A stretch of DNA of 63,989 nucleotides, filler included, from an uncultured bacterium (GTDB lineage: Bacteria; CAYJOG01), in assembly GCA_964371695.1 (NCBI GenBank). It is 22 parts of 22 records of this genome, joined end to end, with 100 filler letters (N's around TTAATTAATTAA, not from the genome) between each part and the next. Parts side by side here need not be neighbours in the genome. Positions count along the whole stretch, not along the records: positions 6,059 to 8,951 come from CAYJOG010000444.1; positions 9,052 to 11,933 come from CAYJOG010000445.1; positions 12,034 to 14,904 come from CAYJOG010000446.1; positions 15,005 to 17,868 come from CAYJOG010000447.1; positions 17,969 to 20,828 come from CAYJOG010000448.1; positions 20,929 to 23,777 come from CAYJOG010000449.1; positions 23,878 to 26,665 come from CAYJOG010000450.1; positions 26,766 to 29,611 come from CAYJOG010000451.1; 14 more parts are not named here. The stretch is one strand, 5' to 3'. Positions 1 to 63,989 of this stretch are shown here, piece after piece. The notes under the pieces are model-generated. The model did not search any database and was not told the DNA's origin. It saw only the letters and a program-made list of their open reading frames with translations. The first letter of the stretch is position 1, and each line of letters starts with the position of its first letter. Made by a program: the position numbers and the translations under genes.

Positions 1-1590
1 GCGCATGAGCGGGTGACGGGCGTTCAGAAAACCCAAAAAAGGCAGCAGCAGCAGGCTGAGGGCGGGATTGTCGCCCGCCACCGCCCTGCCCTGAAACAGC
101 ACTTCTCCCAACACACTGCCCCTGGCCTGCGGCACGGTGAACCGGCTGAGCAACGCCTGCCTGAAACGGGTGGCGTCCACCGGGGCCGGCAACCCCAGGT
201 GTCTCGAACAAATCATCAAAGTTTTGTGGACCAACACGTTCGCCATCAGGGAAATACCCCCGGGGAGCATATCATCACTGGCATTTAAAAAAGTCCTGTA
301 AAAGCCGCATTGTGGGTCTCTTTGTCGGCTTAGTACGTGCAAGAAACGCCGGGCATGGGCGGCTATCCATGGCTCGGCCCACAGGCTGTCATCACCGGTG
401 TGGTGGGCATAATCTTCTGCCGCCAGCAGCGGATAACACAACTGGTCCAGTTCAAAACCGTCATACAGCACCGAGCCATCCAGCCACAACGCGTGGCGGG
501 CGGCGTTTTCGCCATAGCGGGTAAACACCAGTTCCAGATGCCGCCGGGCGGTGGCGGGGCACTGGCGGGTGGTGGCGGGCAGTGTCCACCAGCAGGCGTC
601 GCGGCACCAGAATGCCCCGCTCACGTAATAACGGGGGCTGCGGCTGGTGAGCAGCACCTCTTCGTTGCGGTCCACACAAAAAGCGCTGGTATACAACCGG
701 CCAAACAGGGCGTGGCGGCGGATGGTCTCTTCTTCCTGCGTCTGGGCCGGGGGGTGAATGCGATCCAGTTGCTGGCGCGTGGCCGACTGCAACGCCGCGC
801 CCCCCAGACGGGCCAGATGCATCGCCGCCAGCGAGGCCGCCTCGGACTGTTCCCCCACGCCAATGGGAACCCAGGTGAGCGGCCCGTTCAGCCGCAGGCG
901 CACGGTGAGGCACACCTGGCCATCCTGTCTGGCCCAGAAGCCGTCCTGCGCCGACCCCGCCCGCAGCGCCAGCCCCACACCTGGGCCGTCCATGCGCCAA
1001 CTGCCCGTCCAGGGACACCAGAAGGGATTCTCCGGCCCCGGTGCGGGGCGCGGGCGAAACACCACCCGATCGGTCACACCCCACCGCAGGCGAATTTCCA
1101 GCACCTGGCCCTGCCCCCCCGTCACCAGCAGGCCGAAACCCATGGCCTCGCGGGGGTCTTCGGTCAGGGGGCACAACAGGCGCACCGAAACCCCTCCCTC
1201 GTAGTGATACGAAGGAATCCACTGGTCATCCAGCGACGTGTTGAAGGGCACAAACAGGCGGTTGGAGTGGTGGTCCTCCAGCAACGTGGCCGAGAGAAAC
1301 GGCTCGCCGGGTGTGCCTGCCCGCAACACCAGACTGGCCCGCTCGCGCCAACTGATGAGCGCCAGCGAGTCTGCATGGGGGCGCTGGGGGTTCACCTCTG
1401 GCAGGGCCGCCACACCCCCCGCCGTGGCCCACACCGGCGGCCCCGGCGGGGGCGGCGGACTGGGCGTGAGCAGGCTGGGCAAGGGCGCGCCCTGGGCGGG
1501 GCGCAGCGGCGTGTTCTGAAATCGCAGTAGTGGGTCCGACAGCGCGCCAACCCCTGGTTTCAGTCCCCGCGATTTTTTTTGCGGGGCCAT
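1..1590 (-). CDS. Six-hairpin glycosidase, GH125 (metal-independent alpha-mannosidase)-like; 3' end runs off the window
   Basis: Not in the ORF track. Manual translation gives an open frame from ATG 1590 (6 nt after the gap stop) to position 1, with TSRSPRYYVSGAFWCRD, DGSVLYDGFELDQ, YRTFLNASDD and DNPALSLLLLPFLGF. The + ORF 337..1530 is its antisense shadow. Confidence 0.7.
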   Translation of the reverse strand, partial: MAPQKKSRGLKPGVGALSDPLLRFQNTPLRPAQGAPLPSLLTPSPPPPPGPPVWATAGGVAALPEVNPQRPHADSLALISWRERASLVLRAGTPGEPFLSATLLEDHHSNRLFVPFNTSLDDQWIPSYHYEGGVSVRLLCPLTEDPREAMGFGLLVTGGQGQVLEIRLRWGVTDRVVFRPRPAPGPENPFWCPWTGSWRMDGPGVGLALRAGSAQDGFWARQDGQVCLTVRLRLNGPLTWVPIGVGEQSEAASLAAMHLARLGGAALQSATRQQLDRIHPPAQTQEEETIRRHALFGRLYTSAFCVDRNEEVLLTSRSPRYYVSGAFWCRDACWWTLPATTRQCPATARRHLELVFTRYGENAARHALWLDGSVLYDGFELDQLCYPLLAAEDYAHHTGDDSLWAEPWIAAHARRFLHVLSRQRDPQCGFYRTFLNASDDMLPGGISLMANVLVHKTLMICSRHLGLPAPVDATRFRQALLSRFTVPQARGSVLGEVLFQGRAVAGDNPALSLLLLPFLGFLNARHPLMR

Positions 1591-1596
1591 GGGGAT

Positions 1597-2694
<1,098 letters not shown>

Positions 2695-2749
2695 TCAGGA
2701 AACTTTATGACCACTGGCCAGAGCGCGGCTGGTTACAATGCAGGTGTCA

Positions 2750-2822
<73 letters not shown>

Positions 2823-2939
2823 CCGTCTGTAGGGGAATAGAAAGCTGAAAACCTGGCTCATCCAGATGCTTCCCGTGCTCAACCAGCCTGGCCGGTGGGA
2901 TGAGAACCGAGCCAGCGGGTGTGCGGTGCACACCGAGGC

Positions 2940-3039
2940 NNNNNNNNNNNNNNNNNNNNNNNNNNNNNNNNNNNNNNNNNNNNTTAATTAATTAANNNNN
3001 NNNNNNNNNNNNNNNNNNNNNNNNNNNNNNNNNNNNNNN
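2940..3039. other. Artificial contig spacer (first of 21 in the window)
   Basis: N-run + TTAATTAATTAA (stops in all six frames) + N-run, recurring about every 2.9-3 kb up to 61475-61574; contig lengths decline gradually. Confidence 0.99.
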
Positions 3040-4311
<1,272 letters not shown>

Positions 4312-5181
4312 TTAGGCGAGGGCCTCGGCCCCGCCCACGATTTCGTTGATTTCCTTGGTGATGGCCGCTTGACGCGCCCGGTTGTAAGTCAGGGTGAGCG
4401 AACTGATCATGTCGCCCGCCGCCTCGGTGGCGCTGCGCATGCTCACCATGCGGGCGCCGTGTTCGCTGGCGAAACTCTCCGCCAGGCCGCTCACCATGAG
4501 CATCTTGATGTAGCGCGGCACGATGATTTCGAGGATGGTGGCAGGGTCGGGTTCGAAGATGAAATCCACCGTGTGGGTGGTGTCATGGTGTTCGCCCTCG
4601 GCGCGCGGGTGCAGGGGCAGCATCTGCACGGCGGTGGGCTCGTTCACCATGGCGCTGACGTATTGCGCATAAACGATGTCCACCTGATCCACTTTCCCAT
4701 CGGCGAAAAACCCCGCCACGCGCTCGGTCATGCCGCGGATGGTCCCTTCGCGCAGGGTCTGGTCCACGTTCGCAAACGTTTCGAGCACCGTGTAGCCCCG
4801 GCGGCGGAAATATTCCCGCGTGCGCCGACCCACGGCGATGATGACCACTTCCACACCCGCCGGATAGGTCTTGATGTACCGCTCGGCAAACTTGAACACG
4901 TTGGTGTTATAGGCTCCGCACAGGCCCTTGTCCGACGCCATCACCATCAACCCCAGGCGGCGCACATCGCGCACTGCGGTGAGGGGATGGTTGAGTTCCT
5001 CCACCTGATCGAGCAGGCGGCTGGTGGTGGCGAGCATTTCTTTGGCGTAGGGGCGCGTGGCCTCCAGCCGCTGGGCGGCGCGGCGCAGCTTGGCCGCCGA
5101 GACCATTTCCATGGCCTTCGTGATCTTCTGGGTGTTCTTCACCGACTTGATGCGCCGGCGGATCTCCCGTGAGGACGCCAT
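4312..5181 (-). CDS. atpG: F0F1 ATP synthase subunit gamma
   Basis: KITKAMEMVSAAK, DKGLCG, RQAAITKEINEIVGGA. Confidence 0.98.
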   Translation of the reverse strand: MASSREIRRRIKSVKNTQKITKAMEMVSAAKLRRAAQRLEATRPYAKEMLATTSRLLDQVEELNHPLTAVRDVRRLGLMVMASDKGLCGAYNTNVFKFAERYIKTYPAGVEVVIIAVGRRTREYFRRRGYTVLETFANVDQTLREGTIRGMTERVAGFFADGKVDQVDIVYAQYVSAMVNEPTAVQMLPLHPRAEGEHHDTTHTVDFIFEPDPATILEIIVPRYIKMLMVSGLAESFASEHGARMVSMRSATEAAGDMISSLTLTYNRARQAAITKEINEIVGGAEALA

Positions 5182-5184
5182 TTC

Positions 5185-5958
<774 letters not shown>

Positions 5959-6058
5959 NNNNNNNNNNNNNNNNNNNNNNNNNNNNNNNNNNNNNNNNNN
6001 NNTTAATTAATTAANNNNNNNNNNNNNNNNNNNNNNNNNNNNNNNNNNNNNNNNNNNN

Positions 6059-7017
6059 TTTTTGATGAGGCCGTTGAGAATGTTGCTGGCTTTCTCGGCC
6101 CGTGAAAAACCGGTGCTTTCGTCGAAGGGGTCGTGGCTCAGCACCAGCCAGCGATTGTGGTCCCGCGTGGCGATGAGGCCCACCACCTCGCCGCTCGGCA
6201 GTGCGCCCCCCTTGGGATAAAGCGTGATGCGGGGGGTGTATTGCCGGGCGGGGATGGAAACCTTGCGGTCTTTAAGAAACTGCTCGCTGGCCTGAATACG
6301 TTCGTCGGTGGGGGCGTGGGTGAAAAAATACTCTTTGCTAAAATTGGGCCGGTGGTTTTCTTCCACCTGCAGGCGGTCCATGAACGAAAGAAAACCGTTG
6401 ATGGGGGTTTTGCTGCTGATCAGATACTTCAGGCCCTGAATGTCCGCCTCGTTTTCGGCGCTGCGGCCATAACCCTGGAACATGGCCTGACCGGCGGCCC
6501 CCACGGCCTGAATCACCTGGGGATCGCGGCTGGCGATGATGGCCAGGATGGTGGTGATCATGCTGCGCATCTGGCGTTTGTAGATGCCCAGGCCGTGGCC
6601 CAGGTCCACGTGGGCCATTTCGTGGGCCAGCACGCCCTGCAATTCGTTGTCGTTGTCCAGAAAGTCCATCAGCCCCCGCGTGACATAAACCCAGCCGCCG
6701 GGCAGGGCCATGGCGTTGATTTCCTGTGTGTCCAGCACCTTGAACTTGTATTCGATGTCGGGCCGGTTGATGACCGCCTGCAAGGGGGCGGCAGCGCTCA
6801 ACATCCGCAGGTTCCAGGCGGGGCGGTCCACCACCCCATAAAACTCTTCGATAGCCACAGCGCTCTCTTTGCCCAGGGTGTTCTCTTTGGGTGTGGCCCC
6901 GGTGCCTTGGGGCATGGCCCCGGCGGTGTCAGTCAGCAGACAGAAACACAGACACAGCAGCCCCCACGCCCACCCCCAGGTGGTCCGTCGCGCTGTTCTG
7001 GTCCATGGCGATTTCAA
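6059..7017 (-). CDS. M48 family Zn metallopeptidase, secreted (3' truncated; start uncertain)
   Basis: INAMALPGG, HEMAH zinc motif, ENEAD, THAP. A TTG at 7017 gives a plausible signal peptide. Confidence 0.85.
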
Positions 7018-7699
7018 GGGTTCCTTGGCTTCCCCAATAAAAAAACGCTTCGCCCGGCGGGCCGTGTGCGAAGGTGGTGTTTTGATTGTAAAGCCGGTGT
7101 TCATGAATCGAAAGGGATTGAAGACTCTTTTTTAAGGTGTGCTGGTGTGTGATGGGGGTGATGAGGTTACCAAAATGATCCACGTCCACCACCTGGGCTA
7201 CAAGTTTGCCGCCGGTTTGGGTCACTTGGGTGAAGTCCGGCGGAGAGAAGTCCACCGGTGGCCAGTCCGAGGCCGTGATTTGTTGATTGAGCAACTGGCA
7301 GGCCAGGGGGGTGAGAATGTCCCGGCCATGAAAGGTGGCGCTTGTCTGGGTGCTCAGGGGTCCGACCTCTGCCCGCCGGGGTTGGGCCGCGAGGTGACAA
7401 AAACCCAGCAGGTGGGGGTGTGTGGCCAACACCTGCGCGCCGCCCGTGAGTTGTGCCCAGATCAGGGGCCTTTCGGTGCCCACATCGGGGTCCACCACAG
7501 CCACCACCACGGCGGCGGGGGGCAGCAGGGTTGCCACCGACCCCAGCCGCCAGGCCCCGGCGGCCAAGTTAAAAGGGGGGACCGAATGGGTGACATGGAG
7601 AATGGGCGTGGCCGGATTTTTCAGAAGTTGTCGCGCCGTCAGCTCCAACTGGGCGGCGTAAACGTCCACCGTGCCGTAATCCGTGAGAAAGGCCAGCAT
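6929..7699 (-). CDS. SAM hydroxide adenosyltransferase (DUF62, chlorinase/fluorinase family)
   Basis: FLTDYG, VVDPDVGTER, SATFHGRDI, VDHFGNLIT, LEIA motifs. Confidence 0.9.
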   Translation of the reverse strand: MLAFLTDYGTVDVYAAQLELTARQLLKNPATPILHVTHSVPPFNLAAGAWRLGSVATLLPPAAVVVAVVDPDVGTERPLIWAQLTGGAQVLATHPHLLGFCHLAAQPRRAEVGPLSTQTSATFHGRDILTPLACQLLNQQITASDWPPVDFSPPDFTQVTQTGGKLVAQVVDVDHFGNLITPITHQHTLKKSLQSLSIHEHRLYNQNTTFAHGPPGEAFFYWGSQGTLEIAMDQNSATDHLGVGVGAAVSVFLSAD

Positions 7700-7749
7700 G
7701 GCCCAAGAATAACGGCAAAGGGAAATGAGGAGATTGTTTTATTCCCGAC

Positions 7750-8016
7750 TCACACCAACTCGATCACCACGTCGCTTTTGGGGTGGCCCACGCAGGTCAG
7801 CACCCAGCCTTCGGCTTTTTCGTCACTGGTCAGGGCGTCGCCTTCGCTGTCGTCCACCTTGCCCGAAATCAGCTTCACTCGGCACGCGCTGCACACACCC
7901 GACTCACAGCCATAGTCCATGTCAATCCCCTCGTCGGCAGCCGCCTCCAGAATGGATTTGGTGTCAGGGACCGCGAATTTTTGTCCGGTGTTCTTGATGG
8001 TGACGGTGAAGGGCAT
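7750..8016 (-). CDS. Plant-type [2Fe-2S] ferredoxin
   Basis: CESGVCSAC ... LTC cysteine pattern, 88 aa. Confidence 0.95.
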   Translation of the reverse strand: MPFTVTIKNTGQKFAVPDTKSILEAAADEGIDMDYGCESGVCSACRVKLISGKVDDSEGDALTSDEKAEGWVLTCVGHPKSDVVIELV

Positions 8017-8089
8017 GGGGACGAGTCCTTTGGATTGAGGGTTTCTGGCCAGCGGATGATAGCGCGGTCTTGTTGCTTGGTAAAAAGTT

Positions 8090-8207
8090 GGCCTTGAAAA
8101 AGTCCGTCCTGGACTTTTTCAGGCCCCGCCCATCGGGGCAAAGCCCTTCGGGGCGGGCGAAAACCAGCGCTCATCTCGGTTTTCGGAGGCATTCCATCCG
8201 GGAATGC
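8090..8207 (+). repeat. Four-helix dispersed structured element, copy 1
   Basis: TGAAAAAGTCC-gtcct-GGACTTTTTCA / CCCGCCC..GGGC-AAA-GCCC..GGGCGGG / CGAAAACC..GGTTTTCG / GCATTCC-atccg-GGAATGC; followed by a ~20-bp inverted repeat pair 8209..8369. Confidence 0.8.
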
Positions 8208-8396
8208 ACGTCGCCCTGAAAAACGCAACCCACCCCAATCCCTTGATTTTTCACCCGGTTTTGCGGGGCTTTTGACGATCTCCCCAAAAACCCCGCAATT
8301 TCTGCACCCCTTTTTGGGCCCCCGAAGCCCCTTTTTCCTACCCTTTTTGCGTTTTTCAAGGGCGACGAAAAAAGTCCCCCGATATACTCCATCACT

Positions 8397-8951
8397 GTGG
8401 TGAAACCCCAGAAAATCCGTCGCATGGCCCTCATGGTGCATCCGGCCAAGCCCCAGGTGGCCCCGGTGGCGCGGCGGCTGGTGCAGCTGGCCCAGGCGCA
8501 GGGTGTGACGGTGAGTGGTGTTTCGGTGGAAACCTCAGAGTTGCAGGCCGCCAGCCAGCGGTTGATGAAGTCTCTGGGGCTGGAATGCCGGACGCTTTCT
8601 GGAAAATCCGCGCCCCAGGTGCTGGTGGTGCTGGGGGGAGACGGCACGCTGCTTTCGGCGGCGCGCCTGGCTCGTAGAACCCGCACCCCCATTGTGGGCG
8701 TGAACATGGGTTATCTGGGGTTTCTCACCGAGATTCACCCCAAGGCGCTGGCCGTTGAGTTTGCCCGACTGGTGGCAGGGGATTACTGGCTGGAGCCCCG
8801 CCTGATGCTGGAGGTGACGATACGCCCCGCCAAGGGCGCGGCCCTGCGGTTGGTGGCCATGAACGACGCCGTGCTCAGCCATGGTGCGCTGGCCCGCGCC
8901 GAGCATTACGCCACGGTGGTGGATGACGTGCCCGTGATGGAGGTGTTGTGC
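8397..8951 (+). CDS. nadK: NAD(+) kinase (3' truncated)
   Basis: LGGDGTLL, GVNMGYLGFLT, AMND motifs. Confidence 0.93.
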
Positions 8952-9076
8952 NNNNNNNNNNNNNNNNNNNNNNNNNNNNNNNNNNNNNNNNNNNNTTAAT
9001 TAATTAANNNNNNNNNNNNNNNNNNNNNNNNNNNNNNNNNNNNNNNNNNNNAACCTCCTGATTTTTCTTTTGATTA

Positions 9077-9136
9077 GTGCGCGGGGGGGACACCGCGCCT
9101 ACTCCTGTATGGATTCCCGCTTTCGCGGGAATGACG
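9077..9136. repeat. GTAG-type REP hairpin plus ATTCCC-N8-GGGAAT (dRS3-like) palindrome
   Basis: GCGCGG..CCGCGCCTAC followed by GGATTCCCGCTTTCGCGGGAATGAC. Confidence 0.75.
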
Positions 9137-9195
9137 CTGGATTTCCAAGGGGTTTTCAGGCAATTCACGCAGCGTTTCACCCAGTTGGACAGTTA

Positions 9196-11436
9196 CTACC
9201 CCAGCAACTCCGGGCGAAAGCGGCGGATCATGCGGTGCAGGCGTTCGGCGGTGATTTCCCTGGGGCAATAACCCAGCGTCTTGATGACACGGGCGAAGTG
9301 TTCCAAGCTGGTGGTGTCGGTTTCGCCCAAGCTGGAAAGGGGTTTGAACAGGCGGCCCAGATAGGCGAGCAGCCAGGGGGGCGGCTGCGGGGGAAAAAAC
9401 TCTGTCAGAGCCGGGGCGTCCAGCGCGCCCAGCGCGGCGCACAAGGCCTCCTGAGAAAACATCAGAGGGCCTTTGCCTTTTCTGGACAGCTCCGAAAGGT
9501 TTTCCGCCGCCACCGCCAGCGCCTTGAGCCAGCGGGTGAGCAAACGGCGCGTGGCCTCGGGCGAGGTGAGGCGCGCCTGCTCCATGGTGGCCGACACAAA
9601 CCCCGCCAGCAGGGCACGGTCCTGGTCCAGAGCCGCCAGCGGGGCTTCTCCCCGTGCGCCCATCAGGCCCGCCACGGCTTTTTCCAGCGGTTCTTCTCCC
9701 AGCCCCTCCGCCAGCGCCAGCAGGCAGTCCCGACTGAGCGCGATGTCTCCCAGCCGCGTGGCCTGGGCGGCGTTCAGCACCTGTTCCAGCAACACACGTG
9801 TCAGCACCAGCAAGCGGGTTTCGCCGGGGGCCGCGCCGGGGGCGTCTTCGTTCAACACTGTGTTTGCCAGCGCCTCGGTCAACGGTTCGGTGCGGCCTTT
9901 TTCATAAAGCGTCTGCAGGGTGGTGGCGGCATCGAAATGTTTGTCAGCGAGCAACGACCACGCGCTCATCACCTGGGCGATGTCCTCTGCCGCGCCAAAG
10001 CTGCCCAGATTGGTGCCGTCGAGGTCCACAATCTTGTCTTCCAGCGGCAGTTGCGACAGGCTCAGTTCCAGGCCGCTGCTGGCCACGCGCTCGCGCACCT
10101 GCACAGTGGCCAGTTCCAGCACCTTCTGGTGTTTGAGTTGTTCCAGCAGCAGTTCGTTGGTGCTGGTGCGGCTGGTGTGGCCCGTGGGCAGACCCGGTTT
10201 GAGCTGGTCAAAAAGTTCGGCATATCCCGCAAGCTGGCCGGTTTTGGGGTTGAGGATGCGGGGGTTTTCCAGCAGTTTGTGCGCGAGCGCCCCCTGGCCC
10301 GGAAAAAGCGAATCGGTGAGTTTGCGCAAAAAAAGCTGCTTGTTGGGTGAGCCATCCTTGAGCTGGTAATCGCGGGTGAAAGTCACCTGGCGCTCTGAGC
10401 GCGTGAGCATGGGGGCCTGACTTTTGAGAATCAGGCGAATCTCGAAGGGGCCTTCCTCTACCAGCCGCCGCTGAATCTGGTGCCCCAGCAGGGCGCGGGA
10501 CTTGCGGGCGGCAGCCAGGGTTTTGTCGCCGCTGGACTGGTTGACCAGAAACGTGGTGAGCGGCTCGGCGTTGGCCAGCACGTCTTTGCTCTGACCCAGC
10601 CCCCCCTGTTCCAGCAACTGGCGCACACGGGTGCCCAGCGCCCCCGCCAGGCCAAAGGCGGCGCACACACTGGCGGCGGCCAGGGCAAGCACGTCCTTGT
10701 CCCCCTGTTTGGCTTCTTCAAACAGGGTTTTTTTGAGAGCCATTTCGGGCACGTGGTTGTCGTCGGCTTCGGCAGAGGCGGCCTCTGTGGCCGCCACAAG
10801 CGCCCCGCTGGAAACCAGCAGCGCCACCCGTTGACGGCCAATGGCCCGCACCAACGAGGCGGCGGGCAGGGGCCGCTCTCCCAGCCAGCGCGCCCCCAGG
10901 CAGGTGTGCAGGTGTTCCTGCAGCGCTTCATCCATAAAAAACCTGCCCCGCAGGGGGCGTTCCAGCACCTGCAACACCATGGCGGCCAGTTGATCTGGCC
11001 CCGGGGCCTTGCTGCGGATGGCCCCCAGCACCGCCGGGGCCATTTTCAGCTTGGGGGGCAACGAGGGATCAGGCAGGTGGTCCTTCCAGCGCGCCAGGGG
11101 CAGGGACACGAACAGGTTGGGCAGGCTGATGAAGCCGCTTTCCAGGTCCAGCACCGTGGTGTCGGTGGCGATGGCCATCAGGTCGCGCCGGGCCACGCGG
11201 GCCAGCTCCTCGCGCTCCGGGCCGGAAAGGCCCAGAAAACTTTCGCCAAAGGCCCGCGCAAGCAGGGCGCAGAGCGCGTCGGGGTCCAGGCCCTGGGCAT
11301 CGGGCAGTTTCAGCAGGTCGTCCGAAAGGGTCAGGCTGGCGTTCAGGCACACCCGCAGAAAATCAGCCAGATCAAAAAGACCCGTTTCAAGCGCCTTCAC
11401 GGCGCTGGAAAGCTCCAGCTTGGTCGCCAAAGTCAC
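9196..11436 (-). CDS. Large alpha-helical hypothetical protein (746 aa), possibly with a degenerate HDOD-like segment
   Basis: Long ORF with genome-typical codon usage, Leu/Ala rich; no confident family. Confidence 0.7.
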   Translation of the reverse strand: MTLATKLELSSAVKALETGLFDLADFLRVCLNASLTLSDDLLKLPDAQGLDPDALCALLARAFGESFLGLSGPEREELARVARRDLMAIATDTTVLDLESGFISLPNLFVSLPLARWKDHLPDPSLPPKLKMAPAVLGAIRSKAPGPDQLAAMVLQVLERPLRGRFFMDEALQEHLHTCLGARWLGERPLPAASLVRAIGRQRVALLVSSGALVAATEAASAEADDNHVPEMALKKTLFEEAKQGDKDVLALAAASVCAAFGLAGALGTRVRQLLEQGGLGQSKDVLANAEPLTTFLVNQSSGDKTLAAARKSRALLGHQIQRRLVEEGPFEIRLILKSQAPMLTRSERQVTFTRDYQLKDGSPNKQLFLRKLTDSLFPGQGALAHKLLENPRILNPKTGQLAGYAELFDQLKPGLPTGHTSRTSTNELLLEQLKHQKVLELATVQVRERVASSGLELSLSQLPLEDKIVDLDGTNLGSFGAAEDIAQVMSAWSLLADKHFDAATTLQTLYEKGRTEPLTEALANTVLNEDAPGAAPGETRLLVLTRVLLEQVLNAAQATRLGDIALSRDCLLALAEGLGEEPLEKAVAGLMGARGEAPLAALDQDRALLAGFVSATMEQARLTSPEATRRLLTRWLKALAVAAENLSELSRKGKGPLMFSQEALCAALGALDAPALTEFFPPQPPPWLLAYLGRLFKPLSSLGETDTTSLEHFARVIKTLGYCPREITAERLHRMIRRFRPELLG

Positions 11437-11604
11437 CTGCTCTCACGTAGTTCGGGAAAAACCAACCCCATAAGGTTAGCTGAAAATTATGGATGAATGT
11501 AAGCATCGGGTGAACCCGGTTCTGGCCAGAACCAAAGTCGTCACAGGGTGTTGGCCAACACGCCGATAAAGCGGTTCCGGCTTTTTTGAATTTATACTCC
11601 GGCC

Positions 11605-11844
11605 ATGACCTTTGTCCTCACCCTTGCCGACCTGGGCGAAGAAACCGAAAAACTGCTGGTGGTGGAGTGGTTTCTGAGCGAGGGCATGGTGGTGAACAAG
11701 GGCCAGGACCTGCTGGACGTGGAGACAGACAAGGCAGCCCTGACGGTGCCCAGCCCCGTGACCGGCACCCTGCGGCGGGTGCTGGTGGGTGAGGGTGAGG
11801 AAATTCTGCGGGACACGCCGCTGTGTGAAATCGTGCTGGGGTGA
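11605..11844 (+). CDS. Stand-alone biotin/lipoyl-attachment domain protein
   Basis: 79 aa; VVEW...GQDLLDVETDKAALTVPSP lipoyl motif. Confidence 0.88.
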   Translation: MTFVLTLADLGEETEKLLVVEWFLSEGMVVNKGQDLLDVETDKAALTVPSPVTGTLRRVLVGEGEEILRDTPLCEIVLG

Positions 11845-11881
11845 GTAACCATCAGAGAAAATCAAGGCGTAGGTGTGGTGT

Positions 11882-11933
11882 CCATTGCTGTCAGGTTTAT
11901 TGGTAGCCCCGGCGTCCCGCCGGGAGCAAAAAA
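11882..11933 (+). repeat. CATTGC-ended MITE end with GTAG REP; identical 52-nt copies (inverted) at 15054..15105 and 35575..35626
   Basis: CCATTGCTGTCAGGTTTATTGGTAGCCCCGGCGTCCCGCCGGGAGCAAAAAA; related copies at 35162..35370 and 49874..49968. Confidence 0.9.
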
Positions 11934-12033
11934 NNNNNNNNNNNNNNNNNNNNNNNNNNNNNNNNNNNNNNNNNNNNTTAATTAATTAANNNNNNNNNNN
12001 NNNNNNNNNNNNNNNNNNNNNNNNNNNNNNNNN

Positions 12034-12098
12034 CCCTGAGGGAGAGGGCAAGAAAAAAAACTCTTCTTGCGTCCACATCTACTCTGAAAATGCGCTAA
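12034..12098 (-). repeat. TAGAGC-ended MITE carrying a CCCTCTCCC..GGGAGAGGG hairpin
   Basis: Near-identical to 32781..32850, 61595..61663 and 63914..63989; related to 38294..38392 and 47192..47262. Confidence 0.85.
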
Positions 12099-12141
12099 CA
12101 GGCCAACAAAAGCCGTGTTGAATTCAAGACGGAACAGAGGA

Positions 12142-12175
12142 CAAAAAAAACGCCCCCTGTTTTCAGGGGGCGTTT
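12142..12175 (-). terminator. Rho-independent terminator downstream of etfA
   Basis: AAACGCCCCCTG-AAAA-CAGGGGGCG followed by a T8 tract on the - strand. Confidence 0.75.
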
Positions 12176-12217
12176 GTGTACGCACGATAAAAAGCCGGGG
12201 ATTAACCCTTGAAACCT

Positions 12218-12337
12218 GTTTATAAAGTCCGTCCTGGACTTTATAAACCCCCGCCGGCGGGGACAAAGTCCCCTTGACGGGCAAAAACCTCAGTGTTTTT
12301 AACACTTCGGCTTTTGGAGCGGGCCATCCAGGCCCGC
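12218..12337 (+). repeat. Four-helix dispersed structured element, copy 2
   Basis: GTTTATAAAGTCC-gtcct-GGACTTTATAAAC / CCCGCC..GGGGAC-AAA-GTCCCC..GACGGG / CAAAAACC..AGTGTT-AACACT..GGCTTTTG / GCGGGCC-atcca-GGCCCGC. Confidence 0.85.
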
Positions 12338-12364
12338 AAGAACGCCTGACAAAAAAGATTTTTG

Positions 12365-13333
12365 TCAGGCGTTCTTGGCGGCTTTGACCTTTTCGGTGAG
12401 GGCGGGAATGACCTCGAACAGGTCGCCCACGCAGCCCAGGCTGGCCACTTCAAAAATCGGTGCGTCGCCATCTTTGTTCACCGCGATGATGTGTTTGCTG
12501 TTGCTCATGCCCGCGAGGTGCTGAATTGCGCCGCTGATGCCCGCCGCGATGTAGACGTTGGGGGAGACGGTTTTGCCGGTCTGGCCCACCTGATCGCTGT
12601 GGGGCCGCCAGCCGCTGTCCACCGAGGCGCGGGAAGCCCCCACCACGCCGCCCAACTGGTCGGCCAGGGCTTCGAGGATGTTGTAGTTTTCGGGGCCTTT
12701 CATACCGCGTCCACCGCTTACAATGATTTCCGCTTCGGTGAGGTCGGTCTTGCCACCGGCGGGGGCCTCCACAGACTCCACGCGGGCCTTGATGGAACCG
12801 CCGTCAATGGCCACGGAGACTTCCTTCACTGTGCCCGCTTTGCCCGCGCCGCCTTCGGCCATGATGGCCTTGGGACGGATGGACACTACTTTCACGCCCG
12901 CACCCAGGTCCAGCTCGGCGATGGCTTTGCCCGAATAAACCGGACGGGTCACCTTGGGGCTGTCGGCGCTGCCTTCGATGCTGCTCACACCACCGGCAAA
13001 ACCGGCGTCGAGCTTGGCGGCCACGCGGGGGGCGATGTCATTGCCCTCACTGCTGGCGGTCACCAGCAGCAGGGCGGCCCCGGCCTGTTTTGCGGCCTCG
13101 GCAAATGCCTGGGCATAACCCTGCACGCTGAACTTCGCCAGTGCGGGGCTGTTCACCACATGCACTTCGTCTGCGCCATGGTCACCCAGGCCAGCGGCCA
13201 GGGCCGACACGTTGTCGCCCGCCAGCACGCCAATCACCGTGCCGCCCAGTTTTTTGGCGGCGGTGAGGGCTTCATAAGAAACGGGGCGGACCTTGCCGTC
13301 CCGGTGTTCGATGTAAACCGCGATTGTGCTCAT
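12365..13333 (-). CDS. etfA: Electron transfer flavoprotein subunit alpha
   Basis: VSGGRG, QVGQTGKTVSP, GISGAIQHLAGM. Confidence 0.97.
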   Translation of the reverse strand: MSTIAVYIEHRDGKVRPVSYEALTAAKKLGGTVIGVLAGDNVSALAAGLGDHGADEVHVVNSPALAKFSVQGYAQAFAEAAKQAGAALLLVTASSEGNDIAPRVAAKLDAGFAGGVSSIEGSADSPKVTRPVYSGKAIAELDLGAGVKVVSIRPKAIMAEGGAGKAGTVKEVSVAIDGGSIKARVESVEAPAGGKTDLTEAEIIVSGGRGMKGPENYNILEALADQLGGVVGASRASVDSGWRPHSDQVGQTGKTVSPNVYIAAGISGAIQHLAGMSNSKHIIAVNKDGDAPIFEVASLGCVGDLFEVIPALTEKVKAAKNA

Positions 13334-13344
13334 GGGGCGCTCCT

Positions 13345-14100
13345 TTACAGAACCTTCGCTTCGGTTTTGAGGTAGTTGAGGATGGCGTCGGCCAGTGTGG
13401 CGGCGTCGCCCTCCACTTTTTTGCCTGCGGCGCGGGGGGCCGGGGGGTTCAGCTTCACCACTTTGGTTTTGCTGCCATTGCCGCTGGGGGCCACTTCGTC
13501 CACCGGTTTCTTTTTGGCGGCCATGATGCCCTTGAGGTTGGCGTAGCGGGGTTCTTTGCTGCCTTTGTCGCAGGTGATGACTGCGGGTGTGCTGAAGGAC
13601 ACCACCTGGGTGCCGCCCTCAATGCCCCGCTTCGCGGTGCCGTTTGCGCCGTCCAGGGTCAGTTCGCCCACAAAACTCACACAGGGCAGGCCCAGCTGTG
13701 CGCCCAGCATCTGGCCCACGGCGGCGCTGCCGCCGTCGCTGGTGCTTTTGCCCAGCAGAATCAGGTCCGCGCCTTTGTCTTTCAGCACTTCGGCGAGCAT
13801 TTTGGCCGCGCCAAGGGGGTCGGCCCCAAAGTTGTCGTCCTTTAGAAAAAGGGCCTTGTCCGCGCCACGGGCCAGGGCGTCGCGCAGGGTGGTGGCCACC
13901 CGGCTGGGTCCGGCGCTGACCACGGTGACTTCCCCTCCCTGGGCTTCCTTCAGGGTGAGGGCTGTTTCCAGCGCGTATTCGTCATAGGGACTCATGATCC
14001 AGTTGATATCCCCCTCTTCAATGGCGGCGCCGCTGGCGGCCACTTTGATGCGGGCCTCCGTGTCTGGCACCTGCTTGATGCATACAAAAATATTGGGCAT
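13345..14100 (-). CDS. etfB: Electron transfer flavoprotein subunit beta
   Basis: CIKQVPDT, PYDEYALE, EPRYANLKGIMAAKKK. Confidence 0.97.
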   Translation of the reverse strand: MPNIFVCIKQVPDTEARIKVAASGAAIEEGDINWIMSPYDEYALETALTLKEAQGGEVTVVSAGPSRVATTLRDALARGADKALFLKDDNFGADPLGAAKMLAEVLKDKGADLILLGKSTSDGGSAAVGQMLGAQLGLPCVSFVGELTLDGANGTAKRGIEGGTQVVSFSTPAVITCDKGSKEPRYANLKGIMAAKKKPVDEVAPSGNGSKTKVVKLNPPAPRAAGKKVEGDAATLADAILNYLKTEAKVL

Positions 14101-14208
14101 GACAGGCTCCTTTCGTGCGCCCCTTCAGGACGTAACGGGGCAGTATAGGGAACACCGGAAGGCTGTAAAGAACTTTGCCGGAGTCAATCGTCTGGAATCT
14201 GTCGGGGG

Positions 14209-14688
14209 TCAGGGAGGGGGGAGTTGGCCGCGAATGGCCGAGGACAGGCCCTCCGGGTCATCGGTGCCGATGCGCAGCTTTCGGCCCGTGAGGAGGGTCA
14301 GCTCCACGGCGTCCAGGCCGCTGACGTTGTACAACCAGCCGGGGCCATACCAGCGGATGCCCCAGCCCCACATCGCTTTGTTCCTCACCGGCTCGGCGGC
14401 GGTGATTTTCGCCATGGGCACTTTCTTTTTTATCCAGCCCGTGCCGAAATAAAAAAACACCCGTTCCGGGTCCACATCCACGGTGAGCGACTGGAACATC
14501 TGCAGCAGGGCCAGGTTCAGCACCACGGTGAAAGCCCCGCCCAGCAGCAATCCCGTTCTGGCGGCGGGTGTGTTGCAAAAGGGTGGGATCAGCAGCCCCG
14601 CCATCACCATCAGCGCCCCCAGCCCCATCATGGACATCATGACGGCCCGCATGAGGGAGCTGTGTTGTGTGTGTTGGTAGACCGGCAC
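14209..14688 (-). CDS. Small membrane protein with two TM helices and a bacterial PH-like C-terminal domain
   Basis: GTG start at 14688; WGWGIRW..WLYNVSG..AVEL..RIGTDDP motif. Confidence 0.75.
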   Translation of the reverse strand: MPVYQHTQHSSLMRAVMMSMMGLGALMVMAGLLIPPFCNTPAARTGLLLGGAFTVVLNLALLQMFQSLTVDVDPERVFFYFGTGWIKKKVPMAKITAAEPVRNKAMWGWGIRWYGPGWLYNVSGLDAVELTLLTGRKLRIGTDDPEGLSSAIRGQLPPP

Positions 14689-14739
14689 AGCGCCTAGTTT
14701 AGCAATGCGGGAGGAAAGCCGGGGGTTGGGGCTGAAGGA

Positions 14740-14793
14740 TGGAAGCGGGAAGTTGGCGGTTGGTGATTGGAAGTTCGCGATTGGAAGTTGGAA
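14740..14793. repeat. Degenerate 7-nt tandem repeat (GGAAGTT/GGAAGCT-like); also at 16076..16101, 61680..61697 and 61976..62011
   Basis: ggaagcg ggaagtt ggcggtt ggtgatt ggaagtt cgcgatt ggaagtt. Confidence 0.7.
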
Positions 14794-15270
14794 AAGGCAA
14801 AAACCCACCTTCTCCCGGCGTCATTCCAGCGAAAGCGGCAGTCCAGTTGAAACAAACCACCACACCTTCTTCTTTACTCTTTGGTGGGGCGAGTAGCCAC
14901 AGGCNNNNNNNNNNNNNNNNNNNNNNNNNNNNNNNNNNNNNNNNNNNNTTAATTAATTAANNNNNNNNNNNNNNNNNNNNNNNNNNNNNNNNNNNNNNNN
15001 NNNNTCCTTTTCGGGCTCCCTGAAAAAACCCTGTTTGGTGACGCCTTCGGCGTTTTTTTGCTCCCGGCGGGACGCCGGGGCTACCAATAAACCTGACAGC
15101 AATGGTGGCGATGTCCCCACCGCGCAAAATCATTAAAAAATCGCGCTTTTTTTGCAATTTTCACCGCTGGGGACACCGCCGCAACGCTGTCTTTTTTGTT
15201 TGCGGCCTTAAGGACACGAGGAGCATAATCGCTCAGCAGGGGCATCAGCGCCCCGATCGGAAAAACCCTC

Positions 15271-15591
15271 ATGCTCATCGAACGCCAGGACACATATGCC
15301 GTCATTCACCTCAGCGGAAGGGTGGACGTGAGTTTTGTGCAGCAATACCGCGAGCAGGTGATGGCGGCGCTGAGCGGTGCGCCCTCACTGGTGGTGCATC
15401 TGGGTAAGGTGGCGTTTCTGGATTCTTCTGCCCTGGGCCTGCTGGTGACACTCAACCAAGCCGCCAAAGAGCAGGACAAGCAACTGACACTGCGCGACGT
15501 GCCGCCACGGGTACTGGAGCTGCTGCGCCTGACACGCCTGGAACATCTCTTCGGCATCATGACCACGACAGCGGAAAACAGTCCTGCTTAA
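15271..15591 (+). CDS. STAS-domain anti-sigma factor antagonist
   Basis: SGRVD, FLDSSALGLL with the phosphorylatable Ser, LTRLEHLF. Confidence 0.92.
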   Translation: MLIERQDTYAVIHLSGRVDVSFVQQYREQVMAALSGAPSLVVHLGKVAFLDSSALGLLVTLNQAAKEQDKQLTLRDVPPRVLELLRLTRLEHLFGIMTTTAENSPA

Positions 15592-15686
15592 CAAGCCATC
15601 TAATCTTCATTGACAGCGTGGCAGGCTGCTTTTACCGGTGCTAGAGTTGGCCACAGTAGGGGGTTCAGCCCCCCCTTAACAAGCTC

Positions 15687-16067
15687 ATGGATGATGAACA
15701 TAACATACGGGTACTGGTGGCGGATGACAGCGAGTTCATGCGCCATTACGTGCGGGACATTCTTCAGAATGAAGGCGGTTTTGACGTGGTGGCCATGGCC
15801 CAGGACGGCATGGAAGCCCTGCATCTTTATAAGGAAGTCATGCCCGACGTGGTGACCATGGACCTGGTGATGGACCCCTACCCAGGCGAAGAAGGCATCA
15901 TGGCCATTCTGGAAATTGACCCCGACGCACGCATCTGCGTGGTGAGCAGCATGGGCAACAAGTTCACGGTAGAAGAATGCCTGCGCATGGGCGCCAAGGA
16001 CTTTGTGGTGAAACCATTTGACCCCAAGGAACTGGTGGAAAAACTCAAAACCATCGCCCGGTGTTGA
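15687..16067 (+). CDS. Single-domain CheY-like response regulator
   Basis: VLVADDS, PDVVTMDLVM, VSSMG, FVVKPF. Confidence 0.93.
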   Translation: MDDEHNIRVLVADDSEFMRHYVRDILQNEGGFDVVAMAQDGMEALHLYKEVMPDVVTMDLVMDPYPGEEGIMAILEIDPDARICVVSSMGNKFTVEECLRMGAKDFVVKPFDPKELVEKLKTIARC

Positions 16068-16531
16068 AAAAGAAGGAAGTTGGAAGCTGGTGGTTGGAGA
16101 AGAAAAACAGCCATCCTTCTCCACTCCCCTTTTTGGGGAGAGGGTGATGCGAAGCATCGGGTGAGGGGTAAAACATAGGCAAAAAACCACACCTCTCACC
16201 GTTATTCCGGCGAGAGCGGCAGTCCAGTAGAAGCGAGAACAGGACACCTTTTTCTGTTCTCTTTCAGTGGGGCGGGGGGGGGGCCCCCCCCGGGAATAAT
16301 ATAAGAAAAAAATAATTTTTTTTTTTTTGGGGGGGGGGGGGGCCCCCGGGGGGGGGGGCCGCCCCCGCCCGGGTTAAAAAAAAACAAAAAAACCTTTTTT
16401 TTTTAATTGGCGGGGGGGGCCGCCCGCCCCACTGAAAGAAAAAAGAAAACAGAAGAANNNNNNNNNNTTTATTGCCCCCCCGGGGGGGCCCCCCCCCCCC
16501 CCCCACTGAGGGGACGCCTGCCCCACCATTT

Positions 16532-17626
16532 TTACCCCGCCAGCACCCGGTCATAAAGCGCCATGTGGGCCGCCGCCTGGGTCTGTGCGTTGAAAAACCC
16601 GGCCACCCGCTCACGGCCCGCCCGGCCAAACTGTTGCAGACGCTCGGCGTCGCCAGCCAATTCACACAAGGCCTCGGCCAGGGCGGTTGCATCGCCCGGC
16701 GGCAGCAACAGGCCCGTTTCGCCCGGCGTCACAATCTCCTTTGGACCGCCGCTGTCCGGCGCAATCACCGCCAGACCCTGGGCCATGGCCTCCAGCAGAG
16801 CCAGGCCAAAAGGCTCTTCGGCAGCGGTGTGTACCAGCGCGTGAGCCGCCGACAAAAAAACCGCCGGGTCGGCTACAAAACCATGCATCGTGAGCACGTC
16901 CTCCAGACCCAGGGCCGCGGCTTTTTGCCGCAGGCGGTTTTCCTCCTGCCCCTTGCCCAAAAGGTCTGCCCGAAAAACCAGACCCTTTTGCCGGGCCAGG
17001 GCGAGCGCCTCCAGAAAAGTGTCCAGACCCTTTTCCGGGTCCAGACGGCTCAGGCACACCACCCGCAGCGGCGGCGGGGCGGGCCGGGGTGAATAAGGCG
17101 GCGGCGCGGCCACGGCGTTGTGAATCACCGTGAGTTTTTCTTCCAGACCGGCTTCCCGCAACAGCACCCCCTCCGCCACCGCCCCGGACACCGCCACCAC
17201 GGCGCTGGCGGAGTGATTGAGCCAGCCATAAACCCCCGTGGCCAGCAGCCGCCGGGGGCCGGTGAGGCGCGTGTAATTCTCGTGGATGAAATGTCGGCTG
17301 ATGACGATGGGCACAGGCGTACCCATCGCCGCCAGAGACCCCAACACCGTGGTGATGCCCAGGTGCAGGTGCAGCACGTCCACCCTTTCCTTTTTTATCA
17401 GCCGCCGCAGGGCCAGGGCGCTGGAAAAATCGCCCATGCCCGAAAAAGGAATGGCGAAATGGGGAATACCCGCTGTCGCCAGGGCCTGCACAAGGGGCGG
17501 AATATCCGGCGTGGCCACCAGGGGTTCATAACGCTCCCGGTCCAGATTGGAACACAGGGTGAGGATCACCCGCTGCACACCGGCGAAGGTGTCTGAACAA
17601 GCGGCGTGCAGCACGCGCCGGGCCAT
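16532..17626 (-). CDS. Glycosyltransferase family 4 (GT-B); true 3' end borders low-quality sequence
   Basis: SRLDPEKG, EEPFGLALLEAMA, SGGPKEIV. Confidence 0.93.
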   Translation of the reverse strand: MARRVLHAACSDTFAGVQRVILTLCSNLDRERYEPLVATPDIPPLVQALATAGIPHFAIPFSGMGDFSSALALRRLIKKERVDVLHLHLGITTVLGSLAAMGTPVPIVISRHFIHENYTRLTGPRRLLATGVYGWLNHSASAVVAVSGAVAEGVLLREAGLEEKLTVIHNAVAAPPPYSPRPAPPPLRVVCLSRLDPEKGLDTFLEALALARQKGLVFRADLLGKGQEENRLRQKAAALGLEDVLTMHGFVADPAVFLSAAHALVHTAAEEPFGLALLEAMAQGLAVIAPDSGGPKEIVTPGETGLLLPPGDATALAEALCELAGDAERLQQFGRAGRERVAGFFNAQTQAAAHMALYDRVLAG

Positions 17627-17629
17627 GGC

Positions 17630-17868
17630 TCAACCCCCCAGCTTGGCCAAAGCCGCCTTCACCAGCGCCACCCCGAAACGGTGCTCCAGTGTCATGTAGG
17701 TGTGTTCGTGTTTGCGGCGATACAAAAAAAGGCCCGGTTCCTGTTCGCGCATGGCCCCCAGACCCCGCAGGTGCATCACACCCAGCGCGGCGGTGAAATC
17801 CAGTTGCAGCGTGAAGGGAAACGGATCGTGGGGCGCGGCGTAACCGGGCTGATTCACCACCTCCACAC
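17630..17868 (-). CDS. Hypothetical protein, C-terminal fragment
   Basis: Frame open from the contig edge; stops 3 nt before the GT4 start. Confidence 0.6.
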
Positions 17869-17968
17869 NNNNNNNNNNNNNNNNNNNNNNNNNNNNNNNN
17901 NNNNNNNNNNNNTTAATTAATTAANNNNNNNNNNNNNNNNNNNNNNNNNNNNNNNNNNNNNNNNNNNN

Positions 17969-18887
17969 GCACCTGTGCGCCCTGGCGGGACAGATGAGCC
18001 GCCGCTTTTTGCTGGGCTTGGCGCAAGTCGGCGCTCACCTTGTTTTTGCCGTTGTCGGGAATGCTGATGACGTTCAGTTTTTTGAGGGACACCTTGGCGG
18101 GGTCGCCCAGGGACATGGGGGTGCAGACCTTTTCTTTGCCGTCTGGCCCCGCGAGAACCCGCAGCAGCGGCATCAGGTCTTCGGCGCGGCGGGCCAGGGG
18201 GCCGGTGCAGCAATAACGCTGGGCGTCGCCCACGGCATAGGGGAACTGACCCGTGCCGGGCACCAGTCCGCCGGTGGGTTTGTGGCCAAACACGCCGTTG
18301 AAAAAAGCGGGCATGCGGATGGACCCGCCGATGTCCGACCCCAGGCCAAAGGGCGAGGCCCCCGCGCCGATGATGGCCCCTTCGCCGCCGGAACTGCCCC
18401 CCACGATGTGGCTGGGGTTGTAAGGGTTGTTGGTGCGGCCATACACATAGTTGTGCGATTCCATCCACATGCACAGCTCTGAAATGTTGGTGACGCCCAG
18501 GGGAATCGCGCCCGCCCGCCGAATCCGCGCCACGGCGGTGGCGTCTTCACCGGGCTGATAATTTTTGCGCGACACCAGACCGCTGGTGTTGGGCATGCCC
18601 AACAGGGCAAAGTTTTCCTTGATGGTGCAGGGCACGCCGTGCAGGGGTCCCAGTTTTTCCGGGCCATTTTTTTTCAGGGCCTTGTCGGCGGCGGCGGCCT
18701 CGGCGCGGGCCTCGGCAAAGCGGACTTTCACCATGGCGTTGATCACCGGGTTCACGGCCTGGACGCGGTTGATGTGCGCCTCCACCGCATCGCGGGAGGT
18801 CAATGCCCCCTCACGAATCATGCGGGCCATTTGGGATGCAGAGAGTTCGAGGCAGTTCATGGCGGGGGAGCTTAGCAGCTCAAACAC
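17969..18887 (-). CDS. Amidase-signature family enzyme (FAAH2-like), 3' truncated
   Basis: PLHGVPCTIKE, GGSSGGEGA, GSDIGGSIRMPA. Confidence 0.93.
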
Positions 18888-20403
18888 TCAGCAGCCGTTC
18901 GCTCAAATGCGCCACAGTGGAAACAATGGGGATGGTGGTGTGGTGGCTGGCGGTGGTGGGGAACACCGAGCCGTCCATGACATAAAGGTGTTTCACGCCA
19001 TGCACCTGGCCGTTCAGGTCCACCACCGATTTTTTCGGCTCTGGCCCCATGCGGCAGGTGCCCTGGGGGTGGGGCGAAAACAGGCGCGGCAGGCGCAGGC
19101 CCTTGTCCAGCAGCGAGAGTTCCTTGAGGCTGGTGATCTCCCGGATGCCTTCCAGCGTGGGCAGAAAAACCGACACCGCCCCGGCGTCGAACCACAGCTC
19201 CGTGAAAAGCCGCAGGGCTTTTTTCACCCGCACCGGCACGTCGGCGTTGTGTTTGTAGTTGATTTCGATGCGGTCTTTCTTGATCTGGAGATGGCCGCCG
19301 GGTTGATCGGGAAAACTGATGAGCGAGCCGGCCATGTGGTCGTAGCGGGACATGACCTCCATGGGATACAACACGTCGGCGGCGAAACTGCTGCCGATGG
19401 CCCCCGGCTGGTGAAAAATCGGTTCCATCTTGAAACCGCTCAAGCCAAAGTCCTCGCTCCATTCGTCAAACTCGTTCACATACACCGACTGGGGCACGCC
19501 CCGGTGACTGTTCATTTTTTCGGCGAAGCGCGACCCCAGGGGGATGTGGGGTTGCAAGGTCAGGTTTTTGCCCAGGTTGGCGTGGGGCAGGCCAGAGCGG
19601 ATGAGCAGCGCCGGGCTGTGAATGGTGCCCGCCGCCACAATCACCGTTTTGGCGTTCACGCGAAAGGAACCCTTCACGCTGTAATCGGTGGGGTTCACCC
19701 ACTGGCCCTCCACCCCCACGGCCTGGTTGTTGCGCAACAACACTTGCGTGACCATGGCCCCGGTGAGGATGTGTGCGCCGTGCTGCACCGCCAGGGGCAA
19801 TATGTTGAGCATCACGCCCCGCTTGGCGTCAAAGGCACAGCCGATCATGCAATAACCACTGCCCACGCAGCCCTTGCGGAAGTTCTCCAGCACACCCGAT
19901 TTCCAGCCCCGTTTCTGCGCGGCCTGCAAAATAGCCCGGTTGCTTTTGTTCACGAGTCCGTCGGGAATGAGCGAGACTTCCAGGTGTTCCCGCGCCCACT
20001 GCTGATAGGGCAGGGCATCCTGAAAGGAATAGTCCCAGCCATAATGTTTTTGCCAGTGGGCGAACACCGGTTCTTCGATGCCTTCGGCGTCTCCCATGTT
20101 GATGGTGGTGCTGCCGCCGATGCACCGGCCCTGCACCACGCTGATGCCGCCGTCCGCAGTGAGTTGGCTGCCTCCGGCCCGGTAGAGCTGGGGCAGCATG
20201 TGGGTTTCGCGCTGGGTGAAATCCCGACCCTGAAAGTGACGGCCTTCTTCCAGCACCAGCACCTCTTTGCCCGCCATGGCCATTTTGGCGGCGGCGGTGG
20301 CGCCGCCCGCGCCCGACCCCACCACCACCACTTCCACGGTGAGTTCGTGATGGGTTTTGGGGCCTTTAAAGGTGCTGGTTTTCAGCCGGGGTTCGTTGGG
20401 CAT
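18880..20403 (-). CDS. GMC family flavin oxidoreductase
   Basis: VGSGAGG, GRCIGGSTTIN, CVGSGYCMIGC, HPQGTCRMG, DGSVFPT. Confidence 0.93.
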   Translation of the reverse strand: MPNEPRLKTSTFKGPKTHHELTVEVVVVGSGAGGATAAAKMAMAGKEVLVLEEGRHFQGRDFTQRETHMLPQLYRAGGSQLTADGGISVVQGRCIGGSTTINMGDAEGIEEPVFAHWQKHYGWDYSFQDALPYQQWAREHLEVSLIPDGLVNKSNRAILQAAQKRGWKSGVLENFRKGCVGSGYCMIGCAFDAKRGVMLNILPLAVQHGAHILTGAMVTQVLLRNNQAVGVEGQWVNPTDYSVKGSFRVNAKTVIVAAGTIHSPALLIRSGLPHANLGKNLTLQPHIPLGSRFAEKMNSHRGVPQSVYVNEFDEWSEDFGLSGFKMEPIFHQPGAIGSSFAADVLYPMEVMSRYDHMAGSLISFPDQPGGHLQIKKDRIEINYKHNADVPVRVKKALRLFTELWFDAGAVSVFLPTLEGIREITSLKELSLLDKGLRLPRLFSPHPQGTCRMGPEPKKSVVDLNGQVHGVKHLYVMDGSVFPTTASHHTTIPIVSTVAHLSERLLSV

Positions 20404-20404
20404 G

Positions 20405-20828
20405 TCAGTTCACCATCGGCCCTTCATAACCGATATGGGGCCACACGCCGGGATTGCCCAGGTGCAGAAAACCCGTCATTTCGCGGGCGGCGGCCTGGGC
20501 CAGATGGAGCGGCAACAGGGTTTTCTGATCCAGTTGGCGCAGCACCGACAGACGTTGCCGGGTGGAAAGCCGGAAGAACGGCGCGAGTCGCCAACTGAAC
20601 AGGGGAGACAGGTTCACCGCCGAGAGCGCCAGCAAAAAATCCTGCCGCAGATAGGGCGGGTAATAGTCCATCACCGCTTCGGCGTCGGTTAAAAAGGCGC
20701 TGGCCCCACCCTGATAACGCTTGCGTTCTTCTTCGCTGAAAAGGGTTTCGTATACCCCCAGCAGCGTGGCCGCCTGGGTGGCGGAAAAATATCGCAGCGC
20801 GGGCAGTCCGCCCCCCGCCGCCGTGAAC
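20405..20828 (-). CDS. Gluconate 2-dehydrogenase subunit 3-like GMC partner (5' truncated)
   Basis: Frame extends upstream to the contig edge (LRYFSATQAATLLGVYETLF) and ends VWPHIGYEGP, directly upstream of the GMC gene. Confidence 0.7.
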
Positions 20829-20937
20829 NNNNNNNNNNNNNNNNNNNNNNNNNNNNNNNNNNNNNNNNNNNNTTAATTAATTAANNNNNNNNNNNNNNNN
20901 NNNNNNNNNNNNNNNNNNNNNNNNNNNNGGCATTTCG

Positions 20938-21010
20938 AGCGGGAGACGGGGGTCGAACCCGCGACCCTCAGCTTGGAAGGCTGATGCTCTACCAACTGAG
21001 CTACTCCCGC
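20938..21010 (-). tRNA. tRNA-Gly (TCC)
   Basis: GCGGGAGTAGCTCAGTTGGTAGAGCATCAGCCT-TCC-AAGCTGAGGGTCGCGGGTTCGACCCCCGTCTCCCGCT. Confidence 0.96.
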
Positions 21011-21043
21011 ACAGGTGTGATATCAAGATGCATGTTACTTTCG

Positions 21044-21125
21044 TGGAGGGAGTTGGATTTGAACCAACGTAGGCGAAGCCAACGGGTTTACAGCCCGTCC
21101 CCTTTAACCACTCGGGCATCCCTCC
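21044..21125 (-). tRNA. tRNA-Tyr (GTA)
   Basis: GGAGGGATGCCCGAGTGGTTAAAGGGGACGGGCT-GTA-AACCCGT with a long variable arm; Tyr-Gly order as in tufB-type tRNA clusters. Confidence 0.96.
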
Positions 21126-21372
21126 TTTGGTTTAGAGCCGGAGAAGTATAGCCACCTTTCGGGCCGAGGTAAACAGGGCAAAATAACCCTTTTTTGTTCG
21201 GGGGGCGGGCGTCCCCCCCCGCCCCACCAGAAAGAAAACAGAAAAAGGTGTGATGTTTTTGTTTCATCTGGATTCCCGCTTTCGCGGGAATGACGGCGGG
21301 TTTTTCAGGGGTTCTTACAAGCCCATCATTTTGTTATACATTACCCCACCAGATGTCCGGGGCAGCAACCAC

Positions 21373-23295
21373 ATGTGCGGCATAGCGGGGTTTGTGTCCC
21401 TTTCGGGTCAGGCCATTGAGGGCCTGGAGGGTCGCCTGAAGGCCACCCACGCCCTGCAGCGGCATCGTGGGCCAGACGGCGAAGGCCACTGGGCCCACCC
21501 CCGCCGCCACGTGGGGCTGGCTCACCAGCGCCTCAGCATCATCGACCTGAGCACCGGCGCACAACCCATGGAAGGCCCCGGCGGCCTGTGGCTCACCTTC
21601 AACGGCGAGATTTACAACTACATCGAACTGCGCCAGGAGCTGGGCGAGGAAAACTTCCGCACCACCTCTGACACTGAGGTGATTCTGCGGGCCTATGACC
21701 GCTGGGGCGAAGACTGCGTGAGCCGCCTGCGGGGCATGTTCGCCTTTGCCCTGTGGGACGAAAAGGCACAGACGCTGTTCTGTGCGCGGGACAGGTTCGG
21801 CATCAAGCCCTTTTATTTTGCACGCCACGCGGACCTGTGGTTTTTCGCCTCGGAGTGCAAAACCCTGATGCCCTTTCTGCCCGCCATCGAAACCGACCTG
21901 GAGGGCCTGAAGGACTACCTGGCCTTTCAGCTCACGCTGGACGGCAAGACCCTGTTCAAAAACGTGCGCGAACTTTTGCCCGGCCACTGCCTGACGGTGA
22001 AAAACGGCGCGGTGCAGGAGCGGCGTTACTGGGAGGTGTATTACCACACCGACTGGCATCACACCCAGCTTTATTTCGAGGAAAAAGTGCGCGAACTGCT
22101 GGACGACAGCGTGAGGGTTCACCTGCGGGCCGATGTGCCTGTGGGGGCCTATGTGAGCGGCGGTGTGGACAGCAGTCTGGTGGCCAGTATCGGGGCGCGA
22201 TACGCCCAGGGGGCTTTTCTGGGTTTCACCGGAAAATTTGGCGAAGGCGACGCCTATGACGAAAGCCATTTCGCCCGCGCCGCCGCCACCAAAAGCTCCT
22301 ATGAACTGCTGGAAACCACCATCACCCATCAGGACTTCGCCAGCAGCATCGAAAAGATCATTTATCACCTGGATTACCCCACCGCCGGGCCGGGTTCCTT
22401 TCCCCAATATCACGTGAGCGCCTTGGCGGCCAAACACCGCAAGGTGGTGCTGGGGGGCCAGGGGGGAGACGAGATTTTTGGCGGCTACGCCCGTTATCTG
22501 GTGGCCTATTTTGAGCAGTGCATCCGCGCCGCCATCGAGGGCGATCTGAACAAGGGCAAGTTCGTGGTCACCTACGAATCCATCATTCCCAACCTCACCA
22601 CGCTCAAAGCCTACAAACCCATGATCAAGTCCTTTTGGGCCAAGGGGCTTTTCGGCCCCATGGACCAGCGCTACTTCCAGCTCATCAACCGCTCTGGCGA
22701 CCTGAAGGACGAAGTGCGCTGGGAACTGCTGGGGGATTACCAGCCCTTTGACACCTTCCAGCGCATTTTTCTGGGGAACAACGTGGGCAAGGAGAGTTAT
22801 TTCGACAGCATGACGCACTTCGATTTCAAAACCCTGCTGCCCGCCCTGTTGCAGGTGGAAGACCGCATGAGCATGGCCCATGGCCTGGAAAGCCGCGTGC
22901 CCCTGCTGGACCACCCCCTGGTGGAACTGGCGGCCACCATGCCCGCCAACGTCAAGTTTCAGGATGGCAAACTCAAAAAGGTGCTGCGCGAAGGCATGGC
23001 CCACGAACTGCCCCGCGAGATTCTGGAGCGCACCGACAAGATGGGTTTTCCGGTGCCGCTCACCGAGTGGATGCAGGGGCCGCTCAAGGATTTTTTCATG
23101 GACGTGTTCACCAGCCGGGCGGCTCAGGACCGGCCTTACATCCACAACGCGGCGGCCACCCGCGGGCTGGAGGGGGAATCTCCCTTTGGCCGCAAAATAT
23201 GGGGGCTGCTGTCGCTGGAGCTGTGGCACCGGCAGTTTCACGACCGAAGGGCGGATTTCACAAAACTGGCCCGCGCCGCCGGCGCGCCGGTTTAG
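21373..23295 (+). CDS. asnB: Asparagine synthase (glutamine-hydrolysing) family amidotransferase
   Basis: MCGIAG start at 21373, HRGPD, RDRFGIKP, SGGVDSS, GQGGDEIFGGY. Confidence 0.95.
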   Translation: MCGIAGFVSLSGQAIEGLEGRLKATHALQRHRGPDGEGHWAHPRRHVGLAHQRLSIIDLSTGAQPMEGPGGLWLTFNGEIYNYIELRQELGEENFRTTSDTEVILRAYDRWGEDCVSRLRGMFAFALWDEKAQTLFCARDRFGIKPFYFARHADLWFFASECKTLMPFLPAIETDLEGLKDYLAFQLTLDGKTLFKNVRELLPGHCLTVKNGAVQERRYWEVYYHTDWHHTQLYFEEKVRELLDDSVRVHLRADVPVGAYVSGGVDSSLVASIGARYAQGAFLGFTGKFGEGDAYDESHFARAAATKSSYELLETTITHQDFASSIEKIIYHLDYPTAGPGSFPQYHVSALAAKHRKVVLGGQGGDEIFGGYARYLVAYFEQCIRAAIEGDLNKGKFVVTYESIIPNLTTLKAYKPMIKSFWAKGLFGPMDQRYFQLINRSGDLKDEVRWELLGDYQPFDTFQRIFLGNNVGKESYFDSMTHFDFKTLLPALLQVEDRMSMAHGLESRVPLLDHPLVELAATMPANVKFQDGKLKKVLREGMAHELPREILERTDKMGFPVPLTEWMQGPLKDFFMDVFTSRAAQDRPYIHNAAATRGLEGESPFGRKIWGLLSLELWHRQFHDRRADFTKLARAAGAPV

Positions 23296-23357
23296 GATGA
23301 GCAGCAGAAGAAAAGTTGGGTTGAAATATTTCCCAGAAAGTCCGAATCTCCATGAGT

Positions 23358-23587
23358 CACCCCCTCTCCCCTTGAGGGAGAGGGTTGGGGTAATGGGCGC
23401 GGGAGGTCTTTTGGGAATGCGGCAGCATATGTATGCTGCCGGGCACGCCCAGCGGCACGACAGTGCCGGGGTATTCAAAAGAAAAAAAACCAACAAGGTA
23501 TTTTTGCTTCTTGCCCGAACCCCTCACCCGGATGGACTGGCCAAAAAGAGGCCACGCCATCCGACCTCTCCCTCAAGGGGAGAGGTG
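23358..23587. repeat. Pair of CCCTCTCCC..GGGAGAGGG palindromes
   Basis: CCCCTCTCCCCTTGAGGGAGAGGGTTGGGG ... CCCTCACCC..CCTCTCCCTCAAGGGGAGAGG. Confidence 0.75.
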
Positions 23588-23607
23588 AAAAACCGCTTCA
23601 CTGATAA

Positions 23608-23777
<170 letters not shown>

Positions 23778-23968
23778 NNNNNNNNNNNNNNNNNNNNNNN
23801 NNNNNNNNNNNNNNNNNNNNNTTAATTAATTAANNNNNNNNNNNNNNNNNNNNNNNNNNNNNNNNNNNNNNNNNNNNAACAGGACTGCTTGGGTTCTTAA
23901 ACTTCCTGTGCCTCGGATATTTTGGGGCTGTCTCAAAAAATCGAAAACAGAATGTTAAGATTCCCGGC

Positions 23969-26632
23969 ATGTCCCGCTTTCATGTTCTTGCCCCCACGGC
24001 GATTTTCGCCGCTCTGTTTGGCGTGGCCGCACCGCTCAGCGCCAAAACCCCCTGCAACAAGCCGGTGGTTTTTCAGATCAGGGACAAGGCTGATCTGATA
24101 CCCGGTGTGAAGGCCGATGGCCAGGTGGGGGATTACAAAATCTGCAATAACAAGGTGAGTTTTATTGTCGAGGGTTTGCGCAACAGCGACGGTTATCAGC
24201 CCAACGGCGGCATGCTGGTAGACGCTCAGCCCACCCAGGGCCAGCAGAACGACACCTACGGCGAGATCATTCCCCTGTTCAACGTGGGGGGGAACCAGAT
24301 TTTCAAGTTTCGCACTTTTCGCCCCACCAAAATCACGCCTTCTCAGAGGGGCCAGACCGCCGTGCTGACAGTGGAAGGCGAAGATGCCTTGTTTCCAATT
24401 CTGGAAGGCCTGTTGCGGGTGCCCACGGCTTCGCATGGTCTGAAAATCACTTATGAATATGCCCTTGCACTCGGAAGTGGAGACCTTGTGGCAACTGTCA
24501 GGGTGACGCCTTCCAAAAACACGTCGGTGGTGCTGGGCATGGGTTACATGATGGGAGACGGTCTGGAGCGTTTCGCCCCCGGCCTGGGTTATGACCTCTC
24601 CAGCATCAACAACCGCAACCTGCCCTATTTCGGCGCCACCAGCCCTGGTTTCAGTGTGTTGTGGGCCGTGAAGGGCATGCCCTACAAGGTCATCTTCGCC
24701 CGTGGCGGGCCTTATCTGTTCGGTCAATATGGCCGCTTGCCCGCCGCCCCCGACAAACCGGCGGTCTACGAGTTCCACACGCTGGTGGGGCAGGGGGACA
24801 TCGAAACACTCCGCCATCAGGCCCAGGTCATCGCCACCGGTAAACCCCAAAAAGAAAAACTGGTGCGCCTGACGGTGAAGCTCGCCGGACCCGCCGCGCC
24901 CAAACTCAAGGGGCGGCAAGGCTCTGTTTCGGTGCACCTGCTGGGACCGAAAGGAAAAGCTGGCGCGGGTGAAGCCGCAAATGAATCCGAAGCCAACAAA
25001 ATGTTGTTCGCGCCCTTGCCCCCCGGCGAGGGTTCCGCGCCGCCGCCCGATCTCACCTTCATCAGCAGCGCCCGCACCGACGCCAAAGGTGTGGCCGTTT
25101 TCAACGTGCCCGCGGGACAGTACACCCTCATGGCGGGTGAGCCGGGTCTGGGGGCCTATGCGAATAAAAAAGCAGCCGTGGACGGCAAAAAGCCGGTGAC
25201 GGTCACGCTTAATCGCCCCGCCAGTGGTTTGCTGGCGGTGGAAGTTTCGCAAAAAGGAGCGGGGGCCATTCCGGCGCTTTTGCTCATCAAACCCCTGTTC
25301 GTTCTTAAGGACCTGCCCGGTTATGTGGGTCAGAAAACCCTGCACCGGGGATATTCACGCATGGTGTTCCAGGGGCCGAAACCCCAGGCCATGGCGCTGT
25401 TGCCGGGTGAATATNNNNNNNNNNAATATGAGGTGTCGGTGTCGCGGGGTTTTGACTATGGCCTGTTCAGCCAAAAGATAAAGGTGGAGGCCGGAAAAGA
25501 AGCGACGCTCAAGGCGGTGCTGAAAAAACAGGTGGACACCACCGGCTGGCACAGCGGCGATTTTCACCTGCACGCCATGCCCAGCCCCGACAGCGACGAC
25601 GCCCTGCTGGACAAGGTGCTGGCCCTGGCGGCCTATGGCGTGGACGTGGCCGTGGCCACCGACCACAACGTGATTACCGACTACGCCCCCGCAGTGAAAG
25701 AAGCAGGGCTGAGCGGCCATCTGGCCAGCATCATCGGCATGGAGCTGACCACCTTCACCTTTGGCCACTTCAACACGTTCCCCCTGAAGATCGAAGAAGA
25801 AAAAGCCAACAACGGTTTTGACCTGATGGACTATCACAACAAGTCCGTGCCCCAGTTGTTTGACTTCATGAAAAAACAAAGCGGGCCGGAGGTGCTGTTC
25901 CAGCTCAATCACCCCCGCGCCCCCAGCGTGGGCGGATTTTTCAACGCGTCGGGATATAGCCGCGAGGTGGGCAAGGCCACCAACACCGTGAACTTCCCGC
26001 CCGATTTTAACTTCGACGTGATCGAGGCGTTCAACGGCAAACGGGTGCTGCAACTGGCCGAGACATTGCCGGACCTCTACAGCTTTCTGGACCGGGGCAA
26101 ACGGGTGTGGGCCACGGGCAACAGCGACAGCCACCACAGCGACGGTTTTGAGCCGGGTTACCCGCGCAACTATGTGTTCACCGGCCTTAAGTCGGTGCAG
26201 GAGATCACCCCCGCTTTTTACACGGCCCAGGTGCGAGCGGGCAAAATGATGGTGAGCGGCGGCCATTTCATTTCTGCAACGAGCGGCGGCAAGGGCATGG
26301 GAGAGCTTGTGCCCGCTCCGGGCGGCAAGGCAGAACTGGCCGTGAAGGTGCAGGCGGCGGACTGGGTGAGCGCCGATGACCTGATGGTGATTGTGGGGGG
26401 CAAGCCGGTGCAGACGATTTCACTGGCGGGCAAAAAGGGCCTGGTGCGGTTTGATGAAAAAATCCCGCTCACGCTGGAGAAAGACACCTATGTAATGATC
26501 CGCGTGGACGGCAAGGAAAAAATGCCGCCCCTCTACCCCGACGCCACACCCACCAGTTTCACCAACCCCATCTTTTTTGACGTGGACGGCAACGGCAAGT
26601 TCGATGCCCCCCTGGGCGGGAGCTGGCCGTAA
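23969..26632 (+). CDS. Secreted PHP-domain metallohydrolase (CehA/McbA-like) with Ig/carboxypeptidase-regulatory-like domains
   Basis: Signal peptide; GDFHLH, ATDHN, GMELT..GHFN, LNHPR, GNSDSH motifs; internal 10-N scaffold gap. Confidence 0.85.
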   Translation: MSRFHVLAPTAIFAALFGVAAPLSAKTPCNKPVVFQIRDKADLIPGVKADGQVGDYKICNNKVSFIVEGLRNSDGYQPNGGMLVDAQPTQGQQNDTYGEIIPLFNVGGNQIFKFRTFRPTKITPSQRGQTAVLTVEGEDALFPILEGLLRVPTASHGLKITYEYALALGSGDLVATVRVTPSKNTSVVLGMGYMMGDGLERFAPGLGYDLSSINNRNLPYFGATSPGFSVLWAVKGMPYKVIFARGGPYLFGQYGRLPAAPDKPAVYEFHTLVGQGDIETLRHQAQVIATGKPQKEKLVRLTVKLAGPAAPKLKGRQGSVSVHLLGPKGKAGAGEAANESEANKMLFAPLPPGEGSAPPPDLTFISSARTDAKGVAVFNVPAGQYTLMAGEPGLGAYANKKAAVDGKKPVTVTLNRPASGLLAVEVSQKGAGAIPALLLIKPLFVLKDLPGYVGQKTLHRGYSRMVFQGPKPQAMALLPGEYXXXXYEVSVSRGFDYGLFSQKIKVEAGKEATLKAVLKKQVDTTGWHSGDFHLHAMPSPDSDDALLDKVLALAAYGVDVAVATDHNVITDYAPAVKEAGLSGHLASIIGMELTTFTFGHFNTFPLKIEEEKANNGFDLMDYHNKSVPQLFDFMKKQSGPEVLFQLNHPRAPSVGGFFNASGYSREVGKATNTVNFPPDFNFDVIEAFNGKRVLQLAETLPDLYSFLDRGKRVWATGNSDSHHSDGFEPGYPRNYVFTGLKSVQEITPAFYTAQVRAGKMMVSGGHFISATSGGKGMGELVPAPGGKAELAVKVQAADWVSADDLMVIVGGKPVQTISLAGKKGLVRFDEKIPLTLEKDTYVMIRVDGKEKMPPLYPDATPTSFTNPIFFDVDGNGKFDAPLGGSWP

Positions 26633-26765
26633 GACGCCTTGGAAAGTGGGGTGCTTTACTGAGGTNNNNNNNNNNNNNNNNNNNNNNNNNNNNNNNNNNN
26701 NNNNNNNNNTTAATTAATTAANNNNNNNNNNNNNNNNNNNNNNNNNNNNNNNNNNNNNNNNNNNN

Positions 26766-29431
<2,666 letters not shown>

Positions 29432-29474
29432 TCTGCGCCAGACCAGACAGCCGGAAGAACCTGAACGAATCTTC

Positions 29475-29506
29475 AAGAACCCCAGGGAAACCTGGGGTTC
29501 TTTGTT
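29475..29506 (+). terminator. Intrinsic terminator after rpoC
   Basis: AAGAACCCCAGG-GAAA-CCTGGGGTTCTT-TGTT. Confidence 0.75.
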
Positions 29507-29553
29507 GTGCGGCGGGGGTCTTGCTGTGGCCGGGGCGCAGGGTGCACCCATAC

Positions 29554-29611
29554 CAGGGTGTTGAGAAAGTCCCTCCTGGTCTTTCTCAACCCATTTTGCT
29601 CAAGCAAAGCT
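29554..29611 (+). mobile_element. Left part of a MITE / four-helix element, cut by the contig end; close homologue of 62631..62779
   Basis: CAGGGTGTTGAGAAAGTCCCTCCTGGTCTTTCTCAACCCATTTTGCTCAAGCAAAGCT. Confidence 0.85.
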
Positions 29612-29711
29612 NNNNNNNNNNNNNNNNNNNNNNNNNNNNNNNNNNNNNNNNNNNNTTAATTAATTAANNNNNNNNNNNNNNNNNNNNNNNNNNNNNNNNN
29701 NNNNNNNNNNN

Positions 29712-30514
29712 CACCGGGCCTGCGCCAAGCGGCACTGCCCGACCACGCGGTGGTGACGCGCCACGAGCCAGAAAAGAGCCTGGTGAAGGGGCTGCGCAAA
29801 ACCGGGGGCCGCAACAACACCGGCAAGATTTCCTGTCGCCACAAAGGCGGCGGCAACCGGCGCAAATACCGGGAGATCGACTTCAAGCGCCGCCGCAAGG
29901 CGGGGGTGCCCGCCAAGGTGATGGGCATTGAGTATGACCCCAACCGCACCTGTCACATTGCGCTGTTGCAATACGTAGACGGCGAAAAGGCTTACATCCT
30001 GGCTCCCCGCGACGTGAAGGTGGGCGACGTGTTGCAGTCGGGCCCCGGCTCTGAGGTGCGTTCCGGCAACATGGTGCCCCTCAGCGAAGTGCCCTTCGGC
30101 ACGTTCATCCACAACGTCGAACTGCACCCCGGCCAGGGCGGCAAAATGGTGCGCAGCGCGGGCGCGGGCGCACAGCTCATGGCCCGCGAAAAGGGCTACG
30201 CGGCCATCAAGCTGCCCTCTGGCGAAATGCGGCAAATCTCTGAGTTGTGTTGGGCCACCGTGGGCCAGGTGGGCCACGATGAATGGCGTAACGTGAGTTA
30301 TGGCAAGGCGGGCCGCAAACGCTGGCTGGGCGTGAAGCCCACCGTGCGCGGCACCGTGATGAACCCTGTGGATCACCCCCACGGCGGCGGCGAAGGCCGC
30401 AACTCCAACGCGGGCGGTCACCCGTGCAGCCCCTGGGGCATTCCGGCCAAGGGTGGTAAAACCCGCAAAAAGAAAGCGTCTGACAAATACATCATTCGGC
30501 GGAGGAAGAAATAA
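29712..30514 (+). CDS. rplB: 50S ribosomal protein L2 (5' truncated)
   Basis: [19 protein letters not shown]. Confidence 0.98.
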
Positions 30515-30786
30515 TGCCCCGTTCGCTCAAAAAAGGCCCCTTTGTGGCTGAGCATCTCGTGAAAAAGGTGCGCAAGGCCAAAAAAGAAGGCGATCGCAAA
30601 CCCATCAAGACCTGGAGCCGCGCCAGCATGGTGTTGCCCGAAATGGTGAGTCTCACCATCGCGGTGCATGATGGCCGCAAACACGTCCCCGTGTTCATCA
30701 CGGAAAACATGGTGGGCCACCGCCTGGGAGAGTTTGCGCTCACCCGCACCTACAAGGGCCACACCAGCAAGTCGGATAAAAAATAA
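30514..30786 (+). CDS. rpsS: 30S ribosomal protein S19
   Basis: [18 protein letters not shown]. Confidence 0.98.
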
Positions 30787-30801
30787 GGGCAGGAGACGGA
30801 C

Positions 30802-31155
30802 ATGGCACAACCCCAACACAGCACAGAGGTAAAAGTACGTTATGTGCGCATGTCCTCCACCAAGTTGCGCCGCGTGGGCAAACTGGTGGAAGGCAAGCCG
30901 CTTGAAGAAGCCGCAACGATTCTCAAGTTTCTTCCTCAGCGGGCCGCGCCGGTGCTGCTCAAGGCGGTCAACTCCGCCACGGCCAACGTGACCAACAATC
31001 TGAACGACGATCACCGTTTGTACCGCGTGAAGCAGGTGCTGGTGGATGACGGCCCCATGATGAAACGCACCCGGCCACGGGCGCAGGGCAGGGCCTTCCG
31101 TGTCCGCAAACGCACCTCGCACGTCACCATCACCATCGAAAGGCAGGAGGGCTAG
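30802..31155 (+). CDS. rplV: 50S ribosomal protein L22
   Basis: PRAQGRA..RKRTSH; operon position. Confidence 0.97.
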   Translation: MAQPQHSTEVKVRYVRMSSTKLRRVGKLVEGKPLEEAATILKFLPQRAAPVLLKAVNSATANVTNNLNDDHRLYRVKQVLVDDGPMMKRTRPRAQGRAFRVRKRTSHVTITIERQEG

Positions 31156-31158
31156 GTC

Positions 31159-31863
31159 ATGGGCCAAAAAATCCACCCCATCGGGTTTCGTCTCGGCGTG
31201 ATTGAAGACTGGCAGAGCAAGTGGTACGCCTCCAAGGATTACCGCAGCACTTTTCTGCAGGACCTCGAACTGCGGGACCTCATCGAGAACTGGGACTTTG
31301 CGCAAAACCGCAAGGCCCGCCGCCGCGAAATCACCCGTGGCCGCGTGAAACCCCATTTCATTTCCAAGGTGCTCATCGAGCGGTATCCCAAAAGCGTCAA
31401 CATCACCCTGCACACCGCGCGACCCAGCGTGGTGATCGGCAGCAAGGGCCAGAGCATTGAAGCGCTGCGCAAGGCCGTGGGCGAACTGGTGGGCAAGCAG
31501 GCCAACATTCTGGTGCAGGAAGTGAAAAACCCCAGCCTGGACGCCCAGTATCTGGCCGTGCAGGTGGCCAAGAGCCTGGAGCGTCGCGCCAGCCACAAAC
31601 GCACCATGAAGCAGGCCATTGACCAAGTGATGGCCGCCGGAGCCGAGGGCGTGCGCATTCGTTGCGCCGGACGCCTGGGCGGCGCGGAAATGGGCCGCAC
31701 CGAGTGGTACATCCAGGGCCGGGTGCCGCTGCACACGCTGCGCGCCCGCATTGATTTCGCCCAGTCCACCGCCTATACCACCTATGGCACAACCGGTGTG
31801 AAGGTGTGGGTCTACAAGGGCGCGGTGGACACGTCTGAGGCGCTTGCGGTGCGCCAGTCCTGA
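31159..31863 (+). CDS. rpsC: 30S ribosomal protein S3
   Basis: MGQKIHPIGFRLG, GRVPLHTLRA. Confidence 0.98.
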   Translation: MGQKIHPIGFRLGVIEDWQSKWYASKDYRSTFLQDLELRDLIENWDFAQNRKARRREITRGRVKPHFISKVLIERYPKSVNITLHTARPSVVIGSKGQSIEALRKAVGELVGKQANILVQEVKNPSLDAQYLAVQVAKSLERRASHKRTMKQAIDQVMAAGAEGVRIRCAGRLGGAEMGRTEWYIQGRVPLHTLRARIDFAQSTAYTTYGTTGVKVWVYKGAVDTSEALAVRQS

Positions 31864-31889
31864 AGGGAAGAAAGAGCAGGTAACAAACC

Positions 31890-32309
31890 ATGTTAATGCC
31901 AGCAAAAACAAAGTTCCGCCGCCACCACCGGGGCAAAATGAAGGGCGCCGCCAAGGGTGGCGTGGCCTTGAACTTTGGCGAAATCGGCCTGAAATCACTG
32001 GATTCCGGCTGGATCACCAGCCGCCAGATTGAAAGCGCCCGTGTCGCCATGACCCGCCACATCAAACGCGGCGGCAAGGTGTGGATCACCATCTTTCCCG
32101 ACAAAGCCGTGAGCAAAAAACCCGCCGAAACCCGCATGGGGTCCGGCAAGGGTGCGCCGGAGTTCTGGGTGGCCGTGGTGCGGCCCGGCCGGGTGCTGTT
32201 TGAACTGGGTGGCGTGAACAAGGAACTGGGCCGCCGCGCCCTGGAACTGGCCGCCGCCAAACTGCCTCTGAAAACCAAGATCGTGGAGAAAGAGGAGGTG
32301 CCCTTGTGA
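31890..32309 (+). CDS. rplP: 50S ribosomal protein L16
   Basis: [12 protein letters not shown]. Confidence 0.98.
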
Positions 32310-32515
32310 AAATGCAGGAGATCCGCAGCATGGAAACCAGGGAACAACTGGACAAAGCCGAAGAGATGAAAAAAGACCTTCTCTTCATGCGCATGAAAGC
32401 CAGCATGGGGCAGTTGGGCAATACCCGCGAAATCCGCAAGGTGAAAAAAGACGTGGCCCGTGTGCTCACCGCGCTGAACGAGGCGACATCAGAGAAAAGT
32501 GAGGCCAAGGAATGA
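32306..32515 (+). CDS. rpmC: 50S ribosomal protein L29
   Basis: [13 protein letters not shown]; operon position. Confidence 0.95.
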
Positions 32516-32546
32516 GCCAGCCAACAACCGAGGTTCAGGGCAAAGC
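32512..32546 (+). CDS. rpsQ: Probable start of 30S ribosomal protein S17
   Basis: ATGA overlap with the rpmC stop; called from position only. Confidence 0.55.
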
Positions 32547-32669
32547 NNNNNNNNNNNNNNNNNNNNNNNNNNNNNNNNNNNNNNNNNNNNTTAATTAATT
32601 AANNNNNNNNNNNNNNNNNNNNNNNNNNNNNNNNNNNNNNNNNNNNAGACCGTGACCGAACGCAAGTGA

Positions 32670-32850
32670 GGTCACGGGCGGGTGAGGGGGAACAGGCTGG
32701 GTAGAAAGAATCAGGCTTTTTTCAAAAGTTCTCATTCCCCCTCACCCGCCTCAGATTTCGCTTCGCTCAACCTTCGGCTGCCCTCTCCCTCAGGGAGAGG
32801 GCAAGAAAAAATGCTCTTGTTACGTCCACGTCTACTCCGAAAATGCTCTA
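32670..32850 (-). repeat. TAGAGC-ended MITE with a CCCTCTCCC/GGGTGAGGG palindrome pair
   Basis: Matches 61575..61663 and 63914..63989. Confidence 0.85.
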
Positions 32851-32965
32851 GGAGAACCCGCACCCGAAAACCGGAGCTTGAAAAAAGCGCAGATTTTCGC
32901 GCTCGATACGGGGCTTTGCCCCGGTTACGGCGTTCGAAAAAATCCACGGAGGGATTTTTGAGGTA
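32851..32965 (-). repeat. Four-helix element, degenerate copy
   Basis: On the - strand: AAAAATCC-ctccgt-GGATTTTT / GGGC-AAA-GCCC / CGAAAATC..GGTTTTCG; fourth helix eroded. Confidence 0.65.
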
Positions 32966-32977
32966 AGTTTTATAGCC

Positions 32978-33253
32978 ATGACCGCAAGCCGGTTTGTCAT
33001 CACGGGACGTGTGCAGGGTGTGAGTTTTCGCGCCGCCACACAGCGGGAGGCCAGCCGCCTGGGGCTGACGGGCTGGGTGCGCAACCTGCCCACCGGTCAG
33101 GTGGAATGTTTCGCCCAGGGCCAGAAGCCGGCGCTGATGGAACTGGCCGCCTGGCTGCACCACGGCCCCCCCTACGCCCAGGTCACCGGCGTGGACGAGG
33201 CCCCCGCCGACCCGGACACCCGCCTGTCGGGCTTCCACATCCGGTACGACTGA
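32978..33253 (+). CDS. acyP: Acylphosphatase
   Basis: GRVQGVSFR, GWVRN. Confidence 0.95.
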   Translation: MTASRFVITGRVQGVSFRAATQREASRLGLTGWVRNLPTGQVECFAQGQKPALMELAAWLHHGPPYAQVTGVDEAPADPDTRLSGFHIRYD

Positions 33254-33326
33254 CAGACAGGCCCACCCAGCCCCCCGCCGTCATTTCCCAGCAAATGGAT
33301 TTTTCAGGGTGTTTTTCAATACCCTG

Positions 33327-34310
33327 CTACTCCACCACCAACTGGCGGGCCACGCGGTACACGGCGGTCACCTGGCTCACGTCCTTGGGCAGGCCGTCGA
33401 TGGGGTCCAGGTTGATGAGCACACCCGTGGCCAGGGCGAACTTGATGAGCTTGCTGGGGTTCTCACCCAGAAACGACTTTTTCATGCCGAACATCAGGCG
33501 TTTTTCTTTGACGGCGCAACGGATGAAAGACGTGTCCACCGTAATGCCGCCTTTGTCATAAATCGTCATGCAGGCCTCGCGCTGCACCAGCCGCGCCAAG
33601 GGGGCATAAACCGGCAGAAAACCTTTCATCAGGTCATTGCGGGCCTTGTCCATGTTCAGCACCCCCAACACGCGGGCGTTGATGCTGGGCGGGTTCACCG
33701 TGCCTTCGGTGATGGCCCCCTCGGCCCGCATTTCAAAAAACACTTCCTGGTCGTTTTCGCCAAAAAAAGCTTCGCGGATATCCATCTCCGCGCCGATCAC
33801 CGCTTCGCTGTCGTCGGGTTCCTGATCCACCGCCGACGCCTGCAGGCAGGGGTCGTCAAAGGGTGGCCACGCGGTGCTCACCGGGCAGGGCGATTCCAGA
33901 TAGGTGTTCTCGCCCGTGTCGCTGGCCCCGATGCCCCACTGCACCACGTCGCCTGCTTCAAAGGGGCCAAGGGTCGCCTCAAACCAGTCCTCGGTGGCGC
34001 GCTTCATGTCCACGCGCTGCAAGGGGCCTTTTTCGCCCACGCGATAGGCCACCCAGGTCTCCACGGTTTCGCGGCTGGTGCGGTTGCGATCGTTGTGAAT
34101 CTCGGCCCGCACCCGAATGACCTCACCGGCCTTGGGTTTTTCGGGCGACACCTGCACCATGAACACTTCGGGGGTGTACTGGCTGTCTTGCAGGTTTTCC
34201 ATCACCTCCACCAGGCGGTCTGGAATGTTGGCCGAAAAATCGGCAGCACGCGCCGACGCAGCCAGCCCAAGGGCCAGCAGGGGCAAAAACAACCGAGTGG
34301 CGCGCACCAT
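33327..34310 (-). CDS. Secreted hypothetical protein
   Basis: Clear signal peptide (ARA|AD), acidic beta-rich body, 4 Cys. Confidence 0.75.
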   Translation of the reverse strand: MVRATRLFLPLLALGLAASARAADFSANIPDRLVEVMENLQDSQYTPEVFMVQVSPEKPKAGEVIRVRAEIHNDRNRTSRETVETWVAYRVGEKGPLQRVDMKRATEDWFEATLGPFEAGDVVQWGIGASDTGENTYLESPCPVSTAWPPFDDPCLQASAVDQEPDDSEAVIGAEMDIREAFFGENDQEVFFEMRAEGAITEGTVNPPSINARVLGVLNMDKARNDLMKGFLPVYAPLARLVQREACMTIYDKGGITVDTSFIRCAVKEKRLMFGMKKSFLGENPSKLIKFALATGVLINLDPIDGLPKDVSQVTAVYRVARQLVVE

Positions 34311-34384
34311 GGAGGCATTGTAGTCATTGACACCAGGATTGCCGGGTTCTGGCGGTTTTCCCCATTTTTTAACACAATGCTTTA

Positions 34385-35131
34385 ATGCCTCAACCTGGCT
34401 CCACCGATTCTTCTGTTCCGGTTTATGTCGCCCTGGACTTTCCTTCTCTGGCGGAAACCCGCCGCTGGCTCACGCCTCTGCCGCAGATTCGCCACGTGAA
34501 GGTGGGTCTGGAGCTGTATCTGAGCCAGAGCGAGAGCCAGCGGGACTTTTGGGCCTATCTGCACGACACGGGGCGGCAGGTGTTTTTGGACCTCAAACTG
34601 CACGACATCCCCAACACCGTGGCGGGGGCGGTGCGGTCGCTGGGGCGGGCCTTTGAAGATTTCCCCGGCCTGCTGCAACTCACCACCCTGCACGCGGCGG
34701 GGGGGGCAGAAATGCTGGGGGCCGCCCGCGCAGCCCGCGACGACGCCTTTGGCCCAGGCGGCCCGGCGCTGCTGGGCGTGACCGTGCTCACCAGCCTTTC
34801 GGACACCGACACCACCCACTGGCCTGGCGGCGCAGGCCGGGGGCCGTGGGTGTCTGCGCTGGCGGAAATCTGCCGCGAAAATGGCGTGGACGGCGTGGTG
34901 ACCAGCGTGCATGAAGCCCCCCTGGTGCGGCGGCTCTGGCCCCAGGCCCTGGTGGTGACCCCTGGCATTCGCTGGGACAAAAACACCGCTGACCAAAAGG
35001 CCGTGGGCGGTGTGGCTCAGGCCATCGGCGCAGGGGCCACGCATCTGGTGGTGGGGCGGCCCATCACACAGGCAGAAGACCCGGCGGCGGCCTATGACAC
35101 CTGCCTCAAACTCATTCAGGCGGCGGAGTAA
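34385..35131 (+). CDS. pyrF: Orotidine-5'-phosphate decarboxylase
   Basis: VALD, FLDLKLHDIPNTV, VTPGIR, VVGRPI. Confidence 0.97.
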   Translation: MPQPGSTDSSVPVYVALDFPSLAETRRWLTPLPQIRHVKVGLELYLSQSESQRDFWAYLHDTGRQVFLDLKLHDIPNTVAGAVRSLGRAFEDFPGLLQLTTLHAAGGAEMLGAARAARDDAFGPGGPALLGVTVLTSLSDTDTTHWPGGAGRGPWVSALAEICRENGVDGVVTSVHEAPLVRRLWPQALVVTPGIRWDKNTADQKAVGGVAQAIGAGATHLVVGRPITQAEDPAAAYDTCLKLIQAAE

Positions 35132-35161
35132 TGATCTTTTTTCAGAAAGGTTTCCAGAAAA

Positions 35162-35370
35162 CCATTGCCCGGTTACCTGTAGCCCCGGCGTCTCGCCGGG
35201 AGAATGAAAACCGCCGCAGGCGGCGCAAAACAGCTGTTTTTCAGGGAAACCGGATGAAAGGGCAACAAGGTGCGCGCCTGTGGCGCGGCAAATACTCCCG
35301 GCGAGACGCCGGGGCTACGTTAATAAACCCCTTTAATTCCTCAACTTTTTTCATGAATCTGGCGGCATTG
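35162..35370. repeat. REPIN-like inverted GTAG REP pair inside a CATTGC-ended element
   Basis: GTAGCCCCGGCGTCTCGCCGGGAG ... CTCCCGGCGAGACGCCGGGGCTAC; right half homologous to 49874..49968. Confidence 0.85.
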
Positions 35371-35662
35371 AGGATGGTGTCCTCACCGCAAGAAGGACTT
35401 GTGTTTTTGTTGTTGTGCCTGCTGCTGGGGGGGTGCGGCACCGACCGGGCCAAACGCAGCACACCCACCAGCGGNNNNNNNNNNNNNNNNNNNNNNNNNN
35501 NNNNNNNNNNNNNNNNNNTTAATTAATTAANNNNNNNNNNNNNNNNNNNNNNNNNNNNNNNNNNNNNNNNNNNNTTTTTTGCTCCCGGCGGGACGCCGGG
35601 GCTACCAATAAACCTGACAGCAATGGGCGTTGCGCCTGCTCAATGCACTTCATGAAATGTTT

Positions 35663-36424
35663 TTAACCCAGCGCGATGCTGCTCAGCATCAGGCCCTTCA
35701 CGCCGCCGTCGCGGCGGTTGGAGAAAAAATATTCCGCCTCGCTGAAGGTGCAGCGGGCAAGTGTGTGGACACAGGCGGCGGGCACACCGGCCCGTGTCAG
35801 GCGCAACACCGCCTCCTGTTTCAGGTCAAACAGCCACCGGCCCGGCGTGGGAGATGGCGCGAGCGAAGAGGCGTCGAAAAAACCGGCAAAATCACCGCTG
35901 ACTTCATACACCGATTGGCTGATGCAAGGTCCCAGCCAGGCCAGCAGTTCGTCGGCGGGCGCGCCCAGTGCCGCGAGGGCGGACAAGCTGGTTTCAATCA
36001 GGTTTTTTTGCAGGCTGCGCCAGCCGCAGTGCAGCGCCGCCACGGCCCCGCCGCCCCGGTGGGCCAGCAGCACTGGCAGGCAATCCGCCGTGGTCACGCT
36101 CAGCACAAGGCCGGGGGTGGTGGTGATCAGGCCATCCACGCCGGGAACGGCGCTCTTGCGGTCGTTCACCCCCCGGCCTGCGTGAGAGGCGTCCGCCACC
36201 AGCACTTCACCGCCATGCACCTGTTCACCCAAAACGGCGTCCTGCCCGAACTGCTCCAGCCACAACCGGCGGGCCAGCAACACCTGGGGTGGCGGTGGGT
36301 CTTCCTTCCAGCCCAGCGAGGTTTTTTCTGTTCCCAGCGCGTTGGCGCTGAAGCCATACACCACCCCCTGCGGCGCGGGGGCCTGTGGCATGGTCAGGTT
36401 GAGAAACGGTGTGGCCGGGGCCAT
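35663..36424 (-). CDS. pgeF: YfiH/PgeF family (laccase-domain) protein
   Basis: QVHG, TADCLPV, HCGWR, GPCI, FFSNRR. Confidence 0.92.
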   Translation of the reverse strand: MAPATPFLNLTMPQAPAPQGVVYGFSANALGTEKTSLGWKEDPPPPQVLLARRLWLEQFGQDAVLGEQVHGGEVLVADASHAGRGVNDRKSAVPGVDGLITTTPGLVLSVTTADCLPVLLAHRGGGAVAALHCGWRSLQKNLIETSLSALAALGAPADELLAWLGPCISQSVYEVSGDFAGFFDASSLAPSPTPGRWLFDLKQEAVLRLTRAGVPAACVHTLARCTFSEAEYFFSNRRDGGVKGLMLSSIALG

Positions 36425-36481
36425 GGCCGACAGTGTGCCGGTTTGCCGTGACTGTCTCAATCGCCGGATTACAATTCGCCC

Positions 36482-36952
36482 GTGTCAAAACCTGCGGCCA
36501 TGGACCTGACCGTGGCGGTGTTCACCGTGTTGCTGAGCCTGTTCCGCATGCCGTCGTATCAGACGCTGGAACAGGTGGCGGCGAGCCTGCGAGCACAGGG
36601 GGTGGATTTTGACGACGACACCCTCAAAACGGTTTTTGAAAACAACATGGCGAAACTGGCCAGCGCGCCGGTGCAGGTGCGCGTGTGCCACAACACCCAT
36701 TGTCAGGGTTTTCGGGAACACGCCCTGCCGCTGGTGGAACTGGCCCGCCTGAGCGCGGCCACGCCCCACGCCGTTTTTGTGCCGGATCACTGCCAGTATC
36801 TTTGCCGCGAAGGCCCCAATGTGCGGGTGTTCAAAGGGCTGGTGTATTGCCAGCACAGCGGCGTGATGGATGAAGCCGCGTGGCTGGCCGTGGTGGCAGA
36901 GGCCACCTTGCTGGCTTCGGGTTTTTCTTATACCGATGAACATTCAAAATAG
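36482..36952 (+). CDS. Thioredoxin-like [2Fe-2S] ferredoxin domain protein with a helical N-terminal extension
   Basis: VRVCHNTHC ... CQYLCREGPNV (C-x4-C / C-x3-C). Confidence 0.75.
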   Translation: MSKPAAMDLTVAVFTVLLSLFRMPSYQTLEQVAASLRAQGVDFDDDTLKTVFENNMAKLASAPVQVRVCHNTHCQGFREHALPLVELARLSAATPHAVFVPDHCQYLCREGPNVRVFKGLVYCQHSGVMDEAAWLAVVAEATLLASGFSYTDEHSK

Positions 36953-37191
36953 CATGAATATTCATCGGATTGTTTGGCCTTGCCGCTCGTCATGAACGGC
37001 TGCGGCCCGGCGCTGTGCAGGCAAAGCCTGCTTGCGCCACGAACACCTCCGGCGCTTGTTGCGCCTCGGTGTTCGAGTGAATTCATCCATGAATTCATAC
37101 CAATTCTTACCGGCACTGCCGGACTTCGCAGTACTCGTTTCCTACCGATTCATCACTCAGGGTTAATGCTGTTCCGGTTGAGAATTGGTAT
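36929..37191 (+). repeat. ~260-nt structured element (extended four-helix family); inverted homologue at 49584..49848
   Basis: Colinear similarity with compensatory substitutions in the stems; ATACC..GGTAT ends. Confidence 0.9.
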
Positions 37192-37219
37192 TGGCCGGGC
37201 AGCGAGGGATAATGCCCCC

Positions 37220-38281
37220 ATGGGGTGGACAGGGCAAAGCAGGATGGTCATGGTGGGGCTGGCGGCCTGTTTCATCGCCTCCGCCGCCCTGGCGCAGGAC
37301 AATTTTCCTCCCCCGTTTGAAGCCTCAAAACCCCTCAAACCCCCGCTGCCCCAGTGGGTGGTGGATGAACCGCTGGATGTTGTTGCCGAAGACGCCACCC
37401 TCAGCCTGCGGACCCGTGAAATCGAAAGCGGCATCCGCACCGGCGCGGTACCCTGGTTCGCAGACCCGGCCAATCTGCGGGGGGTGTCGGCCACGCAGGT
37501 GAAGGTGACGCTGGCGGGGGACTGGTCGTGGTGGCAAAACCATCAGGCCCTGTCCGAGCGCCTGCGCGCCCGCGCCGCCGGTGTGTTGCGGCAGGCTGGT
37601 TTTGACGTACCCGCTGACGTGAACTGGCGCGGCTCCGGCTCCCATGCGCAGTTAAACACAGGCCACGGCCCGGCGCTTGGGGACTGGCCCCACACCAGTC
37701 AGGCTTTTCTCATTCCCCGCAGACCCTTTTTGGGAGAGGAACCAGACGACAACCCCTGGCCCGTGACGTGGAACCAGCCCATGGGCGCACCCGAAGATCA
37801 GAACCCCGGCCTGAACCGGTTGGAGATTGTGCTTACCCCCACGGTGTTTCTGGATGGCGAAATCAGTGTGATGTCTCAGGCGGTGTTTTTTCGTCAGGCC
37901 GCCGGGGGACACAATGCCTATCCCGGTGCGGTGTGGGCGAGCGGCCTGAGCGAAATGCGGTTGTCTCGCCATCACGGGCCGGAACACCTTTGGTTGTTGT
38001 GCGAAGAAGTGCTGCGCCAGTGGCGTCTGGCCCACCGGCAGGCCACCGCCGAGCCGCAACTTTTGCCCGACGCCGCCCACCTGCCTGGCCCGCACCGTCT
38101 GCCGCCGCAGGGCTGGTGGTCTGACGCGCCGGGGGCGGATGCCGCCATTTCACCGCTGGATCAGAACGAATGGCTCAGCCCGCCCCACGGCCTGGACAAC
38201 CACCTGTGCGGTGGCGCGGGCAGGCGCTGGTCACCCGCTGGTGAAGACCCGGACCCCTGCCTGCGTTATCCGCAGGAGTGA
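37220..38281 (+). CDS. Secreted Trp/Pro-rich hypothetical protein
   Basis: Signal peptide (ALA|QD). The ORF-track N-terminus from 36974 is a translation of the repeat. Confidence 0.7.
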   Translation: MGWTGQSRMVMVGLAACFIASAALAQDNFPPPFEASKPLKPPLPQWVVDEPLDVVAEDATLSLRTREIESGIRTGAVPWFADPANLRGVSATQVKVTLAGDWSWWQNHQALSERLRARAAGVLRQAGFDVPADVNWRGSGSHAQLNTGHGPALGDWPHTSQAFLIPRRPFLGEEPDDNPWPVTWNQPMGAPEDQNPGLNRLEIVLTPTVFLDGEISVMSQAVFFRQAAGGHNAYPGAVWASGLSEMRLSRHHGPEHLWLLCEEVLRQWRLAHRQATAEPQLLPDAAHLPGPHRLPPQGWWSDAPGADAAISPLDQNEWLSPPHGLDNHLCGGAGRRWSPAGEDPDPCLRYPQE

Positions 38282-38492
38282 GGTCCATAGGCGTTAGAGC
38301 AAATTCATATTTGACGTAGACAAAGAGTGGGGTCAGCCCTTGCCCTCTCCCTGAGGGAGAGGGCAGACCGTGACCGAACAGATGTGAGGTCANNNNNNNN
38401 NNNNNNNNNNNNNNNNNNNNNNNNNNNNNNNNNNNNTTAATTAATTAANNNNNNNNNNNNNNNNNNNNNNNNNNNNNNNNNNNNNNNNNNNN

Positions 38493-38610
38493 GGGCCATG
38501 GTGCCCGCGCCCATGGGCAGGTCATAGGGCTGGGCGATGACACACCCCCGGTCGCTCCAGAACTGCTGCAGGCGGAACAACAGCTCCTGAAAATCAGCCG
38601 CTTTTTTCAC
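38493..38610 (-). CDS. glyQ: Glycine-tRNA ligase alpha subunit, N-terminal fragment
   Basis: Manual translation [39 protein letters not shown]. Confidence 0.92.
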
Positions 38611-38668
38611 GGGCGGAGTTTAACCCGAAGCGCAGCCACATGCGCAAAACCGCGATAGACTCCCGCCC

Positions 38669-40069
38669 ATGCATCCTCACCTGTTGAGCGCCGACGAACT
38701 GCTGGGCGTGCTGAAAACAGCCCTGGCCAAGGGGGGAGACTTTGCCGAGGTGTTTGTAGAGCGCACCGAAAGCACCGCGCTGGATTTTGAAGACGGCCAG
38801 TTGCGGTCCACCACCGTGGGCGACAGCATGGGCGCGGGGGTGCGGGTGATTCACCAATACCACACCGGCTATGCGTTTACCGATGAACTCACGCCCGAAT
38901 CGCTGCGGCGGGCCGCCAAAACGGCGGCTGAAATCGCCCGTGCGGGCAAAACCACCGTGCGGCCCCTGGCCGAGGTGGCGGCTGCCGACCGCTACGCCCA
39001 TCAAAAAGCCGCCGTGAGCGCCCCCGCCAAAGAAAAACTGCACCTGCTCAAGGCGGGCCACCGGGCTTTGCGCGCCCACGATGGTTGCATCAAAAAAATC
39101 AAGCTCTCCTACACCGACAGCCGCCGCCACATCACCATCGCCAACAGCCGGGGGCTGATGGTGAGCGACGTGCAGCCCATGGTGCGGCTCAACGCCAACG
39201 TGGTGGCCAGCCGCAAGGGCGTCACCAAAGAGGGCACGGCCAGTTACGGTGGGCGGTTTGGCCTGGAGTTTTTCAAGGCGCATCCGCCCGAAGTGGAACT
39301 GCTGGAGGCCGCCCGCGTGGCCATGGTGAACCTGGACGCCCGCCCCGCCCCCGCCGGTGAGATGACCGTGGTGGTAGGCCCCGGCTGGGGCGGCGTGTTG
39401 CTGCACGAAAGCGTGGGCCACGGCCTGGAAGCCGATTTCATTCTGAAAAAAACAAGCAACTACACGGGCCGACTGGGAGAGCGCGTGGCCAGCCATCTGG
39501 TGAGCGTGACGGACGACGCCACGCTGAACAACCAGCGCGGCTCCATCGCCGTAGACGACGAGGGTATGCCGGGACAGACAAAAGTGCTCATCGAAAAAGG
39601 CGTGCTGAAGGGCTACATGTATGACCTGTTGAGCGCCTGGCAACTGAAACAGAAAAGCACCGGCAGCGGCCGCCGCCAGAGCTACCGCCACATGCCCATG
39701 CCCCGCATGACCTGCACCTACATGATGGGCGGCAAAACCGACCCGGCAGAAATCATCGCGGGCACCAAACGGGGTGTCTTCGCCCACAGTTTCACCGGCG
39801 GCCAGGTGGACATCAGCAACGGCAATTTCGTGTTCAACATGAACGAAGCCTATCTGATTGAAAACGGCAAGATTTCGCACTCCATCGAGGGAGCCACGCT
39901 GATTGGCAACGGCCCGCAGATTTTGAAATCGGTGGACCGCGTGGGCAATGACAGCGCGCTCGACAAAGGCACTTTTGTGTGCGGCAAATCGGGCCAGAGT
40001 GTGCCGGTGAACGTGGGCGGGCCTACGCTGCGCATCAAAAACATCACGGTGGGAGGAGCATGCCGGTGA
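38669..40069 (+). CDS. tldD: TldD family metalloprotease
   Basis: LLHESVGHGLEAD, PMPRMTCT, CGKSGQSVPV. Confidence 0.95.
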   Translation: MHPHLLSADELLGVLKTALAKGGDFAEVFVERTESTALDFEDGQLRSTTVGDSMGAGVRVIHQYHTGYAFTDELTPESLRRAAKTAAEIARAGKTTVRPLAEVAAADRYAHQKAAVSAPAKEKLHLLKAGHRALRAHDGCIKKIKLSYTDSRRHITIANSRGLMVSDVQPMVRLNANVVASRKGVTKEGTASYGGRFGLEFFKAHPPEVELLEAARVAMVNLDARPAPAGEMTVVVGPGWGGVLLHESVGHGLEADFILKKTSNYTGRLGERVASHLVSVTDDATLNNQRGSIAVDDEGMPGQTKVLIEKGVLKGYMYDLLSAWQLKQKSTGSGRRQSYRHMPMPRMTCTYMMGGKTDPAEIIAGTKRGVFAHSFTGGQVDISNGNFVFNMNEAYLIENGKISHSIEGATLIGNGPQILKSVDRVGNDSALDKGTFVCGKSGQSVPVNVGGPTLRIKNITVGGACR

Positions 40070-41302
40070 GCGCGACACCCTTTCACCCACCCGAAGACCC
40101 CGCGCCGCTGGTGACCCTGGCCAGAAGCGTGCTGCGCACCATGTTGCGCCAGGGCGCGGACGAAGCCGAGGTGATGGTGCAGCACAGCGTGGGCTGCACC
40201 ATGAAGGTACACGAAGGCAAGGTGGACGAAGTGAAACAGGGCGAAGACAAGGGCCTGGGCATACGATTTTTCAAAAACAAGCGCCTGAGCGAAGGCCACA
40301 GCACCGACCTGCATCCTGCGGCGCTCAAAACACTCATCCGCCGCACGGCGGAGTTTTCGGAGTCGGTGGCCAGCGATCCGCACCACTCCCTGGCCCCTTC
40401 CGAAAAAAGCCCCGGTGAAAAAAAGCTGGCGCTCTATCAGGACGACTTCAGCACCCTGCCCCAATCCCAAAAACTCAAGCGGCTGATGTCGCTTGAAAAA
40501 ATCGGGCTGGGGCAGGCGGCCATCCGCCTGTCAGACGGCGCGAACTATCACGAAGCCCGCACCACCACCGTGCTGCTCAACAGCCTGGGGCAGAAAATCA
40601 TCCGCCAGAGCACCGGCGCCAGCGTGTGGATTGGCCTGTATGCCGCCGACGAAAAACACGGCCAGCAGGCGGCGTGGGAAGGCACCGCCGCCCGGTCATT
40701 GCAGGGCCTGGGCGACTGGAACGTGCTGGCGGTGCGGGCCGCCGACGAAGCCCGCTGCCTGCTGGGGGCCAAACCCATCGCCACCGGCCCCATGGCGGTG
40801 GTGTTCAACAACCAGCAGAGCGGTGTGCTTTTCAGCGGCCTGCTGGGGGCCATGAAAGGCAGCCGCCTTGCGAACCGCAACAGTTATCTGCTGGGGCGCG
40901 TGGGCAAAAAAGTGGCGGGCAAAAACATCCAGCTCATCGAAGACCCGTTTTTGCCCGGCGCGCTGGGCAGCGGTGTGTATGACGGCGAAGGCACGCCCAA
41001 AACACGCAAGGTGCTGATAGACCAGGGCCGCTTCACCGGCTTTGTCTTCAACCGTTATTACGCCAGCAAATGCAAAACCGCCACCACAGGCAACGCCTCG
41101 CGCACGGGATATGGCGGCGGCATCGGCATCGGATTTTCCAACGTGTTGCTGGAAGGCGCGGCGGGCATGAATGAAGCCGACGTGGTGGACGACACCCCGG
41201 ACGGCGTGCTGGTGTTGGGCACCATGGGCATGGGCGTGAACCCCGTCTCCGGCGAGTTCAGCCTGGGGGCCTATGGGCGGCGCATCCGCAAGGGCAAACT
41301 GG
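40060..41302 (+). CDS. pmbA: PmbA/TldE family protein (3' truncated)
   Basis: ADEAEV, YDGEG, TTGNA, VNPVSGEFS; overlaps the tldD stop. Confidence 0.92.
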
Positions 41303-41402
41303 NNNNNNNNNNNNNNNNNNNNNNNNNNNNNNNNNNNNNNNNNNNNTTAATTAATTAANNNNNNNNNNNNNNNNNNNNNNNNNNNNNNNNNNNNNNNNNN
41401 NN

Positions 41403-44191
41403 CACAAGAAGAAGGCGTGCCGCCCGTGCCGCCCGGTGTTGTGGAAAATCCGCCGCCCGCCCAGGACACCACGCCACCGGTTATTGCGCTCAGCAGCCAT
41501 CCGGCGGACGTCACGCTGAATACCAACACGGTCACACTCACGGGCACGCTCACTGAGGACAGCGGAACCATCGCCAGCTTTGGGCTGAACGGCCAGCCGG
41601 TGGGTTTTGCCAATGGTGCTTTCAGCCACGCGCTCACGCTGAACGAAGGGGCGAACGTGCTGAGCTTCGCCGCCACCGACGCGGCGGGCAACGTGGCCAT
41701 GCTGGTGCGCACACTCATTTATGCACCGCCCGCGCCGCCACAAGAAGAAGGCGTGCCGCCCGGTGTTGTGGAAAATCCGCCGCCGGTGGAGCCCCCTGTC
41801 ATCACACCGCCGCCTGCTGGAACACCCGCGCCGGTGGTGGAGAATCCGCCCGCCGAGACACCAGCGCCTGTGGTTGAAAATCCGCCCGCCGAGACACCGG
41901 CGCCCGTGACAGAAAATCCGCCGGCTGTCGAGTCGCCTGTGGCCGACATCACGGCACCGCTCATCACGCTGCAAAACCCGGCCACATCCACTTTCAGCAC
42001 CACAGACGCCACCGTGACGCTGAGTGGTGTGGTGAGCGACGACAGCGGGCCGGTGAATCTGATGGTGAACGGCGTGACGCTGGCCGCTTCGCCTTCTTCT
42101 TCAAATATCAACCCCCACCAACAGCCCCTTGGCCCGAAGCCTGAAGCCTCAAGCCCGCAGTTCTCCAGCCTGCCGTTCAGCACCGTGCTCACGCTCGCGC
42201 CTGGCCCCAACGTGTTTGTGCTGGTGGCCAGCGACGCCAGCGGCAACATCACCACCACCACGCTCAACCTCACGCGCGAGACACCCGTGGACAACACACC
42301 GCCCAGCCTGAGCATCACCCAGCCGCCCGCGGACCCCTTCTGGCTGAACACCCTGAGTTATGTGCTGGAGGGTCAGACGAATCCCGGCGCAGCGGTGCGG
42401 GTGGACGAGACCCCCGCCGTGGTGACGCCAGACGGCCGCTTCGTGATGCCGCTGAACCTCACCGAGGGCAACAACACCATTCTGGTCGCGGCGCAAAAAG
42501 GAGCAGGGGCGACGGGTGGGCGACGCGCCAGGGCGGCGGCCGCTGCCCCGGAGACCTCTGTGCTGGTGGAACTGGTGGCGGACACACTGGCGCCTGAGAT
42601 CACGTGGCTGAACCCAGACGCGAGCGGAAACCTGGACATTGCTGGGGCGATTCGTGTGCGTGTGCAGGAGCCCGCAGGCACAACGGGCAGCGGCGTGAAT
42701 CCGCAGTCCCTGAACCTGACGGTGGACGGCCAAACCGTGGCGCTCACTGCGGATGGCCCCAGCGGCGAATACACCGCCCAACTCCCCCCGCTGCCAGACG
42801 GCGTGCATACTTTTGTGCTGACCGCCGCCGACAACGTGGGCAACCTCGCCACCAGCGTGGTGACGGTAGGGGAGGTAGGTGTCGCAGTTATCGGTACCGA
42901 ACTACTCCCCGCATTGATGACCGTGACCACGGAACCAGCACCCGCTGCTCCTTCTTCGGAGATAACAACCTCATCCGCCACATTAGTGAAACTAAGTGAT
43001 CCACAGGCAACAGCGGTCATGGTAGGAGACGCGCTGCAAGTCCGCTACAGCGGAATGGCAGGTTTATCAGATATCGCAGCGGTATTGGTGAATCCGGGCA
43101 ACAGTCATGGGGTTGGTGCATCGGCGGCCATGTCTGGGGTTCTTCGGTTAACCGAAAATGCTCCCGGCCAATACGCCGTCACGGTGCCGCTTATACAGAG
43201 TCAAGATCAAAGTGGCCAAATCGCTGGTCAGTTAGTGGCAACCGTAGGTCGCTTCACGCAAGATGCGGGTGGGGGCCAACCGCCGCCGCTGTCACTTTCA
43301 GTACCCTCTGGGTACGATAATCCAGGAACATTGATTTTTAGCCCTGATCCCAATCCCCCACCGCCGGTGGAAGACTCCTTTGCCGGGACAAACTATTCAA
43401 GTGCGCTAATTGCAAAAACCCATGATGGAACATCGTCTCCAACACCGTTTTTAGATGGTGGTGGGAAAGCCATATTTCAACTTACTGACAATGTAGGGTG
43501 GATTGATTTAAATACCGCTCAATACCAATATGCTCCACCATTTGGTGGTGTCGCCACTCTTGAAACAAGCTTGGGGTTTAGCGCCGCAAGCGAGCCACAG
43601 GCAGACCAAGTGATGGCGACACGGCTTGTATTACCAGGCCCTTGCGACACTTGCAATGTAGTTGGGTTTGAGTTGCGAGTTATTAACCCAGGCCAACCTG
43701 GACTACTCACCACCATTTTTACTGTGAATGGGGATAATAGATTTCATCAATTGAGCGGAATTGATGTTTTTCCTGACGCGCCTGTGCGCGTTAAAGTTGA
43801 GATAATGCAAAACCCCCCTCGAATTCTATATTTTATTGACACTGGGAGCGGCTATACTTTACAGCATTCCGAAGAAAACGTTAGTTTGCCATCTTTAACC
43901 AAAATGGGTTTAAGCCTGATGGCAACTGGCAATGGGGGTCAGGCGCCTGTTGGTAACACCCAGTTTTTTATTGACGAAATAATTTCCAACCTGCGATTGC
44001 CGTCAAACGACTACTTGGTCAGCCACACTCCGCTGGCTCTAAGTGGAAGTGTCTATGACAGTTTGAGTCTGTTTGGCATGCTGGACCAAGGGCTTGTATT
44101 CAGCAACTTAGATGAAGGAATGCTTCCAGTTATAAGCAGCAATACTCGGGTGGGGGCAGACATGACCCGTCCAGTAAATGCTGCGTTGCTA
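41403..44191 (+). CDS. Internal fragment of a large extracellular protein with Ig-like (glucodextranase-B type) repeats and Pro-rich linkers
   Basis: Four DxTxP...L.EG.N...A.D.AGN-type modules; frame open across the whole contig. Confidence 0.85.
41822..41925 (+). repeat. Three 36-nt tandem repeats encoding TPAPVVENPPAE
   Basis: Visible in DNA and protein; CAAGAAGAAGGCGTGCCGCCC..GGTGTTGTGGAAAATCCGCCGCC is also duplicated at ~41405 and ~41741. Confidence 0.85.
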
Positions 44192-44291
44192 NNNNNNNNN
44201 NNNNNNNNNNNNNNNNNNNNNNNNNNNNNNNNNNNTTAATTAATTAANNNNNNNNNNNNNNNNNNNNNNNNNNNNNNNNNNNNNNNNNNNN

Positions 44292-44899
44292 TGATCAACA
44301 CCGCCGTGTTCGTTCTCTTCGCCTTCAGTTTCACCCACCCCAAAACCAGCCGCGACTGGCGTTCCTTTGGTGCGTTCAGCGCCTTTCTGGTGGCGTTGTT
44401 CACCGAGATGTACGGTTTTCCCCTCACGCTTTACTTTCTCTCCGGCTGGCTGGGCAACCGCATCCCCGCCCTGAACAACCTCAGCCACGACAACGGCCAC
44501 CTGTGGAACAGTCTGCTGGGGCTGAAGGGCAATCCCCATTTCAGCCCCCTTCACCTGCTGAGCAACGTGACGATCGTGGGCGGATTTTTTCTGTTGTCCG
44601 CCGCCTGGAAAGTGCTCTATCAGGCCCAGCGCACCGGCCAACTGGCCACGGGCGGCCCCTATGTCCGTCTGCGTCACCCCCAATACCTGGGTTTTCTGCT
44701 CATCATGGTGGGCTTTCTATTGCAGTGGCCCACGCTGCCCACGCTGGTGATGTTCCCCATTCTGGTGGTGATGTACACCCGCCTCGCCCGTCGCGAAGAA
44801 GCCGACAGCCACCATGCCTTTGGCGCAGCGTGGGAAGACTACGCCGCCAGAACCCCTGCCTTTTTTCCCCGTGTGTTGACCAAAAGGAACCCAACATGA
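44292..44899 (+). CDS. Isoprenylcysteine carboxylmethyltransferase family membrane protein (5' truncated)
   Basis: [26 protein letters not shown]; a type commonly adjacent to copper ATPases. Confidence 0.88.
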
Positions 44900-47080
44900 A
44901 TCCCCACGAAAACCATTCCGCCCACCACCATCACGCCGCCCCGCCAGCCGCCGCCAGGGCAGACCATCCCGGCACGGTCTACACCTGCCCGATGCACCCG
45001 GAGGTGCGGCAGGACAAACCCGGTTCCTGCCCGGTCTGCGGCATGGCGCTGGAGCCGGTTTCTCCTGCCACAGGAGAATGGACCTGCCCCATGCACCCGG
45101 AGGTGCGCCAGCCCGGCCCCGGCGCGTGCCCCATCTGCGGCATGGCCCTGGAGCCCCGCAGCGGCCCGGCGGCCCTGGAGCGCCTGGAACTCAAAGACAT
45201 GACCCGCCGCTTTGCCGTCGCCAGCCTGCTGAGCCTGCCCCTGGTGGGCATGGTCATGGCCGAGATGTGGCCGGGCATGCCGCTGCACCGTCTGATCAAA
45301 CCCGGCTGGACGGCCTGGATTGGTCTGGCGCTGGCCACCCCCACGGTGTGGTGGGCGGGTTGGCCCCTGATGACCAAGGGGGCGCGGAGCATTGTGACCC
45401 GCCGCCTGAACATGTTCACCCTCATCTCCCTGGGGGTGAGCGTGGCGTGGGTCTACAGCGTGGTGGGCACCGGCTGGCCCGGCCTGTTCCCGGCCAGTTT
45501 TCGCACCGAAACCGGTCAGGTGGGGGTTTATTACGAAGCCGCTGCGGTGATTGTGGCGCTGGTGCTGCTGGGTCAGGTGCTGGAACTGCGCGCCCGTTCC
45601 GCCACGGGGGCGGCCATTCGCGCGCTGGTGGGTCTGGCCCCCAAAACGGCCCGACGCATCAGCCCCGACGGCGCTGAAGAAGAAGTACCGCTTTCTCTGG
45701 TGCAGCCCGGCGACCTGCTGCGGGTGCGGCCCGGCGAAAAGGTGCCCACCGACGGCGTGGTGAAAGAAGGCCACAGCGCCGTGGATGAATCCATGGTGAC
45801 CGGCGAGCCCCTGCCCGTGGAAAAACAGGCCGGGGACCATCTTGTCGGCGCCACGCTGAACGGCGGCGGCGCGCTGGTGATGCAGGCGGAGCGCGTGGGG
45901 GCAGACACACTGCTGGCCCAGATCATCCATCTGGTGGCCGAGGCCCAGCGCAGCCGCGCACCCATCCAGAAACTGGCCGACACCGTCAGCGCCTGGTTTG
46001 TGCCTGCCGTGGTGGGCGTGGCGGCCGTGGCCTTTGGCGTGTGGTGGGCCTGGGGCCCCGCGCCTTCGCTGACCTATGCCGTGCTGAACGCCGTGTCGGT
46101 GCTCATCATCGCCTGCCCCTGCGCCCTGGGTCTGGCCACCCCCATGAGCCTGACCGTGGCCATGGGCAAGGGGGCGCAGGGCGGCGTGTTGTTCAAAGAC
46201 GCCGAAGCCCTGGAAGTGCTGCGCACGGTGGACACCCTGGTGGTGGACAAAACCGGCACCCTCACCGAGGGCAAACCGCGTCTGGTGCAGGTGGAGGTGT
46301 TTGAAGGTTTCACGGAAATCCAGGTGCTGGCCATGGCCGCCGCCCTGGAGCGCCCCAGCGAGCATCCCCTGGCCGCCGCCATTTTGCAGGAGGCCGCCGG
46401 GCGGGGTCTGGCGGTGCCCGCCGCAGAAGATTTTCAGGCCGTCCCCGGCAAAGGGGTGACGGGGCGTGTCAGTGGTGTGGCGGTGTCGCTGGGCAGCCCG
46501 GCCCTGTTCAGCCACATGAACGTGGCCGCCGGACAGATGCAGGAAAAAGCCGAGGCGTTGCGCCGCGAAGGTGTCACGGTGATTTTTCTGGTGGTCGAAG
46601 GAAAACCGGCGGGTTTGCTGGGTGTGGCTGACCCCATCAAGGCCACCACGCGCCAGGCCCTGGACGCCCTGGCGCAGGAAGGCGTGCGGGTGGTGATGCT
46701 CACCGGCGACAACGCCACCACCGCCCAGGCCGTGGCAGACCGCCTGGGCCTGAAAGAGGTCCACGCCGGTGTGCTGCCCCAGGACAAGGCGGGCGTGGTG
46801 AAGGCGTTGCAGCAACAGGGCCGGGTGGTGGCCATGGCGGGAGACGGCATCAACGACGCCCCCGCCCTGGCCCAGGCCCAGGTGGGCATCGCCATGGGCA
46901 CCGGCGCGGACGTGGCCATGCACAGCGCCGGTGTGACGCTGGTCAAGGGCGATCTTCTGGGCATTGTCCGGGCCAGACGCCTGTCGGCGGCCACCATGGC
47001 CAACATCCGCCAGAACCTGTTTTTCGCCTTTGGTTACAACGCCCTGGGGGTGCCGGTGGCGGCGGGGGTGCTCTATCCCG
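44896..47080 (+). CDS. copA: Cu/Ag-translocating P1B-type ATPase (3' truncated)
   Basis: His-rich N-terminus, two TCPMHP..CPxCGM domains, TGE, CPC, DKTGT, SEHP, GDGIND, YN. Confidence 0.95.
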
Positions 47081-47275
47081 NNNNNNNNNNNNNNNNNNNN
47101 NNNNNNNNNNNNNNNNNNNNNNNNTTAATTAATTAANNNNNNNNNNNNNNNNNNNNNNNNNNNNNNNNNNNNNNNNNNNNGTTTCATCCCGCCCTCTCCC
47201 TGAGGGAGAGGGCATTGAGGGCACCCCACCGTTTGTCTATACCATGTCTAAAAACACTCTAATTCGGAAACGGCT

Positions 47276-47890
47276 CTATGGCCCGCCCGGCAAAAAGATG
47301 CTGTTGGTCTGGCGTTCCTTTTCCAGTTCGCGGGAGAGGCGTTCCCGCTCCTGTTCCAGTTCCGCCACCCGTTGTTTCAGGGTTTTTACTTCGTTGCGCA
47401 GGGCGGTGAGTTCCTTTTCCAGGGCGCGGGACTGTTCCTTGAAGGCTCCCTGGCCCTGGAGCAGTTTTTCCAGCGAGCGGGCCTGGGTTTCCAGTTGTCC
47501 CTGCATGGTCTTTCGGGCCGAGAGCTGTTTTTCGGTTTGTGAGAGCAGGCGGCGTTTGTCCTGTTCCTGCGCCCGGAGTTTCTGACGAAGGGCCTGCTCT
47601 GTGGCGGCAGAGGCCGTGATTTCCTGGCCAAGGGGGCGCACGGCGGCTGCGGGCGAGGGTTTGCCAGCGGGGGTTATGCTGGCCACGCGGCCCTGAGTGT
47701 CGCCCTCTTCAGTCAAGATTTCTTCGCCGCCCTTTACTACTTCCAACCGGCTGTGGGCTTGGCTGGGGTCGAAATAGGCCACGCTCAGCAGGGCGACAAA
47801 AAGAATGATGAGCAAAAAACAGAAGTCCACAAAGGGCATGAGAAAACTCACGCGCCTGGGGCCGCCCGTGCTCGTTTGCACCTCACTCAC
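47276..47890 (-). CDS. ExbD/TolR/MotB-like single-TM protein with a C-terminal coiled coil
   Basis: FLMPFVDFCFLLIILFVALL has the conserved TM Asp; ~90-aa heptad region; 8-nt overlap with the upstream gene. Confidence 0.75.
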   Translation of the reverse strand: MSEVQTSTGGPRRVSFLMPFVDFCFLLIILFVALLSVAYFDPSQAHSRLEVVKGGEEILTEEGDTQGRVASITPAGKPSPAAAVRPLGQEITASAATEQALRQKLRAQEQDKRRLLSQTEKQLSARKTMQGQLETQARSLEKLLQGQGAFKEQSRALEKELTALRNEVKTLKQRVAELEQERERLSRELEKERQTNSIFLPGGP

Positions 47891-48842
47891 GGCTGGCGTA
47901 TCCCAGCAGCGTGTTGAGTATCAGCGACAGGCCCAGACCGGCGATGCTCGCTTCGATTTTCACGCTGATGCCATAACCGATGGCGCTCACGTCCTGGCTG
48001 GCCACGGCGGGGCCGATGATCAGCCCCAGGCCCAGCAGGGTGCCGATCAGCCCCAGGCCCTGGGCCGAAGCGGCCATGCTCACCAGCCGCCCGGCATAAC
48101 GCTCGCGGCTGAGTGCGCCGGTGAGCGCCGTGCCCGCGGGCACGAGGGCCGCCCAGGCGTGGCTGCGGGCCAACAGGGCGATGGCCGGTGTGAGCACCAG
48201 CAGACACACCAGCATCACGGCCAGATCCGCCGCGCTGAGTGTGCCCCACTGGCTGCGGGCGGCGGGGGTGATGCGCCACAACAAAAGCAGCAGCGCCCCC
48301 AGGGCCAGGGTGAGGTCCAGCCCCAGCATGAAACGGTCGGCCCGCTGGTTGGCCCCTTGCCGGGGACTTTCGATTTCGATGCCTTTGGGGGTTTGGCGCG
48401 CCGCCATGCCAATGCCTTGGGCGGTGACCAACAGCGGCACCATCAGCCTGCCGCGATATAAAAACGGGGCGTGGCGCAGGGTGAGGGTGTCCTGACCGGC
48501 CCGCACCATTTTTTCGCCCTCGGCGATGCGCACGGTGTCCATGCCGCGGGTGATCTTGGCGATGCGGTCGGTCTCAATCCAGTCCACCCGCGCGCCCATG
48601 TATTCGGTGACAAAACGGATGGGCACAAACACCTCGCCGCCCTTGGACACCGGGGCCACGTCGGTGGTGATGGCCTCGCCGTCCACCAGCAGGTGATAGT
48701 TTTTGTCCAGTTTCACCCGGGCCTGGACCAGCGTGGCGGCGTCGTCCTGACCCGTGCGCAGGGGGGCCGCCACGGCCACCTGGCTCAACAGCAGCAACAC
48801 AAAAAGGAGCGGGATGAATCGCGGGGGAGGCGGCTGGGTCAC
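47883..48842 (-). CDS. Fusion of a copper-amine-oxidase N-terminal ('stalk') domain and MotA/TolQ/ExbB-like channel helices
   Basis: GTG 48842 plus signal peptide; DVAP..GEVFVPIRFVTEYMGARVDW and APFLYRGRLMVPL; C-terminal GLGLIGTLLGL..GIS....SIAGL. Confidence 0.78.
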   Translation of the reverse strand: MTQPPPPRFIPLLFVLLLLSQVAVAAPLRTGQDDAATLVQARVKLDKNYHLLVDGEAITTDVAPVSKGGEVFVPIRFVTEYMGARVDWIETDRIAKITRGMDTVRIAEGEKMVRAGQDTLTLRHAPFLYRGRLMVPLLVTAQGIGMAARQTPKGIEIESPRQGANQRADRFMLGLDLTLALGALLLLLWRITPAARSQWGTLSAADLAVMLVCLLVLTPAIALLARSHAWAALVPAGTALTGALSRERYAGRLVSMAASAQGLGLIGTLLGLGLIIGPAVASQDVSAIGYGISVKIEASIAGLGLSLILNTLLGYASRE

Positions 48843-48860
48843 GTTGGTGTTGTAGTTTAG

Positions 48861-48915
48861 CAGGGTGCTGAAAAACACCCGGTCAATTCCACGGACGGGT
48901 TTTTTCCACAGGCTG
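48861..48915 (-). mobile_element. 55-nt minimal MITE
   Basis: TTAG|CAGGGTGCTGAAAAA...TTTTTTCCACAGGCTG|TTAA; ends match those of 62631..62779. Confidence 0.65.
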
Positions 48916-48929
48916 TTAAACTTGAAGCC

Positions 48930-49484
48930 ATGCCCCAGCAATATTTTGTGGTCGCCGCCGATGGCAATGAATATGGCCCCGCCACTGCCGAACAACTGGC
49001 ACAGTGGGTGGCGGAAAACCGCCTGGGGCGCAAAACCCTGCTGAGGCGGGACGGGGACAACGTGCAGATGATGGCGGGGGTGTTCTCGGAACTCAGCCAC
49101 CTGTTTGTGCAGGCCCCCGCCACCGGCGCGCCCCCTGTGGCGCAGGTGGAGGAACCCAGGGCGAGCATCTCGCTGGGGCCGGTGACGGCCTCTGGCATGA
49201 ACATGCCCCAGGGGGCGCTTACCCAGGGCAGCCCGCTTATTCCCGTGGTGGTGCTGTGTGTGCTGGCGGGGGTGTTGAGTCTGGTGCTGGTGGGTGTGCC
49301 TGCGCTGTTTTTTGGCGTGGGGGCGCTCATCATGAGCCTTCAGGCCAACGCCCAATATCAGGCGGGGGAGAACACCAGGGCACAGGAACTGGTGCAGCGG
49401 GCGCGGCGTTTTTTGTCGTGGGGCTGGGTGCTGCTGGTGGTGGGTTTGATGGTGGCGGCGCTGGTGGGCAGGAAGTTGTTTTGA
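48930..49484 (+). CDS. GYF_2/DUF4339-like domain membrane protein
   Basis: YFV..DGNEYGP....L.QWV.E.RL followed by C-terminal TM helices. Confidence 0.72.
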   Translation: MPQQYFVVAADGNEYGPATAEQLAQWVAENRLGRKTLLRRDGDNVQMMAGVFSELSHLFVQAPATGAPPVAQVEEPRASISLGPVTASGMNMPQGALTQGSPLIPVVVLCVLAGVLSLVLVGVPALFFGVGALIMSLQANAQYQAGENTRAQELVQRARRFLSWGWVLLVVGLMVAALVGRKLF

Positions 49485-49583
49485 GGGCAATGGCATCCTC
49501 CCAAAGTTGATGGGCGCAAGTCGTGACACGCTCAATGCTGCGTGCTTTACCGGAGTAGCGGCGATGTTCGCATCGCCGTCTTG

Positions 49584-49848
49584 GTGCAAATTTTCAATCG
49601 GAACAACATTAATCCTGAACGATGAGCCGGTTTGGAAATGGGTGCTGCGAAGTCTGGCGGTTCGGTGAAAATTGGCATGAATTCATGGATGAATTCGACT
49701 CGAACACCGAGGCCCAGACAGGGCCGGAGGTGTTCGCGGCGCAAGCAGGCTTTGCCTGCGCCGCGCCGGGCCGCAGCCGTTCACGATGAACGGCAAGGCC
49801 ATTAAAACCAATGAACATTCCTGCTGTTTTGAATGTTCATTGGTATGA
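49584..49848 (-). repeat. ~260-nt structured element, second copy
   Basis: Reverse complement aligns with 36929..37191. Confidence 0.9.
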
Positions 49849-50363
49849 GATAGGCGCGGTGGGGACACCGCGCCCATTGCTGTTAGGGTTATGAAAAAAA
49901 TAGAGGAATTGTCTGGGTTTTTTGACGTAGCCCCGGCGTCTCGCCGGGAGTGTCAACCGCGCCAGCGGNNNNNNNNNNNNNNNNNNNNNNNNNNNNNNNN
50001 NNNNNNNNNNNNTTAATTAATTAANNNNNNNNNNNNNNNNNNNNNNNNNNNNNNNNNNNNNNNNNNNNAGACAAACCCCTCAATGTTCAAATCTACTGAA
50101 GAAATCGATTGTCTTCCGGCTTGGGGCGCTCCCGTGGAGATGAGGCGGGCAAAGCCCGCCGTGGTGGCCGCAACCTGTCAGGAACCGCTATACACAGGGG
50201 GTCCGGGGGAACCGCTGTTACCCCGGTGGGGGTGCGGGGGCAAAGCCCCCCCGCATAAAAATTGGGAGCGTGGGAGCGGCAATAGTTGCCAGTCCACCGG
50301 CAGGTTTTGTCAACAGGGCTGATTGGGTATTACGCCCTTATTTTGTTTATCATGGTGTCCTGC

Positions 50364-51101
50364 ATGGCCAAGGACATTTTCACGCTCACCTGTCTTGAGC
50401 AGATTCGCCTCACGCCCACGGTGACCGAAACCATTTTTTCACTGCCTGAGCAGGCACCCTTTGAAGCCGGGCAGTTTCTGACGGCGCGCATTCCCAACCC
50501 GGACCCCGACGCCCCGCCCGCCCGCAAGGAATTGCGGCGCAGTTACAGCATCGCCACGCCGCCGGAGTTCATGGAGGGCAGGGGGCTGGGCCTGTGTGTG
50601 AAACTGGTGGAAGGCGGCCCCGGCAGCACGTTCATTCAAAACTTGAAACCCGGCCAGACCATGGACGCCCAGATGCCCTTTGGCAAGTTTGTGTGGCGCA
50701 AAGACCCCTCGCGCCCCGTGGTGTTTCTCAGCACCGGCACGGGCATTTCCCCGTTTCGCAGCATGATGCTCAACGGGGTCTTTCGTGAGGGAATCCAGAA
50801 GGTGATCAGCCTAGCGGGTTACCGCACCGAAGACGAAATCCTTTACGGGGACCTGCTTTCCGACACCCGCCATCCTTTTGAACTGCAAAGCATCACCTGC
50901 ATTTCGCGGCCAGTGGGCCAGTGGAATGGCTTCAAGGGCCGTGTGACGGATTACCTTTATACACAGACGGGGGACTGGGATTACGCCGCCATGGATTTTT
51001 ACCTGTGTGGCTCCGGCGACATGATCAAGGAAGTCAAAAAATACCTGCTGGAAGACAAACAGGTTGAAAAGGAACACCTGTTCCAGGAAGTGTATTTTTG
51101 A
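50364..51101 (+). CDS. FAD-binding ferredoxin-NAD(P)+ reductase family oxidoreductase
   Basis: RSYSI, GPGS, GTGISPFRSM, YLCG, terminal EVYF. Confidence 0.92.
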   Translation: MAKDIFTLTCLEQIRLTPTVTETIFSLPEQAPFEAGQFLTARIPNPDPDAPPARKELRRSYSIATPPEFMEGRGLGLCVKLVEGGPGSTFIQNLKPGQTMDAQMPFGKFVWRKDPSRPVVFLSTGTGISPFRSMMLNGVFREGIQKVISLAGYRTEDEILYGDLLSDTRHPFELQSITCISRPVGQWNGFKGRVTDYLYTQTGDWDYAAMDFYLCGSGDMIKEVKKYLLEDKQVEKEHLFQEVYF

Positions 51102-52201
51102 AATCCATGTGTCCGACGCTGCCAGTTCAGACGCCCTCCCGCACCTATGACATTGTGTGTGAACGCGGGGCGCTCAGGCGGCTGGGGCCGCTGTGCGAAG
51201 ACGTGCTGGGGCCCCAGGGTCTGTTTGTGGTGAGTCAGGAGACTGTGTGGGGGCTTTATGGCGAAACGGTGAAACGGAGCCTGAAAAAAAAGTTCCTGGG
51301 CCAGGTTGTGCTGCTCGACGGTGAAGCAGCCAAAACCCTTGAAAATTATGAAAAAGCCATTGGAACCCTGCTGAAAACCAAACCCCTGCCCGGCGCGGTG
51401 TTGGCGTTGGGGGGTGGGGTGACGGGGGATCTGGCGGGTTTTGTGGCGGGCACTTTTCGCCGGGGGGTGCCCTGCGTGCAGGTTCCCACCACGCTTTTGA
51501 GCCAGGTGGACAGCAGCGTGGGCGGCAAAACCGGCATTGACCATGAGGGGTATAAAAATTACCTGGGGGTGTTTCACCAGCCCCATCTGGTGGTGATTGA
51601 CCCGAACGTGCTCAAAACCCTGCCCACCCGCGAGATGAGCGCCGGTCTCGCGGAGGTGGTGAAATACGGCCTGCTCTTTGACCGGACGTTTTTTGAAAAA
51701 CTCGAAGACCTTGGCCCACGCCTGCTCAACCCGGCGCTGAAAGATTACGACCAGATCATTCTGGACTGCTGCGCGTTCAAGGCGCGCGTGGTGAAGGCCG
51801 ACGAGCGCGACACCACAGGCCGCCGGGCGCTGCTGAACCTGGGGCACACCTTTGCCCACGCCATCGAAACCACCAGCGGCCTGGGGCATTACCTGCACGG
51901 TGAGGCGGTGGCCATTGGTCTGGTGGGCGCGGCGCGTCTGAGTCACCGGCTGGGCCTCACGCGCCAGGATTTGTCCCCCCGCATCACGGCGCTTCTCAAA
52001 AAACTCCAGTTGCCCGTGTATTTGCCGGGGGGGCAGTTGTCTAATCTGCTCGAAGCCATAAAATACGACAAGAAATTCACATCAGGACAAAACGCTTTTG
52101 TACTGCTGAAGGGAATCGGCAGGTGCGCCCTGGTAAAGGGTGTGCCCGCCGAGGCCATTCGGGAGACCTTCAAAAGCCTGCTAAAGGAGCCAACCCCATG
52201 A
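51098..52201 (+). CDS. aroB: 3-dehydroquinate synthase
   Basis: GGGVTGDLAGF, VDSSVGGKTG, LNLGHTFAHAIE, HGEAV. Confidence 0.97.
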   Translation: MKSMCPTLPVQTPSRTYDIVCERGALRRLGPLCEDVLGPQGLFVVSQETVWGLYGETVKRSLKKKFLGQVVLLDGEAAKTLENYEKAIGTLLKTKPLPGAVLALGGGVTGDLAGFVAGTFRRGVPCVQVPTTLLSQVDSSVGGKTGIDHEGYKNYLGVFHQPHLVVIDPNVLKTLPTREMSAGLAEVVKYGLLFDRTFFEKLEDLGPRLLNPALKDYDQIILDCCAFKARVVKADERDTTGRRALLNLGHTFAHAIETTSGLGHYLHGEAVAIGLVGAARLSHRLGLTRQDLSPRITALLKKLQLPVYLPGGQLSNLLEAIKYDKKFTSGQNAFVLLKGIGRCALVKGVPAEAIRETFKSLLKEPTP

Positions 52202-52848
52202 GCCAGCGTGGCCGAATCGGCGTCATCGTCAACTGCAATGCCCGGTTGTTCAAATCCGGCGTGGTGACCGAAGAAAAACTGAAAAAGATTCTTTCGCCAG
52301 ATGACCTTGTCATCGCCACCAAAACCCTGGAAGACCTGCCCAGGGCCATCCAGAAGTTTCGAGATGAGGGCATCACCTACATCGCCCTCCCCGGCGGGGA
52401 TGGTTCCATCAGCCAGGGGTTGTCGGTGATTCACAAGGTGTATCCGCCCAACCAGTTCCCCACCATCATCATCACGGGCGGCGGCACCAACAACATCATC
52501 TGCAAACACCTTCAGTTCAAGCACGCCCAGGTGGAAAGCAACCTGGAAAAAGCCATTAACTCCGTACATTCGGGCAACGCCGAAATCCTGAAACTCAAAA
52601 CCATCCTGGGCAACGGCATTGTGGGCGTGGCCTTTGGCACCGGGCTTTCACCCAACTTCCTCAAAATCTACAACCGCAAACCGGGCATGGTGAACGCCGT
52701 GATCCTGATGGCCAAAATCGTGCTGCACGTCATTCTCACCATCGGCGGCCTGCTGTTCAAAACTCAGGTGCTCAAAGAGCTGCTGGCCACGCAGGATGAA
52801 GACATCACGCTGGACGGCAAATCCATTGGCAAACGAAAACCCCTGCTC
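52198..52848 (+). CDS. Diacylglycerol kinase catalytic-domain family protein (3' truncated)
   Basis: VIVN, GGDGS, GGTNN. Confidence 0.8.
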
Positions 52849-52948
52849 NNNNNNNNNNNNNNNNNNNNNNNNNNNNNNNNNNNNNNNNNNNNTTAATTAA
52901 TTAANNNNNNNNNNNNNNNNNNNNNNNNNNNNNNNNNNNNNNNNNNNN

Positions 52949-53494
52949 GTGCCCGCCCTGTTGGTGCTGGGGGTGCTGCTGGTTTTTCTTGCGCCGCTGA
53001 TGGGGCGCACCCAGGGCGGGGGGCGGTTTTATGCGCAGGAGCGGGTGGGGCTGGGGGGCAGAACATTTGGTGTGGTCAAGCTCAGGACCATGAAAAAAAA
53101 CAGCGAGGCGGGCACCGGCCCGGTGCTGGCGGCTGGGGCGCAGGACCCCCGCGTGACGGCGCTGGGTTATTGGCTGCGACTCTTGAAAATTGACGAATTG
53201 CCCCAGTTCTGGAACGTGTTGAAGGGACAGATGGCCGTGGTGGGGCCTCGCCCGGAGCGCCCGTTTTTTGTGGCGCAGTTTGAAAAGGAAATTCCGCTTT
53301 ATGCCGAGCGCCACCGGGTGCGCCCCGGCGTGACCGGCCTCAGTCAGGTGCATGGGCGATATCACACCACCGCCGAGGTGAAGCTGAAATTTGATTTGTG
53401 GTATGCCTATAACTACAGCCTGTCGCTGGATCTGCGGCTGGTGCTGGACACGGTGAAAATGGTGCTCAGCCGCGCCGCCAAAAAGGAAACCTGA
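52949..53494 (+). CDS. Polyprenyl-phosphate sugar transferase, WcaJ/WbaP-type (5' truncated)
   Basis: KLRTM, DPRVT, DELPQ..NVLKG.M..VGPRP, PGVTG..QV. Confidence 0.93.
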   Translation: MPALLVLGVLLVFLAPLMGRTQGGGRFYAQERVGLGGRTFGVVKLRTMKKNSEAGTGPVLAAGAQDPRVTALGYWLRLLKIDELPQFWNVLKGQMAVVGPRPERPFFVAQFEKEIPLYAERHRVRPGVTGLSQVHGRYHTTAEVKLKFDLWYAYNYSLSLDLRLVLDTVKMVLSRAAKKET

Positions 53495-53496
53495 GC

Positions 53497-54231
53497 ATGG
53501 CCCGTTATCTGGTGGTGGCCGACCTGCACGCCAGCCAGCCCTCGGTGCAGGCCATTGGTCAGCACGGGGGCGAACACGATGGCCTGATTTCGCTGGGAGA
53601 CATTGTGGGCTATGGTCCGCATCCCAACGAGGCGGTGGCCTTTGTGATGGAAAACGCCGCCTATGCCGTGATGGGCAATCACGACCAGGCGTGTTTTGAC
53701 GACAACCTGCTCTGGTGGTTCAACGGCCCGGCCAAACAGGCGTTGATGTACAGCCGCCGCAAGCTGTTGCCCGGACACATGGACTGGCTGCGCACCCAGC
53801 CCTATCAGGCGGGTTTCGGGCCGTTTGTTTTTGCCCACTCCAACCTCAACGAACTTTGGGCCTATGTCAAAAACGAAGAAGACGCCATCTCCAACCTCAC
53901 GCTGGTGAAGCAATACCGGCGGCGCATCCTGTTTGTGGGCCACACGCACATCAGCGAGGCGTTCCGCATCCACAACAACCGTCTGATACGCAAGTGGCTG
54001 GACGATGGCGACACGGTGGACTTGAGCGGTGAGGACCAGATTCTCATCAATCCCGGATCGGCGGGCCAGCCGCGAGATGGCGACACGCGCCTTGCCTTTG
54101 GGATATTGGATGACGCCGCCATGACGTATACCCAGCGGCGGGTGACCTGGGACGTGGCCGGTTTACAGGAGGACATGCGCAAAGCCCGCCTGCCGGATTA
54201 TCTGATCAACCGGCTGTCGGAGGGGAAGTAG
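53497..54231 (+). CDS. Calcineurin-like metallophosphoesterase
   Basis: DLH, GDIVGYG, GNHD, GHTH, NPGSAGQPRDG. Confidence 0.93.
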   Translation: MARYLVVADLHASQPSVQAIGQHGGEHDGLISLGDIVGYGPHPNEAVAFVMENAAYAVMGNHDQACFDDNLLWWFNGPAKQALMYSRRKLLPGHMDWLRTQPYQAGFGPFVFAHSNLNELWAYVKNEEDAISNLTLVKQYRRRILFVGHTHISEAFRIHNNRLIRKWLDDGDTVDLSGEDQILINPGSAGQPRDGDTRLAFGILDDAAMTYTQRRVTWDVAGLQEDMRKARLPDYLINRLSEGK

Positions 54232-54332
54232 GAAAGGGGAAGTCGGTAAAAGAAAAGGCCCATCGTTTTCTGAAAAAAGTTTAAACTTCCGCCGCGCCGG
54301 TGTGGTCCCGGCGAGAAAATGAGGGGGTTTTC

Positions 54333-55700
54333 ATGGGTTCTTCCATCACGGTGTGCAAGTTTGGCGGCAGCTCTCTGGCGAGCGCCGAGCAGGTGCAAAA
54401 GGTGCTGGCCATTGTGAAGGCCGACAAGAAACGCCGCGTGGTGGTGGTGTCCGCCCCCGGTGCGCGTTTCAAGGGCGACATCAAGGTGACCGACTTGCTG
54501 ATCGCCGCGGCCAAGGCCAGGGGCGGCGCGCAAAAAAAACTCGTCGCTGAAATCACCAGCCGTTATGCCGGCATTGCCGCCGCCTGGGGGCTTGAGGCCG
54601 AAACCACCGCCTGGGTGAAAAAAGAACTGGAAACCCGGCTCTCTCGCAAAGACCTGGACGCCGCCGGATTTCTGGATCTGCTCAAGTCCACCGGCGAAGA
54701 CCTGAGCGCCCGGCTGGTGGCCCAGGTGGCCCAGGCCCAGGGATTGAAGGCCGCCTATCTCTCTCCCAAAAAAGCCGGTCTGGTGCTCACCGATGAACCG
54801 GGCAACGCCCAGGTGCTGCCCCAGTCCTATGAGCGCATCCATCGGGCTGTTTCGGCGGCAGAGGGCGTGGTGATTTTCCCCGGATTTTTTGGTCACACAG
54901 CCAAGGGCAAGGTCATTACCTTCAGCCGGGGGGGCAGCGACGTGACCGGTAGTGTGCTGGCCCGCGCCACCGGTGCGGCCCTGTATGAAAACTGGACCGA
55001 CGTGGATTTCATCTTCAGCGCCAACCCCAAAGTGGTGGAAAACCCCGCGCCCATCGCCGAGATCACCTTTCAGGAAATGCGCGAACTGAGTTACGCCGGT
55101 TTTGGCGTGTTGCACGACGAAGCCCTGCTGCCCCTGTGGGGCGGCGGCACCACCGTGCTGCTCAAAAACACCAACAACCCCAAAAACAAAGGCAGTCGCA
55201 TTGTGCCCAGGCGGCGGTTCAACCACATGCAGCCGGTGGTGGGCATTGCGGGCATGGGGGGCGGTTTTGTGAACTTCACCGTGGATAAAGTGCTGATGAA
55301 CCGCGAAGTGGGTTTTGGTGCGCGCCTGCTGGGTCTGTTTGCCGATGAGGGCCTGAGTTTTGAACACATGCCCAGCGGTATAGACAGCGTGAGTGTGATT
55401 TTGAGCGCAGGGCAACTGGGCCCGGGGGCCGAAAAACGGATTGTGGGGCGCATAGAAAAAGAACTGAAGGTAGACCGGGTGACGGTGAAGCGGGGCATTT
55501 CGCTGGTGGTGCTGGCGGGGCTGGGCATGCGCCACACGGTGGGTCTGGCGGCGCGGGCCTGCACGGCGCTCAGCCGGGCGGGGGTGAATCTGCTGATGAT
55601 CAACCAGGGGGCCAGCGAAATTTCACTCATGTTCGGTATTCTGGAACAGGAAGAAAACATGGCCATCCGGGCGTTGCATCAGGAGTTTTTCGGGGCGTGA
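54333..55700 (+). CDS. lysC: Aspartate kinase with two ACT domains
   Basis: KFGGSS, VVVSAPG, SRGGSD, NQGASE. Confidence 0.93.
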   Translation: MGSSITVCKFGGSSLASAEQVQKVLAIVKADKKRRVVVVSAPGARFKGDIKVTDLLIAAAKARGGAQKKLVAEITSRYAGIAAAWGLEAETTAWVKKELETRLSRKDLDAAGFLDLLKSTGEDLSARLVAQVAQAQGLKAAYLSPKKAGLVLTDEPGNAQVLPQSYERIHRAVSAAEGVVIFPGFFGHTAKGKVITFSRGGSDVTGSVLARATGAALYENWTDVDFIFSANPKVVENPAPIAEITFQEMRELSYAGFGVLHDEALLPLWGGGTTVLLKNTNNPKNKGSRIVPRRRFNHMQPVVGIAGMGGGFVNFTVDKVLMNREVGFGARLLGLFADEGLSFEHMPSGIDSVSVILSAGQLGPGAEKRIVGRIEKELKVDRVTVKRGISLVVLAGLGMRHTVGLAARACTALSRAGVNLLMINQGASEISLMFGILEQEENMAIRALHQEFFGA

Positions 55701-55826
55701 AAGGTGTTTTGCTTTTTGATTTGAGGNNNNNNNNNNNNNNNNNNNNNNNNNNNNNNNNNNNNNNNNNNNNTTAATTAATTAANNNNNNNNNNNNNNNNNN
55801 NNNNNNNNNNNNNNNNNNNNNNNNNN

Positions 55827-56470
55827 GCATTGGCCCCCGCAACAAAGAGCAGCGCTTTGCCCTGGAACTGCTGATGGACGACAACATCCGTCTGGTGACG
55901 ATGATTGGCGGTGCGGGCACGGGCAAAACCCTGCTGGCCCTGGCGGCGGGGTTGACCAAGGTGTTGGACGAAACCATCTACACCCGGCTTTCGGTGACCC
56001 GCCCCGTGATTCCCCTGGGGCGCGACCTGGGCTTTCTGCCTGGCACCAAAGAAGAAAAAATGGACCCCTGGATGAAGCCGGTGATGGACAACCTGGAGTA
56101 CATTTTCAGCAACCGCCACCGGGGACAAGGGGAATCGCCCTTTGAAACCCTCATGAACCAGCGGGTGCTGGAAGTGGAACCCATCACCTACATCCGGGGC
56201 CGCAGCATGCCCAACCAGTTCTTCATCGTGGACGAAGCCCAGAATCTCACGCCCCACGAGGCCAAAACCATCATTACCCGCGTGGGGGAGGGCACCAAGG
56301 TGGTGTTCACCGGTGACCCCAGCCAGATCGACCACCCCTATCTCGACAGCCGCTCCAACGGCCTCACCCACGTGGTGGAACGCTTCAAGCACATTCCCCT
56401 GGCCGGGCACATTACGCTGCTCAAGGGAGAACGCAGCGAGTTGGCGGAACTGGCGTCGAGAATCATGTAG
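55827..56470 (+). CDS. PhoH family ATPase (5' truncated)
   Basis: GGAGTGKT, LGFLPG, YIRGRS, DEAQN, GDPSQID. Confidence 0.93.
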
Positions 56471-56493
56471 GCCCGCCGCCTTTTTTGACGGCA

Positions 56494-56659
56494 TCAAAAA
56501 GTCCTCCTGACTTTTTGACACCCCCGCCAGCGGGGCAAAATCCCCCTTGGCGGGCGAAAAGCTCCGGTTCCAGGAACCTCCACTTTTCGGGGGGCGCGCC
56601 GTCCGGGCGCGTGCGGCACTGTTTACAAAATCCGGTTTGGGGCTTATAAACAGTGCCGC
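56494..56659 (+). repeat. Four-helix element copy with a terminal long hairpin abutting the MFS start codon
   Basis: TCAAAAAGTC-ctcct-GACTTTTTGA / CCCGCCA..GGGG-caaaat-CCCC..TGGCGGG / CGAAAAG..CTTTTCG / GCGCGCC-gtccg-GGCGCGT / GCGGCACTGTTTA..TAAACAGTGCCGC-ATG. Confidence 0.85.
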
Positions 56660-58456
56660 ATGTCCTCTGCCCTTACCACCCGGGGAGAAGCTTCCTGGGG
56701 TTCAAAAATCGCTTACGTCTCTGCGTCCACGGCCAGCGGCGCATTTCACATGATCCTCACCGCCATGGTGATGATCTATTACAGCCCCCCCGGCGGTCAG
56801 GGGCGAGACGAACTGCTGCCCATCGTGGTCACCAGCACGGTGCTGGGCGTCGGCAAGATTCTGGACGCCTTTGCCGACCCCGTGGTGGCGTATCTGAGCG
56901 ACCGCACCCGCTCGCGCCTGGGGCGGCGCATTCCGTGGATCATCGCGGGCATACTGCCGCTGGGCATCTTTTTCATGGGGTTGTGGTATGTCCCCCCTGC
57001 GCTGCGCCACAGCGGCGCCAAGGTGATTCCCCAGCTTTCGCGCACCGACATGAAAATGTGCCAGACCCATATCAAGGGCCTGCGGGGCAAGGGAGAAGTT
57101 CCTGTCAGTGGCTGGTTTGACAAAGCACAGAGCGAGCCGTGGTTTGATAAATGCCAGCACCTGGCTGACCAGACCCAGAAAAAAGACGCCCGCAGCGCCT
57201 GCATGCGCGAAATGGAGCGCCTGAAGTCCAAGGTGAAAGGCACCAAACAGGACTGGCAAAAACTGGTGGGCGAGGACAGCCGCTGCACGTCCTATGGCAA
57301 GGGTTGTCCGCTGTTTCCCAAAGATCAGGAAGTGCCCGGCGCTGGCGAGGGCCACGGCGGCAAGGGGGGGGTGCTGGGCAGTTTCTTTCGCCAGTTTGGC
57401 CAGCACTGGAAGGTGGCCGTGTGGCTGATGCTGATGAGCTCCGGGTTCTGGCTCTCCTACACCGTGGTGTTTGTGCCCCATCTGGCCCTGATGCCCGTCA
57501 TTGCGCGCACCGACAAAAGCCGCATGGCGGTGAACTTGCTGCTGGCGATTTTCAACATTCTGGGCGTGCTGCTGCTGCAACAGATTTTGAGGGGCATTTT
57601 CACCAACGTGCTGAGCTTCCCCGACATGAGCCTGCCCTATTTCGCCACCGTGGCCCTGGTGGCCATGGTGCTGATTGCGCTTACGCCCCTGTTTGTGCGC
57701 GAGCCGCTGGATGAATACACCGAAGAGGAACATTACGGCCTGTGGGAGTCGTTCAAATGGTCCTTCCTCAACCGGGCGTTCATCATTTATTCCGTCAGCA
57801 CCCTGTTTTTGATGGTGGGCTTCACGGCGGTGCTGAGTTCCATTGAATATGTCGTACCGCTGCTCCTTCACCGCGAGGCGGCCAAGGAAATGACCAAGGT
57901 CTACGCCCTCATCATCGGCTCGGTCATGCTCAGTTTTGGCGTCATGGTGAAAATGGCGGGCACGGTGGATAAAAAACTGATTTATGGTGTGTCGCTGTTC
58001 GCCATGGCTGCCGTGATGCCGCTGTTGTACCTGCTGGGTGAACCCACCATTTTTGGCATGCCCACCATCTACTTCGCCTATGGCGTTTTCTTTTTCATCG
58101 GTGTGCCCGTGGCGGGCGTGATGAGCCTGCAAAACACCGTGCTGGCCGACATCATTGACGAAGACGAAATCAAAACCGGCCTGCGCCGCGAGGCCATGTT
58201 CTTTGGCTCCGAGGGACTCATCCGCAAAGGCACCGCCGCCATTGTGCCGCTCATGATGGGCAAGCTGTTTGAGGCCTACGGTTATTGCCATCCCACGGCC
58301 AGCAGCAACATGGGGGTGCGCTACTTGGGCCCCACCACGGCGTTTTTTGTGCTGATCGGTGCGGTGGCGTTTGTGTTTTACCCCATCCGCGAGCGGGAAC
58401 TGCGGGAAAAACGCATGAAATATCTGGCCGCCAAGGCAAGTTCAGAGAAACCATAA
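56660..58456 (+). CDS. MFS transporter of the glycoside-pentoside-hexuronide (MelB-like) family with an inserted Cys-rich loop
   Basis: DAFADPVVAYLSDRTRSRLGRRIPW, LADIIDEDE.KTG.RREAMFFG. Confidence 0.9.
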   Translation: MSSALTTRGEASWGSKIAYVSASTASGAFHMILTAMVMIYYSPPGGQGRDELLPIVVTSTVLGVGKILDAFADPVVAYLSDRTRSRLGRRIPWIIAGILPLGIFFMGLWYVPPALRHSGAKVIPQLSRTDMKMCQTHIKGLRGKGEVPVSGWFDKAQSEPWFDKCQHLADQTQKKDARSACMREMERLKSKVKGTKQDWQKLVGEDSRCTSYGKGCPLFPKDQEVPGAGEGHGGKGGVLGSFFRQFGQHWKVAVWLMLMSSGFWLSYTVVFVPHLALMPVIARTDKSRMAVNLLLAIFNILGVLLLQQILRGIFTNVLSFPDMSLPYFATVALVAMVLIALTPLFVREPLDEYTEEEHYGLWESFKWSFLNRAFIIYSVSTLFLMVGFTAVLSSIEYVVPLLLHREAAKEMTKVYALIIGSVMLSFGVMVKMAGTVDKKLIYGVSLFAMAAVMPLLYLLGEPTIFGMPTIYFAYGVFFFIGVPVAGVMSLQNTVLADIIDEDEIKTGLRREAMFFGSEGLIRKGTAAIVPLMMGKLFEAYGYCHPTASSNMGVRYLGPTTAFFVLIGAVAFVFYPIRERELREKRMKYLAAKASSEKP

Positions 58457-58774
58457 GCGCATCCCTTTTTCTCTCTGGTGGCGCGGGCATCCTTGCCCAT
58501 AGCTGCGAACTTTTGGTGACAAAGCAGGGTTTTACGCGCTTCACAGGAGTAGGCGCGACGCCCCCGTCGCGCAACAACCAAAGCAAAATCAAGGGTTTTT
58601 NNNNNNNNNNNNNNNNNNNNNNNNNNNNNNNNNNNNNNNNNNNNTTAATTAATTAANNNNNNNNNNNNNNNNNNNNNNNNNNNNNNNNNNNNNNNNNNNN
58701 CGAACAAACCTTTATCTTTTTGGCTCCCGAACGCCGTTATAATGGCCCCCAATAAACCCTCGGAGTCGCCTGCC

Positions 58775-58996
58775 ATGCTGGACAATCAAACACTGGAAAT
58801 GCTTAAGTTTTATAACGCCGGACTGGAGTTTTACCGCAAGCGGGAATGGGATGAGGCCATTGCAGAGTTCAAAAAAGCCTTGGAAATCACCCCCGATGAC
58901 GGCCCCAGCAAACTGTATGTGGAACGCTGCCAGCACGCCAAAGAGGACCCCTCTCTGGTGAGCGAAGACGGCGTGTTTGAATGGAAAACCAAGTAA
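58775..58996 (+). CDS. Small TPR protein resembling the C-terminal tail of class III adenylate cyclases
   Basis: YNAGLEFYRKREWDEA..F..AL..PDDGPSKLYVERC..DGVFEWKTK; GGAG RBS and upstream TATAAT. Confidence 0.75.
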   Translation: MLDNQTLEMLKFYNAGLEFYRKREWDEAIAEFKKALEITPDDGPSKLYVERCQHAKEDPSLVSEDGVFEWKTK

Positions 58997-59060
58997 CCGC
59001 GCTCACGCGCAATTTACCTACATAGAAAGGGAATCTCTTTTTTCGAGTGAAACAACCGTC

Positions 59061-59576
59061 GTGAACTGGCTGGATTTTGTCATTGTGGGTGTGATCGTCA
59101 CCGTGGTGGTGGTGGAGTACAAACGCAAACTCATTCAGGGGGCCGCCGCTGGTGTGTGCGCCTGGGTGGGGTTGAACTTTGCACTGCAGAACTTCCAGAC
59201 GATGGCCCCCAAAATGGGCGCTGTCCTGTCTTTTCTCGGCAATCCCTCAACCGCTTTTGCGGCGCTTTTCTGGGGAATTTTTCTGGCCGGTGTGCTGGGG
59301 GGCGCGTTTGTGTACCTCACCACCCGCATGGAACCCGCCGGAGATGCAATGGAACCGACCCTGGGCGCTATTTTTGGCCTTGTGTCGGGCGTCCAGATCA
59401 TCCGGTTTTTTTTGGTCTACCAGGTTCTTTTCAACCCAACCTCTAATTTTCAGAAGGTTGCGCAGGCTTCGGCCACTTACCAGTTCATCTACGAACTCCC
59501 GTTCCTGGGTGACATGGCCAAGTCCACCGAACAACTGCGCGACCCCACCAAAATCAAGGGTTCGGGAGGTTTCTAG
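59061..59576 (+). CDS. CvpA family membrane protein
   Basis: MNWLDFVIV start, four TM helices, LGAIFGLVSG. Confidence 0.75.
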   Translation: MNWLDFVIVGVIVTVVVVEYKRKLIQGAAAGVCAWVGLNFALQNFQTMAPKMGAVLSFLGNPSTAFAALFWGIFLAGVLGGAFVYLTTRMEPAGDAMEPTLGAIFGLVSGVQIIRFFLVYQVLFNPTSNFQKVAQASATYQFIYELPFLGDMAKSTEQLRDPTKIKGSGGF

Positions 59577-59618
59577 CCAGCAGATTCCCCTCCACATTTC
59601 ATTTCTCAAGGAGGGGCC

Positions 59619-60722
59619 ATGAGCAAGCCCACGACCAAAGCGGAGGAAAACACCTCCGCCCCCCCCGCCAAGGCGGCCACCGCCGCCAAGGCTCCCAACG
59701 AAGAAAAAATCAAGGCCCTGAAAGCGGCCTTTTCGTCTATTGAACGGGCGTTTGGCAAAAACGCCGTGGTGCGCCTGGGTGACCGGCCCACCGGACTGAA
59801 TTTTGAAGTAATCCCCTCTGGCTGCCTGAGTCTGGACCTCGCCATGGGCGTGGGGGGGTTTCCCCGTGGCCGTGTGGTGGAAGTGTTCGGCCCGGAATCG
59901 GGCGGTAAAACCACCATCGCCCTGCATGCGGTGGCCCAGGCCCAGGCCATGGGGGGCATCGCGGCTTTTATTGACGCCGAACACGCCCTGGACCCTTCCT
60001 ATGCCCAAAAGCTGGGCGTGGACATCGAAAACCTGGTGGTGAGCCAGCCCGACACCGGCGAGCAGGCCCTGGAAATCGCCGAACAACTGGTGCGCAGCGG
60101 CGCCATTGACGTGGTGGTGATCGACTCGGTGGCCGCCCTGGTGCCCCGGGCCGAACTGGAAGGCGACATGGGCGACGCCCACATGGGCCTTCAGGCCCGC
60201 CTCATGAGTCAGGCCCTGCGCAAACTCACCCCCGCCGTGAGCAAACACAACACCCTCGTCATTTTCATCAACCAGATCCGCGAAAAAATCGGCGTGCTCT
60301 ATGGCAGCCCCGAAACCACCACCGGCGGCCGGGCGCTGAAGTTCTACGCCTCGGTGCGGCTGGACATCCGGCGCATTGACAACATCCGCGAAGGCGGCGA
60401 AGTGGTGGGTGTGCGCACACGGGTCAAGGTGGTCAAAAACAAGGTCGCCCCGCCGTTCCGCAAGGCGGAGTTCGACATCATCTACGGCGTCGGCATCAGC
60501 CGCGAGGGCGACGTGCTGGACGTGGCCATTGAAACAGGCATCGTGGAACGGGCCGGCTCATGGTTCAGCTATGGCGGCGAACGCCTGGGCCAAGGCCGCG
60601 ACAAGGTGCTGGCGGAACTGAAAACCGACCCGGCCACCATGGCGAAAATCGAGGCAGAAGTACGGGAAAAGCTGAAGAAAAACGAGCTTCCTCCCCTTCC
60701 TGTCGCACCAAGAGAGGACTGA
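59619..60722 (+). CDS. recA: Recombinase RecA
   Basis: [32 protein letters not shown]. Confidence 0.99.
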
Positions 60723-60729
60723 GAAAATT

Positions 60730-61474
60730 ATGGAATTCATTCTGCCATTGGCCATGCTGGCCGTGGGGGTGGCGGCAGGCGCGTTCGTGGGCCTGCTCAG
60801 CGCCCGCGGCACACAAACCGGCAAAGTCGAGGAACTGCGCACCCAGCACGAACAGCAACTGGAAGCCGTGCGGGCCGAACTCGACAAAATGCACAAGGAC
60901 ACCCTGGCCACCTTGCGCCGAGACCACCAAAAGGCCCGCGAAAAGCTGGACAAAGACTCCCGCACCCGCAAGCTGGACATGCAAACCCAGGAAAAACGCC
61001 TCCAGAAACTGGAACAGGATCTGGAAAAACGCACCCAGCAGATCAACAACCTGGAGCGCGACCTGCGCAGGCGCGAAGACAAACTGACACAGGACGAACG
61101 GCGGCTTGAAGACGCCCTGATCACCGAACAGAAAAAACTTGAAGAAGTGGGCAAACTCACCGCCGAAGAAGCCAAGGCCGAACTCTTGAGCCGCATTCAG
61201 CGCGATGTCGAAGAAGAAGCCCAGCGGCTGGTGGCCAGCATTGAGAAAAAAGCCCGCGAAGAGGGCGACGCCAAGGCCCGCGAAATCGTCACCTTTGCCG
61301 TGCAGAAGGTGGCCGTGGGCGAGGTGCTGGACAACACCATCAGCGTGGTGGCCCTGCCGAGCGACGACATCAAGGGGCGCATCATTGGCCGCGAGGGCCG
61401 CAATATCCGCACCTTTGAAATGCTGGCGGGCGTGGACGTGATTGTGGACGACACCCCCGAAGCGGTGATCGTGT
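60730..61474 (+). CDS. rny: Ribonuclease Y (3' truncated)
   Basis: N-terminal TM, coiled coil, KH domain [20 protein letters not shown]; follows recA. Confidence 0.95.
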
Positions 61475-61757
61475 NNNNNNNNNNNNNNNNNNNNNNNNNN
61501 NNNNNNNNNNNNNNNNNNTTAATTAATTAANNNNNNNNNNNNNNNNNNNNNNNNNNNNNNNNNNNNNNNNNNNNTTTGCTCAACCCTCGGCTGCCCTCTC
61601 CCTCAGGGAGAGGGCAAGAAAAAATACTCTTATTGCATCCACGTCTACTCCAAAAATGCTCTAAATGAAGTCGGATACCGGAGGCTGGAAGCTGGAAAAA
61701 GAAAAGAACCCAATCGCTCATGCCCCCCCTTGCAGCCCTGTCATACCCCACAAAACG

Positions 61758-61944
61758 CCGTCATTCCCGCGAGAGCGGCAATCCAGTTCAAGCCAGTAAA
61801 CACCCAACCATTTTCATTGTTCTTTTGGTGGCGCAGGCATCCTGCCTGCGTTTTTTATAGATGAAGGCAGGCAAGATGCCTGCCCCACCAGAACTGGTTT
61901 TTGGCTGATGTTTTACTGGATTCCCGCTTTCGAGGGAATGACGG
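61758..61944. repeat. Nested element: outer dRS3-like inverted pair enclosing an inner GTGG REP pair
   Basis: CGTCATTCCCGCGAGAGCGGCAATCCAG ... GTGGCGCAGGCATCCTGCC..GGCAAGATGCCTGCCCCAC ... CTGGATTCCCGCTTTCGAGGGAATGACG; halves also at 14819, 16200 and 21200-21296. Confidence 0.82.
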
Positions 61945-62023
61945 TGGAGCGGCACAGGACTTTTTCTTATTACAGCTTCCGACCTCCGACTTCCAATCTC
62001 CAGCCTCCCGGCTCCCCCCCTGT

Positions 62024-62617
62024 CTATTTCTGAAACCGACTGCCGGGGGCGGTGACGGGAATGGCCGCCAGTTCCGGGGGAAGCTGGTCTTCGGGCCAGG
62101 CCTGGGCGCTCACCTCGGCCAGACAGGTGTAGGGCAGATTCAGGTCGGCAAAGGGGTTGCTGTGGCCGCTGCGGTTGATGATGCTGGCCACACCCGCCAC
62201 GACAGCCCCCTGCTCTTTCATCACGGCCATCACCTCGCGGGTGCTTTTGCCCGTGGTGATCACGTCCTCCACAATCAGCACCGGCGCGCCCGGCTCCAGG
62301 GCAAAACCCCGGCGCAGCAACATGGCGCCGTCTTTGCGCTCCGTGAAAATGTGCGGCAGGGCCAGGGCGCGGGCCACCTCGTGGCCAATGATGACGCCCC
62401 CCAGCGCCGGGCTCACCACCACCGCCGCCTTCACGCCCGATGCGTCCAGCCGGGCCGAGAGGGCCTGGGCCAGCCGGGCCGCCACCGGGGGGAACATCAG
62501 CACCCTGGCGCATTGCAGGTAGGTGTCCGAATGCAGGCCGCTGGAGAGCCGGAAATGGCCCTTGAGCAGCGCGCCGTGCTCCAGAAAGAGGTCCAGAACG
62601 TCTTCACCGGTCAACAT
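62024..62617 (-). CDS. pyrE: Orotate phosphoribosyltransferase
   Basis: GHFRLSSGLHS..YLQCA, IVEDVITTGKS. Confidence 0.96.
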   Translation of the reverse strand: MLTGEDVLDLFLEHGALLKGHFRLSSGLHSDTYLQCARVLMFPPVAARLAQALSARLDASGVKAAVVVSPALGGVIIGHEVARALALPHIFTERKDGAMLLRRGFALEPGAPVLIVEDVITTGKSTREVMAVMKEQGAVVAGVASIINRSGHSNPFADLNLPYTCLAEVSAQAWPEDQLPPELAAIPVTAPGSRFQK

Positions 62618-62630
62618 GGCGGGATCTTAG

Positions 62631-62779
62631 CAGGTTGTTGAGAAAGCCCCTCCTGGCCTTTCTCAACCCATTTTGCTCAGGCAAAGCCATCGCAAAATGG
62701 CGCTTTTATTGGGGTTTTAAAAACCCCAATAAGCGGAAAATCCATCCATGGATTTTTCAGGGTGTTTATCAACACCCTG
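62631..62779 (+). mobile_element. 149-nt MITE (four-helix family) with terminal inverted repeats and a TTAG duplication
   Basis: TTAG|CAGGTTGTTGAGAAA...TTTATCAACACCCTG|TTAG. Confidence 0.85.
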
Positions 62780-62920
62780 TTAGCAGCCCCGGAACAACAC
62801 CTGCGAAGCCTTGGCCCCGCCCGGTTGACTCAAACCGCCACAAAAGGATAATTCATCATCCCGCCGGGCTGCTCTTGAATATGGTGTCGTCTGGCGTGTG
62901 CGCCACCAGGAGGATCAAGC

Positions 62921-63820
62921 ATGAAACTGTCCAACGAACTCAGGGGTCTGCCCATCGTGTCCATCGCCGAGGGCGAAGAAGTGGGCTTGGTGAAGGACTT
63001 CATCTTTGATCCCGGCAAAAACGCCGTGGTGGGCATGGTGGTGGAGGACCGGGCTTGGTTCAAAGGGGCCAAGGCCATTCGCTTTGGCCGCATCCACAAC
63101 ATCGGCGATTACGCCGTGACGGTGGAGAACACCAGCGCCGTGGTGTCTCTGGAAACTGAAGAAGAGTTCATCGGCCTGCTGGAGCGGGCCATCACCATCG
63201 TGGGCAGCAAGGTCATCACCAAGGGCGGCCGCATGATCGGTTTCATCCGCGAGTTCAGCATTGACCCCCACACCGGTCAGGTGACGGGTTTTGAACTGGC
63301 CGAGGACCTGCACCTCAAACCCCAGAGCCGCAAGCTCATCATTCCGCAGGATCAGGTGATAACCGTGGGCCGCGACGTGTTGGTGGTGACCGACGACGTG
63401 GAAAGTTTTCTGGTGGAGGACTTCAACAACGTGTCCGCCACGGGCTCCCGCCCCGCCGCGGCCTCTCGCCCCGCCGCTGCCCCCGCCGCTGCAGCGGACC
63501 CCAGCCCTCATCCGCTGCTGAGCGGCCTGGGCGAACCCTCTGAAGACGACGTGGCCGTGAGCAAGGAACTGGCCCAGGAAATGTCGCAGGCCATGTCTCC
63601 CACCGAAGAGAAAAAGGGCGGCGCCAGCATGCTGGACGTGTTCAAAAAGCGCCAGATTTCCTACCTCAAGGGTAAAAAGGTGTCCAAGGACATCGAAACC
63701 GAGGGCGGCGACGTGCTGATCCGCGAGGGTGAACTGATTGACGACGAAGTGATCAACCGGGCCGACAGCGCGGGCAAGTTCATGGAGCTGTCCATGTCCG
63801 TGGCCGTGGATGAAGACTGA
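62921..63820 (+). CDS. Tandem PRC-barrel domain protein
   Basis: LRGLPIVSI.EG.EVG.VKD and VITKGG..IG.I.E..ID..TG barrels, Ala/Pro linker, C-terminal YLKGKKV domain. Confidence 0.85.
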   Translation: MKLSNELRGLPIVSIAEGEEVGLVKDFIFDPGKNAVVGMVVEDRAWFKGAKAIRFGRIHNIGDYAVTVENTSAVVSLETEEEFIGLLERAITIVGSKVITKGGRMIGFIREFSIDPHTGQVTGFELAEDLHLKPQSRKLIIPQDQVITVGRDVLVVTDDVESFLVEDFNNVSATGSRPAAASRPAAAPAAAADPSPHPLLSGLGEPSEDDVAVSKELAQEMSQAMSPTEEKKGGASMLDVFKKRQISYLKGKKVSKDIETEGGDVLIREGELIDDEVINRADSAGKFMELSMSVAVDED

Positions 63821-63850
63821 GCCAACGGTTCATTCGATCTGAAATCATGA

Positions 63851-63989
63851 GTAGGTGCGGTGTGGACACCGCACTGGTGGTGTGGCGACGGGGACGTCGC
63901 CTCTACTCATTTTTAGAGCATTTTCGGAGTAGACGTGGACGCAATAAGCGCTTTTTTTCTTGCCCTCTCCCTGAGGGAGAGGGCAGCCG
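63851..63989 (+). repeat. GTAG REP pair followed by a TAGAGC-ended MITE
   Basis: GTAGGTGCGGTGTGGACACCGCAC..GCGACGGGGACGTCGCCTCTAC, then TAGAGCATTTTCGGAGTAGACGTGGAC..CCCTCTCCCTGAGGGAGAGGG. Confidence 0.82.

What the first reader, a model, noticed from the sequence alone, without database searches (positions are those of the whole stretch)
8090..62779. Dispersed element conserved in fold rather than sequence: four covarying helices with ANGGA-type loops
Seen: intergenic copies at 8090-8207, 12218-12337, 56494-56612, 62631-62779, 29554-29611 (cut), 32851-32965 (-), and the cores of 36929-37191 and 49584-49848 (-) share one layout. H1 has loop (g/c)tcct-like, H2 is capped by C-AAA-G (GGC-AAA-GCC, GAC-AAA-GTC), H3 is closed by C(G/A)AAAA..TTTT(C/T)G, and a short purine linker leads to H4 with loop (a/g)tcc(a/g). 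The stems are almost wholly exchanged yet still pair: H4 is GCATTCC/GGAATGC, GCGGGCC/GGCCCGC, GCGCGCC/GGCGCGT, GAATTC/GAATTC or AAAATCC/GGATTTT, and outer H2 is CCCGCC/GGCGGG or CCATTTTGC/GCAAAATGG. On the opposite strand the H1/H4 loops read CAGGACG, CAGGAG, CATGGATG and CACGGAG. Established: A(N)GGA in hairpin loops is the CsrA/RsmA binding motif of CsrB/RsmZ RNAs. Inference: this is a structured RNA or ssDNA cargo spread by MITEs with different ends, acting either as a mobile protein-binding module or as a recognition structure for its mobiliser. I do not recognise it as a named family.
Basis: partly seen in the sequence, partly recalled or inferred. Interest (0 to 1): 0.8.

Follow-up and report, generated by a model that had tools for sequence, protein, structure and literature searches.

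The report
Mobile four-hairpin repeat family
A sediment bacterium carries about 265 copies of a small mobile DNA element whose four hairpins keep their shape and loop letters while the stems change freely, and the same hairpin module occurs in other bacterial phyla, so it seems to be read as a folded strand, by a reader not yet known.

Summary
All 8 listed copies match one covariance model. The genome (a 672-contig MAG; the window is short contigs joined by N linkers) holds 265 profile hits in at least 8 subfamilies. Pairing is kept while stems are exchanged: 45 of 46 pairs show double changes, 84-89% of cells are paired against 56-66% in shuffles.

The copies are MITEs. They have subfamily-specific terminal inverted repeats, target duplications (3-bp TNA in types A and B, 4 bp in type C) and a fifth, right-end hairpin. 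A related groundwater population has a precise empty site. No DDE transposase was found in the 83%-complete assembly.

The roughly 125-nt core is an exchangeable module. Chimeras exist. The module also occurs without inverted repeats, singly or in tandem, in Deferribacterales MAGs (9 of 41 genomes of that phylum) and in a Spirochaetaceae MAG. Rfam has no match.

The strand with GGA loops (CAUGGAUG) folds better in 152 of 173 local copies and in 21 of 21 foreign copies.

The CsrA reading stays open. csrA is present, but 65 of 148 H1 loops lack GGA, orientation to genes is near random, and no RNA data exist. I read it as a new variant of the MITE/REP kind whose reader is unknown.

The parts
12212..12373 (+). 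Complete A-type MITE (162 bp). It comprises a left end AAACCTGTTT, the H1-H4 core at 12216-12342, and a right-end hairpin H5 (AAGAACGCCTGAC...GTCAGGCGTTCTT). CTTG flanks it at 12208-12211 and 12374-12377.
   Evidence: Sequence. R1 gives 103.3 bits. A contig of run X6 joins 12173 to 12374 and lacks the element, with a single CTTG at the junction.
62631..62779 (+). Complete C-type MITE (149 bp). The inverted repeats are CAGGTTGTTGAG and TCAACACCCTG, the core is at 62635-62760, and the right-end hairpin is CAGGGTGTTTATCAACACCCTG. TTAG duplications lie at 62627-62630 and 62780-62783.
   Evidence: 104.3 bits; row C514_1060+.
36931..37190 (+). Complete B-type MITE (260 bp). It has a left-end hairpin H0 (TACCGATGAACATTC...GAATATTCATCGG), the core at 36974-37101, a long right arm and a right end GAGAATTGGTA. 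The flanks are TTA and TTG.
   Evidence: 108.4 bits; row C454_1400+.
49585..49845 (-). Complete B-type MITE (261 bp) with its core at 49674-49802. The flanks are TCA and CCA.
   Evidence: 113.8 bits; row C458_2623-.
8091..8212 (+). Four-hairpin core of a small subfamily (cluster 6, 4 copies). H4 is GCATTCC-ATCCG-GGAATGC. The outer ends were not determined.
   Evidence: 64.0 bits.
56489..56615 (+). Four-hairpin core, the only member of its subfamily. H4 is GCGCGCC-GTCCG-GGCGCGT.
   Evidence: 55.8 bits.
32840..32966 (-). D-type core. H1 is AAAAATCC-CTCCGT-GGATTTTT and H4 is degenerate.
   Evidence: cluster 3; 46.8 bits.
29558..29611 (+). C-type copy (H1 and half of H2) cut off by the contig end; the N run starts at 29612.
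   Evidence: 28.1 bits.

Best explanation
The copies belong to a superfamily of about 265 non-autonomous transposable elements (MITEs of 150-265 bp) in an uncultured sediment bacterium.

Shown. Each subfamily has its own terminal inverted repeats: A GAGCCTGTTT, B TACCAAT, C CAGGGTGTTGA, D GAACTCATCTC. Each has a right-end foldback hairpin whose 5' arm repeats the left end. Types A and B carry 3-bp TNA target duplications and type C carries 4 bp. A related population has an unoccupied site. The roughly 125-nt interior is a self-standing module of four hairpins. It is swapped between subfamilies. It also occurs without inverted repeats, singly or head to tail, in Deferribacterales and Spirochaetaceae genomes. 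Its stems are free to change as long as they pair, while three loops stay fixed: C-NTCNT-G, GGC-AAA-GCC and C-ATCCRT-G. The strand bearing GGA loops folds better in every lineage examined.

Inferred. In this genome the elements are moved in trans by DDE transposases of the IS5 family kind that act on the inverted repeats. The module itself is older cargo, comparable to REP/BIME units. It persists because master copies must form these hairpins on the GGA-loop strand when that strand is single (RNA or DNA), where a trans-acting factor reads the loops. CsrA is the only named candidate.
For: Copy number and subfamilies. Inverted repeats and the fifth hairpin.

Target duplications:
- A-type, 31 of 52 copies have identical 3-bp flanks (TCA 9, TTA 8, TGA 5, TAA 4), against a shuffled mean of 7.3 and maximum of 15.
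- B-type, 14 of 25, against 5.5 and a maximum of 11.
- C-type, 8 of 23 identical 4-bp flanks, against 2.2 and a maximum of 6.

Empty site: an X6 contig skips 12174-12373. There are 44 solo inverted-repeat-pair palindromes of C type. Chimeras: cluster 5 (A-type H1-H2 with B-type H3'-H4) and C46_5945.

Covariation. Within subfamilies there are 84 distinct double changes that keep pairing.

Cross-phylum module: a pattern made only of the loops, followed by R1, recovers full four-helix copies in a Spirochaetaceae MAG (42.3 bits) and in Deferribacterales MAGs (19-41 bits). In that phylum 9 of 41 genomes match at E<=1e-4. Among 40 unrelated genomes, 1 matches at that level.

Strand: the minus strand is more stable in 152 of 173 copies and in all 8 subfamily consensuses, and in 14 of 14 and 7 of 7 foreign copies. 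Single changes within subfamilies: A:C (which is G:U on the minus strand) 85 events against G:T 44. On the fitted alignments, 64 against 41 cells and 74 against 43 cells.
Against: No DDE transposase was found in G000: PF01609, PF13358, PF13359 and PF00665 gave 0 matches, and TnpB gave 0. The assembly is 83% complete and breaks at repeats (60 of 265 hits lie within 60 nt of a contig end), so the mobiliser is inferred only. The D-type duplication cannot be told from an extension of the inverted repeat. The Deferribacterales copies show no inverted repeats or duplications, so how they spread is unknown. The strand asymmetry is consistent but small (about 1.5-2 to 1) and could be a mutation bias. 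No reader of the loops is shown. Hairpins can also stay paired by templated correction of one arm from the other without selection. There is no expression data.
Confidence: 0.6

Rival explanations
1. One reading: the module is a CsrA/RsmA-binding RNA. Transcribed from the minus strand, it shows GGA in the H4 loop (CAUGGAUG) and in the H1 loop (CAGGAC or CAGGAG). It would titrate CsrA or place neighbouring genes under CsrA control, and MITEs would spread it.
For: The better-folding strand is the GGA strand in all lineages. H4 has TCC, which is GGA on the minus strand, in 141 of 158 copies, and all Deferribacterales and Spirochaetaceae H1 loops shown carry it. From memory, CAUGGAUG fits the CANGGANG consensus for CsrA/RsmE sites. 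csrA is present in G000 and in 3 of 3 other element-bearing genomes. In tandem gene contexts the minus strand is the sense strand in 41 of 66 cases, and in 13 of 15 for B-type.
Against: 65 of 148 H1 loops lack GGA; GTCGT dominates types A and B. The invariant GGC-AAA-GCC cap is left unexplained. Orientation is close to random (41 to 25). In three Deferribacterales loci the UCC strand, not the GGA strand, lies between a stop codon and a terminator. csrA is in 38 of 41 genomes of that phylum, with or without the element. No promoter was identified.
Confidence: 0.2
2. The module is a REP-like single-stranded DNA substrate of HUH/Y1 enzymes (RAYT-type). H1 and H4 would be hairpins recognised by shape and loop on one DNA strand, as REPs are by TnpA-REP.
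For: G000 encodes three RAYT-like proteins that score 79.7-80.1 bits against a cut-off of 80 for NF047646. Each is flanked by GC-rich hairpins with TCC(Y) loops. About 140 further hairpins outside the elements have TCCC loops, many of them GYGCGGTG-TCCC-CACCGCRC, so TCC/GGA loops are a theme of this genome. A D-type copy lies about 290 nt downstream of one RAYT gene, in the same direction. Insensitivity to gene orientation fits a DNA-level role.
Against: The variable but matching target duplications and the inverted repeats are not what Y1 transposition leaves. There is no GTAG or GTGG tag beside H1 or H4, and those tags define REPs (PMC6006769 passages; PMC3733652 abstract). H1 and H4 lie in direct, not inverted, order. 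Y1_Tnp was found in only 1 of 3 other element-bearing genomes. Orientation shows no bias against GC skew (61 of 129).
Confidence: 0.12
3. Nothing reads the loops. The hairpins stay paired through templated correction of quasi-palindromes and rapid recent bursts. The loops are shared only by descent, and the module is neutral filler that helps the two ends of a MITE meet.
For: Most copies belong to a few young subfamilies. Orientation and placement look like those of selfish DNA. No function is shown.
Against: The loops and the GGC-AAA-GCC cap survive complete turnover of every stem, across at least 8 subfamilies and in two other phyla with 40-52% G+C. That is the reverse of what neutral drift predicts. 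The strand asymmetry is also unexplained.
Confidence: 0.1
4. The module is an RNA element on the plus strand, with UCC and CCUCC loops, sitting in 3' untranslated regions. It would protect transcripts or pair with Shine-Dalgarno sequences.
For: Three Deferribacterales loci show the order gene stop, element in plus direction, intrinsic terminator (L133, L081, L151). REPs are known to lie mostly downstream of coding regions (PMC3733652 abstract).
Against: The plus strand is the worse folder in 152 of 173 local copies and 21 of 21 foreign copies. In G000 only 25 of 66 tandem-context copies have the plus strand in sense. Other Deferribacterales copies are antisense to both neighbours (L136, L141, L142).
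Confidence: 0.08

Closest known systems
Bacterial MITEs (Correia/CREE of Neisseria, ERIC, RUP, Nezha, Chunjie)
   Same: Small size, no ORF, high copy number, terminal inverted repeats, short target duplications, intergenic placement, and transcripts predicted to fold (review PMC10969869, passages read).
   Different: Known MITEs fold mainly because their two ends pair. Here the interior is four local hairpins with fixed loops. That interior is shared by elements with four unrelated end classes and also occurs with no inverted repeats in other phyla.
REP / BIME / REPIN elements with RAYT transposases
   Same: Hairpins whose stems vary between families, strand-specific features, position downstream of genes, occurrence in clusters, and RAYT-like genes in the same genome (PMC3733652 abstract; PMC6006769 passages).
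   Different: No GTAG or CGTC tag at a hairpin foot. Four different hairpins in one fixed order instead of inverted doublets. Target duplications and inverted repeats are present. The RAYT-like genes are flanked by other hairpins.
BOX elements of Streptococcus pneumoniae
   Same: A modular repeat built of ordered sub-units and predicted to form stable RNA structure (mentioned in PMC10969869; further detail is recalled).
   Different: No sequence relation was tested. BOX modules vary in number, whereas here the order H1-H4 is fixed and the conserved letters sit in the loops.
CsrB/RsmY/RsmZ sponge RNAs
   Same: Several hairpins with GGA in the loop on one strand, and csrA present.
   Different: No match to any Rfam CsrB/Rsm family within the element. 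Hundreds of dispersed DNA copies in both orientations. No promoter or terminator of its own was identified. GGA is missing from many H1 loops.

Membership tests
MITE (non-autonomous DDE transposon) | Short (under about 500 bp), no coding capacity, many copies | tested here: met
   149-263 bp; 265 profile hits.
MITE (non-autonomous DDE transposon) | Terminal inverted repeats | tested here: met
   Four classes, A to D. Not seen in the Deferribacterales copies.
MITE (non-autonomous DDE transposon) | Target-site duplications that vary between copies but match within a copy | tested here: met
   A 31 of 52, B 14 of 25, C 8 of 23, each above every one of 1000 shuffled pairings. D is uninformative.
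MITE (non-autonomous DDE transposon) | Presence/absence polymorphism with a precise empty site | tested here: met
   One locus: an X6 contig lacks 12212-12373.
MITE (non-autonomous DDE transposon) | A full-length insertion sequence with the same ends | tested here: not met
   No DDE_Tnp_1, DDE_3, DDE_Tnp_4 or rve in the 83%-complete assembly. Absence is not proven.
REP/REPIN with RAYT | GTAG or GTGG tag 0-2 nt 5' of the hairpin | tested here: not met
   The flanks of H1 and H4 on either strand carry no such tag. Definition taken from PMC6006769.
REP/REPIN with RAYT | RAYT gene flanked by the repeat | tested here: not met
   The three RAYT-like genes are flanked by other TCC-loop hairpins; only one has a D-type copy about 290 nt away.
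CsrB/Rsm-type CsrA-binding RNA | Several GGA motifs in hairpin loops of the transcribed strand | tested here: inconclusive
   On the minus strand, H4 has it in 141 of 158 copies and H1 in 83 of 148. Which strand is transcribed is unknown.
CsrB/Rsm-type CsrA-binding RNA | Transcribed as an RNA that binds CsrA | not testable with these tools
Any Rfam 15 family | Score at or above the gathering threshold | tested here: not met
   Only 3 tRNAs in the window. At E<=1 only weak matches appeared, and I read them as lying outside or at the edge of the elements.
IS200/IS605-derived elements (PATE) | No inverted repeats, no duplications, Y1 TnpA or TnpB partner | tested here: not met
   Inverted repeats and duplications are present; no TnpB.
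Integron attC sites | A single folded recombination site beside gene cassettes and an integrase | not tested
   Considered only because attC is also conserved in fold. The four-hairpin layout and the dispersed intergenic placement differ.

The most novel reading that the evidence does not exclude
The four-hairpin unit is an ancient, cross-phylum binding module whose loops (CAUGGAUG, CAGGAN and the GGC-UUU-GCC cap on the better-folding strand) are read by a conserved host protein such as CsrA. In this sediment bacterium IS5-type MITEs have captured it and copied it hundreds of times. That would wire many loci into one post-transcriptional network and would give lineages with no known CsrB-like RNA a CsrA-titrating element.
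Probability: 0.15. Interest if true: 0.85.

Novelty: new variant of a known kind. Interest (0 to 1): 0.6.

Why it matters
Three points make this more than another repeat family.

- It separates the vehicle from the cargo. The same folded module rides on at least four kinds of transposon ends and also exists without them. That is rarely documented for bacterial MITEs.
- The module keeps its loops and its fold across phyla with very different base composition, and it always folds better on the same strand. This points to a reader that works on a single strand and has not been described.
- It is experimentally reachable. Two of the matching genomes in the Deferribacterales phylum have hits about 1.9-2.0 Mb into a single contig, so they look nearly closed. 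If either is a cultured strain, stranded RNA-seq, CsrA or RAYT binding assays and loop mutants could settle what the module does.

It also explains why this MAG is so fragmented.

Tried and rejected
- **Rfam.** Gathering thresholds on the window and E<=1 on seven element loci gave nothing for the element.
- **Expression.** No RNA holder is listed for window:12034-14904, so expression could not be examined.
- **Relatives.** The 'relatives' offered were only 'same domain' genomes, and the order holds G000 alone. No close-kin comparison was possible, and the organism's phylum stays unknown; a protein-atlas look-up with the RpoC fragment was uninformative.
- **Mobiliser.** Five transposase or nuclease families gave no match in G000.
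- **Plasmids.** blastn of a full A-type element against plasmids gave no match.
- **Viral contigs.** The loop pattern hit 2 stretches, which I did not examine further.
- **Replication-strand bias.** None was seen (61 of 129).
- **H1 as an intrinsic terminator.** The simple scan does not call it one, and terminator-like sites were no commoner than in shuffles (8 against 7.9).
- **csrA co-occurrence in the Deferribacterales phylum.** Uninformative, because csrA is in 38 of 41 genomes.
- **L100 (Kiritimatiellaeota, 20 bits).** It looks like a chance match inside G+C-rich, probably coding DNA, and its genome gave no match.
- **G041.** The whole-genome search did not re-find L095's own copy because only 150 of 944 candidates were scored. 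Counts per foreign genome are therefore lower bounds.
- **Earlier scan notes.** None exist for this genome or this sequence.
- **Literature.** 'miniature inverted-repeat' with 'CsrA' gave 1 paper, the Rfam 12.0 paper, seen as a listing only. 'CsrA / repetitive element / GGA / hairpin / intergenic repeat' gave 2 listings that look unrelated by title. The Deferribacter repeat search gave nothing specific. No description of this element turned up in these searches.
Full report
**What the window is.** The 63,989 bases are not one stretch of chromosome. They are about 22 contigs of roughly 2.9 kb joined by N44-TTAATTAATTAA-N44 linkers. The genome behind it (G000) has 672 contigs, 3.43 Mb and 61% G+C, and is rated 83% complete. 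It is the only member of its order among the genomes held. The DNA is held by sediment metagenome runs, and a relative is held by groundwater runs.

**The observation.** Model R1 recovers exactly these eight in the window at E<=0.001. A sequence profile of seven window copies finds 265 hits at E<0.01 in G000, of which 234 are at E<1e-5 and 173 are near full length. At 80% identity the 173 copies fall into clusters of 68, 29, 27, 18, 8, 6, 4 and 3, plus 10 singletons. Sixty of the 265 hits lie within 60 nt of a contig end, which explains the fragmented assembly.

**Fold against sequence.**
- On a hand-checked 20-copy alignment with 46 pairs, 82.0% of cells pair against 64.2% in shuffles, and 183 cells show changes on both sides against 67.8.
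- On model-fitted alignments the figures are 89.3% against 66.1% (66 rows) and 84.0% against 56.2% (39 rows from three lineages).
- In both fitted alignments 45 of 46 pairs have double changes, 0 of 500 shuffles reach the observed values, and slid controls pair in at most 51%.
- The fitted alignments lean towards the structure, and copies are related by descent, so these are not probabilities.
- The invariant letters sit in the loops and caps: C-NTCNT-G in H1, GGC-AAA-GCC in H2 and C-ATCC-T-G in H4.
- Within subfamilies I counted 84 distinct double changes that keep a pair, 44 G:T events, 85 A:C events and 115 other mismatches, over 163 copies in 8 clusters.

**They are MITEs.** The left-end sequence recurs after H4 as the 5' arm of a fifth hairpin, and the 3' arm of that hairpin is the right inverted repeat.
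- A-type (median 183 bp): 31 of 52 copies with both ends found have identical 3-bp flanks, nearly all TNA, against 7.3 in shuffled pairings (maximum 15). The wider flanks often read CCCTNAGGG.
- B-type (median of the listed copies about 260 bp): 14 of 25, against 5.5 (maximum 11).
- C-type (149 bp): 8 of 23 identical 4-bp flanks such as TTAG, CTAA and TTAA, against 2.2 (maximum 6).
- D-type: TA on both sides in 7 of 10, which cannot be told from a longer inverted repeat.
- Forty-four solo palindromes made of just the two C-type ends are scattered in the genome.
- A contig of groundwater run X6, roughly 91% identical over the neighbouring genes, joins 12173 to 12374 through 32 homologous letters. 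It therefore lacks the element at 12212-12373 and has one CTTG where the window has two.

Duplications of 3 bp (TNA), 4 bp and TA are those I recall for subgroups of the IS5 family. That attribution is from memory. No DDE_Tnp_1, DDE_3, DDE_Tnp_4, rve or TnpB gene was found in G000, which in an 83%-complete, repeat-broken assembly does not show absence.

**The core is a separate module.** Cluster 5 joins A-type H1-H2 to a new hairpin and B-type H3'-H4, and C46_5945 joins D-type H1-H2 to B-type H3-H4. A pattern made only of the three loops matches 61 copies in G000. R1 then singled out the following:
- a Spirochaetaceae MAG copy at 42.3 bits, with four perfect hairpins;
- several copies in two Deferribacterales MAGs at 19-41 bits, some head to tail.

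Whole-genome searches give at least 4 and 5 copies in those two genomes. In their phylum, 9 of 41 sampled genomes match at E<=1e-4, 7 of them new. Among 40 unrelated genomes only 1 matches at that level. These copies have entirely different, A+T-richer stems but the same loops, and some have a GGAATAATCC-type H2 cap like the D-type. I saw no inverted repeats or duplications there. Tandem arrays end in a partial H1. Orthologous loci in different genomes keep the element (L141/L150 and L138/L153). Rfam has no family for it.

**Which strand folds.** The reverse strand of the model, whose loops read CAUGGAUG and CAGGAC, has the lower folding energy in the following:
- 152 of 173 G000 copies;
- all 8 subfamily consensuses;
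- 14 of 14 and 7 of 7 foreign copies.

The cause is that A:C mismatches on the model strand, which are G:U on the other strand, outnumber G:T. The counts are 85 against 44 events, 45 against 18 G:U pairs in the foreign copies, and 64 against 41 and 74 against 43 cells on alignments that were fitted to the model strand. The effect is modest but always in the same direction. It would hold for RNA and, more weakly, for single-stranded DNA.

**Context.** Gene calls are from my own codon-usage caller. Of the 173 copies, 134 overlap a predicted gene by 40 nt or less. Of the 107 with called genes on both sides, 66 lie between tandem genes, 29 between divergent genes and 12 between convergent genes. 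In tandem contexts the model strand is the sense strand in 25 of 66 cases, and in 2 of 15 for B-type. There is no bias against GC skew (61 of 129). In the Deferribacterales MAGs three loci read gene stop, element on the model strand, terminator (my reading), while three other copies are antisense to both neighbours. This is the placement of mobile DNA, not of an oriented regulatory RNA.

**Candidates for a reader.**
- *CsrA.* csrA is present in G000 and in the three foreign genomes tested. It is also in 38 of 41 genomes of the Deferribacterales phylum, so its presence carries little weight. H4 has GGA on the folding strand in 141 of 158 copies, but H1 only in 83 of 148.
- *RAYT-like proteins.* G000 has three, scoring at the NCBIfam cut-off. 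Each is flanked by GC-rich hairpins with TCC(Y) loops. About 140 further hairpins outside the elements have TCCC loops, so TCC/GGA loops are a theme of this genome. However, the module lacks the GTAG tag that defines REPs, it has duplications, and Y1_Tnp was found in only 1 of 3 foreign genomes.
- No RNA run is listed, so transcription is untested.

**Verdict.** It is a MITE superfamily whose vehicle (ends, duplications) and cargo (the four-hairpin module) can be told apart. The cargo is older and wider than the vehicle. It is selected for pairing and for three loops, and it folds best on the GGA strand. What reads it is not known. The CsrA idea is neither refuted nor supported beyond motif likeness.

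Noticed in passing
window 2940-61574 (44 N runs, for example 2940-2983 and 2996-3039): The window is a chain of about 22 unrelated contigs of roughly 2.9 kb joined by N44-TTAATTAATTAA-N44 linkers. Neighbourhood across a linker means nothing.
   Followed up: yes
window 49852-49874 (-); G000 genome-wide: A second, unrelated hairpin repeat, GYGCGGTG-TCCC-CACCGCRC, often followed by TACTCC (that is, GTAG on the other strand). About 140 hairpins outside the four-helix elements have TCCC loops, many of this form. It looks like a classical GTAG-tagged REP family.
   Followed up: partly
L002:1420-1926(-), L003:1345-1815(+), L004:1375-1911(-) (G000 contigs C29, C53, C11): Three paralogous RAYT-like (HUH/Y1) genes scoring 79.7-80.1 bits against the cut-off of 80 for 'REP-associated tyrosine transposase'. 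Each lies next to GC-rich hairpins with TCC(Y) loops. The L004 gene is bracketed by two direct copies of GGCGCAGGCGTCCCGCCTGTGC.
   Followed up: partly
G000, for example C2:2756, C2:11343, C7:1835: Another abundant perfect hairpin, ATTCCCGCGAAAGCGGGAAT, prominent among the 68 GAAA-loop hairpins on the listed strand.
   Followed up: no
L002:1310-1400; G000 C212 around 3400: Long G and C homopolymer runs (GGGGGGGGGGCCCCCCCCCC, also A and T runs) beside genes. These are probably assembly artefacts.
   Followed up: no
window 12148-12175: A strong terminator-like hairpin (12 pairs followed by TTTTT) lies about 37 nt from the A-type insertion at 12212.
   Followed up: no
L133:285-590; L081:142-430; L152; L154: In Deferribacterales-phylum genomes the module forms head-to-tail arrays of 2-3 units. 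Some units lack H3. Several arrays sit between a stop codon and a terminator.
   Followed up: partly
L145, L146 (viral contigs): Two viral contigs match the loop-only pattern. They were not checked with the model.
   Followed up: no
window 2750-2822(+), 20938-21010(-), 21044-21125(-): Three tRNA genes, the only Rfam matches in the window.
   Followed up: no
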